A stretch of 64,000 nucleotides of DNA from Marispirochaeta sp. (GTDB taxonomy: Bacteria > Spirochaetota > Spirochaetia > JC444 > Marispirochaetaceae): contig CAXXFF010000004.1 of assembly GCA_963676835.2 (NCBI GenBank), forward strand, positions 192,001 through 256,000, given 5' to 3'. Made by a program: the position numbers and the translations under genes. Below, in pieces: positions 1-64,000 of the stretch (within the stretch, counting starts at the first letter, position 1; each line of letters begins with the position of its first letter). Below the pieces are notes generated by a model that had not been told where the DNA came from, did not search any database, and saw only the letters and a list, made by a program, of their open reading frames with translations.

Positions 1-25
1 TTGTTAGTGTGATTAAGGAGCACCG

Positions 26-877
26 ATGTCCATCCGGAATACACTGTTAGCATTTTTACTGATACTTTTTTCATCCTGCACAACTATCGAAAGTTTTATC
101 AATCTGGAGAAGCCGAAAGTTACTCTGGAAAAGGTTGAGCTAACCGGTCTCGACTTTGACCGTGCGGATCTTTTGTACACATTAAATATAAAAAACAGCA
201 ATGCCATGGGAATAAAACTGTCCAGCCTTGAATACGCCCTGAAGGTTGAAGAGGGTTCTCTGCTGCAGGGACAGATGGATCAGGGGCTTGAACTCCCCGC
301 CGGGGGACAATCAACTATCGAAGTTCCGGTTTCGGTAGGATATAAACAGCTTCTGGAAATTGCATCATCGGCAAAAGAGAAAAGCGAAATAGCATACAGT
401 ATAGATCTGGGGCTGGGCTTTACGGTTCCCGGATTCGGATCAATAAAAGTCCCCCTCTCCTACTCGGATAATCTGCCGGTACCCAAACTGCCTGAATTGA
501 AAATAGCATCGTTACGGGTTAAAAAGGTAAGTCTTACCAGGATTGATATCGAACTGGATCTTCGGGTAAATAATCCCAATATTTTCTCCCTCGCCTTTAC
601 ATCCCTCAGCTACGATTTAAATGTTGCCGGCCGCTCCTGGGTGCAGGGGAATCCTGTTCGGGATCTCAGTTTTCCCGCAGGCGGAGATGGATCAGCCATC
701 CTGCCGATTTCATTAAATATTGTCGAGGTGGGAAGAAGCGTAGTAGATCTTCTGTCCGGAAACAAAAGCCTGGATTACCGCTTTAACGGTGATACCATAA
801 TAGTTTCCGATTATTCTCTGCTTAAAGATTATTTCTTCAATTTTTCCAGCAGCGGAAGTGCGGAAATATTCCGCTGA
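26..877 (+). CDS. LEA type 2 / WHy-domain lipoprotein (two tandem domains)
   Basis: AAGGAG RBS; lipobox LFSSC; two repeats of the WHy-type motif (NIKNSN..GIKLSSLEYAL and RVNNPNIFSLAFTSLSYDL). Confidence 0.85.
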   Translation: MSIRNTLLAFLLILFSSCTTIESFINLEKPKVTLEKVELTGLDFDRADLLYTLNIKNSNAMGIKLSSLEYALKVEEGSLLQGQMDQGLELPAGGQSTIEVPVSVGYKQLLEIASSAKEKSEIAYSIDLGLGFTVPGFGSIKVPLSYSDNLPVPKLPELKIASLRVKKVSLTRIDIELDLRVNNPNIFSLAFTSLSYDLNVAGRSWVQGNPVRDLSFPAGGDGSAILPISLNIVEVGRSVVDLLSGNKSLDYRFNGDTIIVSDYSLLKDYFFNFSSSGSAEIFR

Positions 878-880
878 TAA

Positions 881-1585
881 TCAATAAGCTCCGCCCCTGC
901 GGGTGGAGCGGTATCGTCCTGATCCGGAATTGCGGGTAACAAGATAAGACAAGAGAAAAAACTCAAATAGAGCAGCTCCGCCGAAAACAAGAGCCCAGAC
1001 AGTTGAACTGCCAGGCCAGACAGAGGCAATACGGGAAATCTCAGAGACATGTCCGGAGGGCAGAATTAAATCCCCGCGAATATCGAATATAAAATAGAAA
1101 ACTCCCAGAAGCCCGATATATTTAAGCACAAGATCATTGATAAACCCGGGAAGGAGGAATCCTACGAGGAAAAGTGCCACCCCGAAAATAACTGCATAAA
1201 TCAGCGAACTCCCTCCGGAAGCGAAGATAAGAGATAGGGCAACAAGCCCGACCCCGATAATCATGGTGAACAGTTTATCAAACCTGAACACCGAGGAGAG
1301 AAGAAACACAACTCCCCCAAGAATCATGGCTCCAATATAGCCGGCCGCAACGGATAAACCGGAGTGACCATTCTGAAGGGTAAAATGAAACCCGCTTTGA
1401 ATATCCGCACTTACCGAGACAACCCGTCCGCCGGTAAGCACCGCAGTAAGAGCCTTCCCGCACTCATACATAAGGTCCGAAAGGATTCTCACCGGCAGCA
1501 GCGCTGAAAGATCCCAAAAGAACCATGAGACACCCAGAAGAATCAGAAGAAGAAAAACATTTAACGGTGATACTTTATTCTGCAT
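881..1585 (-). CDS. Peptidase M50B-like membrane protein with degenerate zinc motif
   Basis: Multi-TM protein; segments ALTAVLTGGRV and AAGYIG match M50B-like proteins, but the HExxH position reads YECGK. Confidence 0.7.
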   Translation of the reverse strand: MQNKVSPLNVFLLLILLGVSWFFWDLSALLPVRILSDLMYECGKALTAVLTGGRVVSVSADIQSGFHFTLQNGHSGLSVAAGYIGAMILGGVVFLLSSVFRFDKLFTMIIGVGLVALSLIFASGGSSLIYAVIFGVALFLVGFLLPGFINDLVLKYIGLLGVFYFIFDIRGDLILPSGHVSEISRIASVWPGSSTVWALVFGGAALFEFFLLSYLVTRNSGSGRYRSTRRGGAY

Positions 1586-1690
1586 AGGAAACCCTCTTTA
1601 ACTCTTTACCTTATTACACCCGACTTTAATGAACAGCATACCCTTCGCCGGTGGGGTTTGCAACATAAAGATTTTATATTTTTCCGGAGA

Positions 1691-2893
1691 TCAGCGGATA
1701 TTCTGTAAAATACTTAAGACCATATCTTTAATGGATAAGAATATTTCCACCAGTTCCGGGTCAAACTGTTTACCCGCTTTGTTTTTCAGATAAAGAAAAG
1801 CGGAATCCGGATCCCAGGCTTCCTTATAACTGCGGGGAGAAACAAGAGCATCAAAAACATCAGCAATGGCAACAATTCTGCCGGACAGGGGAATCTCTTT
1901 TTCCATAAGCCCCGGGCCGGATGGAAGAGTATCGGTAAATATATTATCCAGTTTGCCGGGGTACCCATTACCGTCCCATCGTTCATGGTGGCTGAGGGCA
2001 ACCTCAAATGCAACCTTATCCCAGACAGAACTTCTTTTATGAAAAAGCCGTGCCCCAAGGATAGTGTGCCAGACCATGGCCTTTTTATCCTCGTCGGAAA
2101 ATTCCTCTGTCTGAGTCAGTACCGAACTGGAGAGGGCGACTTTGCCGATATCATGGAGAAGCGCCCCCAGACGCAGGGCCTCTTTCCCGCGGTTTCGTTG
2201 TGACAGGGATGTGCCGTTCTTTATTCCGTATGCATCAAAGAGGGCTGCCGAATATTCTCCTACACGGCGGGTATGCATGGTGCTTTCGTGGGGGTCCCGC
2301 AACTGGGCAACTTCCACCAGCCGAAGAACCATATCTTTCGCAAACTCAACCTTCTCCAGAGCCAGGGACGCATGCTGGGCAAAATAGGAAATAAAAAGCC
2401 TGTCCTGCTGGGAAAACGGGATTGTACTCCCTGCACTGTCCCGGGCATTTATCAGCTGAATTACTCCAAGGATTTTTCCTTCCGAACTGTTAAGGGGAAC
2501 AGCGAGAATAGACTGGGTCCGGTAATTACTCTGCTTGTCAAACCAGGGATTGAACTGAAAAGAAACCTCCCCGGGAAGTTCATAAACATCATCAATAAGC
2601 AGACTTTGTCCGGATGTTGCAACAAAGCCGGCGATTGATCCCGGATCCGCAGGAATACTTCTGGTTGTGTACAGGTATTTATCATCCTGATGCCCGCGCT
2701 TGAAAAGTGTCTCATTTTCAATATAGGCAAAGTAGAGCTCATTGCCCTTGAGGTTATACAATGTACCGGCATCGGCATTCACAAAAATCCTGGCTTCATG
2801 CAGGATATTTTCCAGAAGAACATCTGAATCTTTATAGGAGTGAAGCTTTTCAATTATCCGCAGCAGTGCCCCTGCGTCTTTTTTTCCCGACAT
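1691..2893 (-). CDS. GAF + HD-GYP domain protein (cyclic dinucleotide phosphodiesterase family)
   Basis: N-terminal GAF (ADAGTLY, SIAGFVA, GVIQLIN); HDIGK, HHERWDGNGYP, ADVFDAL, RSYK, QFDP. Confidence 0.9.
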   Translation of the reverse strand: MSGKKDAGALLRIIEKLHSYKDSDVLLENILHEARIFVNADAGTLYNLKGNELYFAYIENETLFKRGHQDDKYLYTTRSIPADPGSIAGFVATSGQSLLIDDVYELPGEVSFQFNPWFDKQSNYRTQSILAVPLNSSEGKILGVIQLINARDSAGSTIPFSQQDRLFISYFAQHASLALEKVEFAKDMVLRLVEVAQLRDPHESTMHTRRVGEYSAALFDAYGIKNGTSLSQRNRGKEALRLGALLHDIGKVALSSSVLTQTEEFSDEDKKAMVWHTILGARLFHKRSSVWDKVAFEVALSHHERWDGNGYPGKLDNIFTDTLPSGPGLMEKEIPLSGRIVAIADVFDALVSPRSYKEAWDPDSAFLYLKNKAGKQFDPELVEIFLSIKDMVLSILQNIR

Positions 2894-2972
2894 ATATACT
2901 AACCAGTATAGTCAGAAAACAGAAAAAGACAAAACACTTTACCTTTTTCCGAACTTACCTTTTTACATGCGT

Positions 2973-5789
2973 TTACCCAGGGACGGTAAGAGTTCCACGG
3001 GGAAATATTTTTTCACACTCTGTCTCCAGATTGCGGATTTCAGCCAGGAAAAGGGTATGTTTTTCCTTACACACAGTTAGCTGTTCCTGCCGGGCAAGTT
3101 GTTCAAGTTTGGCGCAGCATGCTCCCAGACTGAGGGCCGAGACCGTATACGCGCCCCCCTTGATTGCATGATATTCCCTGTGAAGCGCCTTGGCATCCTG
3201 TCTTTCAAGAGCATCAGCTACCCGTTCGATCCGTGGTTTCGTATCGGCAAGAAAGCCGCCGAGGAATTCCCGGATAAGCAGGGTATTCCCGCTGAAATCT
3301 GTACTCAGCTGCTGATAATCCAGAACCTCCGGAGCCCCTTCTGCGCGAACCTCATCTTCAGAAATTATTTCTGCCCCGGAGAGCTTCAGCTGATCTGCAA
3401 TGGCCTGCACCAACTGAATACGCTTGTAGGGCTTAATAAGAACTCCATTCATACCTGCTTCCCGGTAGGTGGCAAATTCCTCCCTGAAGGCATTGGCGGT
3501 TACAGCAATTACGGGAGTAACAATTCCCCGGGCCCGCAGCTGCCGGGTTGTTTCCCGTCCGTCTATTCCAGGCATGGAGATATCCATAAGAATGACATCG
3601 AAGGACTTTCTCGAAAGAAGATCAAGGGCAGCACCACCATTCTCCACGCAATCCACCGGGCAGGAAAGAGAGTGAAGATGATACTCAAGCATACGCAGGT
3701 TGGTGGGATAATCATCTACGGCAAGAACTCTGCATCCGCTGATCAGGTCATAAAAGTCGGAAGAGTCGGCAACAACTACCACCGGATCGGCTGATGATTC
3801 TGTCTGAGCCTGCAGGAGATTCACCTGAACCGTAAACTCCGACCCCACCCCCAGGGTACTGCGAACATCCAGGGAACCTCCCATTTTATCGATAATCAAC
3901 TTGGAAATAGCCGTTCCCAGACCGAAGCCGCCCACAGACCGGGTCCGTCCTTCTTCAATCTGATAAAATTTATCAAACAGACGGGAAAGATGTTTTTCGT
4001 CAATTCCAACGCCGGTATCCTTTATGGTAAATGCAAAAAGCAGAATGTCACCGTCTATATTAAGCAGCTCCGCAGTAAGAGACACACTGCCGTCTTCAGT
4101 ATATTTTATTCCATTATCAACAAGGTTGATCAGAACCTGCCGCAGCCGGATGGCATCACCTATTACCGTTCGGGGCAGTTCTTCCGGAATATTTATCTGA
4201 AGCTCCAGTCCTTTGCGCAGGGCCTTACGGGCAAGCATCTCGCCGATGGAGGTGATAAGAGCTGTCAGATCAAAGGGCTCTTCTACAAGATCAAGCCGGC
4301 CGGCCTCAATCTTTGAAATATCCAACAATTCATCAATCAGTTCGGTCAGCCTTTTTGATTCATCAACAATAAGACCGGCGAACTGCCGGTTATTGCCTTC
4401 GGAAAGTTTATCATGGAGGGCCTCCCCAAATCCCATAATTGCGTTAAGAGGCGTTCTCATTTCATGACTAACATTGGCAAGAAACTCCGTTTTTGCGCGG
4501 TTGGCGGACTCTGCCTGCATGGTGGCGCTGTCGAGTTCTGCAGTGCGCTCCCGGACAAGATCTTCCACCTGGGCAGTGTAGGACTCAAGATCTGCCCTGG
4601 CCCGCATGGTCCGCAGAGCAAGGGAGGTAAAAATGGAAATATTAAAAACAAAGAGACCGATACCCTGGAGCCACATTACCGGGGCAAAATAATAGGGTTT
4701 AAAAAGATCAAAGGTCTTGAAGAGGACAAAGCCTATATCGTGTAAAGCGAAAACTGCCGCAATGGTAATTCCGAAGAAAACCGCCTTGGCATCCGGATTA
4801 TGGGAACGGAATGCCTTCCAGTTGATCCAGAAAACAAACACAACCATGGGCATAAGAAAAAGCAGCAACTTGCTGAAAAGTGAATATACCTGCCCCTGTC
4901 TTTCAAAAGGAACCAGTAAAAGAATAGATGCCAGAATTGCTCCCCAGGCAATAATCGACCAGCGAATCTTCCTGGTATTGTAGATATTGTAGTAAGAAAT
5001 AAAAGCAGTGGTGAAAAAACTCAAGCCCAGAGGAAGAGCTGCTTTAGATATGGTGAAACTGAGAAAATGAGACAGAAAAAGTGGCTCATAGGCCATACGG
5101 TAAAAGTAAACAGCAAAGAGCGCATTGGCTGCGGTAAAAAACAGATGAAAGAACTCTTTTCTGCGGACCAGAAAATAGAGAAAGGTAAAATAGGTCATGA
5201 AAATACTGAAAAAGGTATAAAGCTGTCCGTTAAAGAAATTGATATACTCCGGTGAAATATGGTTTGATAGGCCATTCTCTCGTGCAAGCATCATATTTCT
5301 GATATAAATCTCCCGGTCAGCGGAGACAGTCAGATAAACAGTTATTTCATTAACCTTATCAAAGCTGAAATCCTTTCTTCTCAGGGTTTTATACACCATA
5401 CCGTCAGCCGAGCCGCTGCCGTTGAAGGGACCGATAGCCTTGCCGTTGAGCACTATGCGGACACTCTCTGCGGCGGGAAACTTAAGCACAAACCGGGGGA
5501 CAAAGCGAAAATCCCGGGGCATAAAAAAGCGCCCATGCTGCTGGAACTGAATCAGCTCCGTTTCTTCCGCTGGAAAACTCAGCAGATCACCGGTTCGCAA
5601 TAACTTAACCCCCGGAGTCTGATCAGTCCGGACTGCCCAGACATCCGTAAGAGGCTGAAAGTGTTCAAGTACACCGACATTTGCAGCCGGCAGCTCCTGC
5701 CCCTGAAGGGGGGAAAAACCTGCCAGACCAAACAGAAGAGTCATTAACAGTACTTTAGTCCTTTCACCCTTACTTACATGTAAAACCAT
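2973..5789 (-). CDS. Membrane hybrid sensor histidine kinase (extracytoplasmic domain, 7TM, HisKA, HATPase, REC, Hpt)
   Basis: Signal peptide, about 7 TM helices, FLANVSHEMRTPLNAI, NLVDNGIKYT, DTGVGI, GFGLG, REC (VDD..LMDISMP..KP), Hpt (HAIKGGA). Confidence 0.92.
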   Translation of the reverse strand: MVLHVSKGERTKVLLMTLLFGLAGFSPLQGQELPAANVGVLEHFQPLTDVWAVRTDQTPGVKLLRTGDLLSFPAEETELIQFQQHGRFFMPRDFRFVPRFVLKFPAAESVRIVLNGKAIGPFNGSGSADGMVYKTLRRKDFSFDKVNEITVYLTVSADREIYIRNMMLARENGLSNHISPEYINFFNGQLYTFFSIFMTYFTFLYFLVRRKEFFHLFFTAANALFAVYFYRMAYEPLFLSHFLSFTISKAALPLGLSFFTTAFISYYNIYNTRKIRWSIIAWGAILASILLLVPFERQGQVYSLFSKLLLFLMPMVVFVFWINWKAFRSHNPDAKAVFFGITIAAVFALHDIGFVLFKTFDLFKPYYFAPVMWLQGIGLFVFNISIFTSLALRTMRARADLESYTAQVEDLVRERTAELDSATMQAESANRAKTEFLANVSHEMRTPLNAIMGFGEALHDKLSEGNNRQFAGLIVDESKRLTELIDELLDISKIEAGRLDLVEEPFDLTALITSIGEMLARKALRKGLELQINIPEELPRTVIGDAIRLRQVLINLVDNGIKYTEDGSVSLTAELLNIDGDILLFAFTIKDTGVGIDEKHLSRLFDKFYQIEEGRTRSVGGFGLGTAISKLIIDKMGGSLDVRSTLGVGSEFTVQVNLLQAQTESSADPVVVVADSSDFYDLISGCRVLAVDDYPTNLRMLEYHLHSLSCPVDCVENGGAALDLLSRKSFDVILMDISMPGIDGRETTRQLRARGIVTPVIAVTANAFREEFATYREAGMNGVLIKPYKRIQLVQAIADQLKLSGAEIISEDEVRAEGAPEVLDYQQLSTDFSGNTLLIREFLGGFLADTKPRIERVADALERQDAKALHREYHAIKGGAYTVSALSLGACCAKLEQLARQEQLTVCKEKHTLFLAEIRNLETECEKIFPRGTLTVPG

Positions 5790-5883
5790 TTGCCAAATCC
5801 TACCGCAGATTTACGCAGGGGTCAAACCTGCAAAACAACAGCCTCTTTACTTAACACCGCAGTTCACGCACAATCATTTTAGC

Positions 5884-6840
5884 ATGCCAGATTCACCACT
5901 GAGTACAGAATTATCCCAGACTTCCTTCTACGGCTTCGGAACAGCAGCGTTCCGGCAGGGAGAAAATGCATCTCAGACAGAGAAGGAATATTTCAGTGTA
6001 CTCGATACCGCCATTGGCCATGGCTGCCGCCATATAGATACTGCCGCCGCCTATTCCAACGGGTACAGTGAAACAGTTATTGGAAAGTTCTTAAAACGCA
6101 GAAACGGTGTAAGGGAAAACCTTATAGTTGCCAGCAAAGGCGGTATGAAAGGAAAGAGTCTGAATTTTCTAAAGACCCTGGACGGGAGCAGGCGCAGGCT
6201 CAATTGCGGTGTAATTGATATATATTATATTCACTGGCCGGTGCAGGGACTTGATCCACGTTACAGTCTTGATGCTCTTTTTGAGGCAAAGGAAAAGGGA
6301 TGGATCCGCTACACCGGCCTCTCCAATTTTTCTCTAAAGGAGTTGCAGGCAGCCAGCGTGCACTGCCCCATCGATATCTGTCAATTTGCCTATAATCTTA
6401 TCTGGAGACAGGCAGAGGAAGAGCTTATACCGTTCTGCAGAAGTAAGGGTATTATCACCGCGGGCTATGCCCCCCTTGCCCAGGGTGTTCTGTCCGGCAG
6501 CCAGATGAGAGGAACAACTCTGCCTGAGGAAGACCATCGGAGGCTGACTCTTTTTTATAACCCTGCTTATTCAGAGTGCATCTCGACAATCCTGAATGCA
6601 CTGAAAAAGGTGGAACGGAAATCCGGAATCCCCCTGAAACTGGCCGCCAGAGAGTGGCTGAAGAGCGCTGGACAGGTAGATACTGCAGTTATCGGGGCAA
6701 GCAGCCGAAAGCAGGCGGATGAAAACTTTCTGCCCCAGCCGGAGCTGTCTCAAACAGTACTGGCATCTTTTCAGGAAGCGGCTGAAAAAAGTACCAACTG
6801 CCTGAAAGGACAGGAGAGTATTTATCTGAGCAGACCTTGA
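5884..6840 (+). CDS. Aldo/keto reductase
   Basis: GFGT, IDTAAAY, SKGG, IDIYYIHWP, GLSNF, PLAQGVLSG. Confidence 0.88.
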   Translation: MPDSPLSTELSQTSFYGFGTAAFRQGENASQTEKEYFSVLDTAIGHGCRHIDTAAAYSNGYSETVIGKFLKRRNGVRENLIVASKGGMKGKSLNFLKTLDGSRRRLNCGVIDIYYIHWPVQGLDPRYSLDALFEAKEKGWIRYTGLSNFSLKELQAASVHCPIDICQFAYNLIWRQAEEELIPFCRSKGIITAGYAPLAQGVLSGSQMRGTTLPEEDHRRLTLFYNPAYSECISTILNALKKVERKSGIPLKLAAREWLKSAGQVDTAVIGASSRKQADENFLPQPELSQTVLASFQEAAEKSTNCLKGQESIYLSRP

Positions 6841-6841
6841 A

Positions 6842-8083
6842 CTACTCTTCGTCGGCGTATTTTTCAGCAATAGTCTGAATGGACGGCAGGGCCTCAAAAA
6901 AGATATCGATAAGCTCGGGGTCAAACTTGATGCCCCGCATCTTCCGCATCTCCTCTAAAACATCATCTTCGCTCCAGGCCTCTTTATAGACCCGTTTGGA
7001 ACGCAGTGCATCATATACATCGGCAATGGAGACAATACGTCCCCAGATGGGAATATCTTCACCCTTGCGGCCCACAGGTGTGTCACTGCCGTCGGAAGGC
7101 TTACTGGTAACAAGATCAACATACCCGGGGTAGCCTGTGCCGTCCCAGTTCTCATGATGAGTCAGGGCAATCTCCATGGCCATGTTATCCAGTTCGGAAT
7201 GGTTGTCTTCAAATAACCTGGCTCCGCTGAGGGTATGAGTTTTGATAATGTCATACTCTTCCGGAGTAAACCGGGCCGGCTTCTTTAGAATAAGATCACT
7301 GATGGCGACCTTGCCCACATCGTGAAGCATGGCGGCCATACGCAGGTTATCCCGGTTTCTCTGGATTTCCATCTCATCCAGGCCCTTGCTCATGGCCCAG
7401 CGGTCATAGATCTCCACGGCAAAACCGGCAACCCGGTTTACATGGGGTCCGGTCTCCTTTGGATCCCTGAGCTCCGCCATGCTGATCATCCTCAGCAGGA
7501 TCGCTCTGGTCATCTGGGCACGCTGGAGCGCTACGGTAACATTGGCTGCAAAGTGAGTAACCAGAATTTCATCTTCTTTGGTGAAGGAACAGATTTTATG
7601 GTCTGCTGTTACCTTGTTGATAAACTGAATAACCCCCAGGAGTTCACCATTATTGGTTTTGAGGGGGATTGTGAGCATTGAACATGAACGATAGCCGGAA
7701 ATCTCATCAAAACGGGTATTGTATCCGAAGGGTGAATCCTTCTTTATTTTGTAGACGTCCTTGATATTAAGCAGCTCGCCGGTTGCAGCCACATAGCCGG
7801 AGATCGATTTCTTATCTATGGGTATTTCAAAAAACTTGTAAATAAGCTTTTCGCCCACAGGAAGTTCTTTCTGCTGGGTTTCGTTCTGAGCATAGGAAAT
7901 GGCCAGCATCTCTCCCTTGCGGATATAGATTGACCCCGCGTCAGCCTGGACAACCCTTCTCGCCTCGGTAAGGATCCGCTCAAGAAGGATATCAACGTCC
8001 TTTATCTTGTTCAGCTCCGAATCGAGGGTAATTACATTTAACAGTTTTTCTGCATCAGCGTGGACTCTTTCCGCGCTCATCAA
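6842..8083 (-). CDS. GAF + HD-GYP domain phosphodiesterase
   Basis: GAF; DPKETGPHVNRV, HDVGK, ILKKP, HHENWDGTGYP, ADVYDAL, RVYK; paralog of 1691-2893. Confidence 0.92.
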   Translation of the reverse strand: MMSAERVHADAEKLLNVITLDSELNKIKDVDILLERILTEARRVVQADAGSIYIRKGEMLAISYAQNETQQKELPVGEKLIYKFFEIPIDKKSISGYVAATGELLNIKDVYKIKKDSPFGYNTRFDEISGYRSCSMLTIPLKTNNGELLGVIQFINKVTADHKICSFTKEDEILVTHFAANVTVALQRAQMTRAILLRMISMAELRDPKETGPHVNRVAGFAVEIYDRWAMSKGLDEMEIQRNRDNLRMAAMLHDVGKVAISDLILKKPARFTPEEYDIIKTHTLSGARLFEDNHSELDNMAMEIALTHHENWDGTGYPGYVDLVTSKPSDGSDTPVGRKGEDIPIWGRIVSIADVYDALRSKRVYKEAWSEDDVLEEMRKMRGIKFDPELIDIFFEALPSIQTIAEKYADEE

Positions 8084-8181
8084 TACACGTTTCCTTTCAG
8101 TATATATTTTTGTACCCGCATATATATAAATATACAGGACAAAATCGGTAAAGCAAATTTGATCACACTGTAATCGGGAAA

Positions 8182-8406
8182 TCAGGCACTCAATTTCTGA
8201 GCATCAAACTTAACATCCGCCTGTTCTTCGATAAGATACCCCGTTTGCAGACAAACATCAAACAGATGCCGGCTTATTCTTTCCCGGGATACCTTCTGGT
8301 CTCCATCAAGCTGCTTGATCACCAGAAGATAAATTTCATCCATTTTTTCGTCACAAATCTGTACCCAGGTCCGCCGGATATCACCTTTCACACGATAGGT
8401 TCTCAT
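8182..8406 (-). CDS. Small hypothetical protein (74 aa)
   Basis: Strong GAGGAGG RBS; fills the intergenic space. Confidence 0.7.
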   Translation of the reverse strand: MRTYRVKGDIRRTWVQICDEKMDEIYLLVIKQLDGDQKVSRERISRHLFDVCLQTGYLIEEQADVKFDAQKLSA

Positions 8407-8496
8407 TCTGTCCTCCTCTGATCAGACAAGATTGGCCGTGTCATCTCATTGCAATTTTCGACAGAAATAAAACCCGCCTTTACCCTAAAGCAAATT

Positions 8497-9108
8497 TCAG
8501 CCGGTGGATTCAAAATCAGGGGAAGAGATATTTTCCTGCTGGAGCCTGCTGAGAAGCAGCAGACGGCTGAGTGAGTTTTTTACCCCGTCGCCTATCAAAT
8601 CCTTCATGCTCCCCGGGGAAAGATCCTCAAGTCTGCGTCCATAGACTACCATCTCGACGGATATTTCCAGACCTTCCGACAGTTTTACCGGCATGTGGCG
8701 GCATGGTCTGAATCTCAGACTGCCGTTTTTGTCCCGGCTGCCTGCATAACCGAAAAGACGGCAGATAAGGGGCCGTACCGGATAGATACTGCAATGATAG
8801 GGATCACCCTGGATTTTATAGAAAGGACACCCCCCGGGAATTTCTCCTTTGCCCCAGGAATCAAGGGTCAGGGAGTGGCCCAGGGATAGAAGATGAGAAG
8901 CAATAAGATCAGCTTCGGGGCGGGCAACTTCGGGAATAAAGGTTTCACAACAGGTTCCGCAGCCCTCCGGGCAGTGAAGACCGGCGGCTCTGCTGAAATC
9001 ATCAATTTTTTTATCCAGCTCTTCGTACAGAGCACGTAATCCATTTACCGGATGTTCCGAGCCAAACAGCATCTGACTCTCCTTGAACATTGCAGATGTA
9101 CACCGCAT
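8497..9108 (-). CDS. YkgJ-family cysteine cluster protein (start uncertain)
   Basis: CPEGCGTCC, CPFY, CSIYPVRPLICRLFG. Confidence 0.8.
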   Translation of the reverse strand: MRCTSAMFKESQMLFGSEHPVNGLRALYEELDKKIDDFSRAAGLHCPEGCGTCCETFIPEVARPEADLIASHLLSLGHSLTLDSWGKGEIPGGCPFYKIQGDPYHCSIYPVRPLICRLFGYAGSRDKNGSLRFRPCRHMPVKLSEGLEISVEMVVYGRRLEDLSPGSMKDLIGDGVKNSLSRLLLLSRLQQENISSPDFESTG

Positions 9109-9147
9109 AAGCAGGCAGATTTCTATACCCCTTTATGTTCTGCCGTG

Positions 9148-9921
9148 TCAATCATCCTGTTCCGGGTCTTTCAGATTACCAGGAAGATAGTCAAGGTTGA
9201 TGTTCTGCATGGAATCAAAAAGTTTGTCTTTTATATATTCCCCGTTTACCGCCAGATCCTCCAGGGCCTTTCTGGCAGTAAGCCGTTTTGAAGTCTGGCC
9301 GAAGGGGCAGCTGGTAGCCTGACTGTAGAAACCCATGGCATCGGCAAATTCAAGAATTTCCCGTTCCTTTATATAACAGAGAGGGCGGATTACCCGCTGG
9401 GGGTAGTTATCATATTTCATCACCGGCATCATGGTGGAAATCTCACCCTTGTAGGCCATATTCATCAGCAGAGTTTCAAGAATATCATCCTGATGATGCC
9501 CCAGGGCTATAACAGTGTAATTATGTTTCTCCGAGTAACGCAGAAGCTCCATCCGCCGCTGGGTGGAACACCAGTAGCAGTTAAGTGTTCGCCCTTCCTT
9601 GAGCCGGCCGGCAATGGGAACATCCAGGATCTCGAGATCGCCGCCCCAGGAACGGACCAAATCTTCCATTGCCGCATCGGCTCCGCAGCCGTCGAAATCA
9701 CTACGGATATGCAAGGCCTTAATGGAAAAAGGGGTCTCCCATGAACGCTGCAGCCTGAGGAGAAGATAGAGCATGGTCAGGCTGTCTTTTCCGCCGGAAA
9801 GAGCAACAAGAACTCTGTCATTCCCCTTAAGCATGGGAAAACGCAGGAAAGCTCTTCCCATTTTCTTAGAAAGGGTTGCTGCAAGGTTGCGGGCGCGTCG
9901 GTCTAAAGGGCGGGAAATCAT
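9148..9921 (-). CDS. ttcA: tRNA 2-thiocytidine biosynthesis TtcA-family protein
   Basis: PP-loop SGGKDS, CYWC, GHHQDD, IRPL; start moved to ATG 9921 because the longer ORF overlaps hslO. Confidence 0.82.
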   Translation of the reverse strand: MISRPLDRRARNLAATLSKKMGRAFLRFPMLKGNDRVLVALSGGKDSLTMLYLLLRLQRSWETPFSIKALHIRSDFDGCGADAAMEDLVRSWGGDLEILDVPIAGRLKEGRTLNCYWCSTQRRMELLRYSEKHNYTVIALGHHQDDILETLLMNMAYKGEISTMMPVMKYDNYPQRVIRPLCYIKEREILEFADAMGFYSQATSCPFGQTSKRLTARKALEDLAVNGEYIKDKLFDSMQNINLDYLPGNLKDPEQDD

Positions 9922-10000
9922 AGCCGGACTATAGCATACTCCCGCGGGATTGACAGCCCGGAGAAACTGCACCATTCTTGCGGGCATGAAGGATATACGA

Positions 10001-10945
10001 ATGAGCGATACCGTTCTGCAGGACCATCTTGCAGCTCTTTCCCCGGATTCTCTGGATACATTCCTCCTCTCTTTCGGAGAAGAGAAAGAGAGTGTACGGG
10101 GAGCTGTTTTAAACGGGACAAGGCTTCTGAATGAAATGCGCAGTGCCCATGAGCTGGGCATACTCGAATCCCTTATTCTGGGGCAGGCCTACCTGGGAGC
10201 CCTGCTTATGACACGAAGCCTTAAAGGTATGGGAAGAATTCAGCTTGATATAGGCTGTGCTGGCCCGGTTGAGGGCCTGTCGGTGGAGGCAAATGCCGCG
10301 GGAGATGTAAGGGGATATCTCAAACAGGTGCCGATCCCCATAAATGCCCCTGTAGAAAGCTTTGATACCTCACCTTTTTTCGGACCGGGAATATTGAGTG
10401 TCAACCGTTACCCCGACGGTGCCAAGCAGCCCTTTACCGGAAACATAGACCTTCAATACGGTAATATAGGCCAGGATATAGCCAACTACTACCTGGTGTC
10501 CGAGCAGACACGGACAAGTGTTGCAGTCAGTATAAAGTTTGACAACAGCGGCCGTATAATCGGCGGCGGCGGACTGTTCCTCGAAGCCCTGCCCGGGGCA
10601 TCAGATGAGATTCTGGACGCAGCCCAGGCAGCCGTTTCAGCTATGCCTTCCCCGGGAGAGCTCTTTTCACGGGGCCATGCAGGACCGGATATGGTTCAGA
10701 AGGCCTTCAACGGCTTTCAGCTCACACCGCTGGAAAACCGCAAAGTGCGGTTTCACTGTCCCTGCAGCAGGGAACGGTTCAAGTCATTTATCAGCGCTCT
10801 TAATATCGAAGATCTTAAAGAGATGAGCGTCAACGGACCATTTCCGGTGATCACCGTCTGTCATAACTGCAACACCAGCTACGGTTTTGAACAGACTGAA
10901 CTGGAGAATATTCTCCATCAGCGCTCTTCCGGAAAACAGACCTAG
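10001..10945 (+). CDS. hslO: Hsp33 redox-regulated chaperone
   Basis: GDVRGY, YYLVSEQ, GGGLFLEALPG, zinc motif HCPCS...CHNC; AAGGA RBS before ATG 10001. Confidence 0.9.
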   Translation: MSDTVLQDHLAALSPDSLDTFLLSFGEEKESVRGAVLNGTRLLNEMRSAHELGILESLILGQAYLGALLMTRSLKGMGRIQLDIGCAGPVEGLSVEANAAGDVRGYLKQVPIPINAPVESFDTSPFFGPGILSVNRYPDGAKQPFTGNIDLQYGNIGQDIANYYLVSEQTRTSVAVSIKFDNSGRIIGGGGLFLEALPGASDEILDAAQAAVSAMPSPGELFSRGHAGPDMVQKAFNGFQLTPLENRKVRFHCPCSRERFKSFISALNIEDLKEMSVNGPFPVITVCHNCNTSYGFEQTELENILHQRSSGKQT

Positions 10946-11589
10946 TTTAACAGACTGGTAATTTCACTGAAGTGGTTAAATGCATGGGTAGGACGAAAAG
11001 GCAGATCATCCACAAGGTTCGGCCCCCAGCCGGCAAATACCGTTGCAACCCCGGCGGACTGCCCGGCTTGCATATCAAAAACTGCATCACCTACAAAGGC
11101 AGTCTTCTCCGGCAGTGCCTTGAGCTTTTCCATAGCCGTCAGCACTGGTTCCGGATGAGGTTTATGCTTTTCTGTAATCTCAGGAGTGATTATAACAGAG
11201 AAGAAATCACTGAGGCCGGTAAACTCAAGATATGAAACCAGGGACGGCAAAAGCCTGGAGGTAACTATTCCCAGGACAATACCGTGTTCTTTCAGTTTCT
11301 CCAGAGATTCCCGCACCCCCTCAAAGGGGCGGATATAATCCTTATAAATCTCTTTCTGGAAATCCACATAAAAAGCGCGGATTTCTGCCACTTTCTGCGG
11401 CTCCGTAATACCGAGAAAAAGCTCAATCTGACGATCCAGGGGGATTCCCATATGTGAGATTACGGTTTCATCGGTGATATGATCTCCCCCGTATTCATGC
11501 AGCATGGCACGGAAAGAGGCGAGAATAAGGTTTTTGGTATCCAGCAGGGTGCCGTCCACGTCGAATAGCATACAGGTGTACTGACTCAT
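10942..11589 (-). CDS. HAD-superfamily phosphatase (PpaX/Gph-like)
   Basis: FDVDGTL, VTS, KPHPEP, VGDAVFD. Confidence 0.88.
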   Translation of the reverse strand: MSQYTCMLFDVDGTLLDTKNLILASFRAMLHEYGGDHITDETVISHMGIPLDRQIELFLGITEPQKVAEIRAFYVDFQKEIYKDYIRPFEGVRESLEKLKEHGIVLGIVTSRLLPSLVSYLEFTGLSDFFSVIITPEITEKHKPHPEPVLTAMEKLKALPEKTAFVGDAVFDMQAGQSAGVATVFAGWGPNLVDDLPFRPTHAFNHFSEITSLLN

Positions 11590-11774
11590 AGGCGCATAAT
11601 ATCCCTACTGTTAAACTTAGTCCATATCCCATCGGTATATTCGTTATACCAAGTATAATTATAAAATCCCCGCAGAAGATTTTGTCATCAACTGCCGGGA
11701 TAATCATACTATGGCAGCTCTAAAAACTACTCTTTTTACCATATCCTTCGTCGTCAAGATTTCCCGCGGTCCAC

Positions 11775-11803
11775 CCCTGCACCAAAACAATTTTGGTGCA
11801 GGG
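11775..11803. repeat. Perfect 13-bp inverted repeat (stem-loop) downstream of the 5'-nucleotidase gene
   Basis: CCCTGCACCAAAA-CAA-TTTTGGTGCAGGG; no U-tract on either side. Confidence 0.6.
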
Positions 11804-11867
11804 TGTGGGCGCTACAAAATCTATCCTCCTTGACTATGGCAAAAATACCACGTTTTTAGAGGTGCCC

Positions 11868-13475
11868 TTATTTAACCGAAAACCGGCCTTTCACATCGGG
11901 AGAAATCGTTCCACCCAGACTGACCACATAATCGATAAAACCATCTCTCTGCATCAGAGAAGTGTCGTAATAGTCTGTGGCCATGGTAAACACATCGTAG
12001 CCGTCACCGCCGGCAGCAAGGTAGGAGTTGGTTGCAATAACATACTCTTTGGCGGGATCCACGGGACTTCCGTTAATCAGAAGATCCTGAACCGTCCCGG
12101 AAGCGGTATTAATGGAAAAACTGACCCCTTCGGAAACCTGGGGCATGGCGCCATGGCCGACATTTGCAGGAGTGGCTGCGAAAAGGGCGATAACATCCTT
12201 CCCTTTAAGCGTTACAACCGCAATGGAGTTATCAAAAGGCAGAACCTCATAGATAGTCCGTTTGTTGATTGGGCCGTCGGGGATATCCGTCCTGATTCCG
12301 CCGCCGTTCTGAAAGGCAAAGTCCGCATTCAGGTTCATTTCATTGGCATACCAGAGCATGGAGTCCGCAACAAGATCGCCGATGGCTGTTTCCGCAGAAC
12401 GGCTGTCTTTGTTCATAAAAGGAGCAGTAGCGGTGCCGATTTCCTTATCAAGTAATGCATCAACCTTTGCCACATAGGGATTGAGTATCGCTTCAAGCTC
12501 CGCATCCGGAACAATCTCTTTTCCGACTGTTGGATAGGTGGAACTGCCGTCTGCAAGCTTTACCCGCTCCCGGACATTCATTGGAACAAGGCTGAAGTCG
12601 AGATTTGTTACCTCACCATTGGTAAAGCTCAATTCGACCTGCCCCATATAAAGACCCCAGTGTTTCGCCTGTACCACCGGTACGGATTTACCGGATATTG
12701 TGTTGGTAACATAGACAGGCTCTTCAAGCTTTGTATGGGTGTGACCGTCAATAACCAGAGCAAGCCCGGGAACAGCCGCAGCCAGCTTCTTTGAGCCTTC
12801 CGCCTCGCCATCGTAAATGCCCATATGGACAACGGCGATTACAATATCCGCCTGCTTTTTCAGCTCAGGAACCAGTTCATTGGCTGTTTCTATTTCGTCA
12901 CGAAAAATATACCCCTGAATATTGGCAGGATTTCCGCTTTTTGCAGTTTCCGCAGTCATAAGGCCGAGAATCGCAACTTTAAACCCATCGTATTCCTTGA
13001 TAATCCAGGGCTTTACATTGTCTATATAATTCCCGTCTTCGCTTATTACATTGGCACAGAGCCAGGGAAAGGCGGAAAGCGCGATCTGTCCCTGCATATC
13101 TGCAGGACTGGGATCAAACTCATGGTTTCCCATGGCCAGAGCGTCATAGCCGATGTAGTTCATACCTACAATATCCGGTTCCGCCTTGAAAAAGTTGGAT
13201 TCCGGACGGCCGGTATTAATATCTCCCGCACTGATAACCAGAACATTATCGTTTGCCGCCCTGACCTGCTTTACATAGGAAGCCTGAACAGGAAGACCGC
13301 CCTGATCAGATGCAGGGTAGTCATAGAACGCCACGGGATGGCCGTGGTGATCATTGGTGTGAAGAATCACCAGATGATGCTCCACATCCGGCTGTGCGAC
13401 AGGGGAAGTCCCGGCACAGCTGAAAGCAACAGCAGTGAATGCTGCGAGAAGAAGATAAAGACTGATCTTTTTCAT
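11868..13475 (-). CDS. 5'-nucleotidase / UDP-sugar hydrolase family lipoprotein (UshA-like)
   Basis: AAGGAG RBS, lipobox AFSC, HTNDHHG, AGD, GNHEFD, GHTH, NGGGIR, LPFDN, GGDGY. Confidence 0.92.
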   Translation of the reverse strand: MKKISLYLLLAAFTAVAFSCAGTSPVAQPDVEHHLVILHTNDHHGHPVAFYDYPASDQGGLPVQASYVKQVRAANDNVLVISAGDINTGRPESNFFKAEPDIVGMNYIGYDALAMGNHEFDPSPADMQGQIALSAFPWLCANVISEDGNYIDNVKPWIIKEYDGFKVAILGLMTAETAKSGNPANIQGYIFRDEIETANELVPELKKQADIVIAVVHMGIYDGEAEGSKKLAAAVPGLALVIDGHTHTKLEEPVYVTNTISGKSVPVVQAKHWGLYMGQVELSFTNGEVTNLDFSLVPMNVRERVKLADGSSTYPTVGKEIVPDAELEAILNPYVAKVDALLDKEIGTATAPFMNKDSRSAETAIGDLVADSMLWYANEMNLNADFAFQNGGGIRTDIPDGPINKRTIYEVLPFDNSIAVVTLKGKDVIALFAATPANVGHGAMPQVSEGVSFSINTASGTVQDLLINGSPVDPAKEYVIATNSYLAAGGDGYDVFTMATDYYDTSLMQRDGFIDYVVSLGGTISPDVKGRFSVK

Positions 13476-13598
13476 GAAATGCTCCTTACCGTATTTTAGT
13501 TGCATACAGAATACCATTTCAGTGAGATATGTGATAAGTGTTACTCCCGGGTTAGAAAGGGTACAAATGAAGTAGAAACTGATATACCATAACCTGAC

Positions 13599-14288
13599 AT
13601 GAAAAAGAAAACCGTCATCTTTGATCTGGACGATACCCTTATCGAATATGGTGAATCTGAAAAATACGGACTTGAGTCGGCATTTAAGGATCTTGACCTG
13701 CCCTACAGTGAAGAGATTCTCAACTTGTATAAAAAGATAAACCGGGAACTCTGGGCAGTATATGCCGAAGGGAAAATTACCTCTGAAGATCTCCGCCATC
13801 TTCGTTTCAGCCGGCTGCTCTCAGAACTCGGCCACAAGGAAGATCTTGTCCAATCAGCCCGAAACCGCTACCTCTACCATTTCGGACAGAAAGGCGTCCC
13901 CTCCCCCTATGCGGAAACAGTGCTTAAGCAGCTCGAAAGCAGCGGCCATATCCTCGGAGCTATTACCAACGGCTTTACCGATATGCAGCGCCCCAGACTG
14001 CAAAACTCCGGGCTGGGCCGTTTTTTTAAAGACCTGATTATTTCCGATGAGGTAAAGCTTGCCAAACCGGACCCCCGGATATTCGCACTGGCCATGGAGA
14101 GACTGAATATTACCGACAAGGATTCGGTCTACTACGTGGGAGACAACCCAGTGGATGACATTCAGGGGGCCCGGGAGTTCGGTATTAAAACCATATGGAT
14201 AGACCGGGGAGACAGGGAATCAGTCCCCGACGCGGATTTCCGCACCGGGGACTTAAGAGACATTCCGGGGTTTATCGGCGGGAGCTAA
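13599..14288 (+). CDS. yjjG: YjjG-family HAD nucleotidase
   Basis: FDLDDTL, INRELW, ITNGF..Q, AKPDPRIF, VGDNPVDDIQGA. Confidence 0.8.
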   Translation: MKKKTVIFDLDDTLIEYGESEKYGLESAFKDLDLPYSEEILNLYKKINRELWAVYAEGKITSEDLRHLRFSRLLSELGHKEDLVQSARNRYLYHFGQKGVPSPYAETVLKQLESSGHILGAITNGFTDMQRPRLQNSGLGRFFKDLIISDEVKLAKPDPRIFALAMERLNITDKDSVYYVGDNPVDDIQGAREFGIKTIWIDRGDRESVPDADFRTGDLRDIPGFIGGS

Positions 14289-14314
14289 TCCTGCTCGTAG
14301 GCCCCCATGGAGAT

Positions 14315-14563
14315 ATGGAAGAACTCACCGACCGGGAAAAAGAGGTTCTTGATTTGCTCTATGCGGGAGACAAGTACAGTGATATTGCTGAAAAACTATT
14401 CTTATCGCTGGCTACGGTAAAAACCCATGTTTCCCATATCTACCAGAAACTGAATATACGCCGGCGTTCGGAACTTTATGTTAAATTTAACAGACGTAAA
14501 CAAGAGGGAGAAAACCGGGGACCAGCCGTTCCGACATCAAATTCTTTGAAAGTAAAAAGCTGA
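14315..14563 (+). CDS. Stand-alone LuxR/GerE-type HTH regulator
   Basis: LTDREKEVL...IAEKLFLSLATVKTHVSHIYQKL; GGAG RBS before ATG 14315. Confidence 0.85.
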   Translation: MEELTDREKEVLDLLYAGDKYSDIAEKLFLSLATVKTHVSHIYQKLNIRRRSELYVKFNRRKQEGENRGPAVPTSNSLKVKS

Positions 14564-14565
14564 GA

Positions 14566-14859
14566 TTATATGCCTTGGAAAGGTGAGTGTTTCAGATCTC
14601 CTGATTTTTCCATGCTGCGGATAAGATCTACTATCTGCTGTTCTCCGGCGACAACCTCTTCGGGGGGAGTATCGATGTATTTAATAGCTACCTCCGGAAG
14701 ACCTATGGGTGTTTTTTCCAGAGAAAAGCCGAAGAAAAATTCGACATGAGCGGAGCCGATACTCCCCTTAAGGCGGCCGATAAAGCGCTTGATATATAAA
14801 ACCTCTGAAGGGACCTCGGATATCTGATCGATGCTGTCTATTTGAAATGTATCTGCCAT
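14566..14859 (-). CDS. Hypothetical protein (97 aa)
   Basis: Non-overlapping ORF with protein-like composition. Confidence 0.6.
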   Translation of the reverse strand: MADTFQIDSIDQISEVPSEVLYIKRFIGRLKGSIGSAHVEFFFGFSLEKTPIGLPEVAIKYIDTPPEEVVAGEQQIVDLIRSMEKSGDLKHSPFQGI

Positions 14860-14973
14860 ATATTGATTATTATCGGCAGTTTTCTTTAAGGAGTTGTCAT
14901 AAAATTACAGAGGCCCTGCAAAGCAAGTAAACAGCCCTGCATGACCTCTGAAAACAGGAAAAGGACCACTCTT

Positions 14974-15618
14974 TTACAGGTCCTTATGACAGAACCACCA
15001 GTCAAAGCCCTCGTACTGATCAAGGCGCTTTTCTGCTTCCGCAACACTGCCTGCGGGAGGAATAATTACCCGGTCTTTTATCAGTTCATTCTCAGGCCAG
15101 CCGGCAGGCATAGCCACACCGTTCTTATCGGAAATCTGCAGGGCTTTTACTGCTCGCACCACTTCATCCATATTCCGTCCGATCTCCTGGGGATAATAGA
15201 GAACCAGCCGGACCTTACCGTCGGGATCCCCGACAAAAACGGCACGGACGGTGTTGGTTCCTTTTCCGGGGTGGAGCATACCGAGTTTGTTGGCAATGGA
15301 ATCATTTGCGGCAACAATGGGATAGGTAATTTCAACTCCGAGCTTCTCTTTTATCCATTCAACCCATTTAATATGGCTGAATACCTGATCAACCGACATA
15401 CCGATAAGCTTAACTCCCAGTTCGTTGAACTGATCAATTCTTTTCTGAAACGCCACAAACTCGGTGGTACAGACCGGGGTAAAATCAGCGGGATGGCTGA
15501 AAAGAACAAACCAGCTTCCTTTCAGATCTCCGGGAATATTCATTGGTCCATGGGTGGTGTTTACCTTCATTTCGGGGAAATCATCACCCAAAAGAGGCAT
15601 GTTAAAAGTATTTTCCAT
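14974..15618 (-). CDS. Peroxiredoxin (Prx6/TDXH subfamily)
   Basis: [27 protein letters not shown]-terminal DWWFC; AGGAGG RBS before ATG 15618. Confidence 0.93.
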
Positions 15619-15643
15619 TTCTTCCTCCTGTAATATGGAATTG

Positions 15644-15672
15644 AATATAATAGTAATCATTACTATAGACAA
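15644..15672 (-). promoter_or_regulatory. sigma70 promoter of the peroxiredoxin gene with a Fur/PerR-family palindrome filling the spacer
   Basis: Minus strand TTGTCT-17-TATATT; the 17-bp spacer is the 8-1-8 palindrome ATAGTAAT-G-ATTACTAT (15650-15666). Confidence 0.75.
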
Positions 15673-15780
15673 ATAAAATCCTCACCTTATTCCCGGTTTT
15701 CTCCGGTTGCATTGCCAGCCTGCAGCGACTACAATTAAAACAACAGCCTATATGCAATTAAAAGGGATGAGGAATAATGT

Positions 15781-16953
15781 ATGGATAAAGGAATGGCTCA
15801 TATAATTTCCGACTTGTGGAACATTGAAGAGCGGGTTCGGTCCCTACGGGAAATTATTCTGGCAAACCTTGTGATGTTGTCTGAAATTCCCGCACCAACC
15901 TTTAATGAAACAGCCAGGATGCAGTTTCTGGTAAACCGCTTTAACGAGCTACAGCTCCTGAACTGCTCCACCGACGAAAAAGGCAACGGCCTTGGAATAA
16001 TCCCGGGAGAGACCGGGGAACGGAATATTCTTATAGTCGGCCACCTGGATACCGTGTTCGATTCCAAGGTGGATCACACCATTAGTGTTGAACCCCACCG
16101 CATCATAGGCCCCGGTGTAGGCGATAACGGTCTGGGGATTGCGGTCATTGCCACCCTTCCCCTTATTCTTCAGCATCTGAATATTAAAACCAAAAGCAAT
16201 ATTATCCTTATGGGGAGTGCTCAATCCCTTGGTATGGGAAACATCCGGGGTTTACGCTTTTTTCTTGATCATGCGGATATGCCCATTCATTCCGGGATCT
16301 GCGTGGAAGGGGTAAAACTGGGGAGAATATCCTATTCCTCCATAGGTATGATGCGCTGCGGAATCAAGTTTTCCGTTCCAGAGGAGTATGACTGGACCCG
16401 CTTCGGTGCAGTGGGGGCTATAGTTACCATTAACGATGCCATAAACCGGATTCTTGAAATTCCCCTGCCCAAACGGCCTAAAACAAATATCGTACTTGGA
16501 TCGGTTGAGGGAGGTACGGGCTTCAATACAATCGCCACCAATGCTTCTCTCAAGTTCGAGATCCGCTCGGAATCGGGCAGAATGGTTAAAAATATCGGAC
16601 AGAAAGCTGAGTACATAGCTCACGAGGTTGCCAGCCATTCCGGTGCAGATGTGGATTTCCGCATTTATGCCCAGCGCCGCCCCGGGGGGATTCCTTTTTC
16701 TCATCCACTGGCCACAACTGCCAGAGAAATCATGCGTTCCCTGGATATTACTCCCCGGATTACTCCATCAACCTCCGAGCTCTCGGCTTTTATTGATAAA
16801 AAAATACCGGCGGTAACCCTCGGTCTGACAGACGGGGAAAACCTTGACCAGTTGAATGAATCCATCGAAATCGAACCGATTTTCAAGGGCATCGCACAGC
16901 TCATAGGCCTTATTCTTGCAATTGACGGAGGACACTGTGACGAACCTAAATGA
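15781..16953 (+). CDS. M20/M25/M40-family metallohydrolase-like protein (degenerate active site)
   Basis: GHLDTVF, GPGVGDN, dimerisation domain (GGTGFNTIA..FEIRS); EE motif and C-terminal His absent. Confidence 0.8.
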   Translation: MDKGMAHIISDLWNIEERVRSLREIILANLVMLSEIPAPTFNETARMQFLVNRFNELQLLNCSTDEKGNGLGIIPGETGERNILIVGHLDTVFDSKVDHTISVEPHRIIGPGVGDNGLGIAVIATLPLILQHLNIKTKSNIILMGSAQSLGMGNIRGLRFFLDHADMPIHSGICVEGVKLGRISYSSIGMMRCGIKFSVPEEYDWTRFGAVGAIVTINDAINRILEIPLPKRPKTNIVLGSVEGGTGFNTIATNASLKFEIRSESGRMVKNIGQKAEYIAHEVASHSGADVDFRIYAQRRPGGIPFSHPLATTAREIMRSLDITPRITPSTSELSAFIDKKIPAVTLGLTDGENLDQLNESIEIEPIFKGIAQLIGLILAIDGGHCDEPK

Positions 16954-17980
16954 ATGGGTAAATAAAAATACCTACCACCACTCCCAGTTCTGGGATCTTA
17001 AAAACCTTATAAAAGAGAAGGAGCGGCAGGGAATTACCGTCTCCCTCTGTATTCCCACACTGAACGAGGAAAAGACAATTGGCAAAGAGATTGTCATCTT
17101 CAAATCGGAGCTGGTAAACCGCTATCCTCTGCTTGATGAGATTGCGGTTATCGACTCCGGCAGTGAAGACAAAACCCTGGAGGTGGCCGCTTCCTTCGGC
17201 GCAGATACCTACCTGAGTAACGATATTCTGCCGGAAATTGAGGCAAAGAAAGGCAAGGGAGAGAATCTCTGGAAGGCTATTTATCAGCTGAAAGGGGATA
17301 TCATCGTCTACATAGATGCAGACATAAAGAACATACATCCCCGTTTCGTCTACGGCCTGGTTGCCCCCCTTATTTACCGGCCCGAGGTTCAGTACGTAAA
17401 AGCCTTCTACGACCGCCCCCTGGCCTTCAGTCAGGGAGTACGCCCTTCCGGAGGCGGCAGGGTTACAGAAATTCTTGTACGCCCCCTGTTCAGCCTCTTC
17501 TTCCCCGAACTTACAGCAATTATCCAGCCTTTGAGCGGAGAATATGCCGTCCGCAGGGAAGTACTGGAGCAGATCCCCTTCCCTATCGGCTACGGCGTTG
17601 AAACAAGCCATCTTATCGATGTCTACCAGCTCTACGGCCTCAGCGCTTTCGCCCAGACCGACCTGGACCAGCGGGTTCACCGCAATCAGCAGACCCGCTC
17701 TCTGGGCAGAATGTCCTTCGGTATTCTGCAGACCTTCCTGTCCCGGCTGGACAAGCTTGAGATTATCGGAGACCTGCCACCCATGGATACGGTACTGCAC
17801 CAGTTTCAGGCCCACGACGACAAATTTGAAGCGGTGGAATACAAAATCGTGGAAGAAGAGCGTCCACCCATGCTGGAGATTCCAAGCTACCGGACTGTTC
17901 GGGATGAACTGCTTAAGGAGCGGGATAAACGGCAGAAGAAAAAGCGCAAACCCCGGACAAAGACTGAACCGAAAGAGTAA
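16937..17980 (+). CDS. gpgS: Glucosyl-3-phosphoglycerate synthase
   Basis: IPTLNEE, IDSGSED, GKGENLW, DAD, VKAFYDRP, GGGRVTEILVRP, QPLSGEYA, GYGVE, RVHRNQ; GTG start after GGAGG. Confidence 0.88.
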   Translation: MTNLNEWVNKNTYHHSQFWDLKNLIKEKERQGITVSLCIPTLNEEKTIGKEIVIFKSELVNRYPLLDEIAVIDSGSEDKTLEVAASFGADTYLSNDILPEIEAKKGKGENLWKAIYQLKGDIIVYIDADIKNIHPRFVYGLVAPLIYRPEVQYVKAFYDRPLAFSQGVRPSGGGRVTEILVRPLFSLFFPELTAIIQPLSGEYAVRREVLEQIPFPIGYGVETSHLIDVYQLYGLSAFAQTDLDQRVHRNQQTRSLGRMSFGILQTFLSRLDKLEIIGDLPPMDTVLHQFQAHDDKFEAVEYKIVEEERPPMLEIPSYRTVRDELLKERDKRQKKKRKPRTKTEPKE

Positions 17981-18026
17981 TTATCCCTTCTAAAACCTCA
18001 AAAAAACCTTCAGGAAAATCTTTTTC

Positions 18027-18080
18027 TTGACCCGACCGACCAGTCGGTGTAGGATTACGCAAAACCGACCGGTCGGTCGG
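18027..18080 (+). promoter_or_regulatory. sigma70 promoter with two TetR-type operators
   Basis: TTGACC(18027)-17-TAGGAT(18050); ACCGACCAGTCGGT (18035-18048) and perfect palindrome ACCGACCGGTCGGT (18064-18077). Confidence 0.8.
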
Positions 18081-18144
18081 CCGCTTGTTGCGGGATGGAC
18101 CCCATCCCGAATTAAACAGAATGCTATTTATACAGGAGAAGTCT

Positions 18145-18348
18145 ATGGTATTGGGAATACCGGATTGGAGCGTTTCGCTGGTCTATATCCTCATGATAGC
18201 CTCGTCTCTGCTCTGCATCGTCTACGGTTTCAGAATGTGGAACAAGGAAGGCGATATCAGTGAAAAAGAGCTGGAAGAGGAAAAACGCTGGGCCGAGGAA
18301 GAAAAAGACCTGGAGAAGGACCTGGCCGATAACGGAGGCACCACATGA
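18145..18348 (+). CDS. Symporter small accessory membrane protein (copy 1)
   Basis: AGGAG RBS; single TM, LCIVYG..WN, acidic tail; ATGA overlap with the symporter. Confidence 0.85.
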   Translation: MVLGIPDWSVSLVYILMIASSLLCIVYGFRMWNKEGDISEKELEEEKRWAEEEKDLEKDLADNGGTT

Positions 18349-19934
18349 GTATGTTCTGGCTTGTAACAATAGTAGTTATCTACCTTGGCCTGGTGGCTTA
18401 TCTTGGATACCGCGGATTCTCCGGAACTAAGAACTCTCTCGATTACATGGTGGGCGGACGCAATATCCATCCCTATGTTATGGCCCTTTCCTATGGTGCG
18501 ACCTTCATTTCCACCTCCGCCATAGTCGGCTTCGGAGGGGTTGCCGCTCTTTTCGGAATGAGCCTCTACTGGCTCACCTTCTGCAATATCTTTGTGGGGA
18601 TTTTCATCGCCTTTGTGTTCTTCGGAAAGAGAACCCGCAGAATGGGACTCAATCTGGATGCCCACACCTTTCCTGAATTCCTGGGACGCAGACTGAACTC
18701 GCAGTTTATTCAGCGGATGATGGGGCTGGTAATTTTTATCTTTATGCCTCTTTATGCTGCAGCCGTTCTTATCGGCGCAAGCCGCATTATGGAAGGACTC
18801 CTGGGAATTCCTTTCCTCTATTCCGTGACCATCTTCTCTGTTCTGGTTGCGGTATATGTGGTAATGGGCGGCCTCAAAGGCGTTATGTACACCGATGCAC
18901 TCCAGGGCACCCTGATGTTCATCGGAATGATTTTTCTTCTCTTTTTTATCTACATTAAACTCGGCGGCATTACCAAAGCCCATTCCGCCCTTACCGCCAT
19001 GGCCAATATGGTGCCGGACAACCTTAAAGCCATAGGGCATCAGGGGTGGACCGCATCACCGAAAGCAGGATCGCCCCTGTGGTGGACCATCTACAGCTCC
19101 ATCGTCCTCGGTGTTGGTATCGGCGTACTTGCTCAGCCCCAGCTGGTTGTTCGCTATATGACCGTAAAAAGCAACCAGGAACTGAACCGGGCGGTACTTA
19201 TCGGCGGACTGTTTATTCTGGTCATGACCGGAACGGCCTTTACCGTAGGCGCCCTTTCCAATGTCTACTTTGCTGAGGCAACCGGCAAGCTCGCCATTCA
19301 GGTTGCCGAGGGAAATACCGACAAGGTGATACCCGCCTTTATTGCCTCAGCCATGCCCTCATGGTTCGGTTATCTGTTTATGCTGGTTATTCTCTCCGCT
19401 GGAATGTCCACCCTGAGCAGCCAGTACCATGCCATCGGAACCTCCATAGGACGTGACTTCTATGCCGGCGGTCATGCCAAGGCAGGTAAACGCGGAACAG
19501 AAGTCCTAGTAACCCGAATCGGGGTTCTGGCCAGTATTCTACTGACAGTCTGGCTGGCACTGAACATGGGCGCAGGAATTATCGCCAGGGCAACGGCCAT
19601 CTTCTTCGGGCTGATGGCAGGCTGCTTTCTGGCACCCTATGTTGCAGCCCTTTTCTGGAAAAAACTTACCCGGGCCGGGGCTATTTCCGGAATTATCTCC
19701 GGACTGGCAGTAATGGTATTCTGCTTTCTGTTTACCCATGCAAGTGAAGCCAAGGTATTCGGGCTTGCCCAGGCAATCTTCGGCCGTCCTACAATGCTGG
19801 AAGGAATCTGGACAGTGGTTGATCCCATGGTTATCGGACTTCCGGTTTCAACCCTTTTTACCATTGTAGTAAGCCTTTTTACAAAGAATGAAGATACAGA
19901 ACTGATTGAAAAAGCCTTCGACGGTATAGGGTAA
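18345..19934 (+). CDS. Sodium:solute symporter (SSS/SLC5 family), copy 1
   Basis: DYMVGGR, ATFISTSAIVGFGG, GGLKGVMYTDALQG, AQPQLVVRYM, SAGMSTLSS. Confidence 0.93.
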   Translation: MSMFWLVTIVVIYLGLVAYLGYRGFSGTKNSLDYMVGGRNIHPYVMALSYGATFISTSAIVGFGGVAALFGMSLYWLTFCNIFVGIFIAFVFFGKRTRRMGLNLDAHTFPEFLGRRLNSQFIQRMMGLVIFIFMPLYAAAVLIGASRIMEGLLGIPFLYSVTIFSVLVAVYVVMGGLKGVMYTDALQGTLMFIGMIFLLFFIYIKLGGITKAHSALTAMANMVPDNLKAIGHQGWTASPKAGSPLWWTIYSSIVLGVGIGVLAQPQLVVRYMTVKSNQELNRAVLIGGLFILVMTGTAFTVGALSNVYFAEATGKLAIQVAEGNTDKVIPAFIASAMPSWFGYLFMLVILSAGMSTLSSQYHAIGTSIGRDFYAGGHAKAGKRGTEVLVTRIGVLASILLTVWLALNMGAGIIARATAIFFGLMAGCFLAPYVAALFWKKLTRAGAISGIISGLAVMVFCFLFTHASEAKVFGLAQAIFGRPTMLEGIWTVVDPMVIGLPVSTLFTIVVSLFTKNEDTELIEKAFDGIG

Positions 19935-19966
19935 TTTCCGTTTCAGATTACTTATATCACAGCTAT

Positions 19967-19998
19967 CCCCGCTGCAATCCCGCAGCGGGGCACTTTTC
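19967..19998 (+). terminator. Intrinsic terminator after symporter copy 1
   Basis: CCCCGCTGC-6-GCAGCGGGG followed by CACTTTTC. Confidence 0.7.
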
Positions 19999-20027
19999 TT
20001 GACCCCTGAATATACTCAGCGTACAAT
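19999..20027 (+). promoter_or_regulatory. sigma70 promoter of symporter cassette 2 with a different operator
   Basis: TTGACC-17-TACAAT; spacer contains the near-palindrome CTGAATATACTCAG (20006-20019). Confidence 0.72.
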
Positions 20028-20049
20028 AACTCTTCAAAAAGGAGATTAT

Positions 20050-20253
20050 ATGATACTGGGTATAGCTGATTTCAGCGTGGCACTGGTCTACCTGCTCATG
20101 ATTTTCGCCTCTCTGCTGTGCATAATCTACGGTTTCCGCATGTGGAACCGGGAAGGTGATGTTACCGAAAAGGAAATGCAGGAAGAAATTCAATGGGCCA
20201 GAGAAGAGATGGACCTCGAACGTGATCTTGCAGATGACGGAGGCAGACAATGA
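20050..20253 (+). CDS. Symporter small accessory membrane protein (copy 2)
   Basis: AAGGAG RBS; paralog of 18145-18348; ATGA overlap with the symporter. Confidence 0.85.
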   Translation: MILGIADFSVALVYLLMIFASLLCIIYGFRMWNREGDVTEKEMQEEIQWAREEMDLERDLADDGGRQ

Positions 20254-21839
20254 ACCTGTTCTGGCTTGTCACTGTAATTGTAATCTACCTGGGAGTTGTT
20301 GCATATCTTGGATACCGGGGCTTTGCGGGAACCAAAAACTCTCTGGACTACATGGTCGGGGGACGGAATATTCACCCCTATGTTATGGCCATGTCCTACG
20401 GCGCCACCTTCATTTCCACCTCGGCAATTGTCGGATTCGGCGGGATTGCTTCACTCTTCGGCATGAGCCTTCACTGGCTTACCTTCTGCAACATCTTTTT
20501 CGGCATATTCATTGCCTTTGTTTTCTTCGGGAAAAGAACACGGAGAATGGGGCTCAACCTGGATGCCCATACCTTTCCGGAGTTTCTTGGCCGCAGACTC
20601 GGCTCAACCTTCATACAGCGTCTCATGGGACTGGTTATTTTTATCTTTATGCCCCTCTATGCTGCGGCTGTGCTTATAGGCGCCAGTCGAATCATTGAAG
20701 GACTCTTAGGTGTCCCCTATCTTTATTCAGTTACCATGTTCTCTATCCTCGTCGCAGTTTATGTAATTATGGGAGGCCTTAAAGGCGTTATGTACACCGA
20801 TGCACTTCAGGGAAGTCTGATGTTTTTCGGCATGCTGGTGCTGCTGGTTTCCATTTACGCCCGGCTGGGGGGGATTGTGGACGCGCATACCGCCCTCACA
20901 AATATTGCAGATATGGTTCCGGACAACCTGAAGAGTATTGGTCACAGAGGATGGACTGCATCTCCGGCTTTAGGGTCTCCCCTATGGTGGACCATTTATT
21001 CCTCCCTGGTACTGGGTGTCGGAATCGGCGTTATTGCCCAGCCCCAGCTGATAGTCCGCTATATGACGGTGAAAAGCAACAAAGAGCTGAACCGTGCAGT
21101 GCTAATAGGGGGATTATTTATTCTGGTTACCGTCGGTACCGCCTATACCGTAGGATCCCTGACCAATGTCTATTTTATGAACACAAGCGGTAAACTGGCA
21201 ATTCAGGTGGCAGAAGGAAATACAGATAAGGTAATTCCAGCTTTCATAGCCTCGGCTATGCCTTCCTGGTTCAGTTATCTGTTCATGTTGGTAATACTCT
21301 CTGCAGGAATGTCTACATTGAGCAGCCAGTATCATGCAATCGGAACCTCAATCGGCCGGGATTTCTATGCCGGAGGCAGGGCCAAAGAGGGGAAACGGGG
21401 AACAGAAGTACTGATCACCAGAATCGGCGTACTGTTCAGTATACTTTTAACCGTATGGCTTGCCCTCAACATGGGTGCAGGAATTATCGCCCGGGCAACG
21501 GCGATCTTTTTCGGACTTATGGCTGGTTGCTTTCTTGCGCCCTATACTGCGGCCCTGTTCTGGAAACGTCTGACCCGCCCTGGTGCCATAGCCGGGATAC
21601 TCTCCGGCCTGGTTGTACTCATTTTCAGTTTTCTTTTTTTACATGCTCAGGAAGCAGCTGTTTTCGGTATTGGACAGAAATTGTTCGGTCGCACAACCCT
21701 GATGGGGGGATCCTGGCCGTCTGTTGACCCTCTGGTGTTCTCCCTGCCGATATCAACCTTTTTTACCGTGGTTGTCAGCCTGCTGACCCGGAAGGAAGAC
21801 TCGGAACTGATTGAGAAAGCCTTCGACGGTATCGGCTGA
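20250..21839 (+). CDS. Sodium:solute symporter (SSS/SLC5 family), copy 2
   Basis: Same length (529 aa) and colinear with copy 1. Confidence 0.93.
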   Translation: MNLFWLVTVIVIYLGVVAYLGYRGFAGTKNSLDYMVGGRNIHPYVMAMSYGATFISTSAIVGFGGIASLFGMSLHWLTFCNIFFGIFIAFVFFGKRTRRMGLNLDAHTFPEFLGRRLGSTFIQRLMGLVIFIFMPLYAAAVLIGASRIIEGLLGVPYLYSVTMFSILVAVYVIMGGLKGVMYTDALQGSLMFFGMLVLLVSIYARLGGIVDAHTALTNIADMVPDNLKSIGHRGWTASPALGSPLWWTIYSSLVLGVGIGVIAQPQLIVRYMTVKSNKELNRAVLIGGLFILVTVGTAYTVGSLTNVYFMNTSGKLAIQVAEGNTDKVIPAFIASAMPSWFSYLFMLVILSAGMSTLSSQYHAIGTSIGRDFYAGGRAKEGKRGTEVLITRIGVLFSILLTVWLALNMGAGIIARATAIFFGLMAGCFLAPYTAALFWKRLTRPGAIAGILSGLVVLIFSFLFLHAQEAAVFGIGQKLFGRTTLMGGSWPSVDPLVFSLPISTFFTVVVSLLTRKEDSELIEKAFDGIG

Positions 21840-21893
21840 GAGGCTGTTAGCTAACTGATATACAGATAACTAAACAGAAACAAACAATTGAAT

Positions 21894-21932
21894 AAAAAAC
21901 CTCCCAGGGCGAAACGCCCCGGGAGGTTTTTT
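21894..21932. terminator. Bidirectional intrinsic terminator
   Basis: AAAAAACCTCCC-AGGGCGAAACGCCCC-GGGAGGTTTTTT between convergent genes. Confidence 0.85.
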
Positions 21933-21966
21933 CATGCTGTTTCTTACGTAGAGAAAGATAGAAGAA

Positions 21967-23274
21967 CTAAAGAAGTTCCGGAACAAAAACCTTGGGAAGG
22001 AACATGGTGAGGCTGGGGAAAATAATGATCGATGAGAGAACCACCAGCATGACCAGCAGAAAAATGCCCACTTCCTTCAGGGCATCCGTACTGTTAATTC
22101 CCCCGATCTCGCTGGAAATAAGCAGACAGAGACCATAAGGAGGGGTAATCAAACCGAAACTTAATGCCACAATACCGGAAATAGCATAATGAAGGGGATG
22201 AATCCCGGCATAATCCGCCAGAGGCATAAGCAGGGGGGTCATGATAACGATTGCAGGAATTGCATCCATAAATGTGCCCACCAGAAGAAAGAGAAAGACA
22301 ATAATAAAAAGCATCAGTGTCGGGGATGTGGAGAAAAACCCGATGGCATCAACCAGAAAAGTGGGTATCCGGTAATAAGCAAGCACCCAGCCATATATAG
22401 ATGCAGTACCTACTGCAAAAAGTGACAGTCCTCCAAGTTTTGCAGTTTCCAGCAGAAGACCGGAGACATTACGGGGTTTGATCGACCTGTAGACCACAAG
22501 GGCAAGAAACAGTGCATAGGCTACTGCCAGCAATGAAGCTTCCGTCGGGGTAACAAATCCTCCGATAATACCGCCTATTATGATTACCGGCGTTATCCCC
22601 GGAAGAATTGCCGATTTAAAGCTGAGGCCCAGTTCCTTCCAGTCCATGGCTGATTCTTTCGGGAAGTTTCTTTTCATGGAGAATACATGCACCAGAATCA
22701 TCTGGGAAACCGCAACCATGACTCCGGGAACAAAGCCCGCAAGAAACAGGGCGGCAACCGAGGTGTTGGCAACCCCGCCCCAGACAACCATGATAATACT
22801 GGGTGGGATAATAACCCCCATAACACTGGAACAGGCAGTTACTGCCACAGTGAAGAATCGGTCATATTTCTCTTTAATCATGGCAGGAATGAGCACCGAT
22901 CCGATTCCGGCGGCATCCGCCGTTGATGATCCTGAAATTCCTGCAAAGAACATACTGACTACAACATTTACATGGGCAAGACCTCCAGGAAGATGCCCCA
23001 CAAGAGCCTTGGAGAAGCGGATCAGCTTATTGGTAATGCCCGAAGCGTTCATTATATTGGCTGCCATTATAAAAAAGGGAACCGACAGCAGAATAAAAGA
23101 ATCATAGGATTTAAGCATTCTCTGCAGGAGCATTACCGGTGTAAGCCGGGGTTCGAGGAGCAGTACCGGTACAACCGCCAGAGCCAGAGCATATGCCACG
23201 GGCACACGGAGTATAATCAGCATAAACAGACCAAGAAAAAGGATAAGACCTACAATTGCGGGATCAAGTATCAT
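21967..23274 (-). CDS. dctM: TRAP transporter large permease
   Basis: VPFFIMA, GGLAHVNV, FAGISGSSTAD, IIPPS, TPTEAS, ITPPYG. Confidence 0.93.
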   Translation of the reverse strand: MILDPAIVGLILFLGLFMLIILRVPVAYALALAVVPVLLLEPRLTPVMLLQRMLKSYDSFILLSVPFFIMAANIMNASGITNKLIRFSKALVGHLPGGLAHVNVVVSMFFAGISGSSTADAAGIGSVLIPAMIKEKYDRFFTVAVTACSSVMGVIIPPSIIMVVWGGVANTSVAALFLAGFVPGVMVAVSQMILVHVFSMKRNFPKESAMDWKELGLSFKSAILPGITPVIIIGGIIGGFVTPTEASLLAVAYALFLALVVYRSIKPRNVSGLLLETAKLGGLSLFAVGTASIYGWVLAYYRIPTFLVDAIGFFSTSPTLMLFIIVFLFLLVGTFMDAIPAIVIMTPLLMPLADYAGIHPLHYAISGIVALSFGLITPPYGLCLLISSEIGGINSTDALKEVGIFLLVMLVVLSSIIIFPSLTMFLPKVFVPELL

Positions 23275-23783
23275 GAGAATTCTCCTTCATCCGGTTCTTT
23301 CTGTTCAGGAATTCCTTTTCCGGTAAACAGCCGTATTACCTGTTCAATAAGAAAAAGTGTCCATGTAAGCCCCGCAAAGGGAACTGCGGCATGAATCCAG
23401 CCGAGATTTATACCGGTCAACTCGGAAGTTTGAATGGTACCCATCTTCCAATACCGGATTCCGTATCTGAGAAAAATATAGGAGACGCAGAAAAGAAAGA
23501 AATAATAGAGTACATCCAGGAAAAAATTAAAACGGGGGGAGAGATTCCTGGGCAGGAAATCGACAAAAAAATGCCGTCTTTCCCGCAGACCAATCATTGA
23601 TCCCAGGAAAATAACCCATATAAGCGACATCCGTGCAACCTCTTCCGCCCAGAGATAACGGGGAATAAAGTTGACATAGCGGCCGAGAATCTGCAGTGCC
23701 ACAGAAAATATCAGCAGATACATCAACACTATAATGGCAATGTTTATTACCCGTGAGTATACATCCAGTATCTTCGTAAACAT
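23271..23783 (-). CDS. dctQ: TRAP transporter small permease
   Basis: 4 TM, QILGRY, WAEEVAR, HFFVD. Confidence 0.9.
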   Translation of the reverse strand: MFTKILDVYSRVINIAIIVLMYLLIFSVALQILGRYVNFIPRYLWAEEVARMSLIWVIFLGSMIGLRERRHFFVDFLPRNLSPRFNFFLDVLYYFFLFCVSYIFLRYGIRYWKMGTIQTSELTGINLGWIHAAVPFAGLTWTLFLIEQVIRLFTGKGIPEQKEPDEGEFS

Positions 23784-23877
23784 TTAACACCCATTCCTTC
23801 TGATGAAATAACAATGAAAGGAATCAAGGCAGATCTTCGAAGAAAATCTGCCTCGATGGTAGAACATCAACTAGTTT

Positions 23878-24891
23878 TTATCTAAGACTATCTACATTTT
23901 TCAGAATAGACTCGGCACCGATCTCTTTGGCGAAAGCTTCAAGAGAAGGACGGGCAGCGGCCTGCATTTTCGCCAGATCCGCAGCAGAAAGCTGAATCAC
24001 CTTGATTTTCCCTTCTGCTTCCATCTGTTTCAGCGCTTCCGCATCTTCCTTGGTTTCAGTGGCCCGGTGCCATGCAGCAGCCTCTTCTCCCGCTTTCAGG
24101 ATCGCATCCTGCAGCTCTTTGGGGAAAGACTGAAAACGTTTTTCACTGAAAAACAGGGGGCGTACGGTAATTGCATGACGTGTGAGTACGATGTTTGGTG
24201 CAACTTCGTAGAATTTCATGGAACGGAGGGCTGCTGATTCGTTTTCGAGGCCGTCAACAACGCCGGTTTTGATTCCGTTGTAAACTTCGAGGTAATCCAG
24301 GGGAGTAGCCTTGAAACCTACTGCGTTAAACACATTGGCCTGAATAGGAGATCCCATTACCCGGAGGAGGATATTGGGGAAATCCGCTGTGCTTTTAACA
24401 GGCTGATTAAGAATCAGGTTTCTGGTTCCACCACCGCCGAAGCCGACAATACGGAGACCTTTTCCAATAAGATCTTCTTTGATGGGGTCAAAGGCTCCCT
24501 GACTGAGGGCGCGATCCCAGTGGTCAAGATCTTTAAAAAGAAAGGGAGGATCCATAAAAGAGACGCGCTTGTCCCAGGTTGCGGCCCATGAAGGCGCAGC
24601 AACAGCAAAGTCAACAGATATTCCCTCGATCATGTACTCAACAAAGTCTTTTTCCTGACCGAGATCACCGGAATGGTGAACTTCGATTTCGATAGGACCG
24701 TCATAGTACTCTTTCACTTTCTCAGCGAAGACCTCCATCATCCGGTAGAAGACATAGTCCGCGGGAAGGTGGGTTGCACCTACAAGATGGATAGGCCTCT
24801 CGGATGAACCTCCGCCCTCGCCTTGCCCGCCGGCAAAGACTGTTCCCATGCAGATAGATACAACAAGTAAACCAATCAGCAATTTCTTCAT
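23878..24891 (-). CDS. dctP: TRAP substrate-binding protein
   Basis: Signal peptide, PFLF, conserved Arg (LLRVM), EVYNGIKTGVVDGLEN. Confidence 0.92.
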   Translation of the reverse strand: MKKLLIGLLVVSICMGTVFAGGQGEGGGSSERPIHLVGATHLPADYVFYRMMEVFAEKVKEYYDGPIEIEVHHSGDLGQEKDFVEYMIEGISVDFAVAAPSWAATWDKRVSFMDPPFLFKDLDHWDRALSQGAFDPIKEDLIGKGLRIVGFGGGGTRNLILNQPVKSTADFPNILLRVMGSPIQANVFNAVGFKATPLDYLEVYNGIKTGVVDGLENESAALRSMKFYEVAPNIVLTRHAITVRPLFFSEKRFQSFPKELQDAILKAGEEAAAWHRATETKEDAEALKQMEAEGKIKVIQLSAADLAKMQAAARPSLEAFAKEIGAESILKNVDSLR

Positions 24892-25020
24892 ACTACCTCC
24901 TTAAGGTATTGGAACGTTTTAATACATTTTACCAGTGAAAATTTCAGCGAACAAGAAATTTCAGTAGACGAAGAAAAGGGGAGACAAAATAAAAGATAAC
25001 TTTAGACAAAAGCAAAAAAA

Positions 25021-26007
25021 TCAGGAATAACGAATTACCGGGGGGGAGGCACAAAGAGGAACCGTCCTGCCATTTGCCGTGATAATATCAACCGGCCGAC
25101 TTTCCCCCTGAGTCATATCCGTGTTCACAAATGAAGGACTGATGGCAATACCTTTTCTGCCGGAAGCCCCCTCCCACTGACGCCACTTTCCGGGGGGGAT
25201 CTGCTCAAAATCAGAAAAGACCCGGGTAAAATGATAGATCGTTTTGAACCCGGTGAGATGTGCCACCTCTTTAATCGGTTTTGCAGTGTAGCGCAGCAGT
25301 GACTTAGCCTCATATATTCGGTAACGCATAAGATAGCGGTGAACAGACAACCCTACTACAGTCCGGAATTTTTTGGCCAGATAGGTTTTCGCATAGCCAA
25401 CAAAAGAGGCGATATCATCAAGGGTCAGATTACTGTCCGCATAGTTTTCACGGATAAACTTAAGAACCGGCCGGATACTCTGGTCACGGCACCAGGTTGT
25501 TGTAAGCTCCACGCCGGATTGAACAGCAGTTCCGATATTCATTCGGCCCATCCAGACAATCATCTGCAATGCAAGGGCATTACAGGTTTCCCGGTACCAT
25601 GGTTCGGCCATTACAGCTTCATGATGAATTTCTTCAAGAAGATTTTTCAGAAAGCCGCTTGAATCGGTAAAGGGGCGGTTCTTTCTCAGGAGTGAAGCGT
25701 GAAGATCCTCGGGAAAAACAGAAAACTTGATATCAAATGTTCGCAATGGGCAGCCGGAAAGTGCTTTCAGTGCATGGGGGGCGTATGGCGGCATAAGAAT
25801 GAATGAATTTCTACCGATTTCAATATTGCCGTTGTCGGTCTGAAGTTGAAGAACCCCGTCTATTACAAAGAAGAGCTGAAAGAAATCGTGAGCGTGCCTG
25901 GGCACAGACCAGCCTGGATTGTAGTCATACATGGCCATCCAGTAGACTTCAACTGGCCGCAGACCCGCTGAACGTTCACCGTTTATACCTTTAACCATTT
26001 TGACCAT
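25021..26007 (-). CDS. AraC-family transcriptional regulator (cupin + HTH)
   Basis: HAHDFFQ..PH cupin; LTLDDIA..YLAKKF, IKEVAHLTGF..HFTRVF..PPGKWR; start uncertain. Confidence 0.88.
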   Translation of the reverse strand: MVKMVKGINGERSAGLRPVEVYWMAMYDYNPGWSVPRHAHDFFQLFFVIDGVLQLQTDNGNIEIGRNSFILMPPYAPHALKALSGCPLRTFDIKFSVFPEDLHASLLRKNRPFTDSSGFLKNLLEEIHHEAVMAEPWYRETCNALALQMIVWMGRMNIGTAVQSGVELTTTWCRDQSIRPVLKFIRENYADSNLTLDDIASFVGYAKTYLAKKFRTVVGLSVHRYLMRYRIYEAKSLLRYTAKPIKEVAHLTGFKTIYHFTRVFSDFEQIPPGKWRQWEGASGRKGIAISPSFVNTDMTQGESRPVDIITANGRTVPLCASPPVIRYS

Positions 26008-26061
26008 GGAGAAATTATACCATGCTTTTCTCAAAACAGAAGTCTGGTGTAGAATGGGGAT

Positions 26062-26685
26062 ATGAAATCCACCTTTGAGAATCTGCCCAAGGACAAGCAA
26101 AAACGGATTATGGAAGCCGCGGTTGATGAGTTCGGTGTAAACGGCTATAAATCCGGCTCCACCGACAGGATTATCCGTAAGGCATCAATTTCAAAGGGCG
26201 GCCTCTATGAGTATATTTCCTCGAAATCAGAGCTCTATATTGCTTCGGTGGAGTATGCATACAACGGAGTCTACGGCTACCTGCATACAAAGGTGGATAA
26301 CACCGAAAAGGCTCTGCGGAGCAACCTTCTGGACCGGCTGCGTATAGCTAGTTCCTATGCCGCTGAAGTCTACCTGCAGCACCCCCGCTATATACAGCTC
26401 CTGGCCCGGGCCGGAAGTGAGGATGATACGGAACTGCAGCAGGAGATTGAGAATATCTTCAAGAACCGTTTTAACCATCTCTTCGATGATGTCGACGCGG
26501 ACAACTTTGCTTTTCCAAAACACCGGGTATTTGATCTTGTCCGCACTCTGCTGGTAAAAACCAGGAATGAATTCTTAAGCACCATGAAACGGCGGGAATC
26601 GGAAGAGGAAATTGTAGCGGAATACAAAGCCTGCTGGGATTTTTACCTTGAGGTTCTTCAGTCCGGCATCTTCAGAAAAAATTGA
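26062..26685 (+). CDS. TetR/AcrR-family transcriptional regulator
   Basis: TFENLPKDKQKRIMEAAVDEF..STDRIIRKASISKGGLYEYISSKSELY. Confidence 0.88.
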   Translation: MKSTFENLPKDKQKRIMEAAVDEFGVNGYKSGSTDRIIRKASISKGGLYEYISSKSELYIASVEYAYNGVYGYLHTKVDNTEKALRSNLLDRLRIASSYAAEVYLQHPRYIQLLARAGSEDDTELQQEIENIFKNRFNHLFDDVDADNFAFPKHRVFDLVRTLLVKTRNEFLSTMKRRESEEEIVAEYKACWDFYLEVLQSGIFRKN

Positions 26686-26725
26686 TTTGCTTATCTCTCC
26701 AGTCTTTTTATCCGAAAATCCAAGT

Positions 26726-27172
26726 ATGAACAACTGCGACCTGCTGCCTCTGTTGAGGGACATTAAAGAACAGTACTATAACCATTTTGACCAGTCCTGG
26801 TTCCACATGCTGCTTGAGAACTGTCCTGTCAGCTCTCAGCTGGTACGGGATATAAAAATTTTCCTGGACTCCGGTCGGGATGATCTCAGCCGGAAATCGA
26901 ATGTAATCTATGGGATCTCCAACCTTGAAACATTTGTCAGAGCTGTGGAAACCCATCTTATGCCCCATATAAAAGAACTACTTGGAGTATCCGGACTTGC
27001 CCCGACCCGCAGTTATGGACACAGGGATGAGTTTGTTCACCGCAGACTGCTTGCGGAGGTACTCCCCTACAACCTGACAATGCTCAAGGTAATGGTAAAC
27101 GATCTTAAAGAAGCTACTGACACAACTACGCCGCCGGTACTGCCTGAACTGCCGGTTTACCGGACCGCATAG
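26726..27172 (+). CDS. Hypothetical protein
   Basis: ORF fills the gap between tetR and SMUG1; start uncertain. Confidence 0.6.
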   Translation: MNNCDLLPLLRDIKEQYYNHFDQSWFHMLLENCPVSSQLVRDIKIFLDSGRDDLSRKSNVIYGISNLETFVRAVETHLMPHIKELLGVSGLAPTRSYGHRDEFVHRRLLAEVLPYNLTMLKVMVNDLKEATDTTTPPVLPELPVYRTA

Positions 27173-27217
27173 AAAACCCTTGCCTCACCGCCTTCCCGCT
27201 GGTATCCTGATTTCTCC

Positions 27218-27991
27218 ATGGATATTTTTACCCTCACAAACAGACTTGCCGACGATGTAGACGCCCTGCAGTTCAGCGGCAAGGTTGCCTGTGTATATAA
27301 TCCCCTCCGGTATGCAGAGAAAGCCCATACCCGCTACCTGGAGCGCTTCTCCACCGGCCGGAAACGCATCCTTTTCCTCGGCATGAATCCCGGCCCCTGG
27401 GGAATGGCACAGATAGGTGTTCCCTTCGGCGAAATAAATGCCGCCCGCGATTGGCTCGGGATACACGAAGAGATCGGCAAACCGGAAAATGAACACCCGA
27501 AACGCCCGGTACAGGGATTCGACTGCCAGCGGAGCGAAGTAAGCGGCCGCCGTTTATGGGGCCTGTTCAGCAGCCGCTTTGCCACCCCGGAAGATTTCTT
27601 TCGGGATCACTACGTTGCAAACTACTGTCCCCTGGTTTTCATGGAGGATTCGGGGAAGAACTTTACCCCGGATAAGCTTCCGAAGGCGGAATCTGCGCCC
27701 CTTTATGAAGCCTGTGACCGCCACCTGACCGGCCTGATTGAACTTCTGGAGCCTGAGTTTCTGATCGGTGTTGGAAATTTTGCCCTGAAACGGCTGGAGA
27801 CTATCGTAAAAGGCAGCAGTGCAATACAAGACCGTGCACCGGTAACGGCATCCATACTGCATCCCAGTCCTGCCAGTCCTGCAGCCAACAGGGGGTGGGA
27901 CGGAGCAGTGCTTGAGAAGATGTACGCCATAGGGGCCTGGCAGAAACAGGAATCAGGCACTGATACGTCTGAAGTCGGCAGACTCGGCTGA
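27218..27991 (+). CDS. SMUG1-type (family 3) uracil-DNA glycosylase
   Basis: GMNPGPWGMAQIGVPFG, SEVSGRRLW, NYCPL, HPSPASPAAN. Confidence 0.92.
   Translation: MDIFTLTNRLADDVDALQFSGKVACVYNPLRYAEKAHTRYLERFSTGRKRILFLGMNPGPWGMAQIGVPFGEINAARDWLGIHEEIGKPENEHPKRPVQGFDCQRSEVSGRRLWGLFSSRFATPEDFFRDHYVANYCPLVFMEDSGKNFTPDKLPKAESAPLYEACDRHLTGLIELLEPEFLIGVGNFALKRLETIVKGSSAIQDRAPVTASILHPSPASPAANRGWDGAVLEKMYAIGAWQKQESGTDTSEVGRLG
27938..27961 (+). repeat. 24-bp direct repeat, left copy (in SMUG1 3' end)
   Basis: TGGCAGAAACAGGAATCAGGCACT, identical to 29322-29345. Confidence 0.9.
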
Positions 27992-28035
27992 ATATTCAGG
28001 GTGTTTCAGTTTATGGCGGTTGCATTTAACGGTTA

Positions 28036-29133
28036 TTAAAGGGAAGCCTTCAGCGTTTCCAATAATTCCACATTTATATAAATCTTTTCCCGTCCAATTT
28101 TATACTCTCTCAAAATACCTATATCCTGTAGTTGACTTAAGTACCTTGAGGCAGCTTTTCTTTCAACACCTAAAACTTTTGTCAGAAATTCTATTTTGCA
28201 ATAAGGATGCACGAATAACTCTTCTATAAGTTCTTTTGAATATATTTTCGGTAGTTCGGTTCTTACTTTTTCTATTGTTCTATCCAATATTTCCTTTATT
28301 TCTGTGACTTTATTTATTGTTTCTCTTGAAACGATTTCTATTCCTTTAAGAATAAAAATTATCCAGTCTTCCCAATTCTCATCAACAGTAACACTTCGGA
28401 GTAAACTATAATATTCTGCCTTATTTTTTATAATGTATGAGCTCAGGTACAAAATCGGAATATCAAGATAATCCTTCAATATTAAATATAAAATATTGAT
28501 AATCCGTCCAGTTCTTCCATTCCCATCATAAAATGGATGAATTGACTCAAACTGGTAGTGAATTACCGCCATTTTAGCCAACGAATCATCTGCACTATTT
28601 AAATATTCCACGACATTGCCAAAAAGTTTATTTATTATTTCTTCACCTTGAGGCGGCGTATATACGACCTCCCCTGTTCCATCGTTTACAAGTGCAGTTC
28701 CTGGAGTTTTTCTTATACCTGCATCGTTTTTCAGCAATTCAATCTGTATTCCAATAATGTCATTAACAGAGAGAAAGCCTTTTTCAACAATTTTTTTGTA
28801 ACCCGAATATAGCGCTTCTCTATAAAAAATTACTTCTTTAGTTGCTGAATCATATTTTTTCGTATTTCCACTTATTGCTTTATAGAGTTCGTCTTGTGTT
28901 GTAATAATGTTTTCTATTTCAGAACTGTCTTTTGCTTCCTGTAAAATTATTGCATTAATCAAAATTGATTGATTAGGGATTATATTAGCAATTCCTTTCA
29001 ACTCTGCAATTGCAGATCGAGCCTTGTTCTCCTGTTTTAATACGTTTATTGTTTCGATTTTGCTTTTCACAGGAGGAAGGGGAGCAAGCGCATTGTATGG
29101 TTTATTCGGGAGAAAATTATTCATACGTACCAT
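28036..29133 (-). CDS. Fic family protein (class II, SoFic-like AMPylase with C-terminal wHTH)
   Basis: HPFYDGNGRTGR active-site motif; N-terminal inhibitory helix SSEIEN; start may be 29124. Confidence 0.92.
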   Translation of the reverse strand: MVRMNNFLPNKPYNALAPLPPVKSKIETINVLKQENKARSAIAELKGIANIIPNQSILINAIILQEAKDSSEIENIITTQDELYKAISGNTKKYDSATKEVIFYREALYSGYKKIVEKGFLSVNDIIGIQIELLKNDAGIRKTPGTALVNDGTGEVVYTPPQGEEIINKLFGNVVEYLNSADDSLAKMAVIHYQFESIHPFYDGNGRTGRIINILYLILKDYLDIPILYLSSYIIKNKAEYYSLLRSVTVDENWEDWIIFILKGIEIVSRETINKVTEIKEILDRTIEKVRTELPKIYSKELIEELFVHPYCKIEFLTKVLGVERKAASRYLSQLQDIGILREYKIGREKIYINVELLETLKASL

Positions 29134-29321
29134 TATTACACATTTTGGTACACGTCACAACGATATATCCCTTTTTCTGCATTTTTGGTTCTTGTTAGGA
29201 TTCTTTGTACCTGTTTATAGAAAATTGTCTTGTATCCATTTAACGTTTATTTAGTGTTCCAAAGCCTGCTGACAGCTGTTACTGTTTACCTGCAGATTAT
29301 TTCTACCCCGCCGCAGCACTG

Positions 29322-29345
29322 TGGCAGAAACAGGAATCAGGCACT
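29322..29345 (+). repeat. 24-bp direct repeat, right copy (contains the lacI-family stop codon)
   Basis: TGGCAGAAACAGGAATCAGGCACT. Confidence 0.9.
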
Positions 29346-30326
29346 CCCGCGGACAATAAGACTCGGCTGTAGAGAGATATCCCTTGGGGCATCCACCCCT
29401 TTAAGCACATCCATAAGCAACCTGGCGAGTCCAAGCCCAACGGATTCCATTTTATTATCGATAACCGTTACCTGGGGAACCGAAACTTCACAGTAGGTTG
29501 AATTATTAAAACCGATTACGGCAACATCTTCGGGGACTCTTCTTCCCGTATTCTGCAGCTGCTGGATAACCCCTACAGCAGTAATATCATCACAGCCAAG
29601 AAAGGCCTGGCACGGTATACCAGAGGCAAACACCTCGTCTACAGCCTGGCGTCCCCCTTCAAGGCCCCTGCTCAAAGATACAACCCTGTTATTAGAATAG
29701 GGAAGCCCCAATGCAAGCAGCCGTTCTCTGAAGACTTTCTGCTTCTCCTGGGCAACCCAGGTATCATACTCTTTCAGAAATATCATATCCCGGATACCTT
29801 TTTCATACAGATACTGGATGGACAGCTCCATTCCCAGAGTCTCGTTGCTGAAGATAGAGTAGATATTATCCCGCTGGATTTTTCCATTGTGCATTACCAC
29901 CGGAGTTTTCGGCAGATATTTATCAATACTGGCTTCTATCAGGGGCGAAGAAAAAACGGAACCGACCATAATAACGCCGTCTACCTGCTTTTCCGCCAGA
30001 ACACGGATATACTTTTCCTGTTCTGAATGGTCATCACCGGTGTTACAGAGAATAACATTGTAGCCTTTTTTACTGAGAGACTGTTCAATAACATAAGCGA
30101 TATTTGCATAGTGTATATGCCGTATATCCTGAGCAAGGACACCTATGGTTTTGGTTGATTTTACAACCAGGCTCTTGGCAATGGCGCTGGGCACATAATT
30201 GCTTTCCTCGAGCACCGCCATAACCCGGTCCCGCTTTTCCTGAGTAACATTGGGGTGATTGTTTATTACCCGCGAAACAGTGGAGATAGAAACCCCCGCC
30301 TGGTTCGCGATATCGTATATATTCAA
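29337..30326 (-). CDS. LacI-family transcriptional regulator
   Basis: IYDIANQAGVSISTVSRVIN, YVPSAIAKSL, VPEDVAVIGF, LIVRGS; TTG start. Confidence 0.93.
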   Translation of the reverse strand: MNIYDIANQAGVSISTVSRVINNHPNVTQEKRDRVMAVLEESNYVPSAIAKSLVVKSTKTIGVLAQDIRHIHYANIAYVIEQSLSKKGYNVILCNTGDDHSEQEKYIRVLAEKQVDGVIMVGSVFSSPLIEASIDKYLPKTPVVMHNGKIQRDNIYSIFSNETLGMELSIQYLYEKGIRDMIFLKEYDTWVAQEKQKVFRERLLALGLPYSNNRVVSLSRGLEGGRQAVDEVFASGIPCQAFLGCDDITAVGVIQQLQNTGRRVPEDVAVIGFNNSTYCEVSVPQVTVIDNKMESVGLGLARLLMDVLKGVDAPRDISLQPSLIVRGSA

Positions 30327-30369
30327 CTGCAGGTCCTTGTATTATCCGCTATTTTGACGCCCAATTATT

Positions 30370-30837
30370 CTATACGAGAAGAGTACTGTCAATTTTTATT
30401 ACTATTTTTTTAATTTTCTTCTCACCCTTTTGCGAACACCCCGGCCGGTGAACCTCTCCGGGGAAAAACAGTGCAAAATCACCTTTTGCCAGCGGGATTT
30501 CTATCTCACCATTAACCGTATCAAAGAAACATATATCCCGTTCGGGAGAAAGGTCTTCTGTAACTGTAAGCCCAGCCGAATCGGGCCTGCAATAGACCGT
30601 TTCCAATCCTTCAAGCGACAGATGCAGGTCTATCATATTCCTGTGCATTTCGCCCCGGGTATTCTCATATGCCGAGGTGGTCATGTCGATAACCTGAACC
30701 TGAAAGTCTGTATCGGGAGAATGGACACCGTAATCAAGGGTTGAAAAATCGGTATCTGCAGCAAAGCGGACAGCCTTCTGAATTAGAGGATGCAGACCTT
30801 TTATCCCGTTCCTCTCATTTATATTTCCGTAAATCAT
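30370..30837 (-). CDS. YhcH/YjgK/YiaL family protein
   Basis: EMHRNMIDLH..GLE, DICF, FFPGEVHRP, KKIVIKI. Confidence 0.88.
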   Translation of the reverse strand: MIYGNINERNGIKGLHPLIQKAVRFAADTDFSTLDYGVHSPDTDFQVQVIDMTTSAYENTRGEMHRNMIDLHLSLEGLETVYCRPDSAGLTVTEDLSPERDICFFDTVNGEIEIPLAKGDFALFFPGEVHRPGCSQKGEKKIKKIVIKIDSTLLV

Positions 30838-30922
30838 CCTACACCCCTCCCGGTTCAACGGTTAAAATGAAGAGAGGGAGCATAGCTCCCTCTCGATTTT
30901 GTTTCGCGTGCCGAATAAGTTA

Positions 30923-31918
30923 TCAGCGGGCGTCCAGAACTGCCTGAATCAGACCGTTCTTGTATTCCGCTTCGTATTCGTCCCACAGAGAGCTGGTTGC
31001 ATCACGGAAAGCCTGAAGATTGGCAACGTCATTAAACTCAACACCTTCGGCTTTGAGCTTAACAACGGTTTCATCAGAACTCTTGCCCCAGATTTCACGC
31101 TCGTAGTTAACAGCTTTGGTTGCCTCTTCCTTGATGATGGTTTTGTATTCATCGGGAAGTTTTGCCCAGGTTTTGGAAGAGATGGTGAAAAGGTCGGGAG
31201 TCATAAAATGACGGGTCCAGGAAACATACTTGGTTACTTCATACAGCTTGAGGGTGTAAAGAGTAATGGGGCTGTTTTCCCAGCCGTCGAGAACATTCTG
31301 CTCAAGAGCAGAATATACATCGGCCTGGCTCATGGGAGTAGCGATAGCGCCCATGCGGTTAACACCTTCCAGGGTAATATTTGTGGGGATAGTCCGAATT
31401 TTAAGACCCTTAAGATCTGCAGGGCTGTTTACGGGACGAACATTGTTCATGAGGCTTCTTGATCCGCCATAGAAATATCCAAGGGGCTCAAAGCCTTTTT
31501 TCCGCAAAGCTTCTGCAAGCACATCTCCAGCCTTGCCGTTGAGGGCGTTGTAGAGGTGATCTTCGCTCTGGAAAAGGAAAGCCAGGGCAAGAACGTTCAT
31601 TTCGGGAACATAGTTTGCAAAAGCGCCGGCAAACTGGTTACACATATCAATGGTTCCAAGCTGTACGCCTTCTACCATTTCCGTGTTACCGCCAAGCTGG
31701 CTGTTGGGAAAAAGCTCAACAGTTACATTGCCGTTTGTTCTGGCTTTTACACCTTCGGCAAACTTCTGCAGACCCTGATTCATGGGATGTTCCATGGGCA
31801 GGGTGTTGGTCACCTTCAGGCTGAAAGTTTTAGCACCATCAGCTGATTCCTGTGAACCGTTGGCAAATACCATTGTGCCGACACAGAGAATTAAGAGAAT
31901 TCCAATAATTTTCTTCAT
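30923..31918 (-). CDS. dctP: TRAP substrate-binding protein
   Basis: Signal peptide, FPNSQLG, DLKGLKIRT, DVYSALEQNVLDGWEN. Confidence 0.93.
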   Translation of the reverse strand: MKKIIGILLILCVGTMVFANGSQESADGAKTFSLKVTNTLPMEHPMNQGLQKFAEGVKARTNGNVTVELFPNSQLGGNTEMVEGVQLGTIDMCNQFAGAFANYVPEMNVLALAFLFQSEDHLYNALNGKAGDVLAEALRKKGFEPLGYFYGGSRSLMNNVRPVNSPADLKGLKIRTIPTNITLEGVNRMGAIATPMSQADVYSALEQNVLDGWENSPITLYTLKLYEVTKYVSWTRHFMTPDLFTISSKTWAKLPDEYKTIIKEEATKAVNYEREIWGKSSDETVVKLKAEGVEFNDVANLQAFRDATSSLWDEYEAEYKNGLIQAVLDAR

Positions 31919-31934
31919 ACTACCTCCAAAGAAA

Positions 31935-33218
31935 TTATTTGATATATCCAGTTAATTCGGGGATCCAGAGTGATATGGCCGGAAGGAATGTGGTAAGTAA
32001 AAGAACGACAATAAGAGCGCCTATATACCGCACATACGTATTCAGCATATTACTCAGGGTTGCCCCCGAAATACCTGTCGCAACAAAGAGAGCGATACCC
32101 ACCGGTGGGGTACACTGGCCGATGGCCATGTTTACAATGGTCATTACACCAAAGTGGATGGGATGGATGCCCAGCTTCTGAACAACCGGCCATATAATGG
32201 GAACAACAATAATGATTATTGCCGAGGGATCCAGAAAGGTTCCAAGGATTATAAAGAAGAGGTTGATCAGCAACAGCAGTGCCCATTTATTACTGGTCAG
32301 GGAGACCAGAAAGTTGGCAATCTGTGCGGGAATCTGCTCGGCGGCAAGAACCCAGCCAAAACTGGCAGCCGCGGCAATGGTCAGAACTACGACACCCGTG
32401 GTAATGGCGGATTTAACCAGAACCTTGGGCAGGTCCTTCAGCTTCAATTCCCGGTAGATAAAAAACCCTACGATAAACGCATAAACCGCAGCAATGACCG
32501 ATGCCTCGGTGGCGGTAAATATGCCTCCGGTAATTCCACCAACGATAATTACTACCGTAAAAAGGGCAAAGAAGGAGTCCGCCAGAGAGCGGATTGTATC
32601 CTTGAAACTGGCCCTGGGTTCCGGGTCAATTTTACGGATCTTGGTATACACGATGTTTACCGCCATGAGAGAAAATCCCATTAAAATACCGGGAATAATT
32701 CCGCCCATAAACAGGCCGCCGATGGAAATACCCGCAGTAACACCGAGAATAATCATGGGGATACTGGGAGGAATAACAATACCGATGGACCCTGCCGTGG
32801 CCATTACACTGGTGGAGATATCCTTTCCATAGCCTTTCTGCTTCATGGCAGGGATAAGCAGACTTCCCACCGCCGCGGTATCCGCCGCAGCTGCACCGGA
32901 AAGTCCGGCAAAAAACATTGCAGCAACTACACTGGCATTTGCAAGTCCTCCCCGGATATGTCCGATAAGGTTGGAGGCAAACTTGACCAGCCGGCGTGAG
33001 ATTCCGCCGGAATCCATAAAGCCGCCGGCAAGAATAAAAAACGGAACAGCAACCAGACTGAAGTTACTGCTGGCTCTGAACATTTTTACCACAATGGCGA
33101 TCAGATCTATATCGCTGAAAAACATCATCGATACAACAGTGGAAATAAGCAGACAAAAGGAGACCGGCATTTCCAGAATAAGCAATACGATAAAGGTTAT
33201 AAACAGGGTTGCAATCAT
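31935..33218 (-). CDS. dctM: TRAP transporter large permease
   Basis: AVPFFILAG, FAGLSGAAAAD, IPPSIPM, FTATEAS, TPPVG. Confidence 0.93.
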   Translation of the reverse strand: MIATLFITFIVLLILEMPVSFCLLISTVVSMMFFSDIDLIAIVVKMFRASSNFSLVAVPFFILAGGFMDSGGISRRLVKFASNLIGHIRGGLANASVVAAMFFAGLSGAAAADTAAVGSLLIPAMKQKGYGKDISTSVMATAGSIGIVIPPSIPMIILGVTAGISIGGLFMGGIIPGILMGFSLMAVNIVYTKIRKIDPEPRASFKDTIRSLADSFFALFTVVIIVGGITGGIFTATEASVIAAVYAFIVGFFIYRELKLKDLPKVLVKSAITTGVVVLTIAAAASFGWVLAAEQIPAQIANFLVSLTSNKWALLLLINLFFIILGTFLDPSAIIIIVVPIIWPVVQKLGIHPIHFGVMTIVNMAIGQCTPPVGIALFVATGISGATLSNMLNTYVRYIGALIVVLLLTTFLPAISLWIPELTGYIK

Positions 33219-33736
33219 TCTTCCGTATCCTCCTCCTGATTGATTCCGAGAATAACTTCAATGGTCTTTTCAAAGGCATGGATAAAGATAAAAAGACCGC
33301 TGGCAGGCATGGCAAGATAAGCCCAGGACATGGAGATGGGAATAATGTTCATCATCTGAATACTGTTCAGCAAGGTAAGCCGCCATCCCATAACCAGGAT
33401 AAACAGGGAAAAGAGACAAATCATAATCCAGACAAAGAGGCGGACTTTCTTAATCAGGAAGTCCGGCACTTTTTTCATCAGCAGATCAACAGAAAAATGT
33501 GACTTATAGTAGATGGCCATACTGGCACCAATAAAACTTGCCCAGGTAAAGGCATAGGTTAAAAGCTCTTCCGACCATCCGATTGGTGATTTAAGAATGA
33601 ACCTGGCAAATACCTGTAAAAATCCGAAAACAAGCATACTGACCATAAGGACAATAAGAATTACCTTTTCAATTTGCAGGATGAACCGGTTTACCCCCGC
33701 AACAGCGGTGACAAAACCATTGTTTCCTTCCGACAT
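33215..33736 (-). CDS. dctQ: TRAP transporter small permease
   Basis: QVFARF, WSEEL, HFSVD. Confidence 0.9.
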   Translation of the reverse strand: MSEGNNGFVTAVAGVNRFILQIEKVILIVLMVSMLVFGFLQVFARFILKSPIGWSEELLTYAFTWASFIGASMAIYYKSHFSVDLLMKKVPDFLIKKVRLFVWIMICLFSLFILVMGWRLTLLNSIQMMNIIPISMSWAYLAMPASGLFIFIHAFEKTIEVILGINQEEDTEE

Positions 33737-33749
33737 TCAAACACTCCTT

Positions 33750-34637
33750 CTATTTTTTTGCCGAGCCTTTCCACTCGACGGGAAACAGTTTTATGGTGGC
33801 AATCGATGACTCAGCCCCGAGGCCGGCATTTTTTGCTTTTAAAAACTGCTCGTAGGCACTCCGGGCAATATCCGCCGGGTAATCGAGCTCATCTGCAAGC
33901 TCCACAACCAGGCGCAAATCCTTTTCCGAGGTATTGATACTGCTGTAGGGAAAAAAGTCGTTGTTCAGCAGGAAAGGCACAAAATACTCGAAAAGTTTTG
34001 AGTTCCCCGCAGAATTGGTAACTATTTCGTAGAACATCCCCGGGTCGATTCCGCTTTTTGCACAAAGCCCCATGGCTTCCACAGATAGGGCTATGTGAGT
34101 ACTTGCAAGATGCTGGTGTACAACCTTGAATTTGCTTCCTGCACCCGGAGTATCCGCCAGGGTGTAGATTTTAGCCGATACAGCATCAAGGGCAGGCTGG
34201 ATCTTTTTAATATCCCCAGGTCTTCCGCTGAGCATCAGTGTCAGGGTCCCGTCATGGGCGCCCTTTTCCCCTCCGCTGACGGGGGTATCGACCAGCCCGA
34301 TGCCAATATCCTGAAGCCGCGAATCAAGATCTTCTATATAAGAAGGAGGAACGGTACTGGTGGAAACCACCACACTCCCCTTCTTCATCCTGTTTACTCC
34401 ATCATCAGAAAAAAGAGCCGACTCCATGTGGGCAGCTTCATTAACCATGACAAAGACCGCATCCGTCTTTTCTGCAACCTCGCTGAATGATGCTGCAGTA
34501 TTTCCGCCGGCTTCCCGGAAAAGAGCAAGACGTTCTTCACTTAAATCCACGCCGGTAACAGAGAGCCCGGCGGACAGCATATTCTTTGCCATGTTGATTC
34601 CCATGGCACCAAGACCAATTACGGTAAAATGACTCAT
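33750..34637 (-). CDS. Beta-hydroxyacid dehydrogenase, L-threonate dehydrogenase (LtnD)-like
   Basis: GLGAMG, STVPP, DTPVSGG, GAGSKFKVVHQHLASTHIA, SAGNS, KDL. Confidence 0.8.
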   Translation of the reverse strand: MSHFTVIGLGAMGINMAKNMLSAGLSVTGVDLSEERLALFREAGGNTAASFSEVAEKTDAVFVMVNEAAHMESALFSDDGVNRMKKGSVVVSTSTVPPSYIEDLDSRLQDIGIGLVDTPVSGGEKGAHDGTLTLMLSGRPGDIKKIQPALDAVSAKIYTLADTPGAGSKFKVVHQHLASTHIALSVEAMGLCAKSGIDPGMFYEIVTNSAGNSKLFEYFVPFLLNNDFFPYSSINTSEKDLRLVVELADELDYPADIARSAYEQFLKAKNAGLGAESSIATIKLFPVEWKGSAKK

Positions 34638-34638
34638 A

Positions 34639-35652
34639 TCAACCCGCCAGATACTTATAAATACTTTCCGCCAGAGGAATTCCTTCCTTCAGAGATTTCT
34701 CCATGGTTTTCTGCTCAATCTCTCCGGGGATCATCACCTTTTGAAAACCAGGAGCGGGAGCTACAGAACGAAGCTCATCGATCATTGCCTGGGCGTGATC
34801 AAGGGAAGCCCGGGCATCACCGAAGACGGAGGGATCGATAACAATCATGACAGAAGAGAGGTCACGATAGGATTCATAATCACCGTACATTCTCTTAAGA
34901 TGGGGCCCGAAAACTCCGCCAACCATAATACCGGTGAGGGCTTCGATCATTACCGTAATGCCATAGCCTTTTGCACCGCCGAAAGGAAAAAGAGACTTTG
35001 CTTTTTCCGGGTCGGTTACGGGATTTCCATCCACATCTACCGCCCAGCCTTCCGGAATAGGCTGCTTTTTCTCTTTTGCATAGACAATCTTGCCGAATGC
35101 AACCTCACTGGTTGCCATATCCAGAAGAATATTGTCTTTAGTTCCAGGATACCCGAAGGCAAAGGGGTTGGTTCCAAAGAAAGGGGTACTGCCTCCGAAA
35201 GGAACTACGCAGGCATCGGTATTAACCATAAACATGGCGGACATCTTCTGATCCATGGCCATCTGGATATAATAGGCAAGTGCCCCGCAATGGCTGTTGT
35301 TCTTTACCGCCATCATACAAATACCCTCGTTACGAGCAATTTTGATGGCCTCTTCCGTGGCATAGCGGCTTACCACATGGCCCATTCCCCCCTGAGCATC
35401 TACAAGTGCAACTGAGGGCTTAAGCATATCCACTTTCAGTTCGGGAGACAGGTTCATTCCGCCCGCTGCAATGCGCTGGGCATAATGCTCAACCCGCACA
35501 GCCCCATGAGAATGGACTCCCCTCAGTTCGGCAAATACAAGCACATCAGCAACAATGGCTGCCTCTTTTTCCGGCAGTTTTGCTTCCGTAAGTTTATTGA
35601 TAATGAGCTTTTTCAGCTCCTCGGCTTTTACCGTAACCATTCCATCGGACAT
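34639..35652 (-). CDS. Ldh_2-family oxidoreductase, ureidoglycolate dehydrogenase (AllD)-like
   Basis: GVHSHGAVRVEHYA, SHCGALAYY, GTNPFAFG, DMATS, PFGGAKGYG, PGE. Confidence 0.85.
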   Translation of the reverse strand: MSDGMVTVKAEELKKLIINKLTEAKLPEKEAAIVADVLVFAELRGVHSHGAVRVEHYAQRIAAGGMNLSPELKVDMLKPSVALVDAQGGMGHVVSRYATEEAIKIARNEGICMMAVKNNSHCGALAYYIQMAMDQKMSAMFMVNTDACVVPFGGSTPFFGTNPFAFGYPGTKDNILLDMATSEVAFGKIVYAKEKKQPIPEGWAVDVDGNPVTDPEKAKSLFPFGGAKGYGITVMIEALTGIMVGGVFGPHLKRMYGDYESYRDLSSVMIVIDPSVFGDARASLDHAQAMIDELRSVAPAPGFQKVMIPGEIEQKTMEKSLKEGIPLAESIYKYLAG

Positions 35653-35703
35653 ATATATTTCCCCTTAATTCGCACTGTTAGAAAGCTGTCAGACCAGTTT
35701 TCC

Positions 35704-35843
35704 TGCAAGCGCTTTCAGTTTATTTCAGCAATTTCATCCACTATAAACCCGGTTTTTCGATCACGCAACGTTTTTCTGGTAATTTTTTACCAAATTGTGC
35801 TTTTTTCGGTTCCATGCCGGCTTTTGTGCTGATAACGCTTTCA
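35704..35843 (-). promoter_or_regulatory. sigma70 promoter bracketed by two LacI-type operators
   Basis: Minus strand TTGCGT(35768)-17-TATAGT(35745); plus-strand TGCAAGCGCTTTCA (35704-35717) and TGATAACGCTTTCA (35830-35843). Confidence 0.75.
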
Positions 35844-35911
35844 GTCATTTTCACATTCTTCCCAATAAGCTGTAGACATAGATAAGAGAGGGCTGATAGC
35901 ATTCTTCCGGA

Positions 35912-36655
35912 ATGGCTGAGAAAACTCCCGGAAAAGATGCTCTTTTGAGAAAAATTTTAGGTTCTCTTGAAACAGAAAGCAAATCTGAGGCGAAAAAATT
36001 TCAGACAAACAATGATATAGCTGCTGTCCTCATTGCCCTGAGAACCAATACCACCGGGAAGTACGAGGTTCTCTTAACCCGCAGGTCTCATAAGGTGACA
36101 CAGCCGGGGGACTACAGTTTCCCGGGAGGCCACATTAGCCGCCTGCCGGATTGCCTTATTGCAGCTGTACTGAGCGTATTACCTGCAGGCAGGAATATCC
36201 GCAAAGAAACCTGCCGCAGTTCCAGCCTGCTTGCTGCAACTGCGGTCCGTGAGGCATGGGAGGAAATACGCCTGAATCCGTTCAGGCTGAAGCTGATCGG
36301 CCAACTTCCCTTACGAGAACTAATCAATTTCAGAAAAGCAATCTACCCGGTACTTGCTTTTACTAACCAGACCAGCGGGTTTCGGTGTAATGATGAGGTG
36401 GAAGACCTGATATTCGTTAAGATAGATGACCTGCTGAATCCCGACCGCTATTCCGCACTTCGAGTCAACCTGCCGACGGGACCAAAGGAGACAATATGCT
36501 TTCATCTTCCGGGAGCACCCCACTTCATCTGGGGCGCGACACTGTTTATCTTGCTGGATTTTCTGAAGAGGGCCTTTGACTTTATTCCGCCGGAGCGGGA
36601 GAATTTGCCGTTAGTGGAGTATGCGCTGCCGGTGGGGTATCTGCCGGGGGAGTAG
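35912..36655 (+). CDS. NUDIX hydrolase (CoA pyrophosphatase-like) with insertion in the Nudix box
   Basis: AAVLI, LLTRRS..QPGDYSFPGG, REAWEE, EVEDL, IWGAT. Confidence 0.8.
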   Translation: MAEKTPGKDALLRKILGSLETESKSEAKKFQTNNDIAAVLIALRTNTTGKYEVLLTRRSHKVTQPGDYSFPGGHISRLPDCLIAAVLSVLPAGRNIRKETCRSSSLLAATAVREAWEEIRLNPFRLKLIGQLPLRELINFRKAIYPVLAFTNQTSGFRCNDEVEDLIFVKIDDLLNPDRYSALRVNLPTGPKETICFHLPGAPHFIWGATLFILLDFLKRAFDFIPPERENLPLVEYALPVGYLPGE

Positions 36656-36661
36656 AAGACA

Positions 36662-36690
36662 AAAAGCGTTCGGAAAACCCGAACGCTTTT
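36662..36690. terminator. Bidirectional intrinsic terminator
   Basis: AAAAGCGTTCGG-AAAAC-CCGAACGCTTTT between convergent genes. Confidence 0.85.
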
Positions 36691-36725
36691 AATGTTAAAA
36701 ACAGATCTTTAGAAGAGAGCCCACC

Positions 36726-38210
36726 CTACAATAGCCCCACATCCTTAATCTCTTCCCCTGTATGCGGCTGGGGCGGCCAGTGGCTCCCCCGCTGACCGAA
36801 TAATCCGGGAATCGGCACGTATGCATATTCCTTGGGCTTCATTCCCTTAAGGACAGGACCATCAAACCACTCAGAATCATTTCCGTATAGCTGCTTTGAC
36901 AACTCAAGTTTCAGCCTGTCCAGTGTTTCTGAATACTCTGATGACGCAACAAGATTATGAAGATCCTCCGGATCATTAAGTACATCGAATAACTGAAAAA
37001 CATTTCCCGAGGAATAGTAAATCAGCTTATACCTGCCGTCATGAATCATACGGGTAGCATTAACTCCTTCCGCTTCTTCTCCGTAAAGAAAGTCACGCTT
37101 TTTTTCTCCCACAACAGAAATACCTTCAACCGAATCGGGAATTGGGATATCACACAGATCAAGCAATGTCGGCATTACATCCTGCAGGCCTACAAGCCGC
37201 GAATCCGTCGTGTTCTTTTTTACCCGTGTATCATTCGCCGGTCCGGTAAGGATAAACGGGACCCGGGCGGAATACTCGTAAAAGCAGCGCTTCGCCCACA
37301 GGCCATGATTGCCCAGCATATCACCATGATCGGAAGTAAACATGATGTATGTATTCTCCAGAAGCCCTTCTTCTCGCAAAGTCCCGATCACTCTTCGGAT
37401 CTGGTGATCGATATGGGTAACCGTTGCATAGAATGCACGGCGGGCATCAAGAATCATAGAGTCATTAAACCAGCGGGTATATTCAGTCGATTTCTGAAGC
37501 TTTGCCGGAAGTTTTTCTGAATCTGAAGCCCATTCACCTTTTACCGGAGTATCCATTTCAAGATTCCGGTACAGGTTAAGATAATACTCCGGTGGAGTCA
37601 GCGGAGGATGAGGAGCAACAAAAGACATGTAAAAAAATGCAGGGCGTGTCGGGTCACGACGCTTGATATACTGCGACATCTTTGCCGCTGTCCAGTTTGT
37701 ATTATGCATTTCTTCCGGCAGATGCCAGGGCCGGGTTACATACTGGTTATTACCCATACCATGCCCGAAAGCCTCTCCCGGATATCCATGTTCCCCGAGG
37801 AATTCCTCGTAATCATCAACAACCCCGTGGTGCCCGCGCCCCTCCTCAGCAAGAAGCACATCGTCGAAACCGATCCGGTCCCGCTGAGGAAAAACATGAA
37901 GCTTGCCGACTGCATATGCCTGATACCCGGCATTGCGGAAAGTCTGTGCCAGTGTCGGAAAATCCGGCATTTCAAGGGTCTGCTGAAAAATTCTGTCCCC
38001 ATGTTTCTGTGGTGTGGTACCGGTCATCATGGTGCGACGCGCCGGTATACATACAGGGCACTCGGAATAGGTACGGTTAAAACGAGTGCCGGTACGCGCC
38101 AGTTCATCCATGGTGGGCGTCTGAATTACATTGTGCCCTTCAGATCCGAGAAGCGGTCCGGGCCAATGATCGGTACAAATTAGAAGTACATTCTTTTGGG
38201 GTTTACTCAT
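36726..38210 (-). CDS. Cys-type (formylglycine-dependent) sulfatase, cytoplasmic
   Basis: PVCIPARRTMMTG (CxPxR), GKLH, PHPP, SDHGD; no signal peptide. Confidence 0.92.
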   Translation of the reverse strand: MSKPQKNVLLICTDHWPGPLLGSEGHNVIQTPTMDELARTGTRFNRTYSECPVCIPARRTMMTGTTPQKHGDRIFQQTLEMPDFPTLAQTFRNAGYQAYAVGKLHVFPQRDRIGFDDVLLAEEGRGHHGVVDDYEEFLGEHGYPGEAFGHGMGNNQYVTRPWHLPEEMHNTNWTAAKMSQYIKRRDPTRPAFFYMSFVAPHPPLTPPEYYLNLYRNLEMDTPVKGEWASDSEKLPAKLQKSTEYTRWFNDSMILDARRAFYATVTHIDHQIRRVIGTLREEGLLENTYIMFTSDHGDMLGNHGLWAKRCFYEYSARVPFILTGPANDTRVKKNTTDSRLVGLQDVMPTLLDLCDIPIPDSVEGISVVGEKKRDFLYGEEAEGVNATRMIHDGRYKLIYYSSGNVFQLFDVLNDPEDLHNLVASSEYSETLDRLKLELSKQLYGNDSEWFDGPVLKGMKPKEYAYVPIPGLFGQRGSHWPPQPHTGEEIKDVGLL

Positions 38211-38221
38211 TTAATTTCCCT

Positions 38222-39733
38222 TTATTCGTTAATCGCCGTTTTTGCTTTCTCGATTACATTCTTCTTTCCGTGGTAATCCTGGTACAGCGTCCATCCCAGG
38301 GTGGATACAGCAATGATCAGAAAGACAAGCGAGATTGGGCGGGTAATAAACGGCATCAGCGATCCATTCGCGTACATAAGACTCGAGCGCAGATTCAGCT
38401 CCGCGATACTGCTGAGAATGAAACCGATAATAAACGGCCCGAGAGGTATCTTTGCTTTCTCCAGAAAGAATCCGACTATGCCGAAACCGAACATAACCCA
38501 GACGTCAAAGAAGCGGTTATTGAGGGCGAATGTCCCGATAACGCAGAAAACTATCAGCAGAGGCTGTAAAATCGCCCGGGGAATATCAACAAGCCTGACC
38601 ATGATCAGACTTCCACCGATCATAATAAAAAACATGAAAATATTGGCCACGAAAGAGGAAGCCATAATGCCGTATACAATTTCCGGATCGCTGGTAAACA
38701 GCAGGGGGCCGGGGTTAAGATCGTGAAGAACCAGGGCTCCAAGAAGAATCGCCGTTACGATGCTCCCGGGAATTCCCAGAGTGATCAGCGGGATTAATGC
38801 CCCATTAATCGTTGCATTGTTGGCCGCCTCTGATGCAATAATTCCCTCTTCTGAACCGGTTCCAAAGCGTTCCGGTGTTTTGGATGAATTCTTTGCAGCC
38901 CAGTAAGCCATTATTGATCCAATAGTAGCACCGACTCCGGGGAGTATCCCTATCCAGGTACCGATTATCGAGGACCGTATCAGGTTTACTCCGTTTTCCC
39001 TAATCTCTTTAAAGGAAAGAAACATTCCCTTGAAGGAAAGCGGAATACGTTCCATTTTGGTTTCCACATCGGCAACATCATTGAGAATCTGGTTTATACC
39101 GAACAGACCGATCAGAACAGGCAGCAGACCGAAACCGCCGATCATATCCGGCGAGCCGAAGGTCATCCTGACTCTGCCCACAATGGGATCCACTCCCGGA
39201 ACTCCCACAAGCAGCCCGAGAAAGCCGGCGATTATAGCCCTGAGAATGCTTCCCTGACCTACAGCAGCAATAAGCACCAGGGCCATCAGAACAAGGGAGA
39301 ATATTTCGAAGGAGGTAAACTTGAGCGCGAAGCGAGCCATTACCGGCGATAAGAGGACAAGAAATATCCAGGCGACCAGTCCCCCGATAAAAGAGGCAGT
39401 AATGCCAAGACCGATGGCACGTCCTGAATTTCCAGCCCGGGCCATGGGATAACCGTCAAAAGTAGTAACCACCGATGCCGGCGTGCCGGGAATTCTAAGC
39501 AGCGTCGCAGTTATCAATCCTCCGCTTATTGAACCGATATACATGGATATAAGCAGGGTAATTGCATTAACGCTGGACATGTAATAGGTCAAGGGCAACG
39601 TAAGAGCAATGAGCATCGACCCGGTGAGTCCTGGAATCGCCCCAACCGTGCATCCCAGAAATACCCCGAGGAAGATATAAAATAACGGCATCGGCGCCAT
39701 AAGATGTGCAAAAGCACTGAATAAATAGGTCAT
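38222..39733 (-). CDS. tctA: Tripartite tricarboxylate transporter large permease (TTT1)
   Basis: GAIPGL, RIPGTPAS..FDGYPMA, GILPGVG, SEAANNA, LGIPG, PGPLLF. Confidence 0.93.
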   Translation of the reverse strand: MTYLFSAFAHLMAPMPLFYIFLGVFLGCTVGAIPGLTGSMLIALTLPLTYYMSSVNAITLLISMYIGSISGGLITATLLRIPGTPASVVTTFDGYPMARAGNSGRAIGLGITASFIGGLVAWIFLVLLSPVMARFALKFTSFEIFSLVLMALVLIAAVGQGSILRAIIAGFLGLLVGVPGVDPIVGRVRMTFGSPDMIGGFGLLPVLIGLFGINQILNDVADVETKMERIPLSFKGMFLSFKEIRENGVNLIRSSIIGTWIGILPGVGATIGSIMAYWAAKNSSKTPERFGTGSEEGIIASEAANNATINGALIPLITLGIPGSIVTAILLGALVLHDLNPGPLLFTSDPEIVYGIMASSFVANIFMFFIMIGGSLIMVRLVDIPRAILQPLLIVFCVIGTFALNNRFFDVWVMFGFGIVGFFLEKAKIPLGPFIIGFILSSIAELNLRSSLMYANGSLMPFITRPISLVFLIIAVSTLGWTLYQDYHGKKNVIEKAKTAINE

Positions 39734-39742
39734 ACATTTACC

Positions 39743-40243
39743 TCACGGAAGGTTAACAACAAGAACTTTCGTAAAAACCAGATACAGAATCTGACTCATC
39801 CCAACAGCCAATACGAACAGTGTCGGGAAGAAAACTGCATTGGATACTTTACGCTCCTGTCTGTGCAGAAGAATTCCAAGAAAAAGCAGAAGAACAACCG
39901 TGCTTATCCTGAATCCTATGAGGCCAATCAGGAAGATATAGGCAACTGTTGAGATTGCCGTGACCAGAGACATCAGCGGCTTGCCGGTTTTGGACTCTGC
40001 CGGAGTTCCCTCCTGTACAGCAGTACCAATGCTCTTGAGGGCACGAAATTTTCTGAAGCCCTGAGCAATAAGTGGAATGGAAAACAGAATAAGACTGAGA
40101 CTTAATGCTTTGGGGAGCGCAGCAGGACCTAAGGGTTCATACTCTGAAGGCTTTAATTTCAGACTCTCCAGGAACACCAGAACACTGATTACAACAAGCC
40201 CTGTGGACAGGGAAAAATCAGCGATATAAGATTTATCTTTCAT
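39743..40243 (-). CDS. tctB: TTT small permease (TTT1)
   Basis: 4 TM, LGPAALP, IGFRIST, C-terminal LP. Confidence 0.85.
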   Translation of the reverse strand: MKDKSYIADFSLSTGLVVISVLVFLESLKLKPSEYEPLGPAALPKALSLSLILFSIPLIAQGFRKFRALKSIGTAVQEGTPAESKTGKPLMSLVTAISTVAYIFLIGLIGFRISTVVLLLFLGILLHRQERKVSNAVFFPTLFVLAVGMSQILYLVFTKVLVVNLP

Positions 40244-40336
40244 TGTATGTGTGGTTCTCTCCGAATTGGAAAATAAACATCCCTGTGCAGACTGATGGTT
40301 CCGCCTGCATCAGGGTGCTGATAATCTGGATGCTTT

Positions 40337-41317
40337 TTATTTTCCCAGGTTATATATCTCGCCAAGCTTCTGGAGCTTATCTCCTTCAGCCTGAATCGCC
40401 TGCCTTAATACATCCCCCCGTTTGTATGAAGGAACCATAATCATTTCTTCCATTTTGGAACGAATGGCCGGATCCTGCATTACTTTCTCGAGGGTATCTG
40501 CCAGGTATTCAACTATGTCAGCTGATGTTCCGGGAGGGGCAAAAAACCAGTAACTTACGGGCTGAACAAAGTCTATTCCCTGCTCTTTTGCAGTAGGAAT
40601 ATCCTCCATACCCTTAACCCGTTCGGGCGCATAGACTGCCAGAGTTCTCATTTCACCGGACTGCTGATACTTAGCAACTTCATTAGTACCCATAATAGTC
40701 GTATCAACATTATTTCCCAGCACAGAGGCAATCCGCTGGGATCCGTCCCCGATGTGGACCATGTTGTATTCTCCTCCGGCAGACTGCTGAACTCCGAGAC
40801 TGGTAAAATGGGTAATGGCACCGATATTTGTCGCGATACGAACAGACTGGGGCTTATCCTTTAATGCCTTTGCAAGTTCGCCGAAGTTATTCCATTTAGA
40901 TTTTGCTCCAGTCGCTTCACACAGATAGTAGGTTCCGGCTTCCGCAATGGGAACAAAATCAAAGGGGCCGAAATCAGTGTTGCCAAGGATTTCATTAGTC
41001 CAGATATTTACAATATTCATCAGGATGGTATATCCGTCAGGATCTGCCTCAAGAACTTCACGTGATCCGATAGCACTTGCACCACCACCCATATTCACCA
41101 CAACAACCGGAACCGGGAGCAGTTCTTCAAGCTTGCGCACAAGCAGACGGGCCTGTGTATCGGTACCTCCACCGGCACCATAGGGAACAATCAGTTTAAT
41201 GGGCTTGGCAGGATACTCCGCGGAAGCCGCCTGCTCTTTTTCGGCAGAGCCTTCGGCAAACACAAAAGGAACAAGCATAATAAAAACAACACATAACAGC
41301 AGGATTCTTTTCAACAT
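40337..41317 (-). CDS. tctC: TTT substrate-binding protein (TTT1)
   Basis: YPAKPIKLIVPYGAGGGTD, NMGG, ADPDGYT, IPTAKEQG; AAAGGAG RBS. Confidence 0.92.
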   Translation of the reverse strand: MLKRILLLCVVFIMLVPFVFAEGSAEKEQAASAEYPAKPIKLIVPYGAGGGTDTQARLLVRKLEELLPVPVVVVNMGGGASAIGSREVLEADPDGYTILMNIVNIWTNEILGNTDFGPFDFVPIAEAGTYYLCEATGAKSKWNNFGELAKALKDKPQSVRIATNIGAITHFTSLGVQQSAGGEYNMVHIGDGSQRIASVLGNNVDTTIMGTNEVAKYQQSGEMRTLAVYAPERVKGMEDIPTAKEQGIDFVQPVSYWFFAPPGTSADIVEYLADTLEKVMQDPAIRSKMEEMIMVPSYKRGDVLRQAIQAEGDKLQKLGEIYNLGK

Positions 41318-41539
41318 AAAAACTCCTTTATTGAACATACGCTGTTTATTTAACCAATACCATACATATTGGATTAACTGTGATCATGAGATTGCCTACT
41401 TATGAACACACAGCGTTCCTAAACCCTACCATCACCTTTTTACCCTGTCAAGATTTTTTTTGAACACATATTGTTCCTAATTAACTGAATCACCGACTCC
41501 CAGCTTGACGTGTCGAATATTTTGTTGTAGGACAATAAT

Positions 41540-42739
41540 ATGCACTTACCGTTTATGCATGCAGAAGTTGAACGTCTAAGCAACAGAGAAGATCTGAAAG
41601 TACGCAGCCGCCAGAAGGCAGCTATTCTGAAAGAAATATACCTTATGCCTGAACCATCCAGACGCGCAATAGTCAAAAGTCTGGGAATCCGGAGCAGCAC
41701 TATTTCCGCATTGATAGATGAACTGATTGAGAGCAAGGCCATACAGGAAACCGGAAGACAGACAAATGAGCGCGGCCGTCCCCGGCTAAACCTTGCCTTA
41801 GGATCAAACAGCCGCATAATTTTATCAATTTATGCAGAGCATTTTCAGCTTATCGGAGGACTGGTTAATCTCGAAGAGCAGGTAATCTCAGAAGCTGTGA
41901 TTCCCATACCCAAAGAAACTACAAGTGCAGAATTTATACAAATATTTGATAACATGATAGAACAGCTGTTAGCACTGGTGCCGGAAAATGCAAAGCTTGT
42001 GGGTGTTGCTTTTTCTCCCCTTGGGACTGTTAATGCGTCTAATAACCAATGGTCCAAGGTCAGCCGCTGGCCGAACATTGAAAAGGTAGATTTCAACTAC
42101 ATTACAGAAAAGTACGGATTGCCTGTAAAGCTCAGACGAAATATCGAAACAATTCTTGATTATGAAATACAGACTACCCGTGAATTCTGGAATAAAGATA
42201 TTGCCCTTTTTCACTGGGGATACGGTGTCGGTTCTTCCTTTGCATCAAAGGGTCAGGTTATCGATACGGAGCGAGGAAACTATACAGGGATCGGCCATAC
42301 ACTTGTTAATCCCGATTCAAGTCAGAAATGCCACTGCGGAGCTCTGGGATGCCTCGAATCAGAGGCTGCAATCTGGTCCCTCCTGCCGCAATATGCGCAA
42401 ATAGATCCGCGGGTTTTACAGGATGTGGATAAAACCTATGAAATTCTTGCAGATGCCTTTTCCGAAAAGTATCCGTTTTTTAAAGAAGCTATGAATGCAA
42501 TAAAAATCGGTTTGTATAATTTATGTAAAATTTACAGTCCCGATTATGTTCTTTTTTTAAGCCCTTTTGCGCGTAACAGCAATATAGTAGCGACATTGAA
42601 ACGAACAACAGAAACATCGTTCCCCAAAGCGACCAACTTCGAGCCGGAGTTTCGTGTTATTGACGGTGATTACCGAGGAGCTCTTTATGCGAATGTGTAT
42701 CCGTTTATACGGGACGAGTTGCTGGAGATAATCGGGTGA
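41540..42739 (+). CDS. ROK-family transcriptional regulator
   Basis: N-terminal wHTH with RGRP; GYGVG; GH..CHCGALGCLE. Confidence 0.88.
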   Translation: MHLPFMHAEVERLSNREDLKVRSRQKAAILKEIYLMPEPSRRAIVKSLGIRSSTISALIDELIESKAIQETGRQTNERGRPRLNLALGSNSRIILSIYAEHFQLIGGLVNLEEQVISEAVIPIPKETTSAEFIQIFDNMIEQLLALVPENAKLVGVAFSPLGTVNASNNQWSKVSRWPNIEKVDFNYITEKYGLPVKLRRNIETILDYEIQTTREFWNKDIALFHWGYGVGSSFASKGQVIDTERGNYTGIGHTLVNPDSSQKCHCGALGCLESEAAIWSLLPQYAQIDPRVLQDVDKTYEILADAFSEKYPFFKEAMNAIKIGLYNLCKIYSPDYVLFLSPFARNSNIVATLKRTTETSFPKATNFEPEFRVIDGDYRGALYANVYPFIRDELLEIIG

Positions 42740-42925
42740 ATGATTTTTTTCCGGAACTAAATATAAGTTGATGTTCTACGCGTTTATTCAAACTCTTCTT
42801 AAAAAGCACCACTTTTTTAAATCCCACACACAAACAGAAGAAGGAGAAAACTGTTTGTAGAATATGCTGCCAATATTGAAGGCTTAAAATAATAGCAGCA
42901 TTTTTTCCTTACAAGTTCTTATACG

Positions 42926-44383
42926 TTACGATATCAGCTCCGTTGGAATAGGAGTATAGGCAAGCAGTTTATCAATGACTGCTTCTTTTCCGCCATGCTC
43001 GGCAAGAGTCTTTGCCTGCCGTTCATGTGCAGCCTTATTTATTTCTTCCGGATTACAAATGCCCCTGAGAATTCCATCCATCTCTTCTACCAGAGCGGAA
43101 TATGCAGGGTCATCAATAAGATCGTTAAATTCCCCAGGATCATTCTCCAGATCGAACAGTTGGGGTTTGTAATTCATGTAGTAGTTATATTTATACTGTT
43201 TATAGCGGATCATATAGCCTGCATCCAGGTTGCCGATACAATGGGTTTCAGAAAAGATCGGCCGGTCTTCACTTTTTTCACCCCGGGCAAAAGGAAACAG
43301 AGATAATCCGGGTTTCCCTTCATCTTCAGGTTTTGAATCTGCTCCGACAGCTTCCAGTACGGTGGGAAATATGTCCAGTAATGATACAGCGCTGTTAACA
43401 CGGGTACCTTCGGGCAGGTCCGGTCCGGCCATGATCAGGGGAACCGCGACTGATCCTTCGTACATATTGTGTTTAAAGAAAAGTCCATGGTCGCCGGCAT
43501 TATCTCCATGATCGGTTGTATAAATAATCCGGGTATTTTCTGAAAGTCCGGCAGCCTCGAGAGCATCCAGCACATCACCTATCTGCCTATCCAGGTAGGT
43601 AACCATTCCATAGTAGGCAGCGATGGCTTTTCTATACTCTTCCTCAGTGAATGCTTCAGCCAGATGCAGTTCATTTCTAAAAACCTGTAAGGCCCCATGC
43701 TCAGGACGTTTTCCCGGTTCCCAGTCTTTTGGTAAAGGGATTTTATCGTAAGGTGTATACAGGTCCATAATGTCCTGAGGAACCTTCCACGGGAAATGCG
43801 GACAGACGAAGCCGACAAACAGACACCATGGTTTATCCTTTCCAGAGGCTTCATTGCTCAGAAATTCAACCGCCAGTTCACCAACTTTTTTGTCATATTC
43901 CAGATAGTCAGAATTTCCAGGGCCTGCATTAAGAACTGTATCCCTCAGCTTCGGACGGGTAAAGATTCCATCCCGGATACAGTGAGTTATATCACCAAGG
44001 TCATCCTTTACGTGAAGGGGGATTCTCTGATCAGGGAACCCTTCGGATGTGGATGCTATAGACTGGTAGTGCAGTTTTCCTATGGTTACAACCTCATGCC
44101 CCTGGTCTGTCAGGCGGTGGCCCCAACCCTCCTGCTCACCTTTATAAGGATGGGCATTATCCCAGTAGCCATGCTGGAAACTGTACTCTCCGGTTGTCAT
44201 CGATGCCCGGGAAGGACAACAGATGGGATTATTACAATATGCACTGTCAAAGGTAACACCCTTCGCTGCCAGTCGGTCCAGGTTAGGAGTATGTACGTAT
44301 GGGTTGTTGTAGCAACCGGTTATAAATTTATTATGCTGATCACTGAAAATGTACAGCAGGTTCATTGGTTTAGTATTTGTCAT
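42926..44383 (-). CDS. Cys-type sulfatase (choline-sulfatase-like), cytoplasmic
   Basis: SDQH, ICCPSRASMTTG, GKLH, PHFP, TDHGD; no signal peptide; AGGGAG RBS. Confidence 0.92.
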   Translation of the reverse strand: MTNTKPMNLLYIFSDQHNKFITGCYNNPYVHTPNLDRLAAKGVTFDSAYCNNPICCPSRASMTTGEYSFQHGYWDNAHPYKGEQEGWGHRLTDQGHEVVTIGKLHYQSIASTSEGFPDQRIPLHVKDDLGDITHCIRDGIFTRPKLRDTVLNAGPGNSDYLEYDKKVGELAVEFLSNEASGKDKPWCLFVGFVCPHFPWKVPQDIMDLYTPYDKIPLPKDWEPGKRPEHGALQVFRNELHLAEAFTEEEYRKAIAAYYGMVTYLDRQIGDVLDALEAAGLSENTRIIYTTDHGDNAGDHGLFFKHNMYEGSVAVPLIMAGPDLPEGTRVNSAVSLLDIFPTVLEAVGADSKPEDEGKPGLSLFPFARGEKSEDRPIFSETHCIGNLDAGYMIRYKQYKYNYYMNYKPQLFDLENDPGEFNDLIDDPAYSALVEEMDGILRGICNPEEINKAAHERQAKTLAEHGGKEAVIDKLLAYTPIPTELIS

Positions 44384-44405
44384 TTGAATTCTCCCTATAG
44401 ATGTA

Positions 44406-45923
44406 TCAACTCTCAACGGTATCAAGTGAGACTTTTTTATTTTTTGCTATAAAACCCGTAATCGACACATACAGGATGTAGCCGATTGTAAGGATAAGAA
44501 ACGTTCCGGATATGGGACGCTGAAAGAAATGTAAAAAACTACCATCTTCGAACATCAAACCCCGCAAGAGATTGCGTTCAAGAATCGCACCAAGAATAAA
44601 CCCCATTACGAATGGCGTCATATCAAACCCCAGCTTAACCAGTACGAATGCCAGCACACCAATCATCCAGACAGAGTACACATCAAATATCCGGTTATTC
44701 TGACTATATGCACCTATTACGCAGAACAGCATGACTATTGTCAGAATATAATGCCGGGGGATCTTTACCAGATGAAGGAAAGTTTTCATTCCCCAGTATT
44801 CCACAAGAATCATTAATACGTTTGCAACGATCAGAGTCGCAAAGATCGCATAGATAATATCTGCGCTCTTTGTAAAAATAAGCGGTCCCGGAGCAATTCC
44901 CTGCAGGGTAAGGCCAGCTAAAAGAATTGCCGTACCGGCATCCCCAGGAATTCCCAGAGTCAGCAGAGGTACCATTGCTCCACCAGTTACTGCGTTATTT
45001 GCAGTCTCGGAAGCGATAATTCCGTCTTTAATTCCATTGCCGAATTCTTCCGGTGTCTTCGATGCATTCTTGGCTGCAGAATAGGCCATGATATTGGATG
45101 TTCCGGCACCGATTCCCGGTAGGATTCCAATAAATGTTCCCATTAGAGCTGAACGAACAAGATTAAAGACCTGACCTTGAAAATCCTTCAGCTTTACCCC
45201 GAAGCCTTTCAATTTGGAAGTGTCATAACTGAGGTCAAAATCATCCTTATATGACTGCCCGGAAAAAAGAAACAATTCTGCAACCGCGTAAACACTTACC
45301 AGTACACAAATCAGCTGAAATCCAGCATTAAAAGACTCAAACCCGAATGTAAACCGTGGAGTTACCTCCAGTGCCGCGGGTCCAATAGTTGCAACCATCA
45401 AACCTATGATGCCGCTCATCAGTCCCTTTATTATGGATTTACCGGTAAGGCCTGCAATCAGGGAAAGAGAAAACAATGTAACGGCAAAATAATCAGCAGG
45501 TGTGAACTTAACTGCAACCTCCGCCAGGCGGGGTGCAATATTGAACAAAATCACCAGACTTATCATACCGCCGACAAAAGATGAAATTAATCCGAAGCCC
45601 AAAGCAGCCGCCGGCCGTCCATTCCTGGCCATGGGATAACCATCAAATGTAGTTGCGATGGCTGCCGGGGTACCTGGTATACCAAGCAAAACAGCAGTTA
45701 TCATTCCTCCCGAAGTACCGCCAATATAAAGACCAATCAATAGCGCCATGGACGAAATGGTATTCATACTGAAAGTAATAGGCATCAACAAAGCCATACC
45801 CATGGAGGCTGTTAACCCTGGACTTGCACCAAACATAATTCCGACACAAGTTCCGAACAGGATTAACCCGATAACATTGAACGAAAGAATTGCATCAAAA
45901 CCTGTTATATATTGCATAAACAT
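44406..45923 (-). CDS. tctA: TTT large permease (TTT2)
   Basis: GIPGTPAA..FDGYPMA, SETANNA, LGIPGD, PGPLIF. Confidence 0.93.
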   Translation of the reverse strand: MFMQYITGFDAILSFNVIGLILFGTCVGIMFGASPGLTASMGMALLMPITFSMNTISSMALLIGLYIGGTSGGMITAVLLGIPGTPAAIATTFDGYPMARNGRPAAALGFGLISSFVGGMISLVILFNIAPRLAEVAVKFTPADYFAVTLFSLSLIAGLTGKSIIKGLMSGIIGLMVATIGPAALEVTPRFTFGFESFNAGFQLICVLVSVYAVAELFLFSGQSYKDDFDLSYDTSKLKGFGVKLKDFQGQVFNLVRSALMGTFIGILPGIGAGTSNIMAYSAAKNASKTPEEFGNGIKDGIIASETANNAVTGGAMVPLLTLGIPGDAGTAILLAGLTLQGIAPGPLIFTKSADIIYAIFATLIVANVLMILVEYWGMKTFLHLVKIPRHYILTIVMLFCVIGAYSQNNRIFDVYSVWMIGVLAFVLVKLGFDMTPFVMGFILGAILERNLLRGLMFEDGSFLHFFQRPISGTFLILTIGYILYVSITGFIAKNKKVSLDTVES

Positions 45924-45940
45924 CTACATGATCTCCCTGA

Positions 45941-46441
45941 TTAAAAGCCCAGGATGCCATGCGGCAATCCAAGATTGAACAACGAAACAAACAAGTAGTC
46001 CAGCAATACCGCAGTTACGACCGCTGTTACTCCATACTTGAGATAGTTCACCTTCCCTTGAGGACTGATCACAATGAGTTGCAGCATTATAAAAAGAGCT
46101 GATGAAACAAGAAAACCGACAGGCTTCAGTATCAACATATAGATACCGACCAGACTAATTGTACCTACCGTTCTTATAACTGCTTTTTTAACATCAACAC
46201 CTTCATTATTGAAAACCTTATCTGTCTTCTTTTCCAATTTCAATTTTATCAGATCACTGATAATCAGAAGGATACTTAAAATGGCTAAAATGCCACCATA
46301 TATACGGGGCATGATATCCGGCCCGTACGCAGCAAGCAGGCTACGGGTTTGTATATTCATGCTGCTTATATAATAAAATACTGAAACAGCCAGCATACCT
46401 ATGCCAATCAGTAAGTCTTTACGACGTCTTAGAATATCCAT
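45941..46441 (-). CDS. tctB: TTT small permease (TTT2)
   Basis: YGPDIMP, VGFLVSS, LPHG. Confidence 0.85.
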   Translation of the reverse strand: MDILRRRKDLLIGIGMLAVSVFYYISSMNIQTRSLLAAYGPDIMPRIYGGILAILSILLIISDLIKLKLEKKTDKVFNNEGVDVKKAVIRTVGTISLVGIYMLILKPVGFLVSSALFIMLQLIVISPQGKVNYLKYGVTAVVTAVLLDYLFVSLFNLGLPHGILGF

Positions 46442-46510
46442 ACTATTCCTTCAGTTAAATAAAATACCTGGTGCGAAGTAATTTATTTCACACCAGGTAT
46501 GACAATCTGT

Positions 46511-47482
46511 TTATCTCTTGGGTAGATAAGTGAAATACACCTCTAATTCTTTCTTGTAATTCGAGAGATATTCCTCTATACCAGCAGGATCCATATAAGC
46601 AACCTTTGCATTAATGTTTTTTACATCTTGTAGATATGCAGGATCTTTACTGACTGTTGCCATTGCATCTGATATTTTCTTGATTATCGCAGAATCAGTT
46701 CCTTTGGGAGCAAGAAGATACTGAAAACGATCCCGTACAATATCAAGCCCCTGTTCTCTGGCAGTGGGAATATCAGGACAGATCGAACTTCGTTCTGTGG
46801 ATAAGTTAACTGCAGTGAGTTTACCAGTATCTACATAATCCTTAACAATGCTGTATGGTGCATAAGTAGCGGCGATATGTCCGCCCACCATTAAAGGAAG
46901 ACGCTCAGCCATCTGACCGCCGTCAACAATCTTCAAGTCGACACCAAGCTTTTTTTCTACAACATAGGGAAGAATTGAGATAAATGCTCCGCTTTCTCCC
47001 GCATAACTTACAGTCCCGGGATTCGCCTTGGCCGCAGAAGTAAAAGCAGGAACATCCCCGTATTTACCACTCATTACCCAGAACATATCCATCGAAATGC
47101 ATCCGCTCACCGGTTCAAAGGCATCATAACCGAAATCCATAAGGCCCAAACCATGGTTGGTAACTATATCCTCGGTTGTATACACATATGTATATCCATC
47201 AGGTGCAGAATTCTTTGCCTCTGTATAGCCTATTGAGCCGCTTCCACCTTTAATATTAGTAATGGTCACAGGCTGACCGAGAGCTTTCGCCAGGTGTTTT
47301 GCCACCACACGGGCATTTAAATCCGTACCACCTCCGGCACTGGCAGGAACGATAATGTTTACCGCCTTTGCCGGCCAGCTGTCAGCCTGTGCAGCACCAC
47401 CCTGCTGTGATTCCTTCTGCCCTTCGCAGAATCCTGCCACCATCATTACAACCATCAAGGCCATGACAACGATCTTTTTCAC
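46511..47482 (-). CDS. tctC: TTT substrate-binding protein (TTT2)
   Basis: WPAKAVNIIVPASAGGGTD, PDGYT, PDIPTAREQG; GTG start after AAGGAG. Confidence 0.92.
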   Translation of the reverse strand: MKKIVVMALMVVMMVAGFCEGQKESQQGGAAQADSWPAKAVNIIVPASAGGGTDLNARVVAKHLAKALGQPVTITNIKGGSGSIGYTEAKNSAPDGYTYVYTTEDIVTNHGLGLMDFGYDAFEPVSGCISMDMFWVMSGKYGDVPAFTSAAKANPGTVSYAGESGAFISILPYVVEKKLGVDLKIVDGGQMAERLPLMVGGHIAATYAPYSIVKDYVDTGKLTAVNLSTERSSICPDIPTAREQGLDIVRDRFQYLLAPKGTDSAIIKKISDAMATVSKDPAYLQDVKNINAKVAYMDPAGIEEYLSNYKKELEVYFTYLPKR

Positions 47483-47722
47483 ATAAATCTCCTTATTAAC
47501 AGTTCTTTTTTCCATCACGGAAATAAGTTATAAAAATAGTATCATTGGTTTTTTTAGAAAGCAACGATTATTTCATTGTATGCGCTAATTTTCCTGCAGA
47601 TCAACACAAAAACGGTTGCTACTTTTTTTCATCTCGTGTATAAGTGTTGACAATTTAACAAAAAGTAGTATGATGAAGACTATGTTACGGCAACACGTAC
47701 AACATATTCCAGGTGTAACCAA

Positions 47723-48979
47723 ATGTCATTTTTAGAAGCCATAGCATCATTACCGGAAAACGTATTATTTTATTTTAATATTGTACAGAAAAACGGCCCC
47801 ATAACAATCAACGAAATTATTGAACAAACGGACATAAGCCGCGGACGCCTCATGCGAGTATTTAAACAACTAGAGGATGAAGACCTTATCGTCCAGCACG
47901 GTAATGATGAATCCACCGGCGGCAGACGGTCTGTTTTATATGATGTTAATGCTGCAAAGTATTTTTTCGTAGGCTTTTCTATAGGATCTGCCCGGTTTTC
48001 CATTCACATAGTCAACATTAAAGGCGAACATGTTGCCTCACGGACAGGCCCCTTAAGAAGTGATCAAACCCTGACCGATTTCCAGGTAAAAGCAGATGCT
48101 TTAATACAGGAAATGATAAACGAGCATAACATCAGGTTTGAACAGCTGGTCGGGCTTGGCGTAGGTGTGGCCGGTATAGTTAACCGGAAGCAGGGCTTTG
48201 TAATCCGTAGGTACTCCGCCTCCCTCCATTCATCATGGGTAAACTCTCCTCTGGCAAATATCTTTCAATCAAAATTCGGACTGCCGGCCTTGATTGACAC
48301 AAATGTTCTGGGGGAAGCATTAATTGATTATTACTATGGAGAAGGACGCAGTTCCGATTGCCTGCTTGTTGTTTACTGCAGCATGAATATCTCCAGCGCA
48401 TTTATCTCAAGAGGACAAACGTTACGTGAACTGAACGCCTATGATGACGCATTGGCCCATATGACAATTGACATAGACGGACGCACATGTCCAACCTGCG
48501 GCAACTATGGCTGCGTAACAACATACTCATCGGTTACCGCAATACTTGATGAATTCAGACAACAGATAAAGATAGGAGTTCAAACTACCATTCAAAAAGA
48601 TTCTGATGACATCATTATAAATGATATAACCGAGGCTGCAGAGGCGGGCGACACCCTGTCAAAAGTAATAATAACCAAGGCTGCTCATGTATTAGGCTGC
48701 GGCCTGGCAAATTACATCCGCTTGTTAAACCCCGATACAATAATCCTGGCAGGCATGCTGATCGACAACTCAAATCTGTATTACTCTACAGTAATGGAAA
48801 CCACTAAAAAACGCTTAGGTGAGTACAGTACTCATCACGATATCCGCTTTATCTCCGAACAGGCATCCTCTTCAATTCCATACTCCGAAGCCGGAGCCAT
48901 TCTTTATCTTGAAAACGCAATAAATCCTCAGGAAAATCTTATCCCAAGATTCAACTCCAGGACCAGAGACAATACCTGA
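47723..48979 (+). CDS. ROK-family transcriptional regulator
   Basis: wHTH with STGGRR; GVAGIV; AH..CPTCGNYGC; candidate upstream TTGACA-16-TATGAT at 47647-47674. Confidence 0.88.
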   Translation: MSFLEAIASLPENVLFYFNIVQKNGPITINEIIEQTDISRGRLMRVFKQLEDEDLIVQHGNDESTGGRRSVLYDVNAAKYFFVGFSIGSARFSIHIVNIKGEHVASRTGPLRSDQTLTDFQVKADALIQEMINEHNIRFEQLVGLGVGVAGIVNRKQGFVIRRYSASLHSSWVNSPLANIFQSKFGLPALIDTNVLGEALIDYYYGEGRSSDCLLVVYCSMNISSAFISRGQTLRELNAYDDALAHMTIDIDGRTCPTCGNYGCVTTYSSVTAILDEFRQQIKIGVQTTIQKDSDDIIINDITEAAEAGDTLSKVIITKAAHVLGCGLANYIRLLNPDTIILAGMLIDNSNLYYSTVMETTKKRLGEYSTHHDIRFISEQASSSIPYSEAGAILYLENAINPQENLIPRFNSRTRDNT

Positions 48980-50226
48980 TGCAACCCTCACACCCCCCAT
49001 TCCACCTCATGGCCAAACCAATTGGACCTCTCTGCAACATCCGTTGTGAATACTGCTTTTACCTGAGCAAGGAAGAGCTATTCGGCCACGGAAGGCGGTC
49101 AGAATACACAATGACCGACGAGGTGCTTGAGGCATACACAAAAAAATACATAGAAGCTCAGCCGGAAGGGACAACTGCAATCAACTTCGCCTGGCAGGGA
49201 GGCGAGCCCACCCTGCTCCCCACGTCCTTCTATGAAAAAGCCCTGGAATTTCAGGAAAAATATAAACGTCCGGGAATGACAATCAGCAACGCCCTGCAGA
49301 CCAACGGAATTCTGATTGACCGTGAACGGGCTGAGTGGCTGGCTGCCAATAAGTTCCTTGTAGGCGTGAGCGTCGACGGTGACAAAAAACAACAGAACCG
49401 CTTCCGCAAAGACAGGGAAGGAAAGGGTGCTTTTGAAAAAGTAATGGCAGGTATTGAAAATCTCAAAGCCGCCGGAGCAGATTTCAATACCCTCACCGTC
49501 GTGCAGAATGATAATGCCCGGGATCCGGAAAGGGTATATAATTTTTTGAAAAGTATAGGTTCTGAATACCTACAGTTCATTCCTATCGTCGAACCCCTGC
49601 CCGATGGCTCAATCAGCAAACGTTCGGTGACACCCGAACAATGGGGCCGGTTTCTGAATACCGTTTTCGATCTCTGGGCACAGGAAGATATCGGCAAGAT
49701 CTATGTGCAGCATTTTGATCTGTTGCTGGGCCTGCATGCAGGATATCCATCATCGTTATGTGTTCATTCAGAAACCTGCGGGAATGCAATGGCAATAGAA
49801 CATGACGGAGGAATCTACAGCTGCGACCACTTTGTTTTCCCGGAAAATCTCTTGGGAAATATCCTTGAGGGGGATCTTCCCGCCATGCTCACCGGGAAAA
49901 AGCAGCGTGCTTTCGGTAATGGGAAAAGAGATAATCTCCCTGAAGAATGCAGACAATGCCGATGGCTGAAACTCTGTCACGGCGGCTGCCTGAAAGACCG
50001 GCTGGTACCGGCCACCGGCGGTATGCTAAACTATCTATGTACGGGGTATGCGTCATTTTATGAGCATACTGCTCCCTATTTTCAGGCAATGGTTCAATGC
50101 CTCCGGCAGAGGATCTCCCCCGCCGGATTCCGGCAGTTTTTCCTGGTGGAAAAAGATTCCGCTGGAAGAAACGATCCCTGCCCTTGTCTGAGCGGCAAAA
50201 AATACAAGCAGTGTCACGGCAAGTAA
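48979..50226 (+). CDS. Anaerobic sulfatase-maturating radical SAM/SPASM enzyme (anSME) with C-terminal SEC-C motif
   Basis: CNIRCEYC, WQGGEPTL, QTNG, QFIPIVE, SPASM cysteines (YSCDH, CRQC..CHGGC), GRNDPCPCLSGKKYKQCHG; start overlaps the ROK stop (TGATG). Confidence 0.95.
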   Translation: MQPSHPPFHLMAKPIGPLCNIRCEYCFYLSKEELFGHGRRSEYTMTDEVLEAYTKKYIEAQPEGTTAINFAWQGGEPTLLPTSFYEKALEFQEKYKRPGMTISNALQTNGILIDRERAEWLAANKFLVGVSVDGDKKQQNRFRKDREGKGAFEKVMAGIENLKAAGADFNTLTVVQNDNARDPERVYNFLKSIGSEYLQFIPIVEPLPDGSISKRSVTPEQWGRFLNTVFDLWAQEDIGKIYVQHFDLLLGLHAGYPSSLCVHSETCGNAMAIEHDGGIYSCDHFVFPENLLGNILEGDLPAMLTGKKQRAFGNGKRDNLPEECRQCRWLKLCHGGCLKDRLVPATGGMLNYLCTGYASFYEHTAPYFQAMVQCLRQRISPAGFRQFFLVEKDSAGRNDPCPCLSGKKYKQCHGK

Positions 50227-50280
50227 TCTGAAATCGACAATGTTATTCAGGTAGCCCAACCCGCTGATAAGGATAAAATT

Positions 50281-51063
50281 ATGGATGTACTTTACATGCT
50301 GGTCAGCTTCTTCTCCTCAATTGTCGGCGCAATAAGCGGCATCGGCGGCGGTGTTATCATAAAACCAGTGCTGGACAGCATCAGCCCCTTCAGTGTTGCT
50401 ACCATCAGCTTTCTTTCGGGCAACACCGTTCTTGCAATGTCTGTAGCAACCCTTATCCGCAGTAGAAAAAGTGCTGTATCCATTAACAAACGGACAAGTT
50501 CGCTCATGGCCTTCGGCGGCATCCTGGGCGGAATCGGCGGAAAGTATATTTTCGATCTTGTTCGTAAAGGCTTCGGTAACGACAGCATTATAGGTATTTC
50601 CCAGTCCTCCATGCTGATTCTTCTTTGTATCGGGGTAATCATCTTTACACTCTATAAAAAAAGAATCACCCCCCTCCATCAGAACGGAAGCATTTTCAGC
50701 ATCGCCATCGGAATTCTTCTTGGAGGAATTGCCTCCTTCCTCGGAATCGGCGGAGGCCCGATTAACCTTGCGGTCCTTTATCTCTTCTTCTCCATGGAAG
50801 CAAAGACAGCAGCCCTCAATTCAATCTTCATAATCTTCTTCTCTCAACTCGCCAATCTGCTGTTCTCCATTGCAGGCGATAAAATTCCCGATTTTAACCC
50901 GGTGATACTCTTACTGATGATCGGAGGCGGAATTATCGGGGGAATAACCGGGGCACATATTTCCCATCGAATGAATCACAATCAGGTGGATAAGCTTTTT
51001 ATTGTTGTGCTTTCAGGGATCATCCTACTATGTGGATACAATCTGTTCGGGTGGATTTTATAG
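50281..51063 (+). CDS. TauE/SafE (TSUP) family exporter
   Basis: Two repeats GIGGGVIIKP and LGIGGGP; about 8 TM. Confidence 0.9.
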   Translation: MDVLYMLVSFFSSIVGAISGIGGGVIIKPVLDSISPFSVATISFLSGNTVLAMSVATLIRSRKSAVSINKRTSSLMAFGGILGGIGGKYIFDLVRKGFGNDSIIGISQSSMLILLCIGVIIFTLYKKRITPLHQNGSIFSIAIGILLGGIASFLGIGGGPINLAVLYLFFSMEAKTAALNSIFIIFFSQLANLLFSIAGDKIPDFNPVILLLMIGGGIIGGITGAHISHRMNHNQVDKLFIVVLSGIILLCGYNLFGWIL

Positions 51064-51120
51064 ACCCTTCCCCTCATTTCTGAAAAATTTCTCCTTTTCC
51101 GCTATAGCATTTTCTGATAA

Positions 51121-51134
51121 TATTGTATGCAATA
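51121..51134. promoter_or_regulatory. Possible GntR-family operator upstream of larA-like gene 1
   Basis: Near-palindrome TATTGTATGCAATA. Confidence 0.4.
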
Positions 51135-51169
51135 CTGTTCTGGTAATATGCAGAAACGAGAGGCGTATA

Positions 51170-52447
51170 ATGTCAAAACTGAACGAAATGCTCGACGATT
51201 ACAAAATTCCCGCTGTGGCAAAGGTCAAACAGATTTTTGACAGTACCCATCTTGAAAACCCGGAAGAAAAATTAACCTCCCTGCTGCATGAGAAAAACCT
51301 TCCAATAAAGCAAGGCGACCGTATTGCCATTACCGGTGGCAGCCGCGGAATTGCCGGGTACGAACGCATCATGCGCACAGCAGTAGAATACGTAAAAGAG
51401 CGGGGCGGTATCCCCTTTATAGTACCCGCAATGGGAAGCCACGGCGGCGGGACAGCAGAAGGCCAGGTGGCAATGCTGAAGGAACTGGGAATAACAGAAG
51501 AAAGTGCGGGCGCGCCGATTGTGGCTAGCATGGACGTTGTTGAAATTGCCACAACAGACCTGGGCCTGCCGGTATATATTGACAAACACGCCTATGAGGC
51601 AGACGGCATCCTCCTCCTGAACCGGGTAAAGACTCATACCTCGATACGGGAAGAATACCAGAGCGGCCTGGTTAAAATGCTCGCCATAGGTCTTGCAAAA
51701 CACAAAGGCTGCGCCATGACTCACAGCCTGGGAACCCCGTTTCTCGGCAAGAATATGGTGCGTGTCGGCCTGACGGCGCTGAAACACCTGAAGATCGTCG
51801 GAGGTATTTCAGTAATAGAAAACGGCTACGAACAACTGGCAGATGTATATGTTTCCCTCCAGGAGGAGATAGCGGCAACCGAACCTGATATTCTAAAAAG
51901 AGCCACCGCCATGGTTCCCCGCATCTACCTGGACCAGATAGATGCACTGATTGTATTCGAACAGGGCAAGGAGATAGCCGGAACCGGCATGGATCCCGCC
52001 ATTGTCGGACGCCCCATTAATCGTCTGCCGAATATCGGACCGGAGGTGGAAGCTCTCGGAATATTGAGAGTAACCAGCCACTCCCGGGGCAATGCCGCAG
52101 GCTGCGGCATGGGCGACTTTATTTCCAGAAAGTTACGGAACAGCATTAACGAAGAAGCTACCATTGTTAATTCGCTTACAGGGATGAAGCCTTTTCTTGC
52201 CAATATTCCGCCGACAATGGAAACCGATGAGCTTGTCTTTAAAGCCTGCGTTAAGGCTGCCGGTCAGATAAAGACAGAAGATTTAAAGCTGGTAATTATC
52301 CGCAACTCCCGCTGTCTGGATGAGATTTACCTTTCCAAAGCGGCATTGGAAGCAGTATCATCCCCGGAACTGGTGGAGCAGGTTTCGGATTTTGAGGAAG
52401 TGGTTTTTACCCGGGACGGATTACTGGATCTGTTTGAAGAGGCTTAG
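51170..52447 (+). CDS. LarA-superfamily (DUF2088/DUF362-like) putative nickel-pincer racemase/epimerase 1
   Basis: GSRGI, PAMGSHGG, RVKTH, SGLVKM..H, GKEIAGTGMD. Confidence 0.8.
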   Translation: MSKLNEMLDDYKIPAVAKVKQIFDSTHLENPEEKLTSLLHEKNLPIKQGDRIAITGGSRGIAGYERIMRTAVEYVKERGGIPFIVPAMGSHGGGTAEGQVAMLKELGITEESAGAPIVASMDVVEIATTDLGLPVYIDKHAYEADGILLLNRVKTHTSIREEYQSGLVKMLAIGLAKHKGCAMTHSLGTPFLGKNMVRVGLTALKHLKIVGGISVIENGYEQLADVYVSLQEEIAATEPDILKRATAMVPRIYLDQIDALIVFEQGKEIAGTGMDPAIVGRPINRLPNIGPEVEALGILRVTSHSRGNAAGCGMGDFISRKLRNSINEEATIVNSLTGMKPFLANIPPTMETDELVFKACVKAAGQIKTEDLKLVIIRNSRCLDEIYLSKAALEAVSSPELVEQVSDFEEVVFTRDGLLDLFEEA

Positions 52448-52655
52448 AATTTGAAGATCCTTCCAGATTATTGGAAGATGGTTTCTGATCTTCAACCGCA
52501 GACAGTCCGGAACTTTATTTTATAAAACCATATCACCGGAAAGTATATCCTGATCAGCAACTGGACAGGAATGCAATTAATTTTCAGTAATTACAAGAAG
52601 CCTCCACTGATACAAAATCAGATGGAGGTTCCGAAATTTTGTTAGCGAAAAGCAG

Positions 52656-54155
52656 CTAATCAACAACCACTTTTTTCTGTTTGTATTCCCTATAGTTATT
52701 TCGTATCGCAAGGATTAAAGAAATTAATGCCACAGAAAGAAATACTATAGAAATTGGCTTGTGCAGGAAAGGCATGTAACTTCCGTTACTTAGCTGCAAG
52801 CCTCGTCGCAGATTTACTTCTGCAATTGGGCCAAGAATAAAACCCAAAACTACCGGAGGGAGAGGGAAACCAAGCTTCATCATACCGTATCCAACCAATC
52901 CAAAAACGATCAGACAGACAACATCGAACATCCGGTTATTAGCCGCATAGGCACCGACTACACATAAAACCATTATAATGGGAAATAGAATATGCTTAGG
53001 AATAGACAGGAGCCTGACGAATCCACGCATTCCAAAGAATTCCAAAACAATCATGGCAAAATTAGCTACAATCAAGGCCGCAAAAATACTGTAGACAATT
53101 GGCCCATTTGTTGTAAACAGCAGAGGCCCTGGCCTTATTCCATGAATCATGAGACCACCAAGAAGCATAGCTGTTACTGTATCCCCCGGGATCCCGAGTG
53201 TTAAAAGTGGGACAAGGGCACCACCAACCGATGCATTATTTGCTGACTCGGATGCAACAATACCATCCATAATTCCTGTACCAAATTTTTCAGGATGTTT
53301 TGACTGGTTCTTGGCAGTTATGTAGGCGATAATATTTGAGGTTGACCCGCCTATGCCGGGAAGGATTCCAATTCCCGTTCCAATTACACTTGATCGGAAT
53401 AAATTAAGAAGTTGCTGCAAGAACTCTTTCAGACTGAAACCAAAACCTTTAATTTTATAATCGGCGATTTCATCTTTAGATACACCAGCACCTCTCGATT
53501 CTGATGTTTTTATTATTTCCCCCACGGCATAAAGACCAATAAGAAGGGTGAGAAGACCAAACCCACCGTCAAGCGCATGAAAGCCAAAGGTAAAGCGTGG
53601 ATATCCATCCAGCGGAGCTACTCCTACAAGAGACAAACCTATTCCCATGCCACCCGCGATAAGCCCTTTGATCAGTGACCCCTGGGAAAGGCTGGCAATC
53701 ATTGTGAGGGCAAAGACTGCAATTGAAAAATAATCATACGAAGAGAATTTGAGTGCTATCCGTGCCAGAGGAGGCGAAATAAACATAAGAATAAAAATAC
53801 TGAACAGTCCGCCAAGGAATGAATACACAATGCCGATTCCAAGAGCTTTTCCAGCTTCACCCCTCGCAGCCATTGGATGGCCATCAAATGTAGTTGCGAT
53901 TGATGCTGGAGTCCCTGGAATTTTTAATAAAATAGCCGTGATAAGACCACCTGAGATTCCACCAATATATAACCCGATTAAGAGAGAAACCCCATTTACC
54001 GGTTGCAATCCGAAAGTGATTGGCAAACAGAGTGCGACCGCCATAGTTGCAGTCATTCCTGGAATGGCACCAAAAATAATACCTACAGAAACACCTATAG
54101 TGATAAAGAGTATTGTCTTGATGTTCAAGACTGCTAATAGTCCGGTTAATAACAT
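52656..54155 (-). CDS. tctA: TTT large permease (TTT3)
   Basis: KIPGTPAS..FDGHPMA, SESANNA, LGIPGD. Confidence 0.93.
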   Translation of the reverse strand: MLLTGLLAVLNIKTILFITIGVSVGIIFGAIPGMTATMAVALCLPITFGLQPVNGVSLLIGLYIGGISGGLITAILLKIPGTPASIATTFDGHPMAARGEAGKALGIGIVYSFLGGLFSIFILMFISPPLARIALKFSSYDYFSIAVFALTMIASLSQGSLIKGLIAGGMGIGLSLVGVAPLDGYPRFTFGFHALDGGFGLLTLLIGLYAVGEIIKTSESRGAGVSKDEIADYKIKGFGFSLKEFLQQLLNLFRSSVIGTGIGILPGIGGSTSNIIAYITAKNQSKHPEKFGTGIMDGIVASESANNASVGGALVPLLTLGIPGDTVTAMLLGGLMIHGIRPGPLLFTTNGPIVYSIFAALIVANFAMIVLEFFGMRGFVRLLSIPKHILFPIIMVLCVVGAYAANNRMFDVVCLIVFGLVGYGMMKLGFPLPPVVLGFILGPIAEVNLRRGLQLSNGSYMPFLHKPISIVFLSVALISLILAIRNNYREYKQKKVVVD

Positions 54156-54168
54156 AATTTATTTCTCC

Positions 54169-54651
54169 CTATCCCAGGATTCCCGAAGGAAGCATTAAGC
54201 TGAAAACATTTACAAAAAGAACGTACACAATTGCAGGTATTACCAGAGAAAGGATTACAAATAACGGTATTTTCCGCTGTCCATCCGGTGCGAGAATAAA
54301 CATCTGTCCGAACAGAAACAGAGCCGATACCAGAATAAACCCCACAGGGACAAGCAGTGCAACATAAGCAATAAGGAGAAGGACGGTCAGCAGTAGAGTT
54401 CTTACATCAAAACTCGGCGCAGAAGCATTCTCTCCAGTGTGGACAGATCCTTTAAGAAAATGATTTACAACTGTTGTCACGAGCATAATGGTACTTAGAC
54501 CAATTATGTAAATGCCAACTGCTCTGGGTAAATAATCCGGTCCAACACCTGCAAGATTAACTTTTCCAATTGTAAAGGAGACAATAAATATGAAAAGTCC
54601 AAATAATAAAGCAAAAACCCCTGCAAAGAGGTCTCGTTTAAAATGCGCCAT
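54169..54651 (-). CDS. tctB: TTT small permease (TTT3)
   Basis: VGPDYLP, VGFILVS, LPSG. Confidence 0.85.
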   Translation of the reverse strand: MAHFKRDLFAGVFALLFGLFIFIVSFTIGKVNLAGVGPDYLPRAVGIYIIGLSTIMLVTTVVNHFLKGSVHTGENASAPSFDVRTLLLTVLLLIAYVALLVPVGFILVSALFLFGQMFILAPDGQRKIPLFVILSLVIPAIVYVLFVNVFSLMLPSGILG

Positions 54652-54715
54652 TTTATTTCCTCAAATGTGATGATAGTTTGCCGCTGCACAAAGAATATAT
54701 GCAGCGGCAAGAATA

Positions 54716-55708
54716 TTAATGTACTTCCAGAAGATCCTTATATTTCATAATAGTATCTCTCTGGGTGTTCATCTCTTTCAGGCCTTCAGCGCCTGGAACA
54801 AAATAGGGTTTCTGAAAGTAGGCCTTCTGAATCTCATCCTGATAGTCTTCCATTTCAGACACTTGTTTTACAGCAGCTGTCCATTTCTCTACTATGTCTG
54901 AAGGGGTTCCTTTGGGGAATGCAAAGAAATACAGCTGATCCAGTGTTGCATCAGCAAATCCAAGCTCTGCAACTGTCGGAACATCTGGCAATTCAGCAAC
55001 TTTTGTAGAACCAAGAGTAGCCAACGCTTTAACATCACCGCTGTCAATGTAGTCTTTCATCATACCAAAAGCGTTGGGAATGATATCAACATGACCACCC
55101 ATTACAGCCGCAAGCCTGTCAGAACCACCACCAAAATCCGCGATATTAAACTTTGCTCCACCTGCATTCAAAGTAACTCCCGCCAGGTAGGTTGTTGCTC
55201 CGGTATTTCCTGCAAAGGTGATAGAATTGGGATTGGCTTTTGACGCTGCCACTATTTCTTCAAATGTATTGTAAGGCGAGTCTTTGCTCACATACAGAAG
55301 AGTACCGGGGCTTTTTGCACCGATGCACGCAAAATCATAATCATTCAGGCTTTTATCCCAAATTCCCGCTGCTTCACTTACCAGCATCGCTGAATGGTGC
55401 CAGAGAACTGTGTATCCGTCAGCATCAGCATCCAGCACACGGCGTGCACCAATAGTTCCACCTGATCCGGTTACATTGGTTACAACTACAGGAACACCAA
55501 GGATATCAGTCATGTATTTAGCGTATACACGAGCATTAAAATCGGTATCTCCACCAGGATTATAAGGGGCCACAATCTGGATTGACTTTGCAGGCCAGGC
55601 TTTTGCTTCTCCACCTTCTTTTGAACCTTCAGCCCAGCTGGAAACAACAAGACCAAATCCCACAATTAGAATTGTTAAAATTGAAACAACACGTCGAGTT
55701 TTAGTCAT
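54716..55708 (-). CDS. tctC: TTT substrate-binding protein (TTT3)
   Basis: WPAKSIQIVAPYNPGGDTD, ADGYT, PDVPTVAELG. Confidence 0.92.
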   Translation of the reverse strand: MTKTRRVVSILTILIVGFGLVVSSWAEGSKEGGEAKAWPAKSIQIVAPYNPGGDTDFNARVYAKYMTDILGVPVVVTNVTGSGGTIGARRVLDADADGYTVLWHHSAMLVSEAAGIWDKSLNDYDFACIGAKSPGTLLYVSKDSPYNTFEEIVAASKANPNSITFAGNTGATTYLAGVTLNAGGAKFNIADFGGGSDRLAAVMGGHVDIIPNAFGMMKDYIDSGDVKALATLGSTKVAELPDVPTVAELGFADATLDQLYFFAFPKGTPSDIVEKWTAAVKQVSEMEDYQDEIQKAYFQKPYFVPGAEGLKEMNTQRDTIMKYKDLLEVH

Positions 55709-55758
55709 CTTAAACTCTCCTTTTATTTTTTCTACCCGTCTACGCAGATAGTAATCAC

Positions 55759-56712
55759 CTATAAATTATTGACCTTCCAGGCAGGCTCACGCCCTTCAAG
55801 GACTCCGATAATCCCCATGGCTGCATGGATTCCCATTCTATCCATCGCCTCATAGGTAAGCGCAGCATTATGAGGGCTGACGAGAACATTCTCTAGTTCG
55901 AAGAGTTTATTGCCGGATGATGCAGGTTCTTCCTGGAAGACATCCAGACCTGCACCGCGAATAGTCCCATCAACAAGAGCCTCGTACAAATCTTTCTCAT
56001 TAAGAACATCACCACGGGCGCAGTTAATAAGAATTGCTGTATTTTTCATTAGGGAGATGTTTTTTTTAGAGACCAGATTCCGTGTTTCCGGTGTGGACGG
56101 TACATGCAAAGAGATAAAATCTGCCTCACGGAATACCTCTTCCACGGTTTCCCGGACATCAATATTATCCGGAATCTGGTCCCGGGAAGCATAGGCATCG
56201 TACCCTATAACCTCCATTCCCAATCCGTTACTTGCTTTTCTGGCAACACTGCGCCCAATATAGCCAAGACCTATCAACCCGAGAATTTTTCCCTGGACCT
56301 CTATGCTTTGGGTAATATTTCTGGATTCCCAATTCCCTTTACGCGTCTGGAAATCCTGAAATACAAGATTTTTTGCACATCCCAAAAGCAGACTTATTGC
56401 ATGTTCCGCAACAGAATTTGAGTTCGCTATAGGCGCATTGGTAACCTGTATGCCCAGCTCGGTAGCGCTTTCTATATCTATGTTGTCAATACCTGCCCCA
56501 AATCTTGAAATCACTTTTAGTTTTTTACCGCTTTCCATAATTCGTCGGCTGTAACGGGCAGTCCTCACCAGCAGTGCATCACAGTCTTCAACCTCTTTGC
56601 AGATAGTATCCTCATCCGATGCAGAACCGATTACAACTTCATACCCTCTCTCCTGCAGGTATTCTTTCCCGCCAGATGTAATATCCTGAGGTACCAGGAC
56701 TTTAAAGCTCAT
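55759..56712 (-). CDS. D-isomer-specific 2-hydroxyacid dehydrogenase (SerA-like, no ACT domain)
   Basis: GAGIDNID, SVAEH, GLGYIG, INCARG, LDVFQEEP, SPHNA. Confidence 0.9.
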   Translation of the reverse strand: MSFKVLVPQDITSGGKEYLQERGYEVVIGSASDEDTICKEVEDCDALLVRTARYSRRIMESGKKLKVISRFGAGIDNIDIESATELGIQVTNAPIANSNSVAEHAISLLLGCAKNLVFQDFQTRKGNWESRNITQSIEVQGKILGLIGLGYIGRSVARKASNGLGMEVIGYDAYASRDQIPDNIDVRETVEEVFREADFISLHVPSTPETRNLVSKKNISLMKNTAILINCARGDVLNEKDLYEALVDGTIRGAGLDVFQEEPASSGNKLFELENVLVSPHNAALTYEAMDRMGIHAAMGIIGVLEGREPAWKVNNL

Positions 56713-56757
56713 GTTTTACTCCATGTATTTGGTCTCAATTTCTCGCGACTCTATCAA

Positions 56758-56773
56758 TGCAAAAGGTGTGCCA
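56758..56773 (-). promoter_or_regulatory. sigma54 (-24/-12) promoter of the dehydrogenase-tctCBA operon
   Basis: Minus strand TGGCACACCTTTTGCA (TGGCAC-N5-TTGCA). Confidence 0.85.
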
Positions 56774-56929
56774 AAGACAAAAATCAGGTTCAAGTATTTA
56801 TTAACTTAATCTTTCAAAAGGAATTAGCTGAAAATTCAGAATTCATGATTACAAGGAAAGTTCATTACTAACATTTCAATAGTGAATTACACTTTGCACA
56901 TTGTAATTCATTCAGCCATACGATAGAGT

Positions 56930-58873
56930 GTGTTCATGGTACGCATTTCTTTTCTGATTCCATCCATAGAGATCGCTGAGATTGTTGAGAACACATTCAA
57001 TGAGCACAATGAAATAATGGGTCATACCAGATCAATTGATCAGTACACATTGAAAATTCATATTGCGCCTACAATTAATGATGTCCTCGATGAAATGCTG
57101 GATTCCGATATAATCATTGCCCGAGGGTTATTGGCTGATAAAATTGAAGAACAGCATCCTAATCTGGTAGTAGTCCGAATACCTATTTCAGGCAGCGAAA
57201 TCATTCGAGCCATATTTAGCGGACTAAACAAAAAAGAGGGTGATCATACAAAGATAGGTGTACTGGGTGCTTACAACATACAGTATAGTGCCAGTGGCTT
57301 GGATAAGTTACTCAACATCGAACTTGCTCAATATCAGCAGCACACAAATAAACCGGAAGATATTCAGGCAGATCTTGATATGATGGTTTCTGATAACTGT
57401 AATGTAATTATATGCGGTTATAACACATTTCATTATGCCAAAGAACATGCATTGAATTACAACTGCAACATTGTTGCAATGAGCAAGGAATCATTCTTCC
57501 AAGCAATCACAGAAGCAAAACATGTAGCAAAAATTCGCAGACAAGAATATGAAAGTGCAATACAACATAAAGCTATTCTGGACAGCACAACTGAAGGAAT
57601 ACTGGTTTTGAATAGCAACGAAGAAATAATTTCGCTTAACAAAGTGGCTGGCGATATTCTTGGTATTAACGAAAAAACTAAAGGAAAAAAGCTATCTCAA
57701 GTGTTTCGTTTTTCCAAGTTTGCCCGCATTGCAAAAGGTACAATCGAATGTGAACATGAGATAGTTCAGGTTAATGAAAAATCTGTTGTTTTAACAAAAA
57801 CTAATCTTCACTTAAGGAATGACTTTATCGGAAGCGTTCTCTCCTTTCAGAAAACAGATACAATTCAACGAGAAGAAATTCGTATCCGTAACAAAATGTA
57901 CTTAAAGGGCAATGAAGCATTTTATAAATTTGATGATATCCTGGGTGATTCACCTCAAATCAGGGAAATTATCAAAACTGCAAAACAATATAGTTCTGTG
58001 AATTCAAATATTCTGATAACCGGAGAAACCGGAACCGGCAAAGAAATATTCGCCCAGAGCATTCATAATAATAGCGCAAGAAAATCAGGCGCCTTTGTTG
58101 CAATTAACTGCGCAGCACTTTCTCCAAGTCTGCTTGAAAGCGAATTATTCGGATATACTGACGGTGCATTTACCGGGGCAGTCAAGGGAGGGAAACAGGG
58201 TCTTTTTGAACTGGCACATAGTGGAACCTGCTTTCTAGATGAAATATCCGAATTGCCTCAGGAAATGCAAGGGCGCTTACTCAGGGTTATCCAGGAAAGA
58301 CAGGTAAGAAGACTTGGAGACGATCGTGTTATACCAATTGATATACGTATAATCTGTGCAACCAATAAGCCATTATTTAATGAAGTCAAGAATGGAAAAT
58401 TCAGAAGAGATTTATTTTATCGTTTAAATGTTTTAAAAATAACAATTCCTCCCCTTCGAGAGCGAAGAAACGATATCCCTATTTTTATGGAAAACTTTAT
58501 CAATCAATTCTGTATACAGTTTCATTCAGAAAAGAAGCATCTCTCAACCGCGGCTAAAGAATACATTAAAAATCTTTACTGGGATGGAAATGTGCGAGAA
58601 CTGAAGAATTTTTGCGAATGTTTAACAGTAACAACAGAAAGTACGCAAATCCAGGAACATCATATAGCGGCTTTACTGGACCAGACATACATGAAGGCGC
58701 CCCAAATATCACAGGGTAATGGAAAACACCAGTCTACAAAAACTATTATTGAAAAACAACTTATAGAGGAAGCTCTCTCGGCGTCTGATTCAAGAGCCGC
58801 AGCAGCACATTATCTTGGTATAAGTACCACAACTCTCTGGCGTAAAATGAAAAAACTTAACATAGAGATTTAA
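56930..58873 (+). CDS. PrpR-type sigma54-dependent activator (PrpR_N, PAS, AAA+, Fis HTH)
   Basis: IIARG, GETGTGKE, ESELFGY..GAFTGA, FLDEI, DLFYRL, GNVREL, LGISTTTLWRK. Confidence 0.92.
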   Translation: MFMVRISFLIPSIEIAEIVENTFNEHNEIMGHTRSIDQYTLKIHIAPTINDVLDEMLDSDIIIARGLLADKIEEQHPNLVVVRIPISGSEIIRAIFSGLNKKEGDHTKIGVLGAYNIQYSASGLDKLLNIELAQYQQHTNKPEDIQADLDMMVSDNCNVIICGYNTFHYAKEHALNYNCNIVAMSKESFFQAITEAKHVAKIRRQEYESAIQHKAILDSTTEGILVLNSNEEIISLNKVAGDILGINEKTKGKKLSQVFRFSKFARIAKGTIECEHEIVQVNEKSVVLTKTNLHLRNDFIGSVLSFQKTDTIQREEIRIRNKMYLKGNEAFYKFDDILGDSPQIREIIKTAKQYSSVNSNILITGETGTGKEIFAQSIHNNSARKSGAFVAINCAALSPSLLESELFGYTDGAFTGAVKGGKQGLFELAHSGTCFLDEISELPQEMQGRLLRVIQERQVRRLGDDRVIPIDIRIICATNKPLFNEVKNGKFRRDLFYRLNVLKITIPPLRERRNDIPIFMENFINQFCIQFHSEKKHLSTAAKEYIKNLYWDGNVRELKNFCECLTVTTESTQIQEHHIAALLDQTYMKAPQISQGNGKHQSTKTIIEKQLIEEALSASDSRAAAAHYLGISTTTLWRKMKKLNIEI

Positions 58874-58910
58874 AAATCCTTTCACAGGAAAACCGGCGAA
58901 AGGATTTTTA
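58871..58910. terminator. Bidirectional intrinsic terminator
   Basis: TAAAAATCCTTTC...GAAAGGATTTTTA between convergent genes. Confidence 0.75.
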
Positions 58911-58921
58911 GAAGCTATAAA

Positions 58922-59827
58922 CTATTTAAGAAACCCGCCATCCTTGAGTTGATCTCTCATTTTCTCTAGAACTATCCCTTCAGAAGGAAGATTCGGCTTA
59001 AAGGGCACACCTACATCCATATCTAAAAGATTACAATAATCTTTAGTTCCAACAGGGAAACTGGCTTTATCCATAACCAGTCTGATGGGATTAAGAGCAT
59101 ACTGAGCCTCCCGGGATCCTTCAAAATCACCGGCAACATATTTTTCGTAAATAGAAACCACAAGCTCAGGAATAAAGTTTGCAGTTGTAGCAACAGCCCC
59201 TGCTCCGCCATGACACATTGCACCGAAAATGAGGGTATCCTTGCCGCCGAGTACTTTAAAGCCGACATCGCTGTTACGCCGTATAAATTCTTCGGTCTGA
59301 GTCATATCACCGCTGCTGTCTTTCATACCCACGATATTCGGATAGGTGTGGGCCAGTTTTTCCACCAGATCGCCGCTCATGGTATAGGCGGTACGACCGG
59401 GATTATTGTAGAGCAGCATGGGAGTTTCTGGGATAGCCTCTGCAATTGCAGCAAAGTGACCGTAAAGCTCTTCATCAAAGGGTTTCAGGAACATCGGCTG
59501 CAGCACGGATACCGCATCCGCACCAAGTTCGACACCTTTCTTTGCCAGCTCAATACACTTGCCGGTACGGATGGAACCGATACCGCAGTATACTGGCACC
59601 CGGCCTTTAACCTGATCAATCATAATTGATAATCCCCGTTCGAACTCTTCATCGATCATATAGAACTCGCCATTGCTTCCGTAGGCGAGGATTCCATGCA
59701 CACCGCCTTCTATAACAAAGTCAACCTGCTTCCGCAGTTTCTTCTCATCAATCCTTTCCTGAGAGTCAATGGGTGTAATAATCGGGGGTATGATTCCCCT
59801 TACAAAATCACTTGATAATTTCTGCAT
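58922..59827 (-). CDS. DapA/NAL-family class I aldolase or dehydratase
   Basis: ITP, GSNGEF, LYNNP, Schiff-base KDSSG, GKD; AAGGAG RBS before ATG 59827. Confidence 0.88.
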   Translation of the reverse strand: MQKLSSDFVRGIIPPIITPIDSQERIDEKKLRKQVDFVIEGGVHGILAYGSNGEFYMIDEEFERGLSIMIDQVKGRVPVYCGIGSIRTGKCIELAKKGVELGADAVSVLQPMFLKPFDEELYGHFAAIAEAIPETPMLLYNNPGRTAYTMSGDLVEKLAHTYPNIVGMKDSSGDMTQTEEFIRRNSDVGFKVLGGKDTLIFGAMCHGGAGAVATTANFIPELVVSIYEKYVAGDFEGSREAQYALNPIRLVMDKASFPVGTKDYCNLLDMDVGVPFKPNLPSEGIVLEKMRDQLKDGGFLK

Positions 59828-59860
59828 ATCAATCTCCTTGTAATTCAATCAATTCTCTAC

Positions 59861-59876
59861 AGCATTTTATATGCCA
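59861..59876 (-). promoter_or_regulatory. sigma54 (-24/-12) promoter of the DapA-family gene
   Basis: Minus strand TGGCATATAAAATGCT (GG-N10-GC). Confidence 0.7.
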
Positions 59877-60125
59877 CTTTCGGTTCGATTTGTAATAATT
59901 TCGTAATTTCTTTGAAAATAACAACTTATCACACCACACAATAAGACAGAAACCTACTAGAGTAAAGAAAAATATTTCACATTGCAATACATGAAATAAC
60001 TGTTATTTCATTCATAAATCACTTGATCCCTTACTTCATTTTGTTCTTCATTATCCTGTATCATATTCCTAAAGTCCTAAACCGGGAAATGCCGGATACC
60101 AGTCAATACAGATGCTGGAAACCTT

Positions 60126-61148
60126 CTAAACCTTCCGCGTGGAATCCTGTATGACAAGACTCGATCCGAAAACAATATCTCGCGGGGCAATCTCCCTGCC
60201 CGATTTATCAGCCCGCAATATTATCAATTCATCCAGAAGCTTCATGGCGGCATCGCCTATTTCGTAAGACGGATACATATTCGCAGTTACTTTGGGCTCA
60301 ATGAAATCTTCGTATTCCGACACTTCCGAACCGGCATAGGCTGCCACGGCAATATCTTCCGGAACACGGAACCCTTTTTCGTTTATGGCCTTGATTGCCC
60401 CAAGGGACATCATGTGGTTTAGAGCATAAACCGCCTCAGGTTTTTCACATCTTTCGAGGAGCCGTTTTGTACACTCATAGCCGCTGTTAAAACTCATGTG
60501 CCCTTCTTCCGCTGGAAGTGCTTCCGGTTCAATACCAAACTCCCGGAAAGCGCGGTCTGCCCCCTCCATCCTGTCTGCAGAGTTCATCATATAGTCAAAG
60601 CCTTTGACTACATAAATCTTTCTGTACCCGGTCTCGAGCAGGTACCTTACAACCTGGTAACTCAGGGTGATATCATCCGCCCGGACACAGGATATATTGC
60701 GTTCAGGACTCCTCCGTGAAACAAGAACCAGGGGCATTACGTTTTTTATTGCGGCAAGATGATCCCATTCCCGGGATACAGGGAGGAGAATAATACCGTC
60801 AACTCTGCGCCCTACCAGCAGACTGATATACTCCTTCTCTTTTTCTATATCTTCATTGGTATGACACAGCATAATGTTGTAACCAAGCTCCTGTGCTCGG
60901 GCATCTATACTTTCCATTAATGCTGCAAAGAAGGGAGCCCGGTAATAGGGGACGACCAGTCCGACAATCTTGCTTTGCTTTTTCACCATACTGCGGGCCA
61001 CTGCGTTGGGATGGTAATTCAGCCTGCGAATGGCTTCTTCAACTTTCTTGCGGGTACTTATCTTTACATAGCCGTTTGCATTTATAACCCTGGAGACAGT
61101 TGTTACGGATACATTGGCTGCTTTGGCGATGTCCTTAATTGAAACCAC
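60126..61148 (-). CDS. LacI-family transcriptional regulator
   Basis: IKDIAKAANVSVTTVSRVIN, YHPNAVARSM, VPEDIAV. Confidence 0.92.
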   Translation of the reverse strand: MVSIKDIAKAANVSVTTVSRVINANGYVKISTRKKVEEAIRRLNYHPNAVARSMVKKQSKIVGLVVPYYRAPFFAALMESIDARAQELGYNIMLCHTNEDIEKEKEYISLLVGRRVDGIILLPVSREWDHLAAIKNVMPLVLVSRRSPERNISCVRADDITLSYQVVRYLLETGYRKIYVVKGFDYMMNSADRMEGADRAFREFGIEPEALPAEEGHMSFNSGYECTKRLLERCEKPEAVYALNHMMSLGAIKAINEKGFRVPEDIAVAAYAGSEVSEYEDFIEPKVTANMYPSYEIGDAAMKLLDELIILRADKSGREIAPRDIVFGSSLVIQDSTRKV

Positions 61149-61214
61149 AACAATCTGCTCCTGAACTGATTCGCGGTCCTCTGACCAGTCTCATTTTATC
61201 CCACCGGCTCTAAA

Positions 61215-62525
61215 TCAGAAAAGATTACCCAGGCTGTCAAACGCCAGCTCTTCTTCTTCGCCTACAATTTCAATCTGAGGATTGGCTTTTGCCTCTGGAA
61301 TCAGGGCTTCTGAAATCATTATCTCTCCGATTTCAAGGCTGTTTTTTATCCGGACAACCCGGGGGTTATTATAATCTATCATGTTACAGGTTTTTATCGC
61401 AGCTGCAACGGCAAGCCTGTCATTAGCAAGAATCATGGGAATCTTTATAGGGCGCATCACCGTAGATGTAAGTGCATTGGGATAGGTGGCCTCAAAATCA
61501 TACTTATCAAAAGCTCGTTGTACAGAAAAATCTGCCACCCCAAGGCCCATACCGTTTCCATGGGAAGCATCGGTAATATCAAGAACAACAACCCGCTGCT
61601 TCTCTAAACCGCCTGATGCATAGGGTGTAGAAAAAGTTCCGGTTATGGTAGCATCCATACCGCTCCCGCTGATATTCTTTCCCACCTCATCCACAATAAG
61701 AACATCTACTGAATCAAACATAATTGAAGGCATCCACCTCTTTGATTCCAGAAGCAGCGCAGGCTCTTCCTCACTGATCTTTTCTGCGGGAACAGCATGA
61801 ATACTCCTTGTTTTATCATAGGCGTTTTCTATAAGACCAAGCCCGAAAAGCACTTTTCCCGAGTTCAAGACAGTCTTTCCGATACTCAGGAGATTATCTA
61901 CCATTGCCCCAAACCCATCGGCATGACAGATTTCAGCTCCATACTGTTTCCCCAGGCCGATAACCGCCATTTTGGTAAGCCCGCTCTCAATTACCCCGGA
62001 AAACGCGGTATGCGCCTTTATCCGCCCTATCAGCACAATTCCATCCGCTTCCGAGGCATATTTGTCTATTCGTACCGGTTTACCATTCTCCGCCACGCCT
62101 ATCTGAACCGTTTCCATACTTGAGAGGATGGGACACCCTACAGACTCTTCTGTAATTCCATAGCCGGAGAGCACTTCCAGCTGACCTTCCGCGGTTGCCC
62201 CCCCGTGACTTCCCATGGCGGGAATAACAAAAGGATATGCACCTTTTTCTTTTATTCTGTCAGCGACTGATTTCAGGATTTCTATGATATTGGATATTCC
62301 CCGGCTCCCCGCTGTAAGAGCTATCCTCTGTCCAGGCTTTACAGCATCAAGAGTTCCGGGTCGCTGAAGAGCGGCCTCTACTGCCACCCGGATATCTGCT
62401 ATGGAATACAAGTCAAATCGCTGTTCAATCTTCACAAATTTAGGCAATCTCTGCTTTGATACTATTTCTGCAACCGTCTTATCCGCGAATGCTGTTTTTC
62501 CTGGAGATAATCCCATTTCTTCCAT
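61215..62525 (-). CDS. LarA-superfamily putative nickel-pincer racemase/epimerase 2
   Basis: GSRGI, PAMGSHGGATAEGQ, RIKAH, SGLTKM..H, GKNISGSGMD; start may be slightly downstream. Confidence 0.82.
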   Translation of the reverse strand: MEEMGLSPGKTAFADKTVAEIVSKQRLPKFVKIEQRFDLYSIADIRVAVEAALQRPGTLDAVKPGQRIALTAGSRGISNIIEILKSVADRIKEKGAYPFVIPAMGSHGGATAEGQLEVLSGYGITEESVGCPILSSMETVQIGVAENGKPVRIDKYASEADGIVLIGRIKAHTAFSGVIESGLTKMAVIGLGKQYGAEICHADGFGAMVDNLLSIGKTVLNSGKVLFGLGLIENAYDKTRSIHAVPAEKISEEEPALLLESKRWMPSIMFDSVDVLIVDEVGKNISGSGMDATITGTFSTPYASGGLEKQRVVVLDITDASHGNGMGLGVADFSVQRAFDKYDFEATYPNALTSTVMRPIKIPMILANDRLAVAAAIKTCNMIDYNNPRVVRIKNSLEIGEIMISEALIPEAKANPQIEIVGEEEELAFDSLGNLF

Positions 62526-62598
62526 TATTTAATCCTGTAGTAAACTAATGAGACTGCCTCACAGCAGCCCCATTACTGTTTTGGAAGAGCTATTATTT

Positions 62599-64000
62599 TT
62601 ACGATTGTAGTGCTTCCCGCTCTTTCTTTTCTCTGCGTTTATTTTTTATCACCGTGGAAACTGCAGAATAAAGACCTATCAACAGGAATCCGGCTGCAAT
62701 TGGACGTGTCAGGAAGGGAAGAAAATCTCCTTCAGTATACATGAGTCCGCGACGCAGGTTAGTCTCCGCAATAGGCCCGAGAATAAATCCGAGAATTATC
62801 GGGGGCAGAGGATAATTAAACTTGCTCATTACATAGCCGAGACTGCCGAATATCAGAATGGTTGCTACATCAAATATCCTGTTATTAACTCCATACGACC
62901 CGACGACACAAAGCGCGATTATTGCCGGAAGAAGGTAATGCTTCGGTATTCTCAAAAGCCGAACAAACATCCGCATACCGAAATATTCGGCTATAAGCAT
63001 AAACACGTTACCAACGATAAGTACGGCAAAAATAGAATATACAATATCCCCGTTTGTTTGAAAAAGCAGAGGCCCCGGCGCTATGCCGTGGATCATCAAC
63101 CCGCCGAGCAACATCGCAGTAACCGTATCTCCGGGAATACCCAGGGTCAGGAGCGGAACCAGGGCTCCACCAATAGTTGCATTGTTTGAAGATTCTGATG
63201 CAACAAGCCCATCAATACAACCGGTACCGAATTTCTCCGGATGTTTGGAACTGTTTCGAGCCGCAAGGTAAGCGATGATATTGGAAATACCACTGCCCAC
63301 ACCGGGTAGAATTCCAATACCGGTTCCTATAACACTGGACCGGACCATGTTAACAAACTGCTCTTTGAACTCTTTCAGAGACACTCCGAAGCCTTTGATA
63401 CTGAAATTGGCTACTTTCACATCCTTCATACTGACATCGGCTTCCGCAGTCTTCATAATTTCTGAGACAGCAAACAGTCCGATAAGAGCCGGAAGAAGGT
63501 TAAACCCCGCTTCAAGAGAATAAATACCATAAGTAAAACGGGGAAAAGCGTCGATTGGAGCATTGCCGACGCATGCAAGTAAAACTCCGACAAGTCCAGC
63601 AACCAGCCCCTTGCTCAGAGACTTTCCAGACAGGCTGGCAATCATGGTCAAAGAGAATAGTGCAATGGCAAAATATTCCATGGGACTGAATTTCAGAGCT
63701 ATTTTCGCCAATGGGGGAGCAATGAAAAACAAAGCAATAAACCCGATCATTCCGCCGAGAAACGAAAAGAACACTCCGATTCCCAACGCCCTGCCAGCTT
63801 CACCCCGTTCTGCCATGGGACTGCCGTCAAAGGTGGTTGCAATAGATGATGGTGTTCCCGGAATTTTAATCAGCACCGCCGCGATTAAACCTCCGGAGAT
63901 ACCACCAATGTACAAAGCAAGAAGTACAGCCATTCCCTGAACCGGACCAAGTCCGTAGGTTATGGGGAGAACCAGTGCTACAGCCATTGTAGCAGTAAGC
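62599..64000 (-). CDS. tctA: TTT large permease (TTT4), N-terminus beyond window edge
   Basis: KIPGTPSS..FDG, SESSNNA, LGIPGD; frame open to the window end. Confidence 0.92.
   Translation of the reverse strand, partial: LTATMAVALVLPITYGLGPVQGMAVLLALYIGGISGGLIAAVLIKIPGTPSSIATTFDGSPMAERGEAGRALGIGVFFSFLGGMIGFIALFFIAPPLAKIALKFSPMEYFAIALFSLTMIASLSGKSLSKGLVAGLVGVLLACVGNAPIDAFPRFTYGIYSLEAGFNLLPALIGLFAVSEIMKTAEADVSMKDVKVANFSIKGFGVSLKEFKEQFVNMVRSSVIGTGIGILPGVGSGISNIIAYLAARNSSKHPEKFGTGCIDGLVASESSNNATIGGALVPLLTLGIPGDTVTAMLLGGLMIHGIAPGPLLFQTNGDIVYSIFAVLIVGNVFMLIAEYFGMRMFVRLLRIPKHYLLPAIIALCVVGSYGVNNRIFDVATILIFGSLGYVMSKFNYPLPPIILGFILGPIAETNLRRGLMYTEGDFLPFLTRPIAAGFLLIGLYSAVSTVIKNKRREKKEREALQS

Follow-up and report, generated by a model that had tools for sequence, protein, structure and literature searches.

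Catabolism of tetronates by a DUF1537 kinase and PdxA2 (the DtnK/PdxA2 system) was reportedly described by Zhang et al. in 2016. For TTT importers, defined by tctC, tctB and tctA together, reported ligands are sulfolactate (SlcHFG), galactarate and glucarate (Halomonas TctABC) and alginate uronates (Vibrio sp. C42) (PMC5812351, PMC13390454), and the available part of a TTT review's ligand table has no sulfate ester among its entries. According to the available text of these sources, each described system has tctCBA next to genes that catabolise the anionic acid, whereas the TTT partner in the island described here is a formylglycine sulfatase. Group 22 of the LarA superfamily is listed as of 'unknown function' (Desguin et al. 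2020), and the accessible portions of the LarA literature report no activity for it. Sulfatases carry Lys-x-His near the nucleophile and phosphonate monoester hydrolases (PMH) Tyr-x-Thr/Asp (PMC5488252); Glu386 is the criterion for a choline-O-sulfatase (PMC5870055).

The window, a stretch of 64,000 nucleotides on contig C4 of Marispirochaeta sp. (source genome G000), was compared with a sister species (G002) and with congeners G001, G003 and G004. The features are as follows.

36726..38210, minus strand: sulfatase 1 (PF00884; Cys-type C54-x-P-x-R, S1_46-related, without signal peptide)
38222..39733, minus strand: tctA1 (PF01970; 99% identical in G002)
39743..40243, minus strand: tctB1 (PF07331)
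40337..41338, minus strand: tctC1 binding protein (PF03401)
41540..42739, plus strand: ROK regulator 1 (PF00480; anSME directly next in G002)
42926..44383, minus strand: sulfatase 2 (Cys-type CCPSR; choline-sulfatase/SpAS-like clade without Glu386 equivalent)
44406..47518, minus strand: tctA2 (44406-45923), tctB2 (45941-46441), tctC2 (46511-47518), by Pfam
47723..48979, plus strand: ROK regulator 2, by Pfam (11/12 sigma70-like site at 47647-47674)
48979..50226, plus strand: anSME (TIGR03942), the genome's only anaerobic sulfatase maturase
50281..51063, plus strand: TauE-family exporter (PF01925)
51170..52447, plus strand: LarA1 (NF052515, 433.1 bits, cut-off 400; frameshift-split in G002)
52656..55708, minus strand: tctA3 (52656-54155), tctB3 (54169-54651), tctC3 (54716-55708), by Pfam
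55759..56712, minus strand: D-2-hydroxyacid dehydrogenase 1, 2HADH1 (PF02826/PF00389)
56759..56773, minus strand: sigma54-type -24/-12 motif upstream of 2HADH1-tct3 (motif count alone not above chance)
56930..58873, plus strand: PrpR-like sigma54 activator (PF06506 and PF00158)
58922..59848, minus strand: DapA-family aldolase/dehydratase 1, DapA1 (below the dapA cut-off; sigma54-type motif at 59862-59876)
60126..61148, minus strand: LacI regulator, by Pfam
61215..62525, minus strand: LarA2, in cassette D (NF052515, 529.7 bits; 72-75% orthologues in G002 and G003)
62599..64000, minus strand: tctA4, by Pfam (full gene to 64107)
G000:C4:256119-263997, past the window: rest of cassette D (tctB4, tctC4, DapA2, 2HADH2, Fe-ADH, PdxA2, DUF1537 kinase)

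Pfam and NCBIfam bore out every gene that the original prediction had listed between 36726 and 64000: two sulfatases, three full tctCBA sets plus tctA4, two ROK regulators, anSME, TauE, two LarA-like proteins, a 2-hydroxyacid dehydrogenase, a PrpR-like sigma54 activator, a DapA-family protein and LacI. As it had also stated, there are no glycoside hydrolase, ABC or SusCD genes among the 22 ORFs of the stretch put to Pfam, and the island runs past the window, the operon extending to window-equivalent 71,997 (about 8 kb more). Four TTT cassettes are indeed present, and the fourth, taken to be partial, is a full set once the region past the window is added (sets 1-3 and tctA4 identified by Pfam, tctC4 by BLAST, tctB4 from its position and its match to orthologues). 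Each cassette has its own TTT importer and regulator: cassette A comprises sulfatase 1, tctA1, tctB1, tctC1 and ROK regulator 1, and the LacI regulator belongs to cassette D. Two of the three sulfatases of the genome and its sole anSME lie in the island; genome-wide there are 18 tctA matches, five group-22 LarA homologues and four TauE-family genes, which makes their grouping here less remarkable than it appears. We consider it likely that this ~35-kb stretch is made up of four separately inherited uptake cassettes, two of them sulfatase cassettes, rather than one pathway.

Comparison with congeners showed that cassettes B, C and D were gained or lost separately. The sister species is colinear from 29,322 to 42,739, where ROK1 stops; after 12 bp the match picks up again at 48,977, where anSME starts, leaving a clean gap in place of cassette B (sulfatase 2-TTT-ROK2; 42740-48976). 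Cassette C (sigma54-2HADH-TTT-DapA) is also absent there, 52.4-60.1 kb being missing; the GC content of the two blocks is 43.5% (cassette B) and 41.6%, against 48.4% for the genome. G001 and G003 have neither a PF00884 match nor an anSME, yet cassette D (DUF1537-PdxA2-TTT-LarA) is present in them at the same locus. Sulfatase, LarA and DapA modules were not co-inherited across the congeners, 68 sulfatase-1 orthologue loci and 20 other group-22 LarA loci: near the 68, group-22 LarA occurs in two and a DapA-family gene in four (all at least 6.6 kb off), and none of the 20 has a sulfatase, anSME or TauE match.

This independence of the modules runs counter to the single pathway originally predicted, in which sulfated sugar acids would be imported and desulfated and would then pass through LarA epimerisation, a redox step and cleavage by the DapA-family enzyme, and which we now regard as very unlikely. 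Its genes are physically clustered, with LarA1 co-oriented behind anSME-TauE; an independent spirochaete MAG (L036) has the order sulfatase 1-aminotransferase-group-22 LarA; and a Marinovum plasmid carries a 40% sulfatase-2 relative amid HpcH aldolase, DapA-family and enolase-superfamily genes. However, LarA1 is split in the sister species (possibly an assembly error) although cassette A is 96-99% conserved there, its 36% identity to the L036 protein is no closer than that of other paralogues, and DapA1 had no match at E<=1e-80 in any of the five genomes searched, G002 included, in a search run without a positive control. Separate inheritance of the cassettes remains our preferred reading.

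The pairing of a TTT with a cytoplasmic sulfatase is a recurring unit. In the source genome tctA precedes the sulfatase in three of three cases. A TTT gene lies within 1.5 kb in 15/68 sulfatase-1 orthologue loci and at 1.6 kb in one more (16/68), and the 12 loci that the same scan gave for more distant sulfatases had no adjacent TTT gene. The TctC partners of sulfatase-1 orthologues form at least three groups (22-36% identity between groups), and at other spirochaete loci tctC1 orthologues (51-82%) are neighbours of sulfatase-1 orthologues. Sulfatase-2 orthologues follow tctA in L102, L103, L104 and a Chelativorans plasmid. Given that the other 52 of the 68 loci have no adjacent TTT, and that in congener G004 one of 11 sulfatases follows tctA, others lie in two TRAP clusters and the rest are mostly near ABC genes, TTT is one importer type among several.

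Both proteins have the C/S-x-P-x-R motif (C54-I-P-A-R in sulfatase 1, CCPSR in sulfatase 2), metal-binding Asp and SDH/TDH motif of S1 formylglycine sulfatases. As predicted, neither has room for a signal peptide, judged from the position of the metal-binding Asp, residue 14 in both with sulfatase 2 started at ATG 44383, the start to which orthologue alignment points. The Lys/His signature (K103/H105 and K117/H119, respectively) argues against phosphonate hydrolase identity for both; K103/H105 is present in 67/69 aligned sulfatase-1 sequences, the other two having gaps. A terminator-like hairpin lies by sulfatase 1 (36662-36690).

The best PDB matches of sulfatase 1 were 7OZ8 and 9KOQ (254 and 242.5 bits; next 158.5). 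By residue match, 7OZ8 appears to be the S1_46 sulfatase BT1918 (3S,6S-GlcNAc 3-O-sulfatase), and S1_46 (3-O-sulfo-GlcNAc sulfatase) is probably the family closest to sulfatase 1; 9KOQ is EfAS of Enterococcus faecium, a broadly promiscuous enzyme whose preferences between sulfate, phosphate and phosphonate esters stay under 10-fold. On a pairwise alignment counted by hand (chain number = paper number + 2), the ring-binding R143 and N174 of 7OZ8 are kept as R125 and N155 (in 67/69 and 68/69 sequences), whereas the N-acetyl-binding set Y94/R327/Y408 is represented by F75, A306 and a gap, and none of the 69 sequences has Arg at the R327 position. The same pattern (R143/N174 kept, Phe for Y94, R327/Y408 lost) has been described for marine S1_46 enzymes without an assigned substrate. 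Sulfatase 1 further differs from BT1918 in having a Cys rather than Ser nucleophile, no signal peptide, and a TTT rather than a SusCD locus as partner. Because the ring-binding residues are present and the N-acetyl-binding ones gone, a 3-O-sulfated gluco-type acid is our lead guess; we tentatively put forward a 3-O-sulfated gluco-type pyranose without N-acetyl, such as glucuronate 3-sulfate, as the likeliest substrate class. Downstream neighbours of sulfatase 1 vary by taxon (SDR pairs, class III aminotransferase, ltnD-otnK, MFS) and therefore indicate no single product.

Sulfatase 2 best matched the choline-O-sulfatase BetC of Sinorhizobium meliloti (6FNY) and the dimeric SpAS1/SpAS2, and has equivalents of C54, K102, H104, H201 and K309. 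A choline-O-sulfatase identity was rejected: Ile397 occupies the Glu386 position (hand count on the alignment), and TIGR03417 gave 263 bits, short of its cut-off at 433.45. The substrate lead suggested by these residues would be limited to 'not choline sulfate'. The anSME scored 449.8 bits with TIGR03942 (cut-off 349.45) and has radical SAM and SPASM domains. In the sister species a 75% TauE orthologue is placed after a second sulfatase-1 copy.

Both LarA-like proteins pass the 400-bit cut-off of NF052515 ('NPN-dependent isomerase, group 22') and are just 12-16% identical to solved LarA structures. LarA1, most likely starting at the ATG at 51170, is modelled with a LarA fold (pLDDT 92.3; against 9EIA, Z 21.4 and rmsd 3.9 across 329 residues, with the first unrelated match at Z 6.5). 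Searching for the two catalytic His, NPN-tethering Lys, Ni-binding His and phosphate-binding Arg of LarA, we found R59, H91, H156, K169 and H185 invariant in 26/26 sequences; they parallel LarA R75, H108, H174, K184 and H200 in order and approximate spacing, an equivalence by motif spacing only. LarA Asp72 has no equivalent. The source genome has larB, larC and larE, all above cut-off (C2:112.9-115.4 kb), and the 20 other group-22 loci include a TTT in ten, a TRAP binding protein in seven and DUF1537+PdxA in three. Cut-off, modelled fold, sugar-acid transporter context and larB/larC/larE are shared with LarA superfamily group 22. LarA2 recurs with DUF1537/PdxA2 and is a candidate tetronate C2-epimerase. 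From the position of LarA1 and the L036 gene order, cassette A may have some tie to a LarA enzyme.

In cassette D the DUF1537 kinase adjoins a PdxA-family gene beside a solute importer, as in the DtnK/PdxA2 system; unlike in that system, group-22 LarA, DapA-family, 2HADH and Fe-ADH genes are present as well. Neither protein reached the cut-off of its model: DtnK for DUF1537 (248.4 against 450 bits) and D-threonate-4-phosphate dehydrogenase for PdxA (307 against 583). Since the DtnK model carries Gammaproteobacteria in its name, the shortfall weakens membership but not the analogy. We predict, with slightly less than even confidence, that cassette D is a tetronate route of the DUF1537/PdxA2 kind, with LarA2 epimerising the sugar acid at C2 ahead of the kinase. 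A sigma54-type motif lies directly upstream of DUF1537; such motifs occur in both cassettes C and D, and one common activator could act here. For cassette C we predict an aldarate or hydroxy-acid unit under sigma54 control; a tctA3 paralogue on contig C3 (92% identical) lies near a glucarate-dehydratase-like gene.

The likely role of cassettes A and B is uptake of a small sulfated organic acid in intact form, followed by removal of its sulfate in the cytoplasm. TctC would bind the sulfated anion, TctAB would import it intact, and anSME would turn the active-site Cys into formylglycine. The sulfatase would then release sulfate in the cytoplasm, to leave probably through TauE, and the desulfated acid would enter core catabolism, the genes for which lie elsewhere (the genome has uxaC and uxuA), with cassettes C and D independent of the sulfatases. 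Import, cytoplasmic desulfation and probable sulfate export thus survive, by inference, from the original scheme, but C2 epimerisation, redox and aldol cleavage as part of the same chain do not, because the cassettes are independent.

It also seems improbable that a tetronate released by sulfatase 1, for example from sulfated threonate or an ascorbate-sulfate breakdown product, is passed to the flanking LtnD-like and DUF1537/PdxA2 enzymes. A plasmid of Paracoccus seriniphilus has the sulfatase-1 orthologue and TTT running straight into ltnD-otnK-aldolase-TIM barrel, and in G000 and G002 cassette A is flanked by an LtnD-like/Ldh2/TRAP unit and cassette D; however, the ltnD-otnK context occurs in 1/68 sulfatase-1 loci, the kept ring-oxygen contact suggests a pyranose and not an open four-carbon acid, and the LtnD-like gene scores 285.8 bits against a cut-off of 350. 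Use of the sulfatase cassettes for sulfur scavenging, aryl/alkyl sulfate detoxification or phospho-esters instead of carbon catabolism would fit the promiscuity of EfAS and the lack of dedicated downstream catabolic genes in cassettes A and B, but we give it little credence, as the ROK, LacI, GntR and LysR regulators and TauE would better suit carbon use with sulfate disposal, and the Lys/His signature speaks against a phosphonate hydrolase.

A joint reading, rather unlikely as a whole, is that cassette A would be the first TTT for a sulfate ester, importing a 3-O-sulfated uronic or aldonic acid from marine glycans for cytoplasmic S1_46-type desulfation, and that group-22 LarA would be a new class of NPN-dependent sugar-acid C2-epimerase, in which LarA2 would interconvert D-erythronate and D-threonate and LarA1 would take the desulfated product as its substrate. 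In cassette D, a putative nickel enzyme (LarA2) would be added to a predicted four-carbon sugar-acid route.

Reading of open reading frames and profile searches bore out every gene of the original prediction between 36,726 and 64,000 in the window (G000:C4:192001-256000). These genes form cassette A (sulfatase 1-tctA1B1C1-ROK1), cassette B (sulfatase 2-tctA2B2C2-ROK2) and the following anSME, TauE and LarA1 genes, then cassette C (tct3-2HADH1-PrpR-like sigma54 activator-DapA1) and cassette D (LacI-LarA2-tct4 onward). Past the window end tctA4 is complete, and upstream of it on the same strand lie tctB4, tctC4, a second DapA-family gene, a second 2-hydroxyacid dehydrogenase, an Fe-ADH, a PdxA-family gene (PdxA2) and a DUF1537 kinase, with the cluster ending at window-equivalent position 71,997. 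The whole source genome (G000) holds 18 tctA matches, five group-22 LarA homologues, four TauE-family genes, three sulfatases and one anSME. Features near the cluster were as follows.

29337-35652, minus strand: Ldh_2-family dehydrogenase, LtnD-like dehydrogenase, TRAP dctQMP, YhcH/YiaL and LacI, a fifth carboxylate cassette
18345-19934 and 20250-21839, plus strand: tandem similar 529-aa membrane proteins with sodium:solute symporter-like N-termini
G000:C4:273191-273768 (the window's contig): two tandem near-identical short ORFs of ~290 bp, probably a repeated element
L002:11468-12751 (G000:C4:285964-287250), 22 kb past the cluster: classical LarA homologue, best match LarAH6 malate racemase (406 bits, cut-off 500)

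The fifth cassette is kept in the congener G002; its Ldh_2-family enzyme is AllD-like, just above the PRK15025 cut-off, and its LtnD-like enzyme falls below cut-off. Its layout resembles yiaK-O, with different enzymes.

The original prediction joined these genes in a single pathway of sulfated sugar-acid import, desulfation, LarA epimerisation, redox and DapA-family aldol cleavage. Synteny breaks and gene presence or absence across congeners, sulfatase-1 loci and LarA loci do not support this, and the region is very probably a mosaic of separate cassettes. The one-contig genome of G002, from the same genus, is colinear with the window from 29,322 to 42,739, the ROK1 stop codon, and picks up again 12 bp later at 48,977, the anSME start. 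Given this junction, cassette B (GC 43.5%), which has no counterpart there, is a clean insertion or deletion. Cassette C (GC 41.6% versus 48.4% for the genome) and TauE are also missing from the G002 site, and LarA1 is broken by a frameshift that may be an assembly error. Sulfatase 2 had no match at E<=1e-90 in any of five congeners. Neither sulfatase nor anSME was matched in G001 and G003 (97% complete), which have four group-22 LarA genes apiece; in both, the same flanking locus holds cassette D. The G003 copy has orthologues of LarA2, tctC4 and tctA4 at 72-94% identity, and the G001 copy has a different LarA (49%) and a different TctC. An orthologue of tctC3 (about 70%) is present in sulfatase-free G001, and a unit paralogous to tct3 lies on contig C3 of G000 close to a gene resembling glucarate dehydratase (721.7 bits; cut-off 828.7). 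Cassette D extends further in G003 (L127:6989-9326), where a classical LarA homologue that reaches no named family cut-off is accompanied by an Ldh2 gene sharing 69% identity with window 34639-35652.

Each cassette has its own regulator: ROK1, ROK2, the PrpR-like activator and LacI. Two sigma54-type motifs, each on the correct strand, flank the PrpR-like activator, and DUF1537 has such a motif directly upstream in G000, G001, G002 and G003. Cassettes C and D possibly share one activator. Promoter motifs in the window numbered 38 against 34.0 expected, not above chance, and sigma54-type motifs two against 0.81, a count reached by 22 of 100 shuffles, so weight rests on motif position only. PrpR-like activators adjoin TTT operons at several other loci.

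Sulfatases recur beside tripartite tctCBA importers (TTTs) in G000 and among 80 examined loci, which are non-independent samples. All three G000 sulfatases come after a tctA; the third, on C3, shares 47% identity with sulfatase 2 and is accompanied by a GntR-like gene. At the same C3 site G002 carries another cassette, composed of ROK, another sulfatase, tctCBA, a second sulfatase-1 copy and TauE. This site (G000:C3:423267-429921, L147, versus L027/L028 in G002) is a cassette-exchange hot spot between the two species, with differing sulfatase-TTT cassettes, both broken by IS-like ORFs. A sulfatase-1 orthologue (>=47% identity) was found in 68 of the 80 loci, including two G002 loci (L035, 96% identical to window sulfatase 1, and L038) and 14 loci flanked on one side by <3 kb. 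Of these 68, 15 had a TTT gene within 1.5 kb and one further locus had one at 1.6 kb; 52, including all 15 Poribacteria records, had no adjoining TTT. The 12 loci with more distant sulfatases gave no tct match. TTT-linked orthologues came from Spirochaetaceae, Nitrospinota, Limnohabitans, Cohaesibacteraceae, Geminicoccaceae and Paracoccus, among others, and TctC binding-protein partners of sulfatase 1 fell into at least three groups with 22-36% identity between groups, which suggests that the pairing probably originated more than once. The same 68 loci held group-22 LarA in two, anSME in nine, DUF1537 in one, TauE in one (by an insensitive single-sequence profile) and a DapA-family gene in four, each at least 6.6 kb distant.

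Sulfatase-2 relatives after a tctA were found at the near-identical loci L102 and L103 (53%, with a ROK2 homologue), at L104 (48%, GntR) and on a Chelativorans plasmid (41%); a metagenome scan for sulfatase 2 returned two near-identical loci. Only one of 11 sulfatases in the congener G004 follows a tctA, others lying in two TRAP clusters and most of the remainder near ABC genes, and an Alphaproteobacteria sample held a sulfatase-1 orthologue in 3 of 401 genomes. A second sulfatase family (60-66% mutual identity), absent from the window, stands beside sulfatase 1 and TctC1 at three other spirochaete loci (L037:3-1124, L038:4131-5534, L032:7719-9206) and may point to a doubly sulfated substrate. 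A Paracoccus seriniphilus plasmid (L108, 3457-17146) carries a tandem pair of TTT-sulfatase cassettes, the one with the sulfatase-1 orthologue continuing into ltnD-otnK-aldolase-TIM barrel. Three alphaproteobacterial sulfatase-1 orthologues (L083, L084, L117) are followed by paired SDR domains or genes, one YdfG-like. Title and abstract searches of mostly non-subscription literature found no report of a sulfatase and TTT pathway.

Both sulfatases have the Cys motif and a Lys-x-His pair. According to PMC5488252 this pair distinguishes arylsulfatases from phosphonate monoester hydrolases, which argues against the latter identity. Sulfatase 2 is nearest to choline sulfatase, scores under the family cut-off and has Ile at the position of Glu386, the residue that defines choline-sulfatase activity in the accessible part of PMC5870055; on these residues it is not a choline sulfatase. 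On Sulfitobacter and Paraburkholderia plasmids (L111, L114), relatives of sulfatase 2 (41-44%) have FAD-linked oxidase genes nearby, which gives a weak lead towards a sulfated 2-hydroxy acid, for instance lactate 2-sulfate.

The nearest structures to sulfatase 1 are 7OZ8 and 9KOQ. We take 7OZ8 to be BT1918 (S1_46), since six residues that 10.1101/2021.07.23.453482 specifies fit the chain at a constant offset of 2; the two metal-site numbers of that paper do not follow this offset. Sulfatase 1 retains R143 and N174, whose role in the paper is to orient the sugar ring. It has Phe in place of Y94, and the N-acetyl-binding residues R327 and Y408 are absent from it. The pattern F75, R125, N155 and non-Arg 306 is common to sulfatase-1 orthologues. 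The same paper describes marine S1_46 sequences as varying at the N-acetyl-binding residues and terms their substrate unidentified. Di-anions make up most TTT ligands, sulfolactate and aldarates among them (PMC5812351), and a TTT imports alginate products (PMC13390454). Because S1_46-like ring residues without N-acetyl contacts coincide with an importer type that takes mostly di-anions, the substrate might, at low confidence, be a 3-O-sulfated gluco-type acid such as glucuronate 3-sulfate, and uxaC and uxuA, elsewhere in G000, could take the desulfated product. EfAS (9KOQ) is promiscuous in the accessible text of PMC12421950, which weakens any substrate call. TctC and DapA sequence matches gave no pointer to ligand or substrate, and sulfatase clusters in the ESM Atlas mostly bear generic names. 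A search of mostly non-subscription literature for marine S1_46 with glucuronic 3-O-sulfate found only gut mucin-use work. Characterised glycan sulfatases are mostly periplasmic according to PMC10154612; for cassettes A and B we consider TTT import with cytoplasmic desulfation likely.

LarA1 and LarA2 both exceed the cut-off of NF052515 (group 22). PMC7583248 lists this group as having no known function and gives SDR, IlvD, LarE, TRAP and uronate isomerase genes as its neighbours, and the part of PMC11770544 available describes C2 epimerisation of 4-deoxy-tetronates by other LarA enzymes, with group 22 not named there. A predicted LarA1 model (pLDDT 92.3) matched solved LarA structures with Z-scores of 18-21, at a sequence identity of 12-16%; a sequence search of the PDB with LarA2 gave no match. 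R59, H91, H156, K169 and H185 are invariant in the group-22 alignment, and the invariance of H156 argues against the single-His (His to Asn) subfamily of PMC12611868 for both proteins. Genes for larB, larC and larE are on contig C2 of G000.

We fetched 20 of 30 group-22 matches with 20 kb each, leaving out five of G000, four of G002 and one of G023. None of the 20 loci held sulfatase, anSME or TauE; TTT was present in 10, a TRAP binding protein in seven and DUF1537 with PdxA in three, one of them the distant G033, where an IlvD gene is also present. Annotated plasmid LarA relatives (four of five loci) lie beside UxaA, UxaC, KDG-type or AraD genes; lar biosynthesis genes accompany three of them, and a sulfatase accompanies none. 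The exception is L036, where sulfatase 1, a class III aminotransferase and a group-22 LarA are consecutive. Its LarA joins LarA1 in a FastTree tree (support 0.92) on the two longest branches at 36% identity, which we take as probable long-branch attraction and not as a sulfatase-specific clade. LarA1 has close orthologues at 61-82% identity, some of which carry names from gut Clostridia and Sphaerochaeta; among the genomes searched (301 of the phylum, 401 of the class), only G000 and G002 gave a match.

D-Erythronate is the C2 epimer of D-threonate, and DHAP and CO2 are the reported products of the DtnK/PdxA2 route. We tentatively propose that LarA2 may be a tetronate epimerase ahead of the DUF1537 kinase. 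The available text of PMC9997740, PMC10580937 and PMC12994016 names a paralogue or describes related OtnK routes; a search of mostly non-subscription literature combining LarA, DUF1537, PdxA, threonate and nickel (four of the five together) found no publication.

What remains is two testable units of known kinds, the cassettes of importer and predicted cytoplasmic sulfatase, with a specific lead for sulfatase 1, and a DUF1537/PdxA2 unit with a predicted group-22 nickel-pincer enzyme. To our knowledge, only a minority of S1 sulfatase subfamilies and of LarA groups have a known substrate. A sulfatase fixed beside its own binding protein offers a direct route to its substrate because TctC ligand screens are cheap, and since TctC1 stays with sulfatase 1 in spirochaetes, it offers access to the substrate of marine S1_46-type enzymes. 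For group-22 LarA, cassette D likewise narrows the candidates to a few substrates that can be tested. Uptake of intact sulfated monomers by bacteria with no glycan-degrading genes at these loci would, if it occurs, be a cross-feeding link in anoxic sulfated-glycan turnover.
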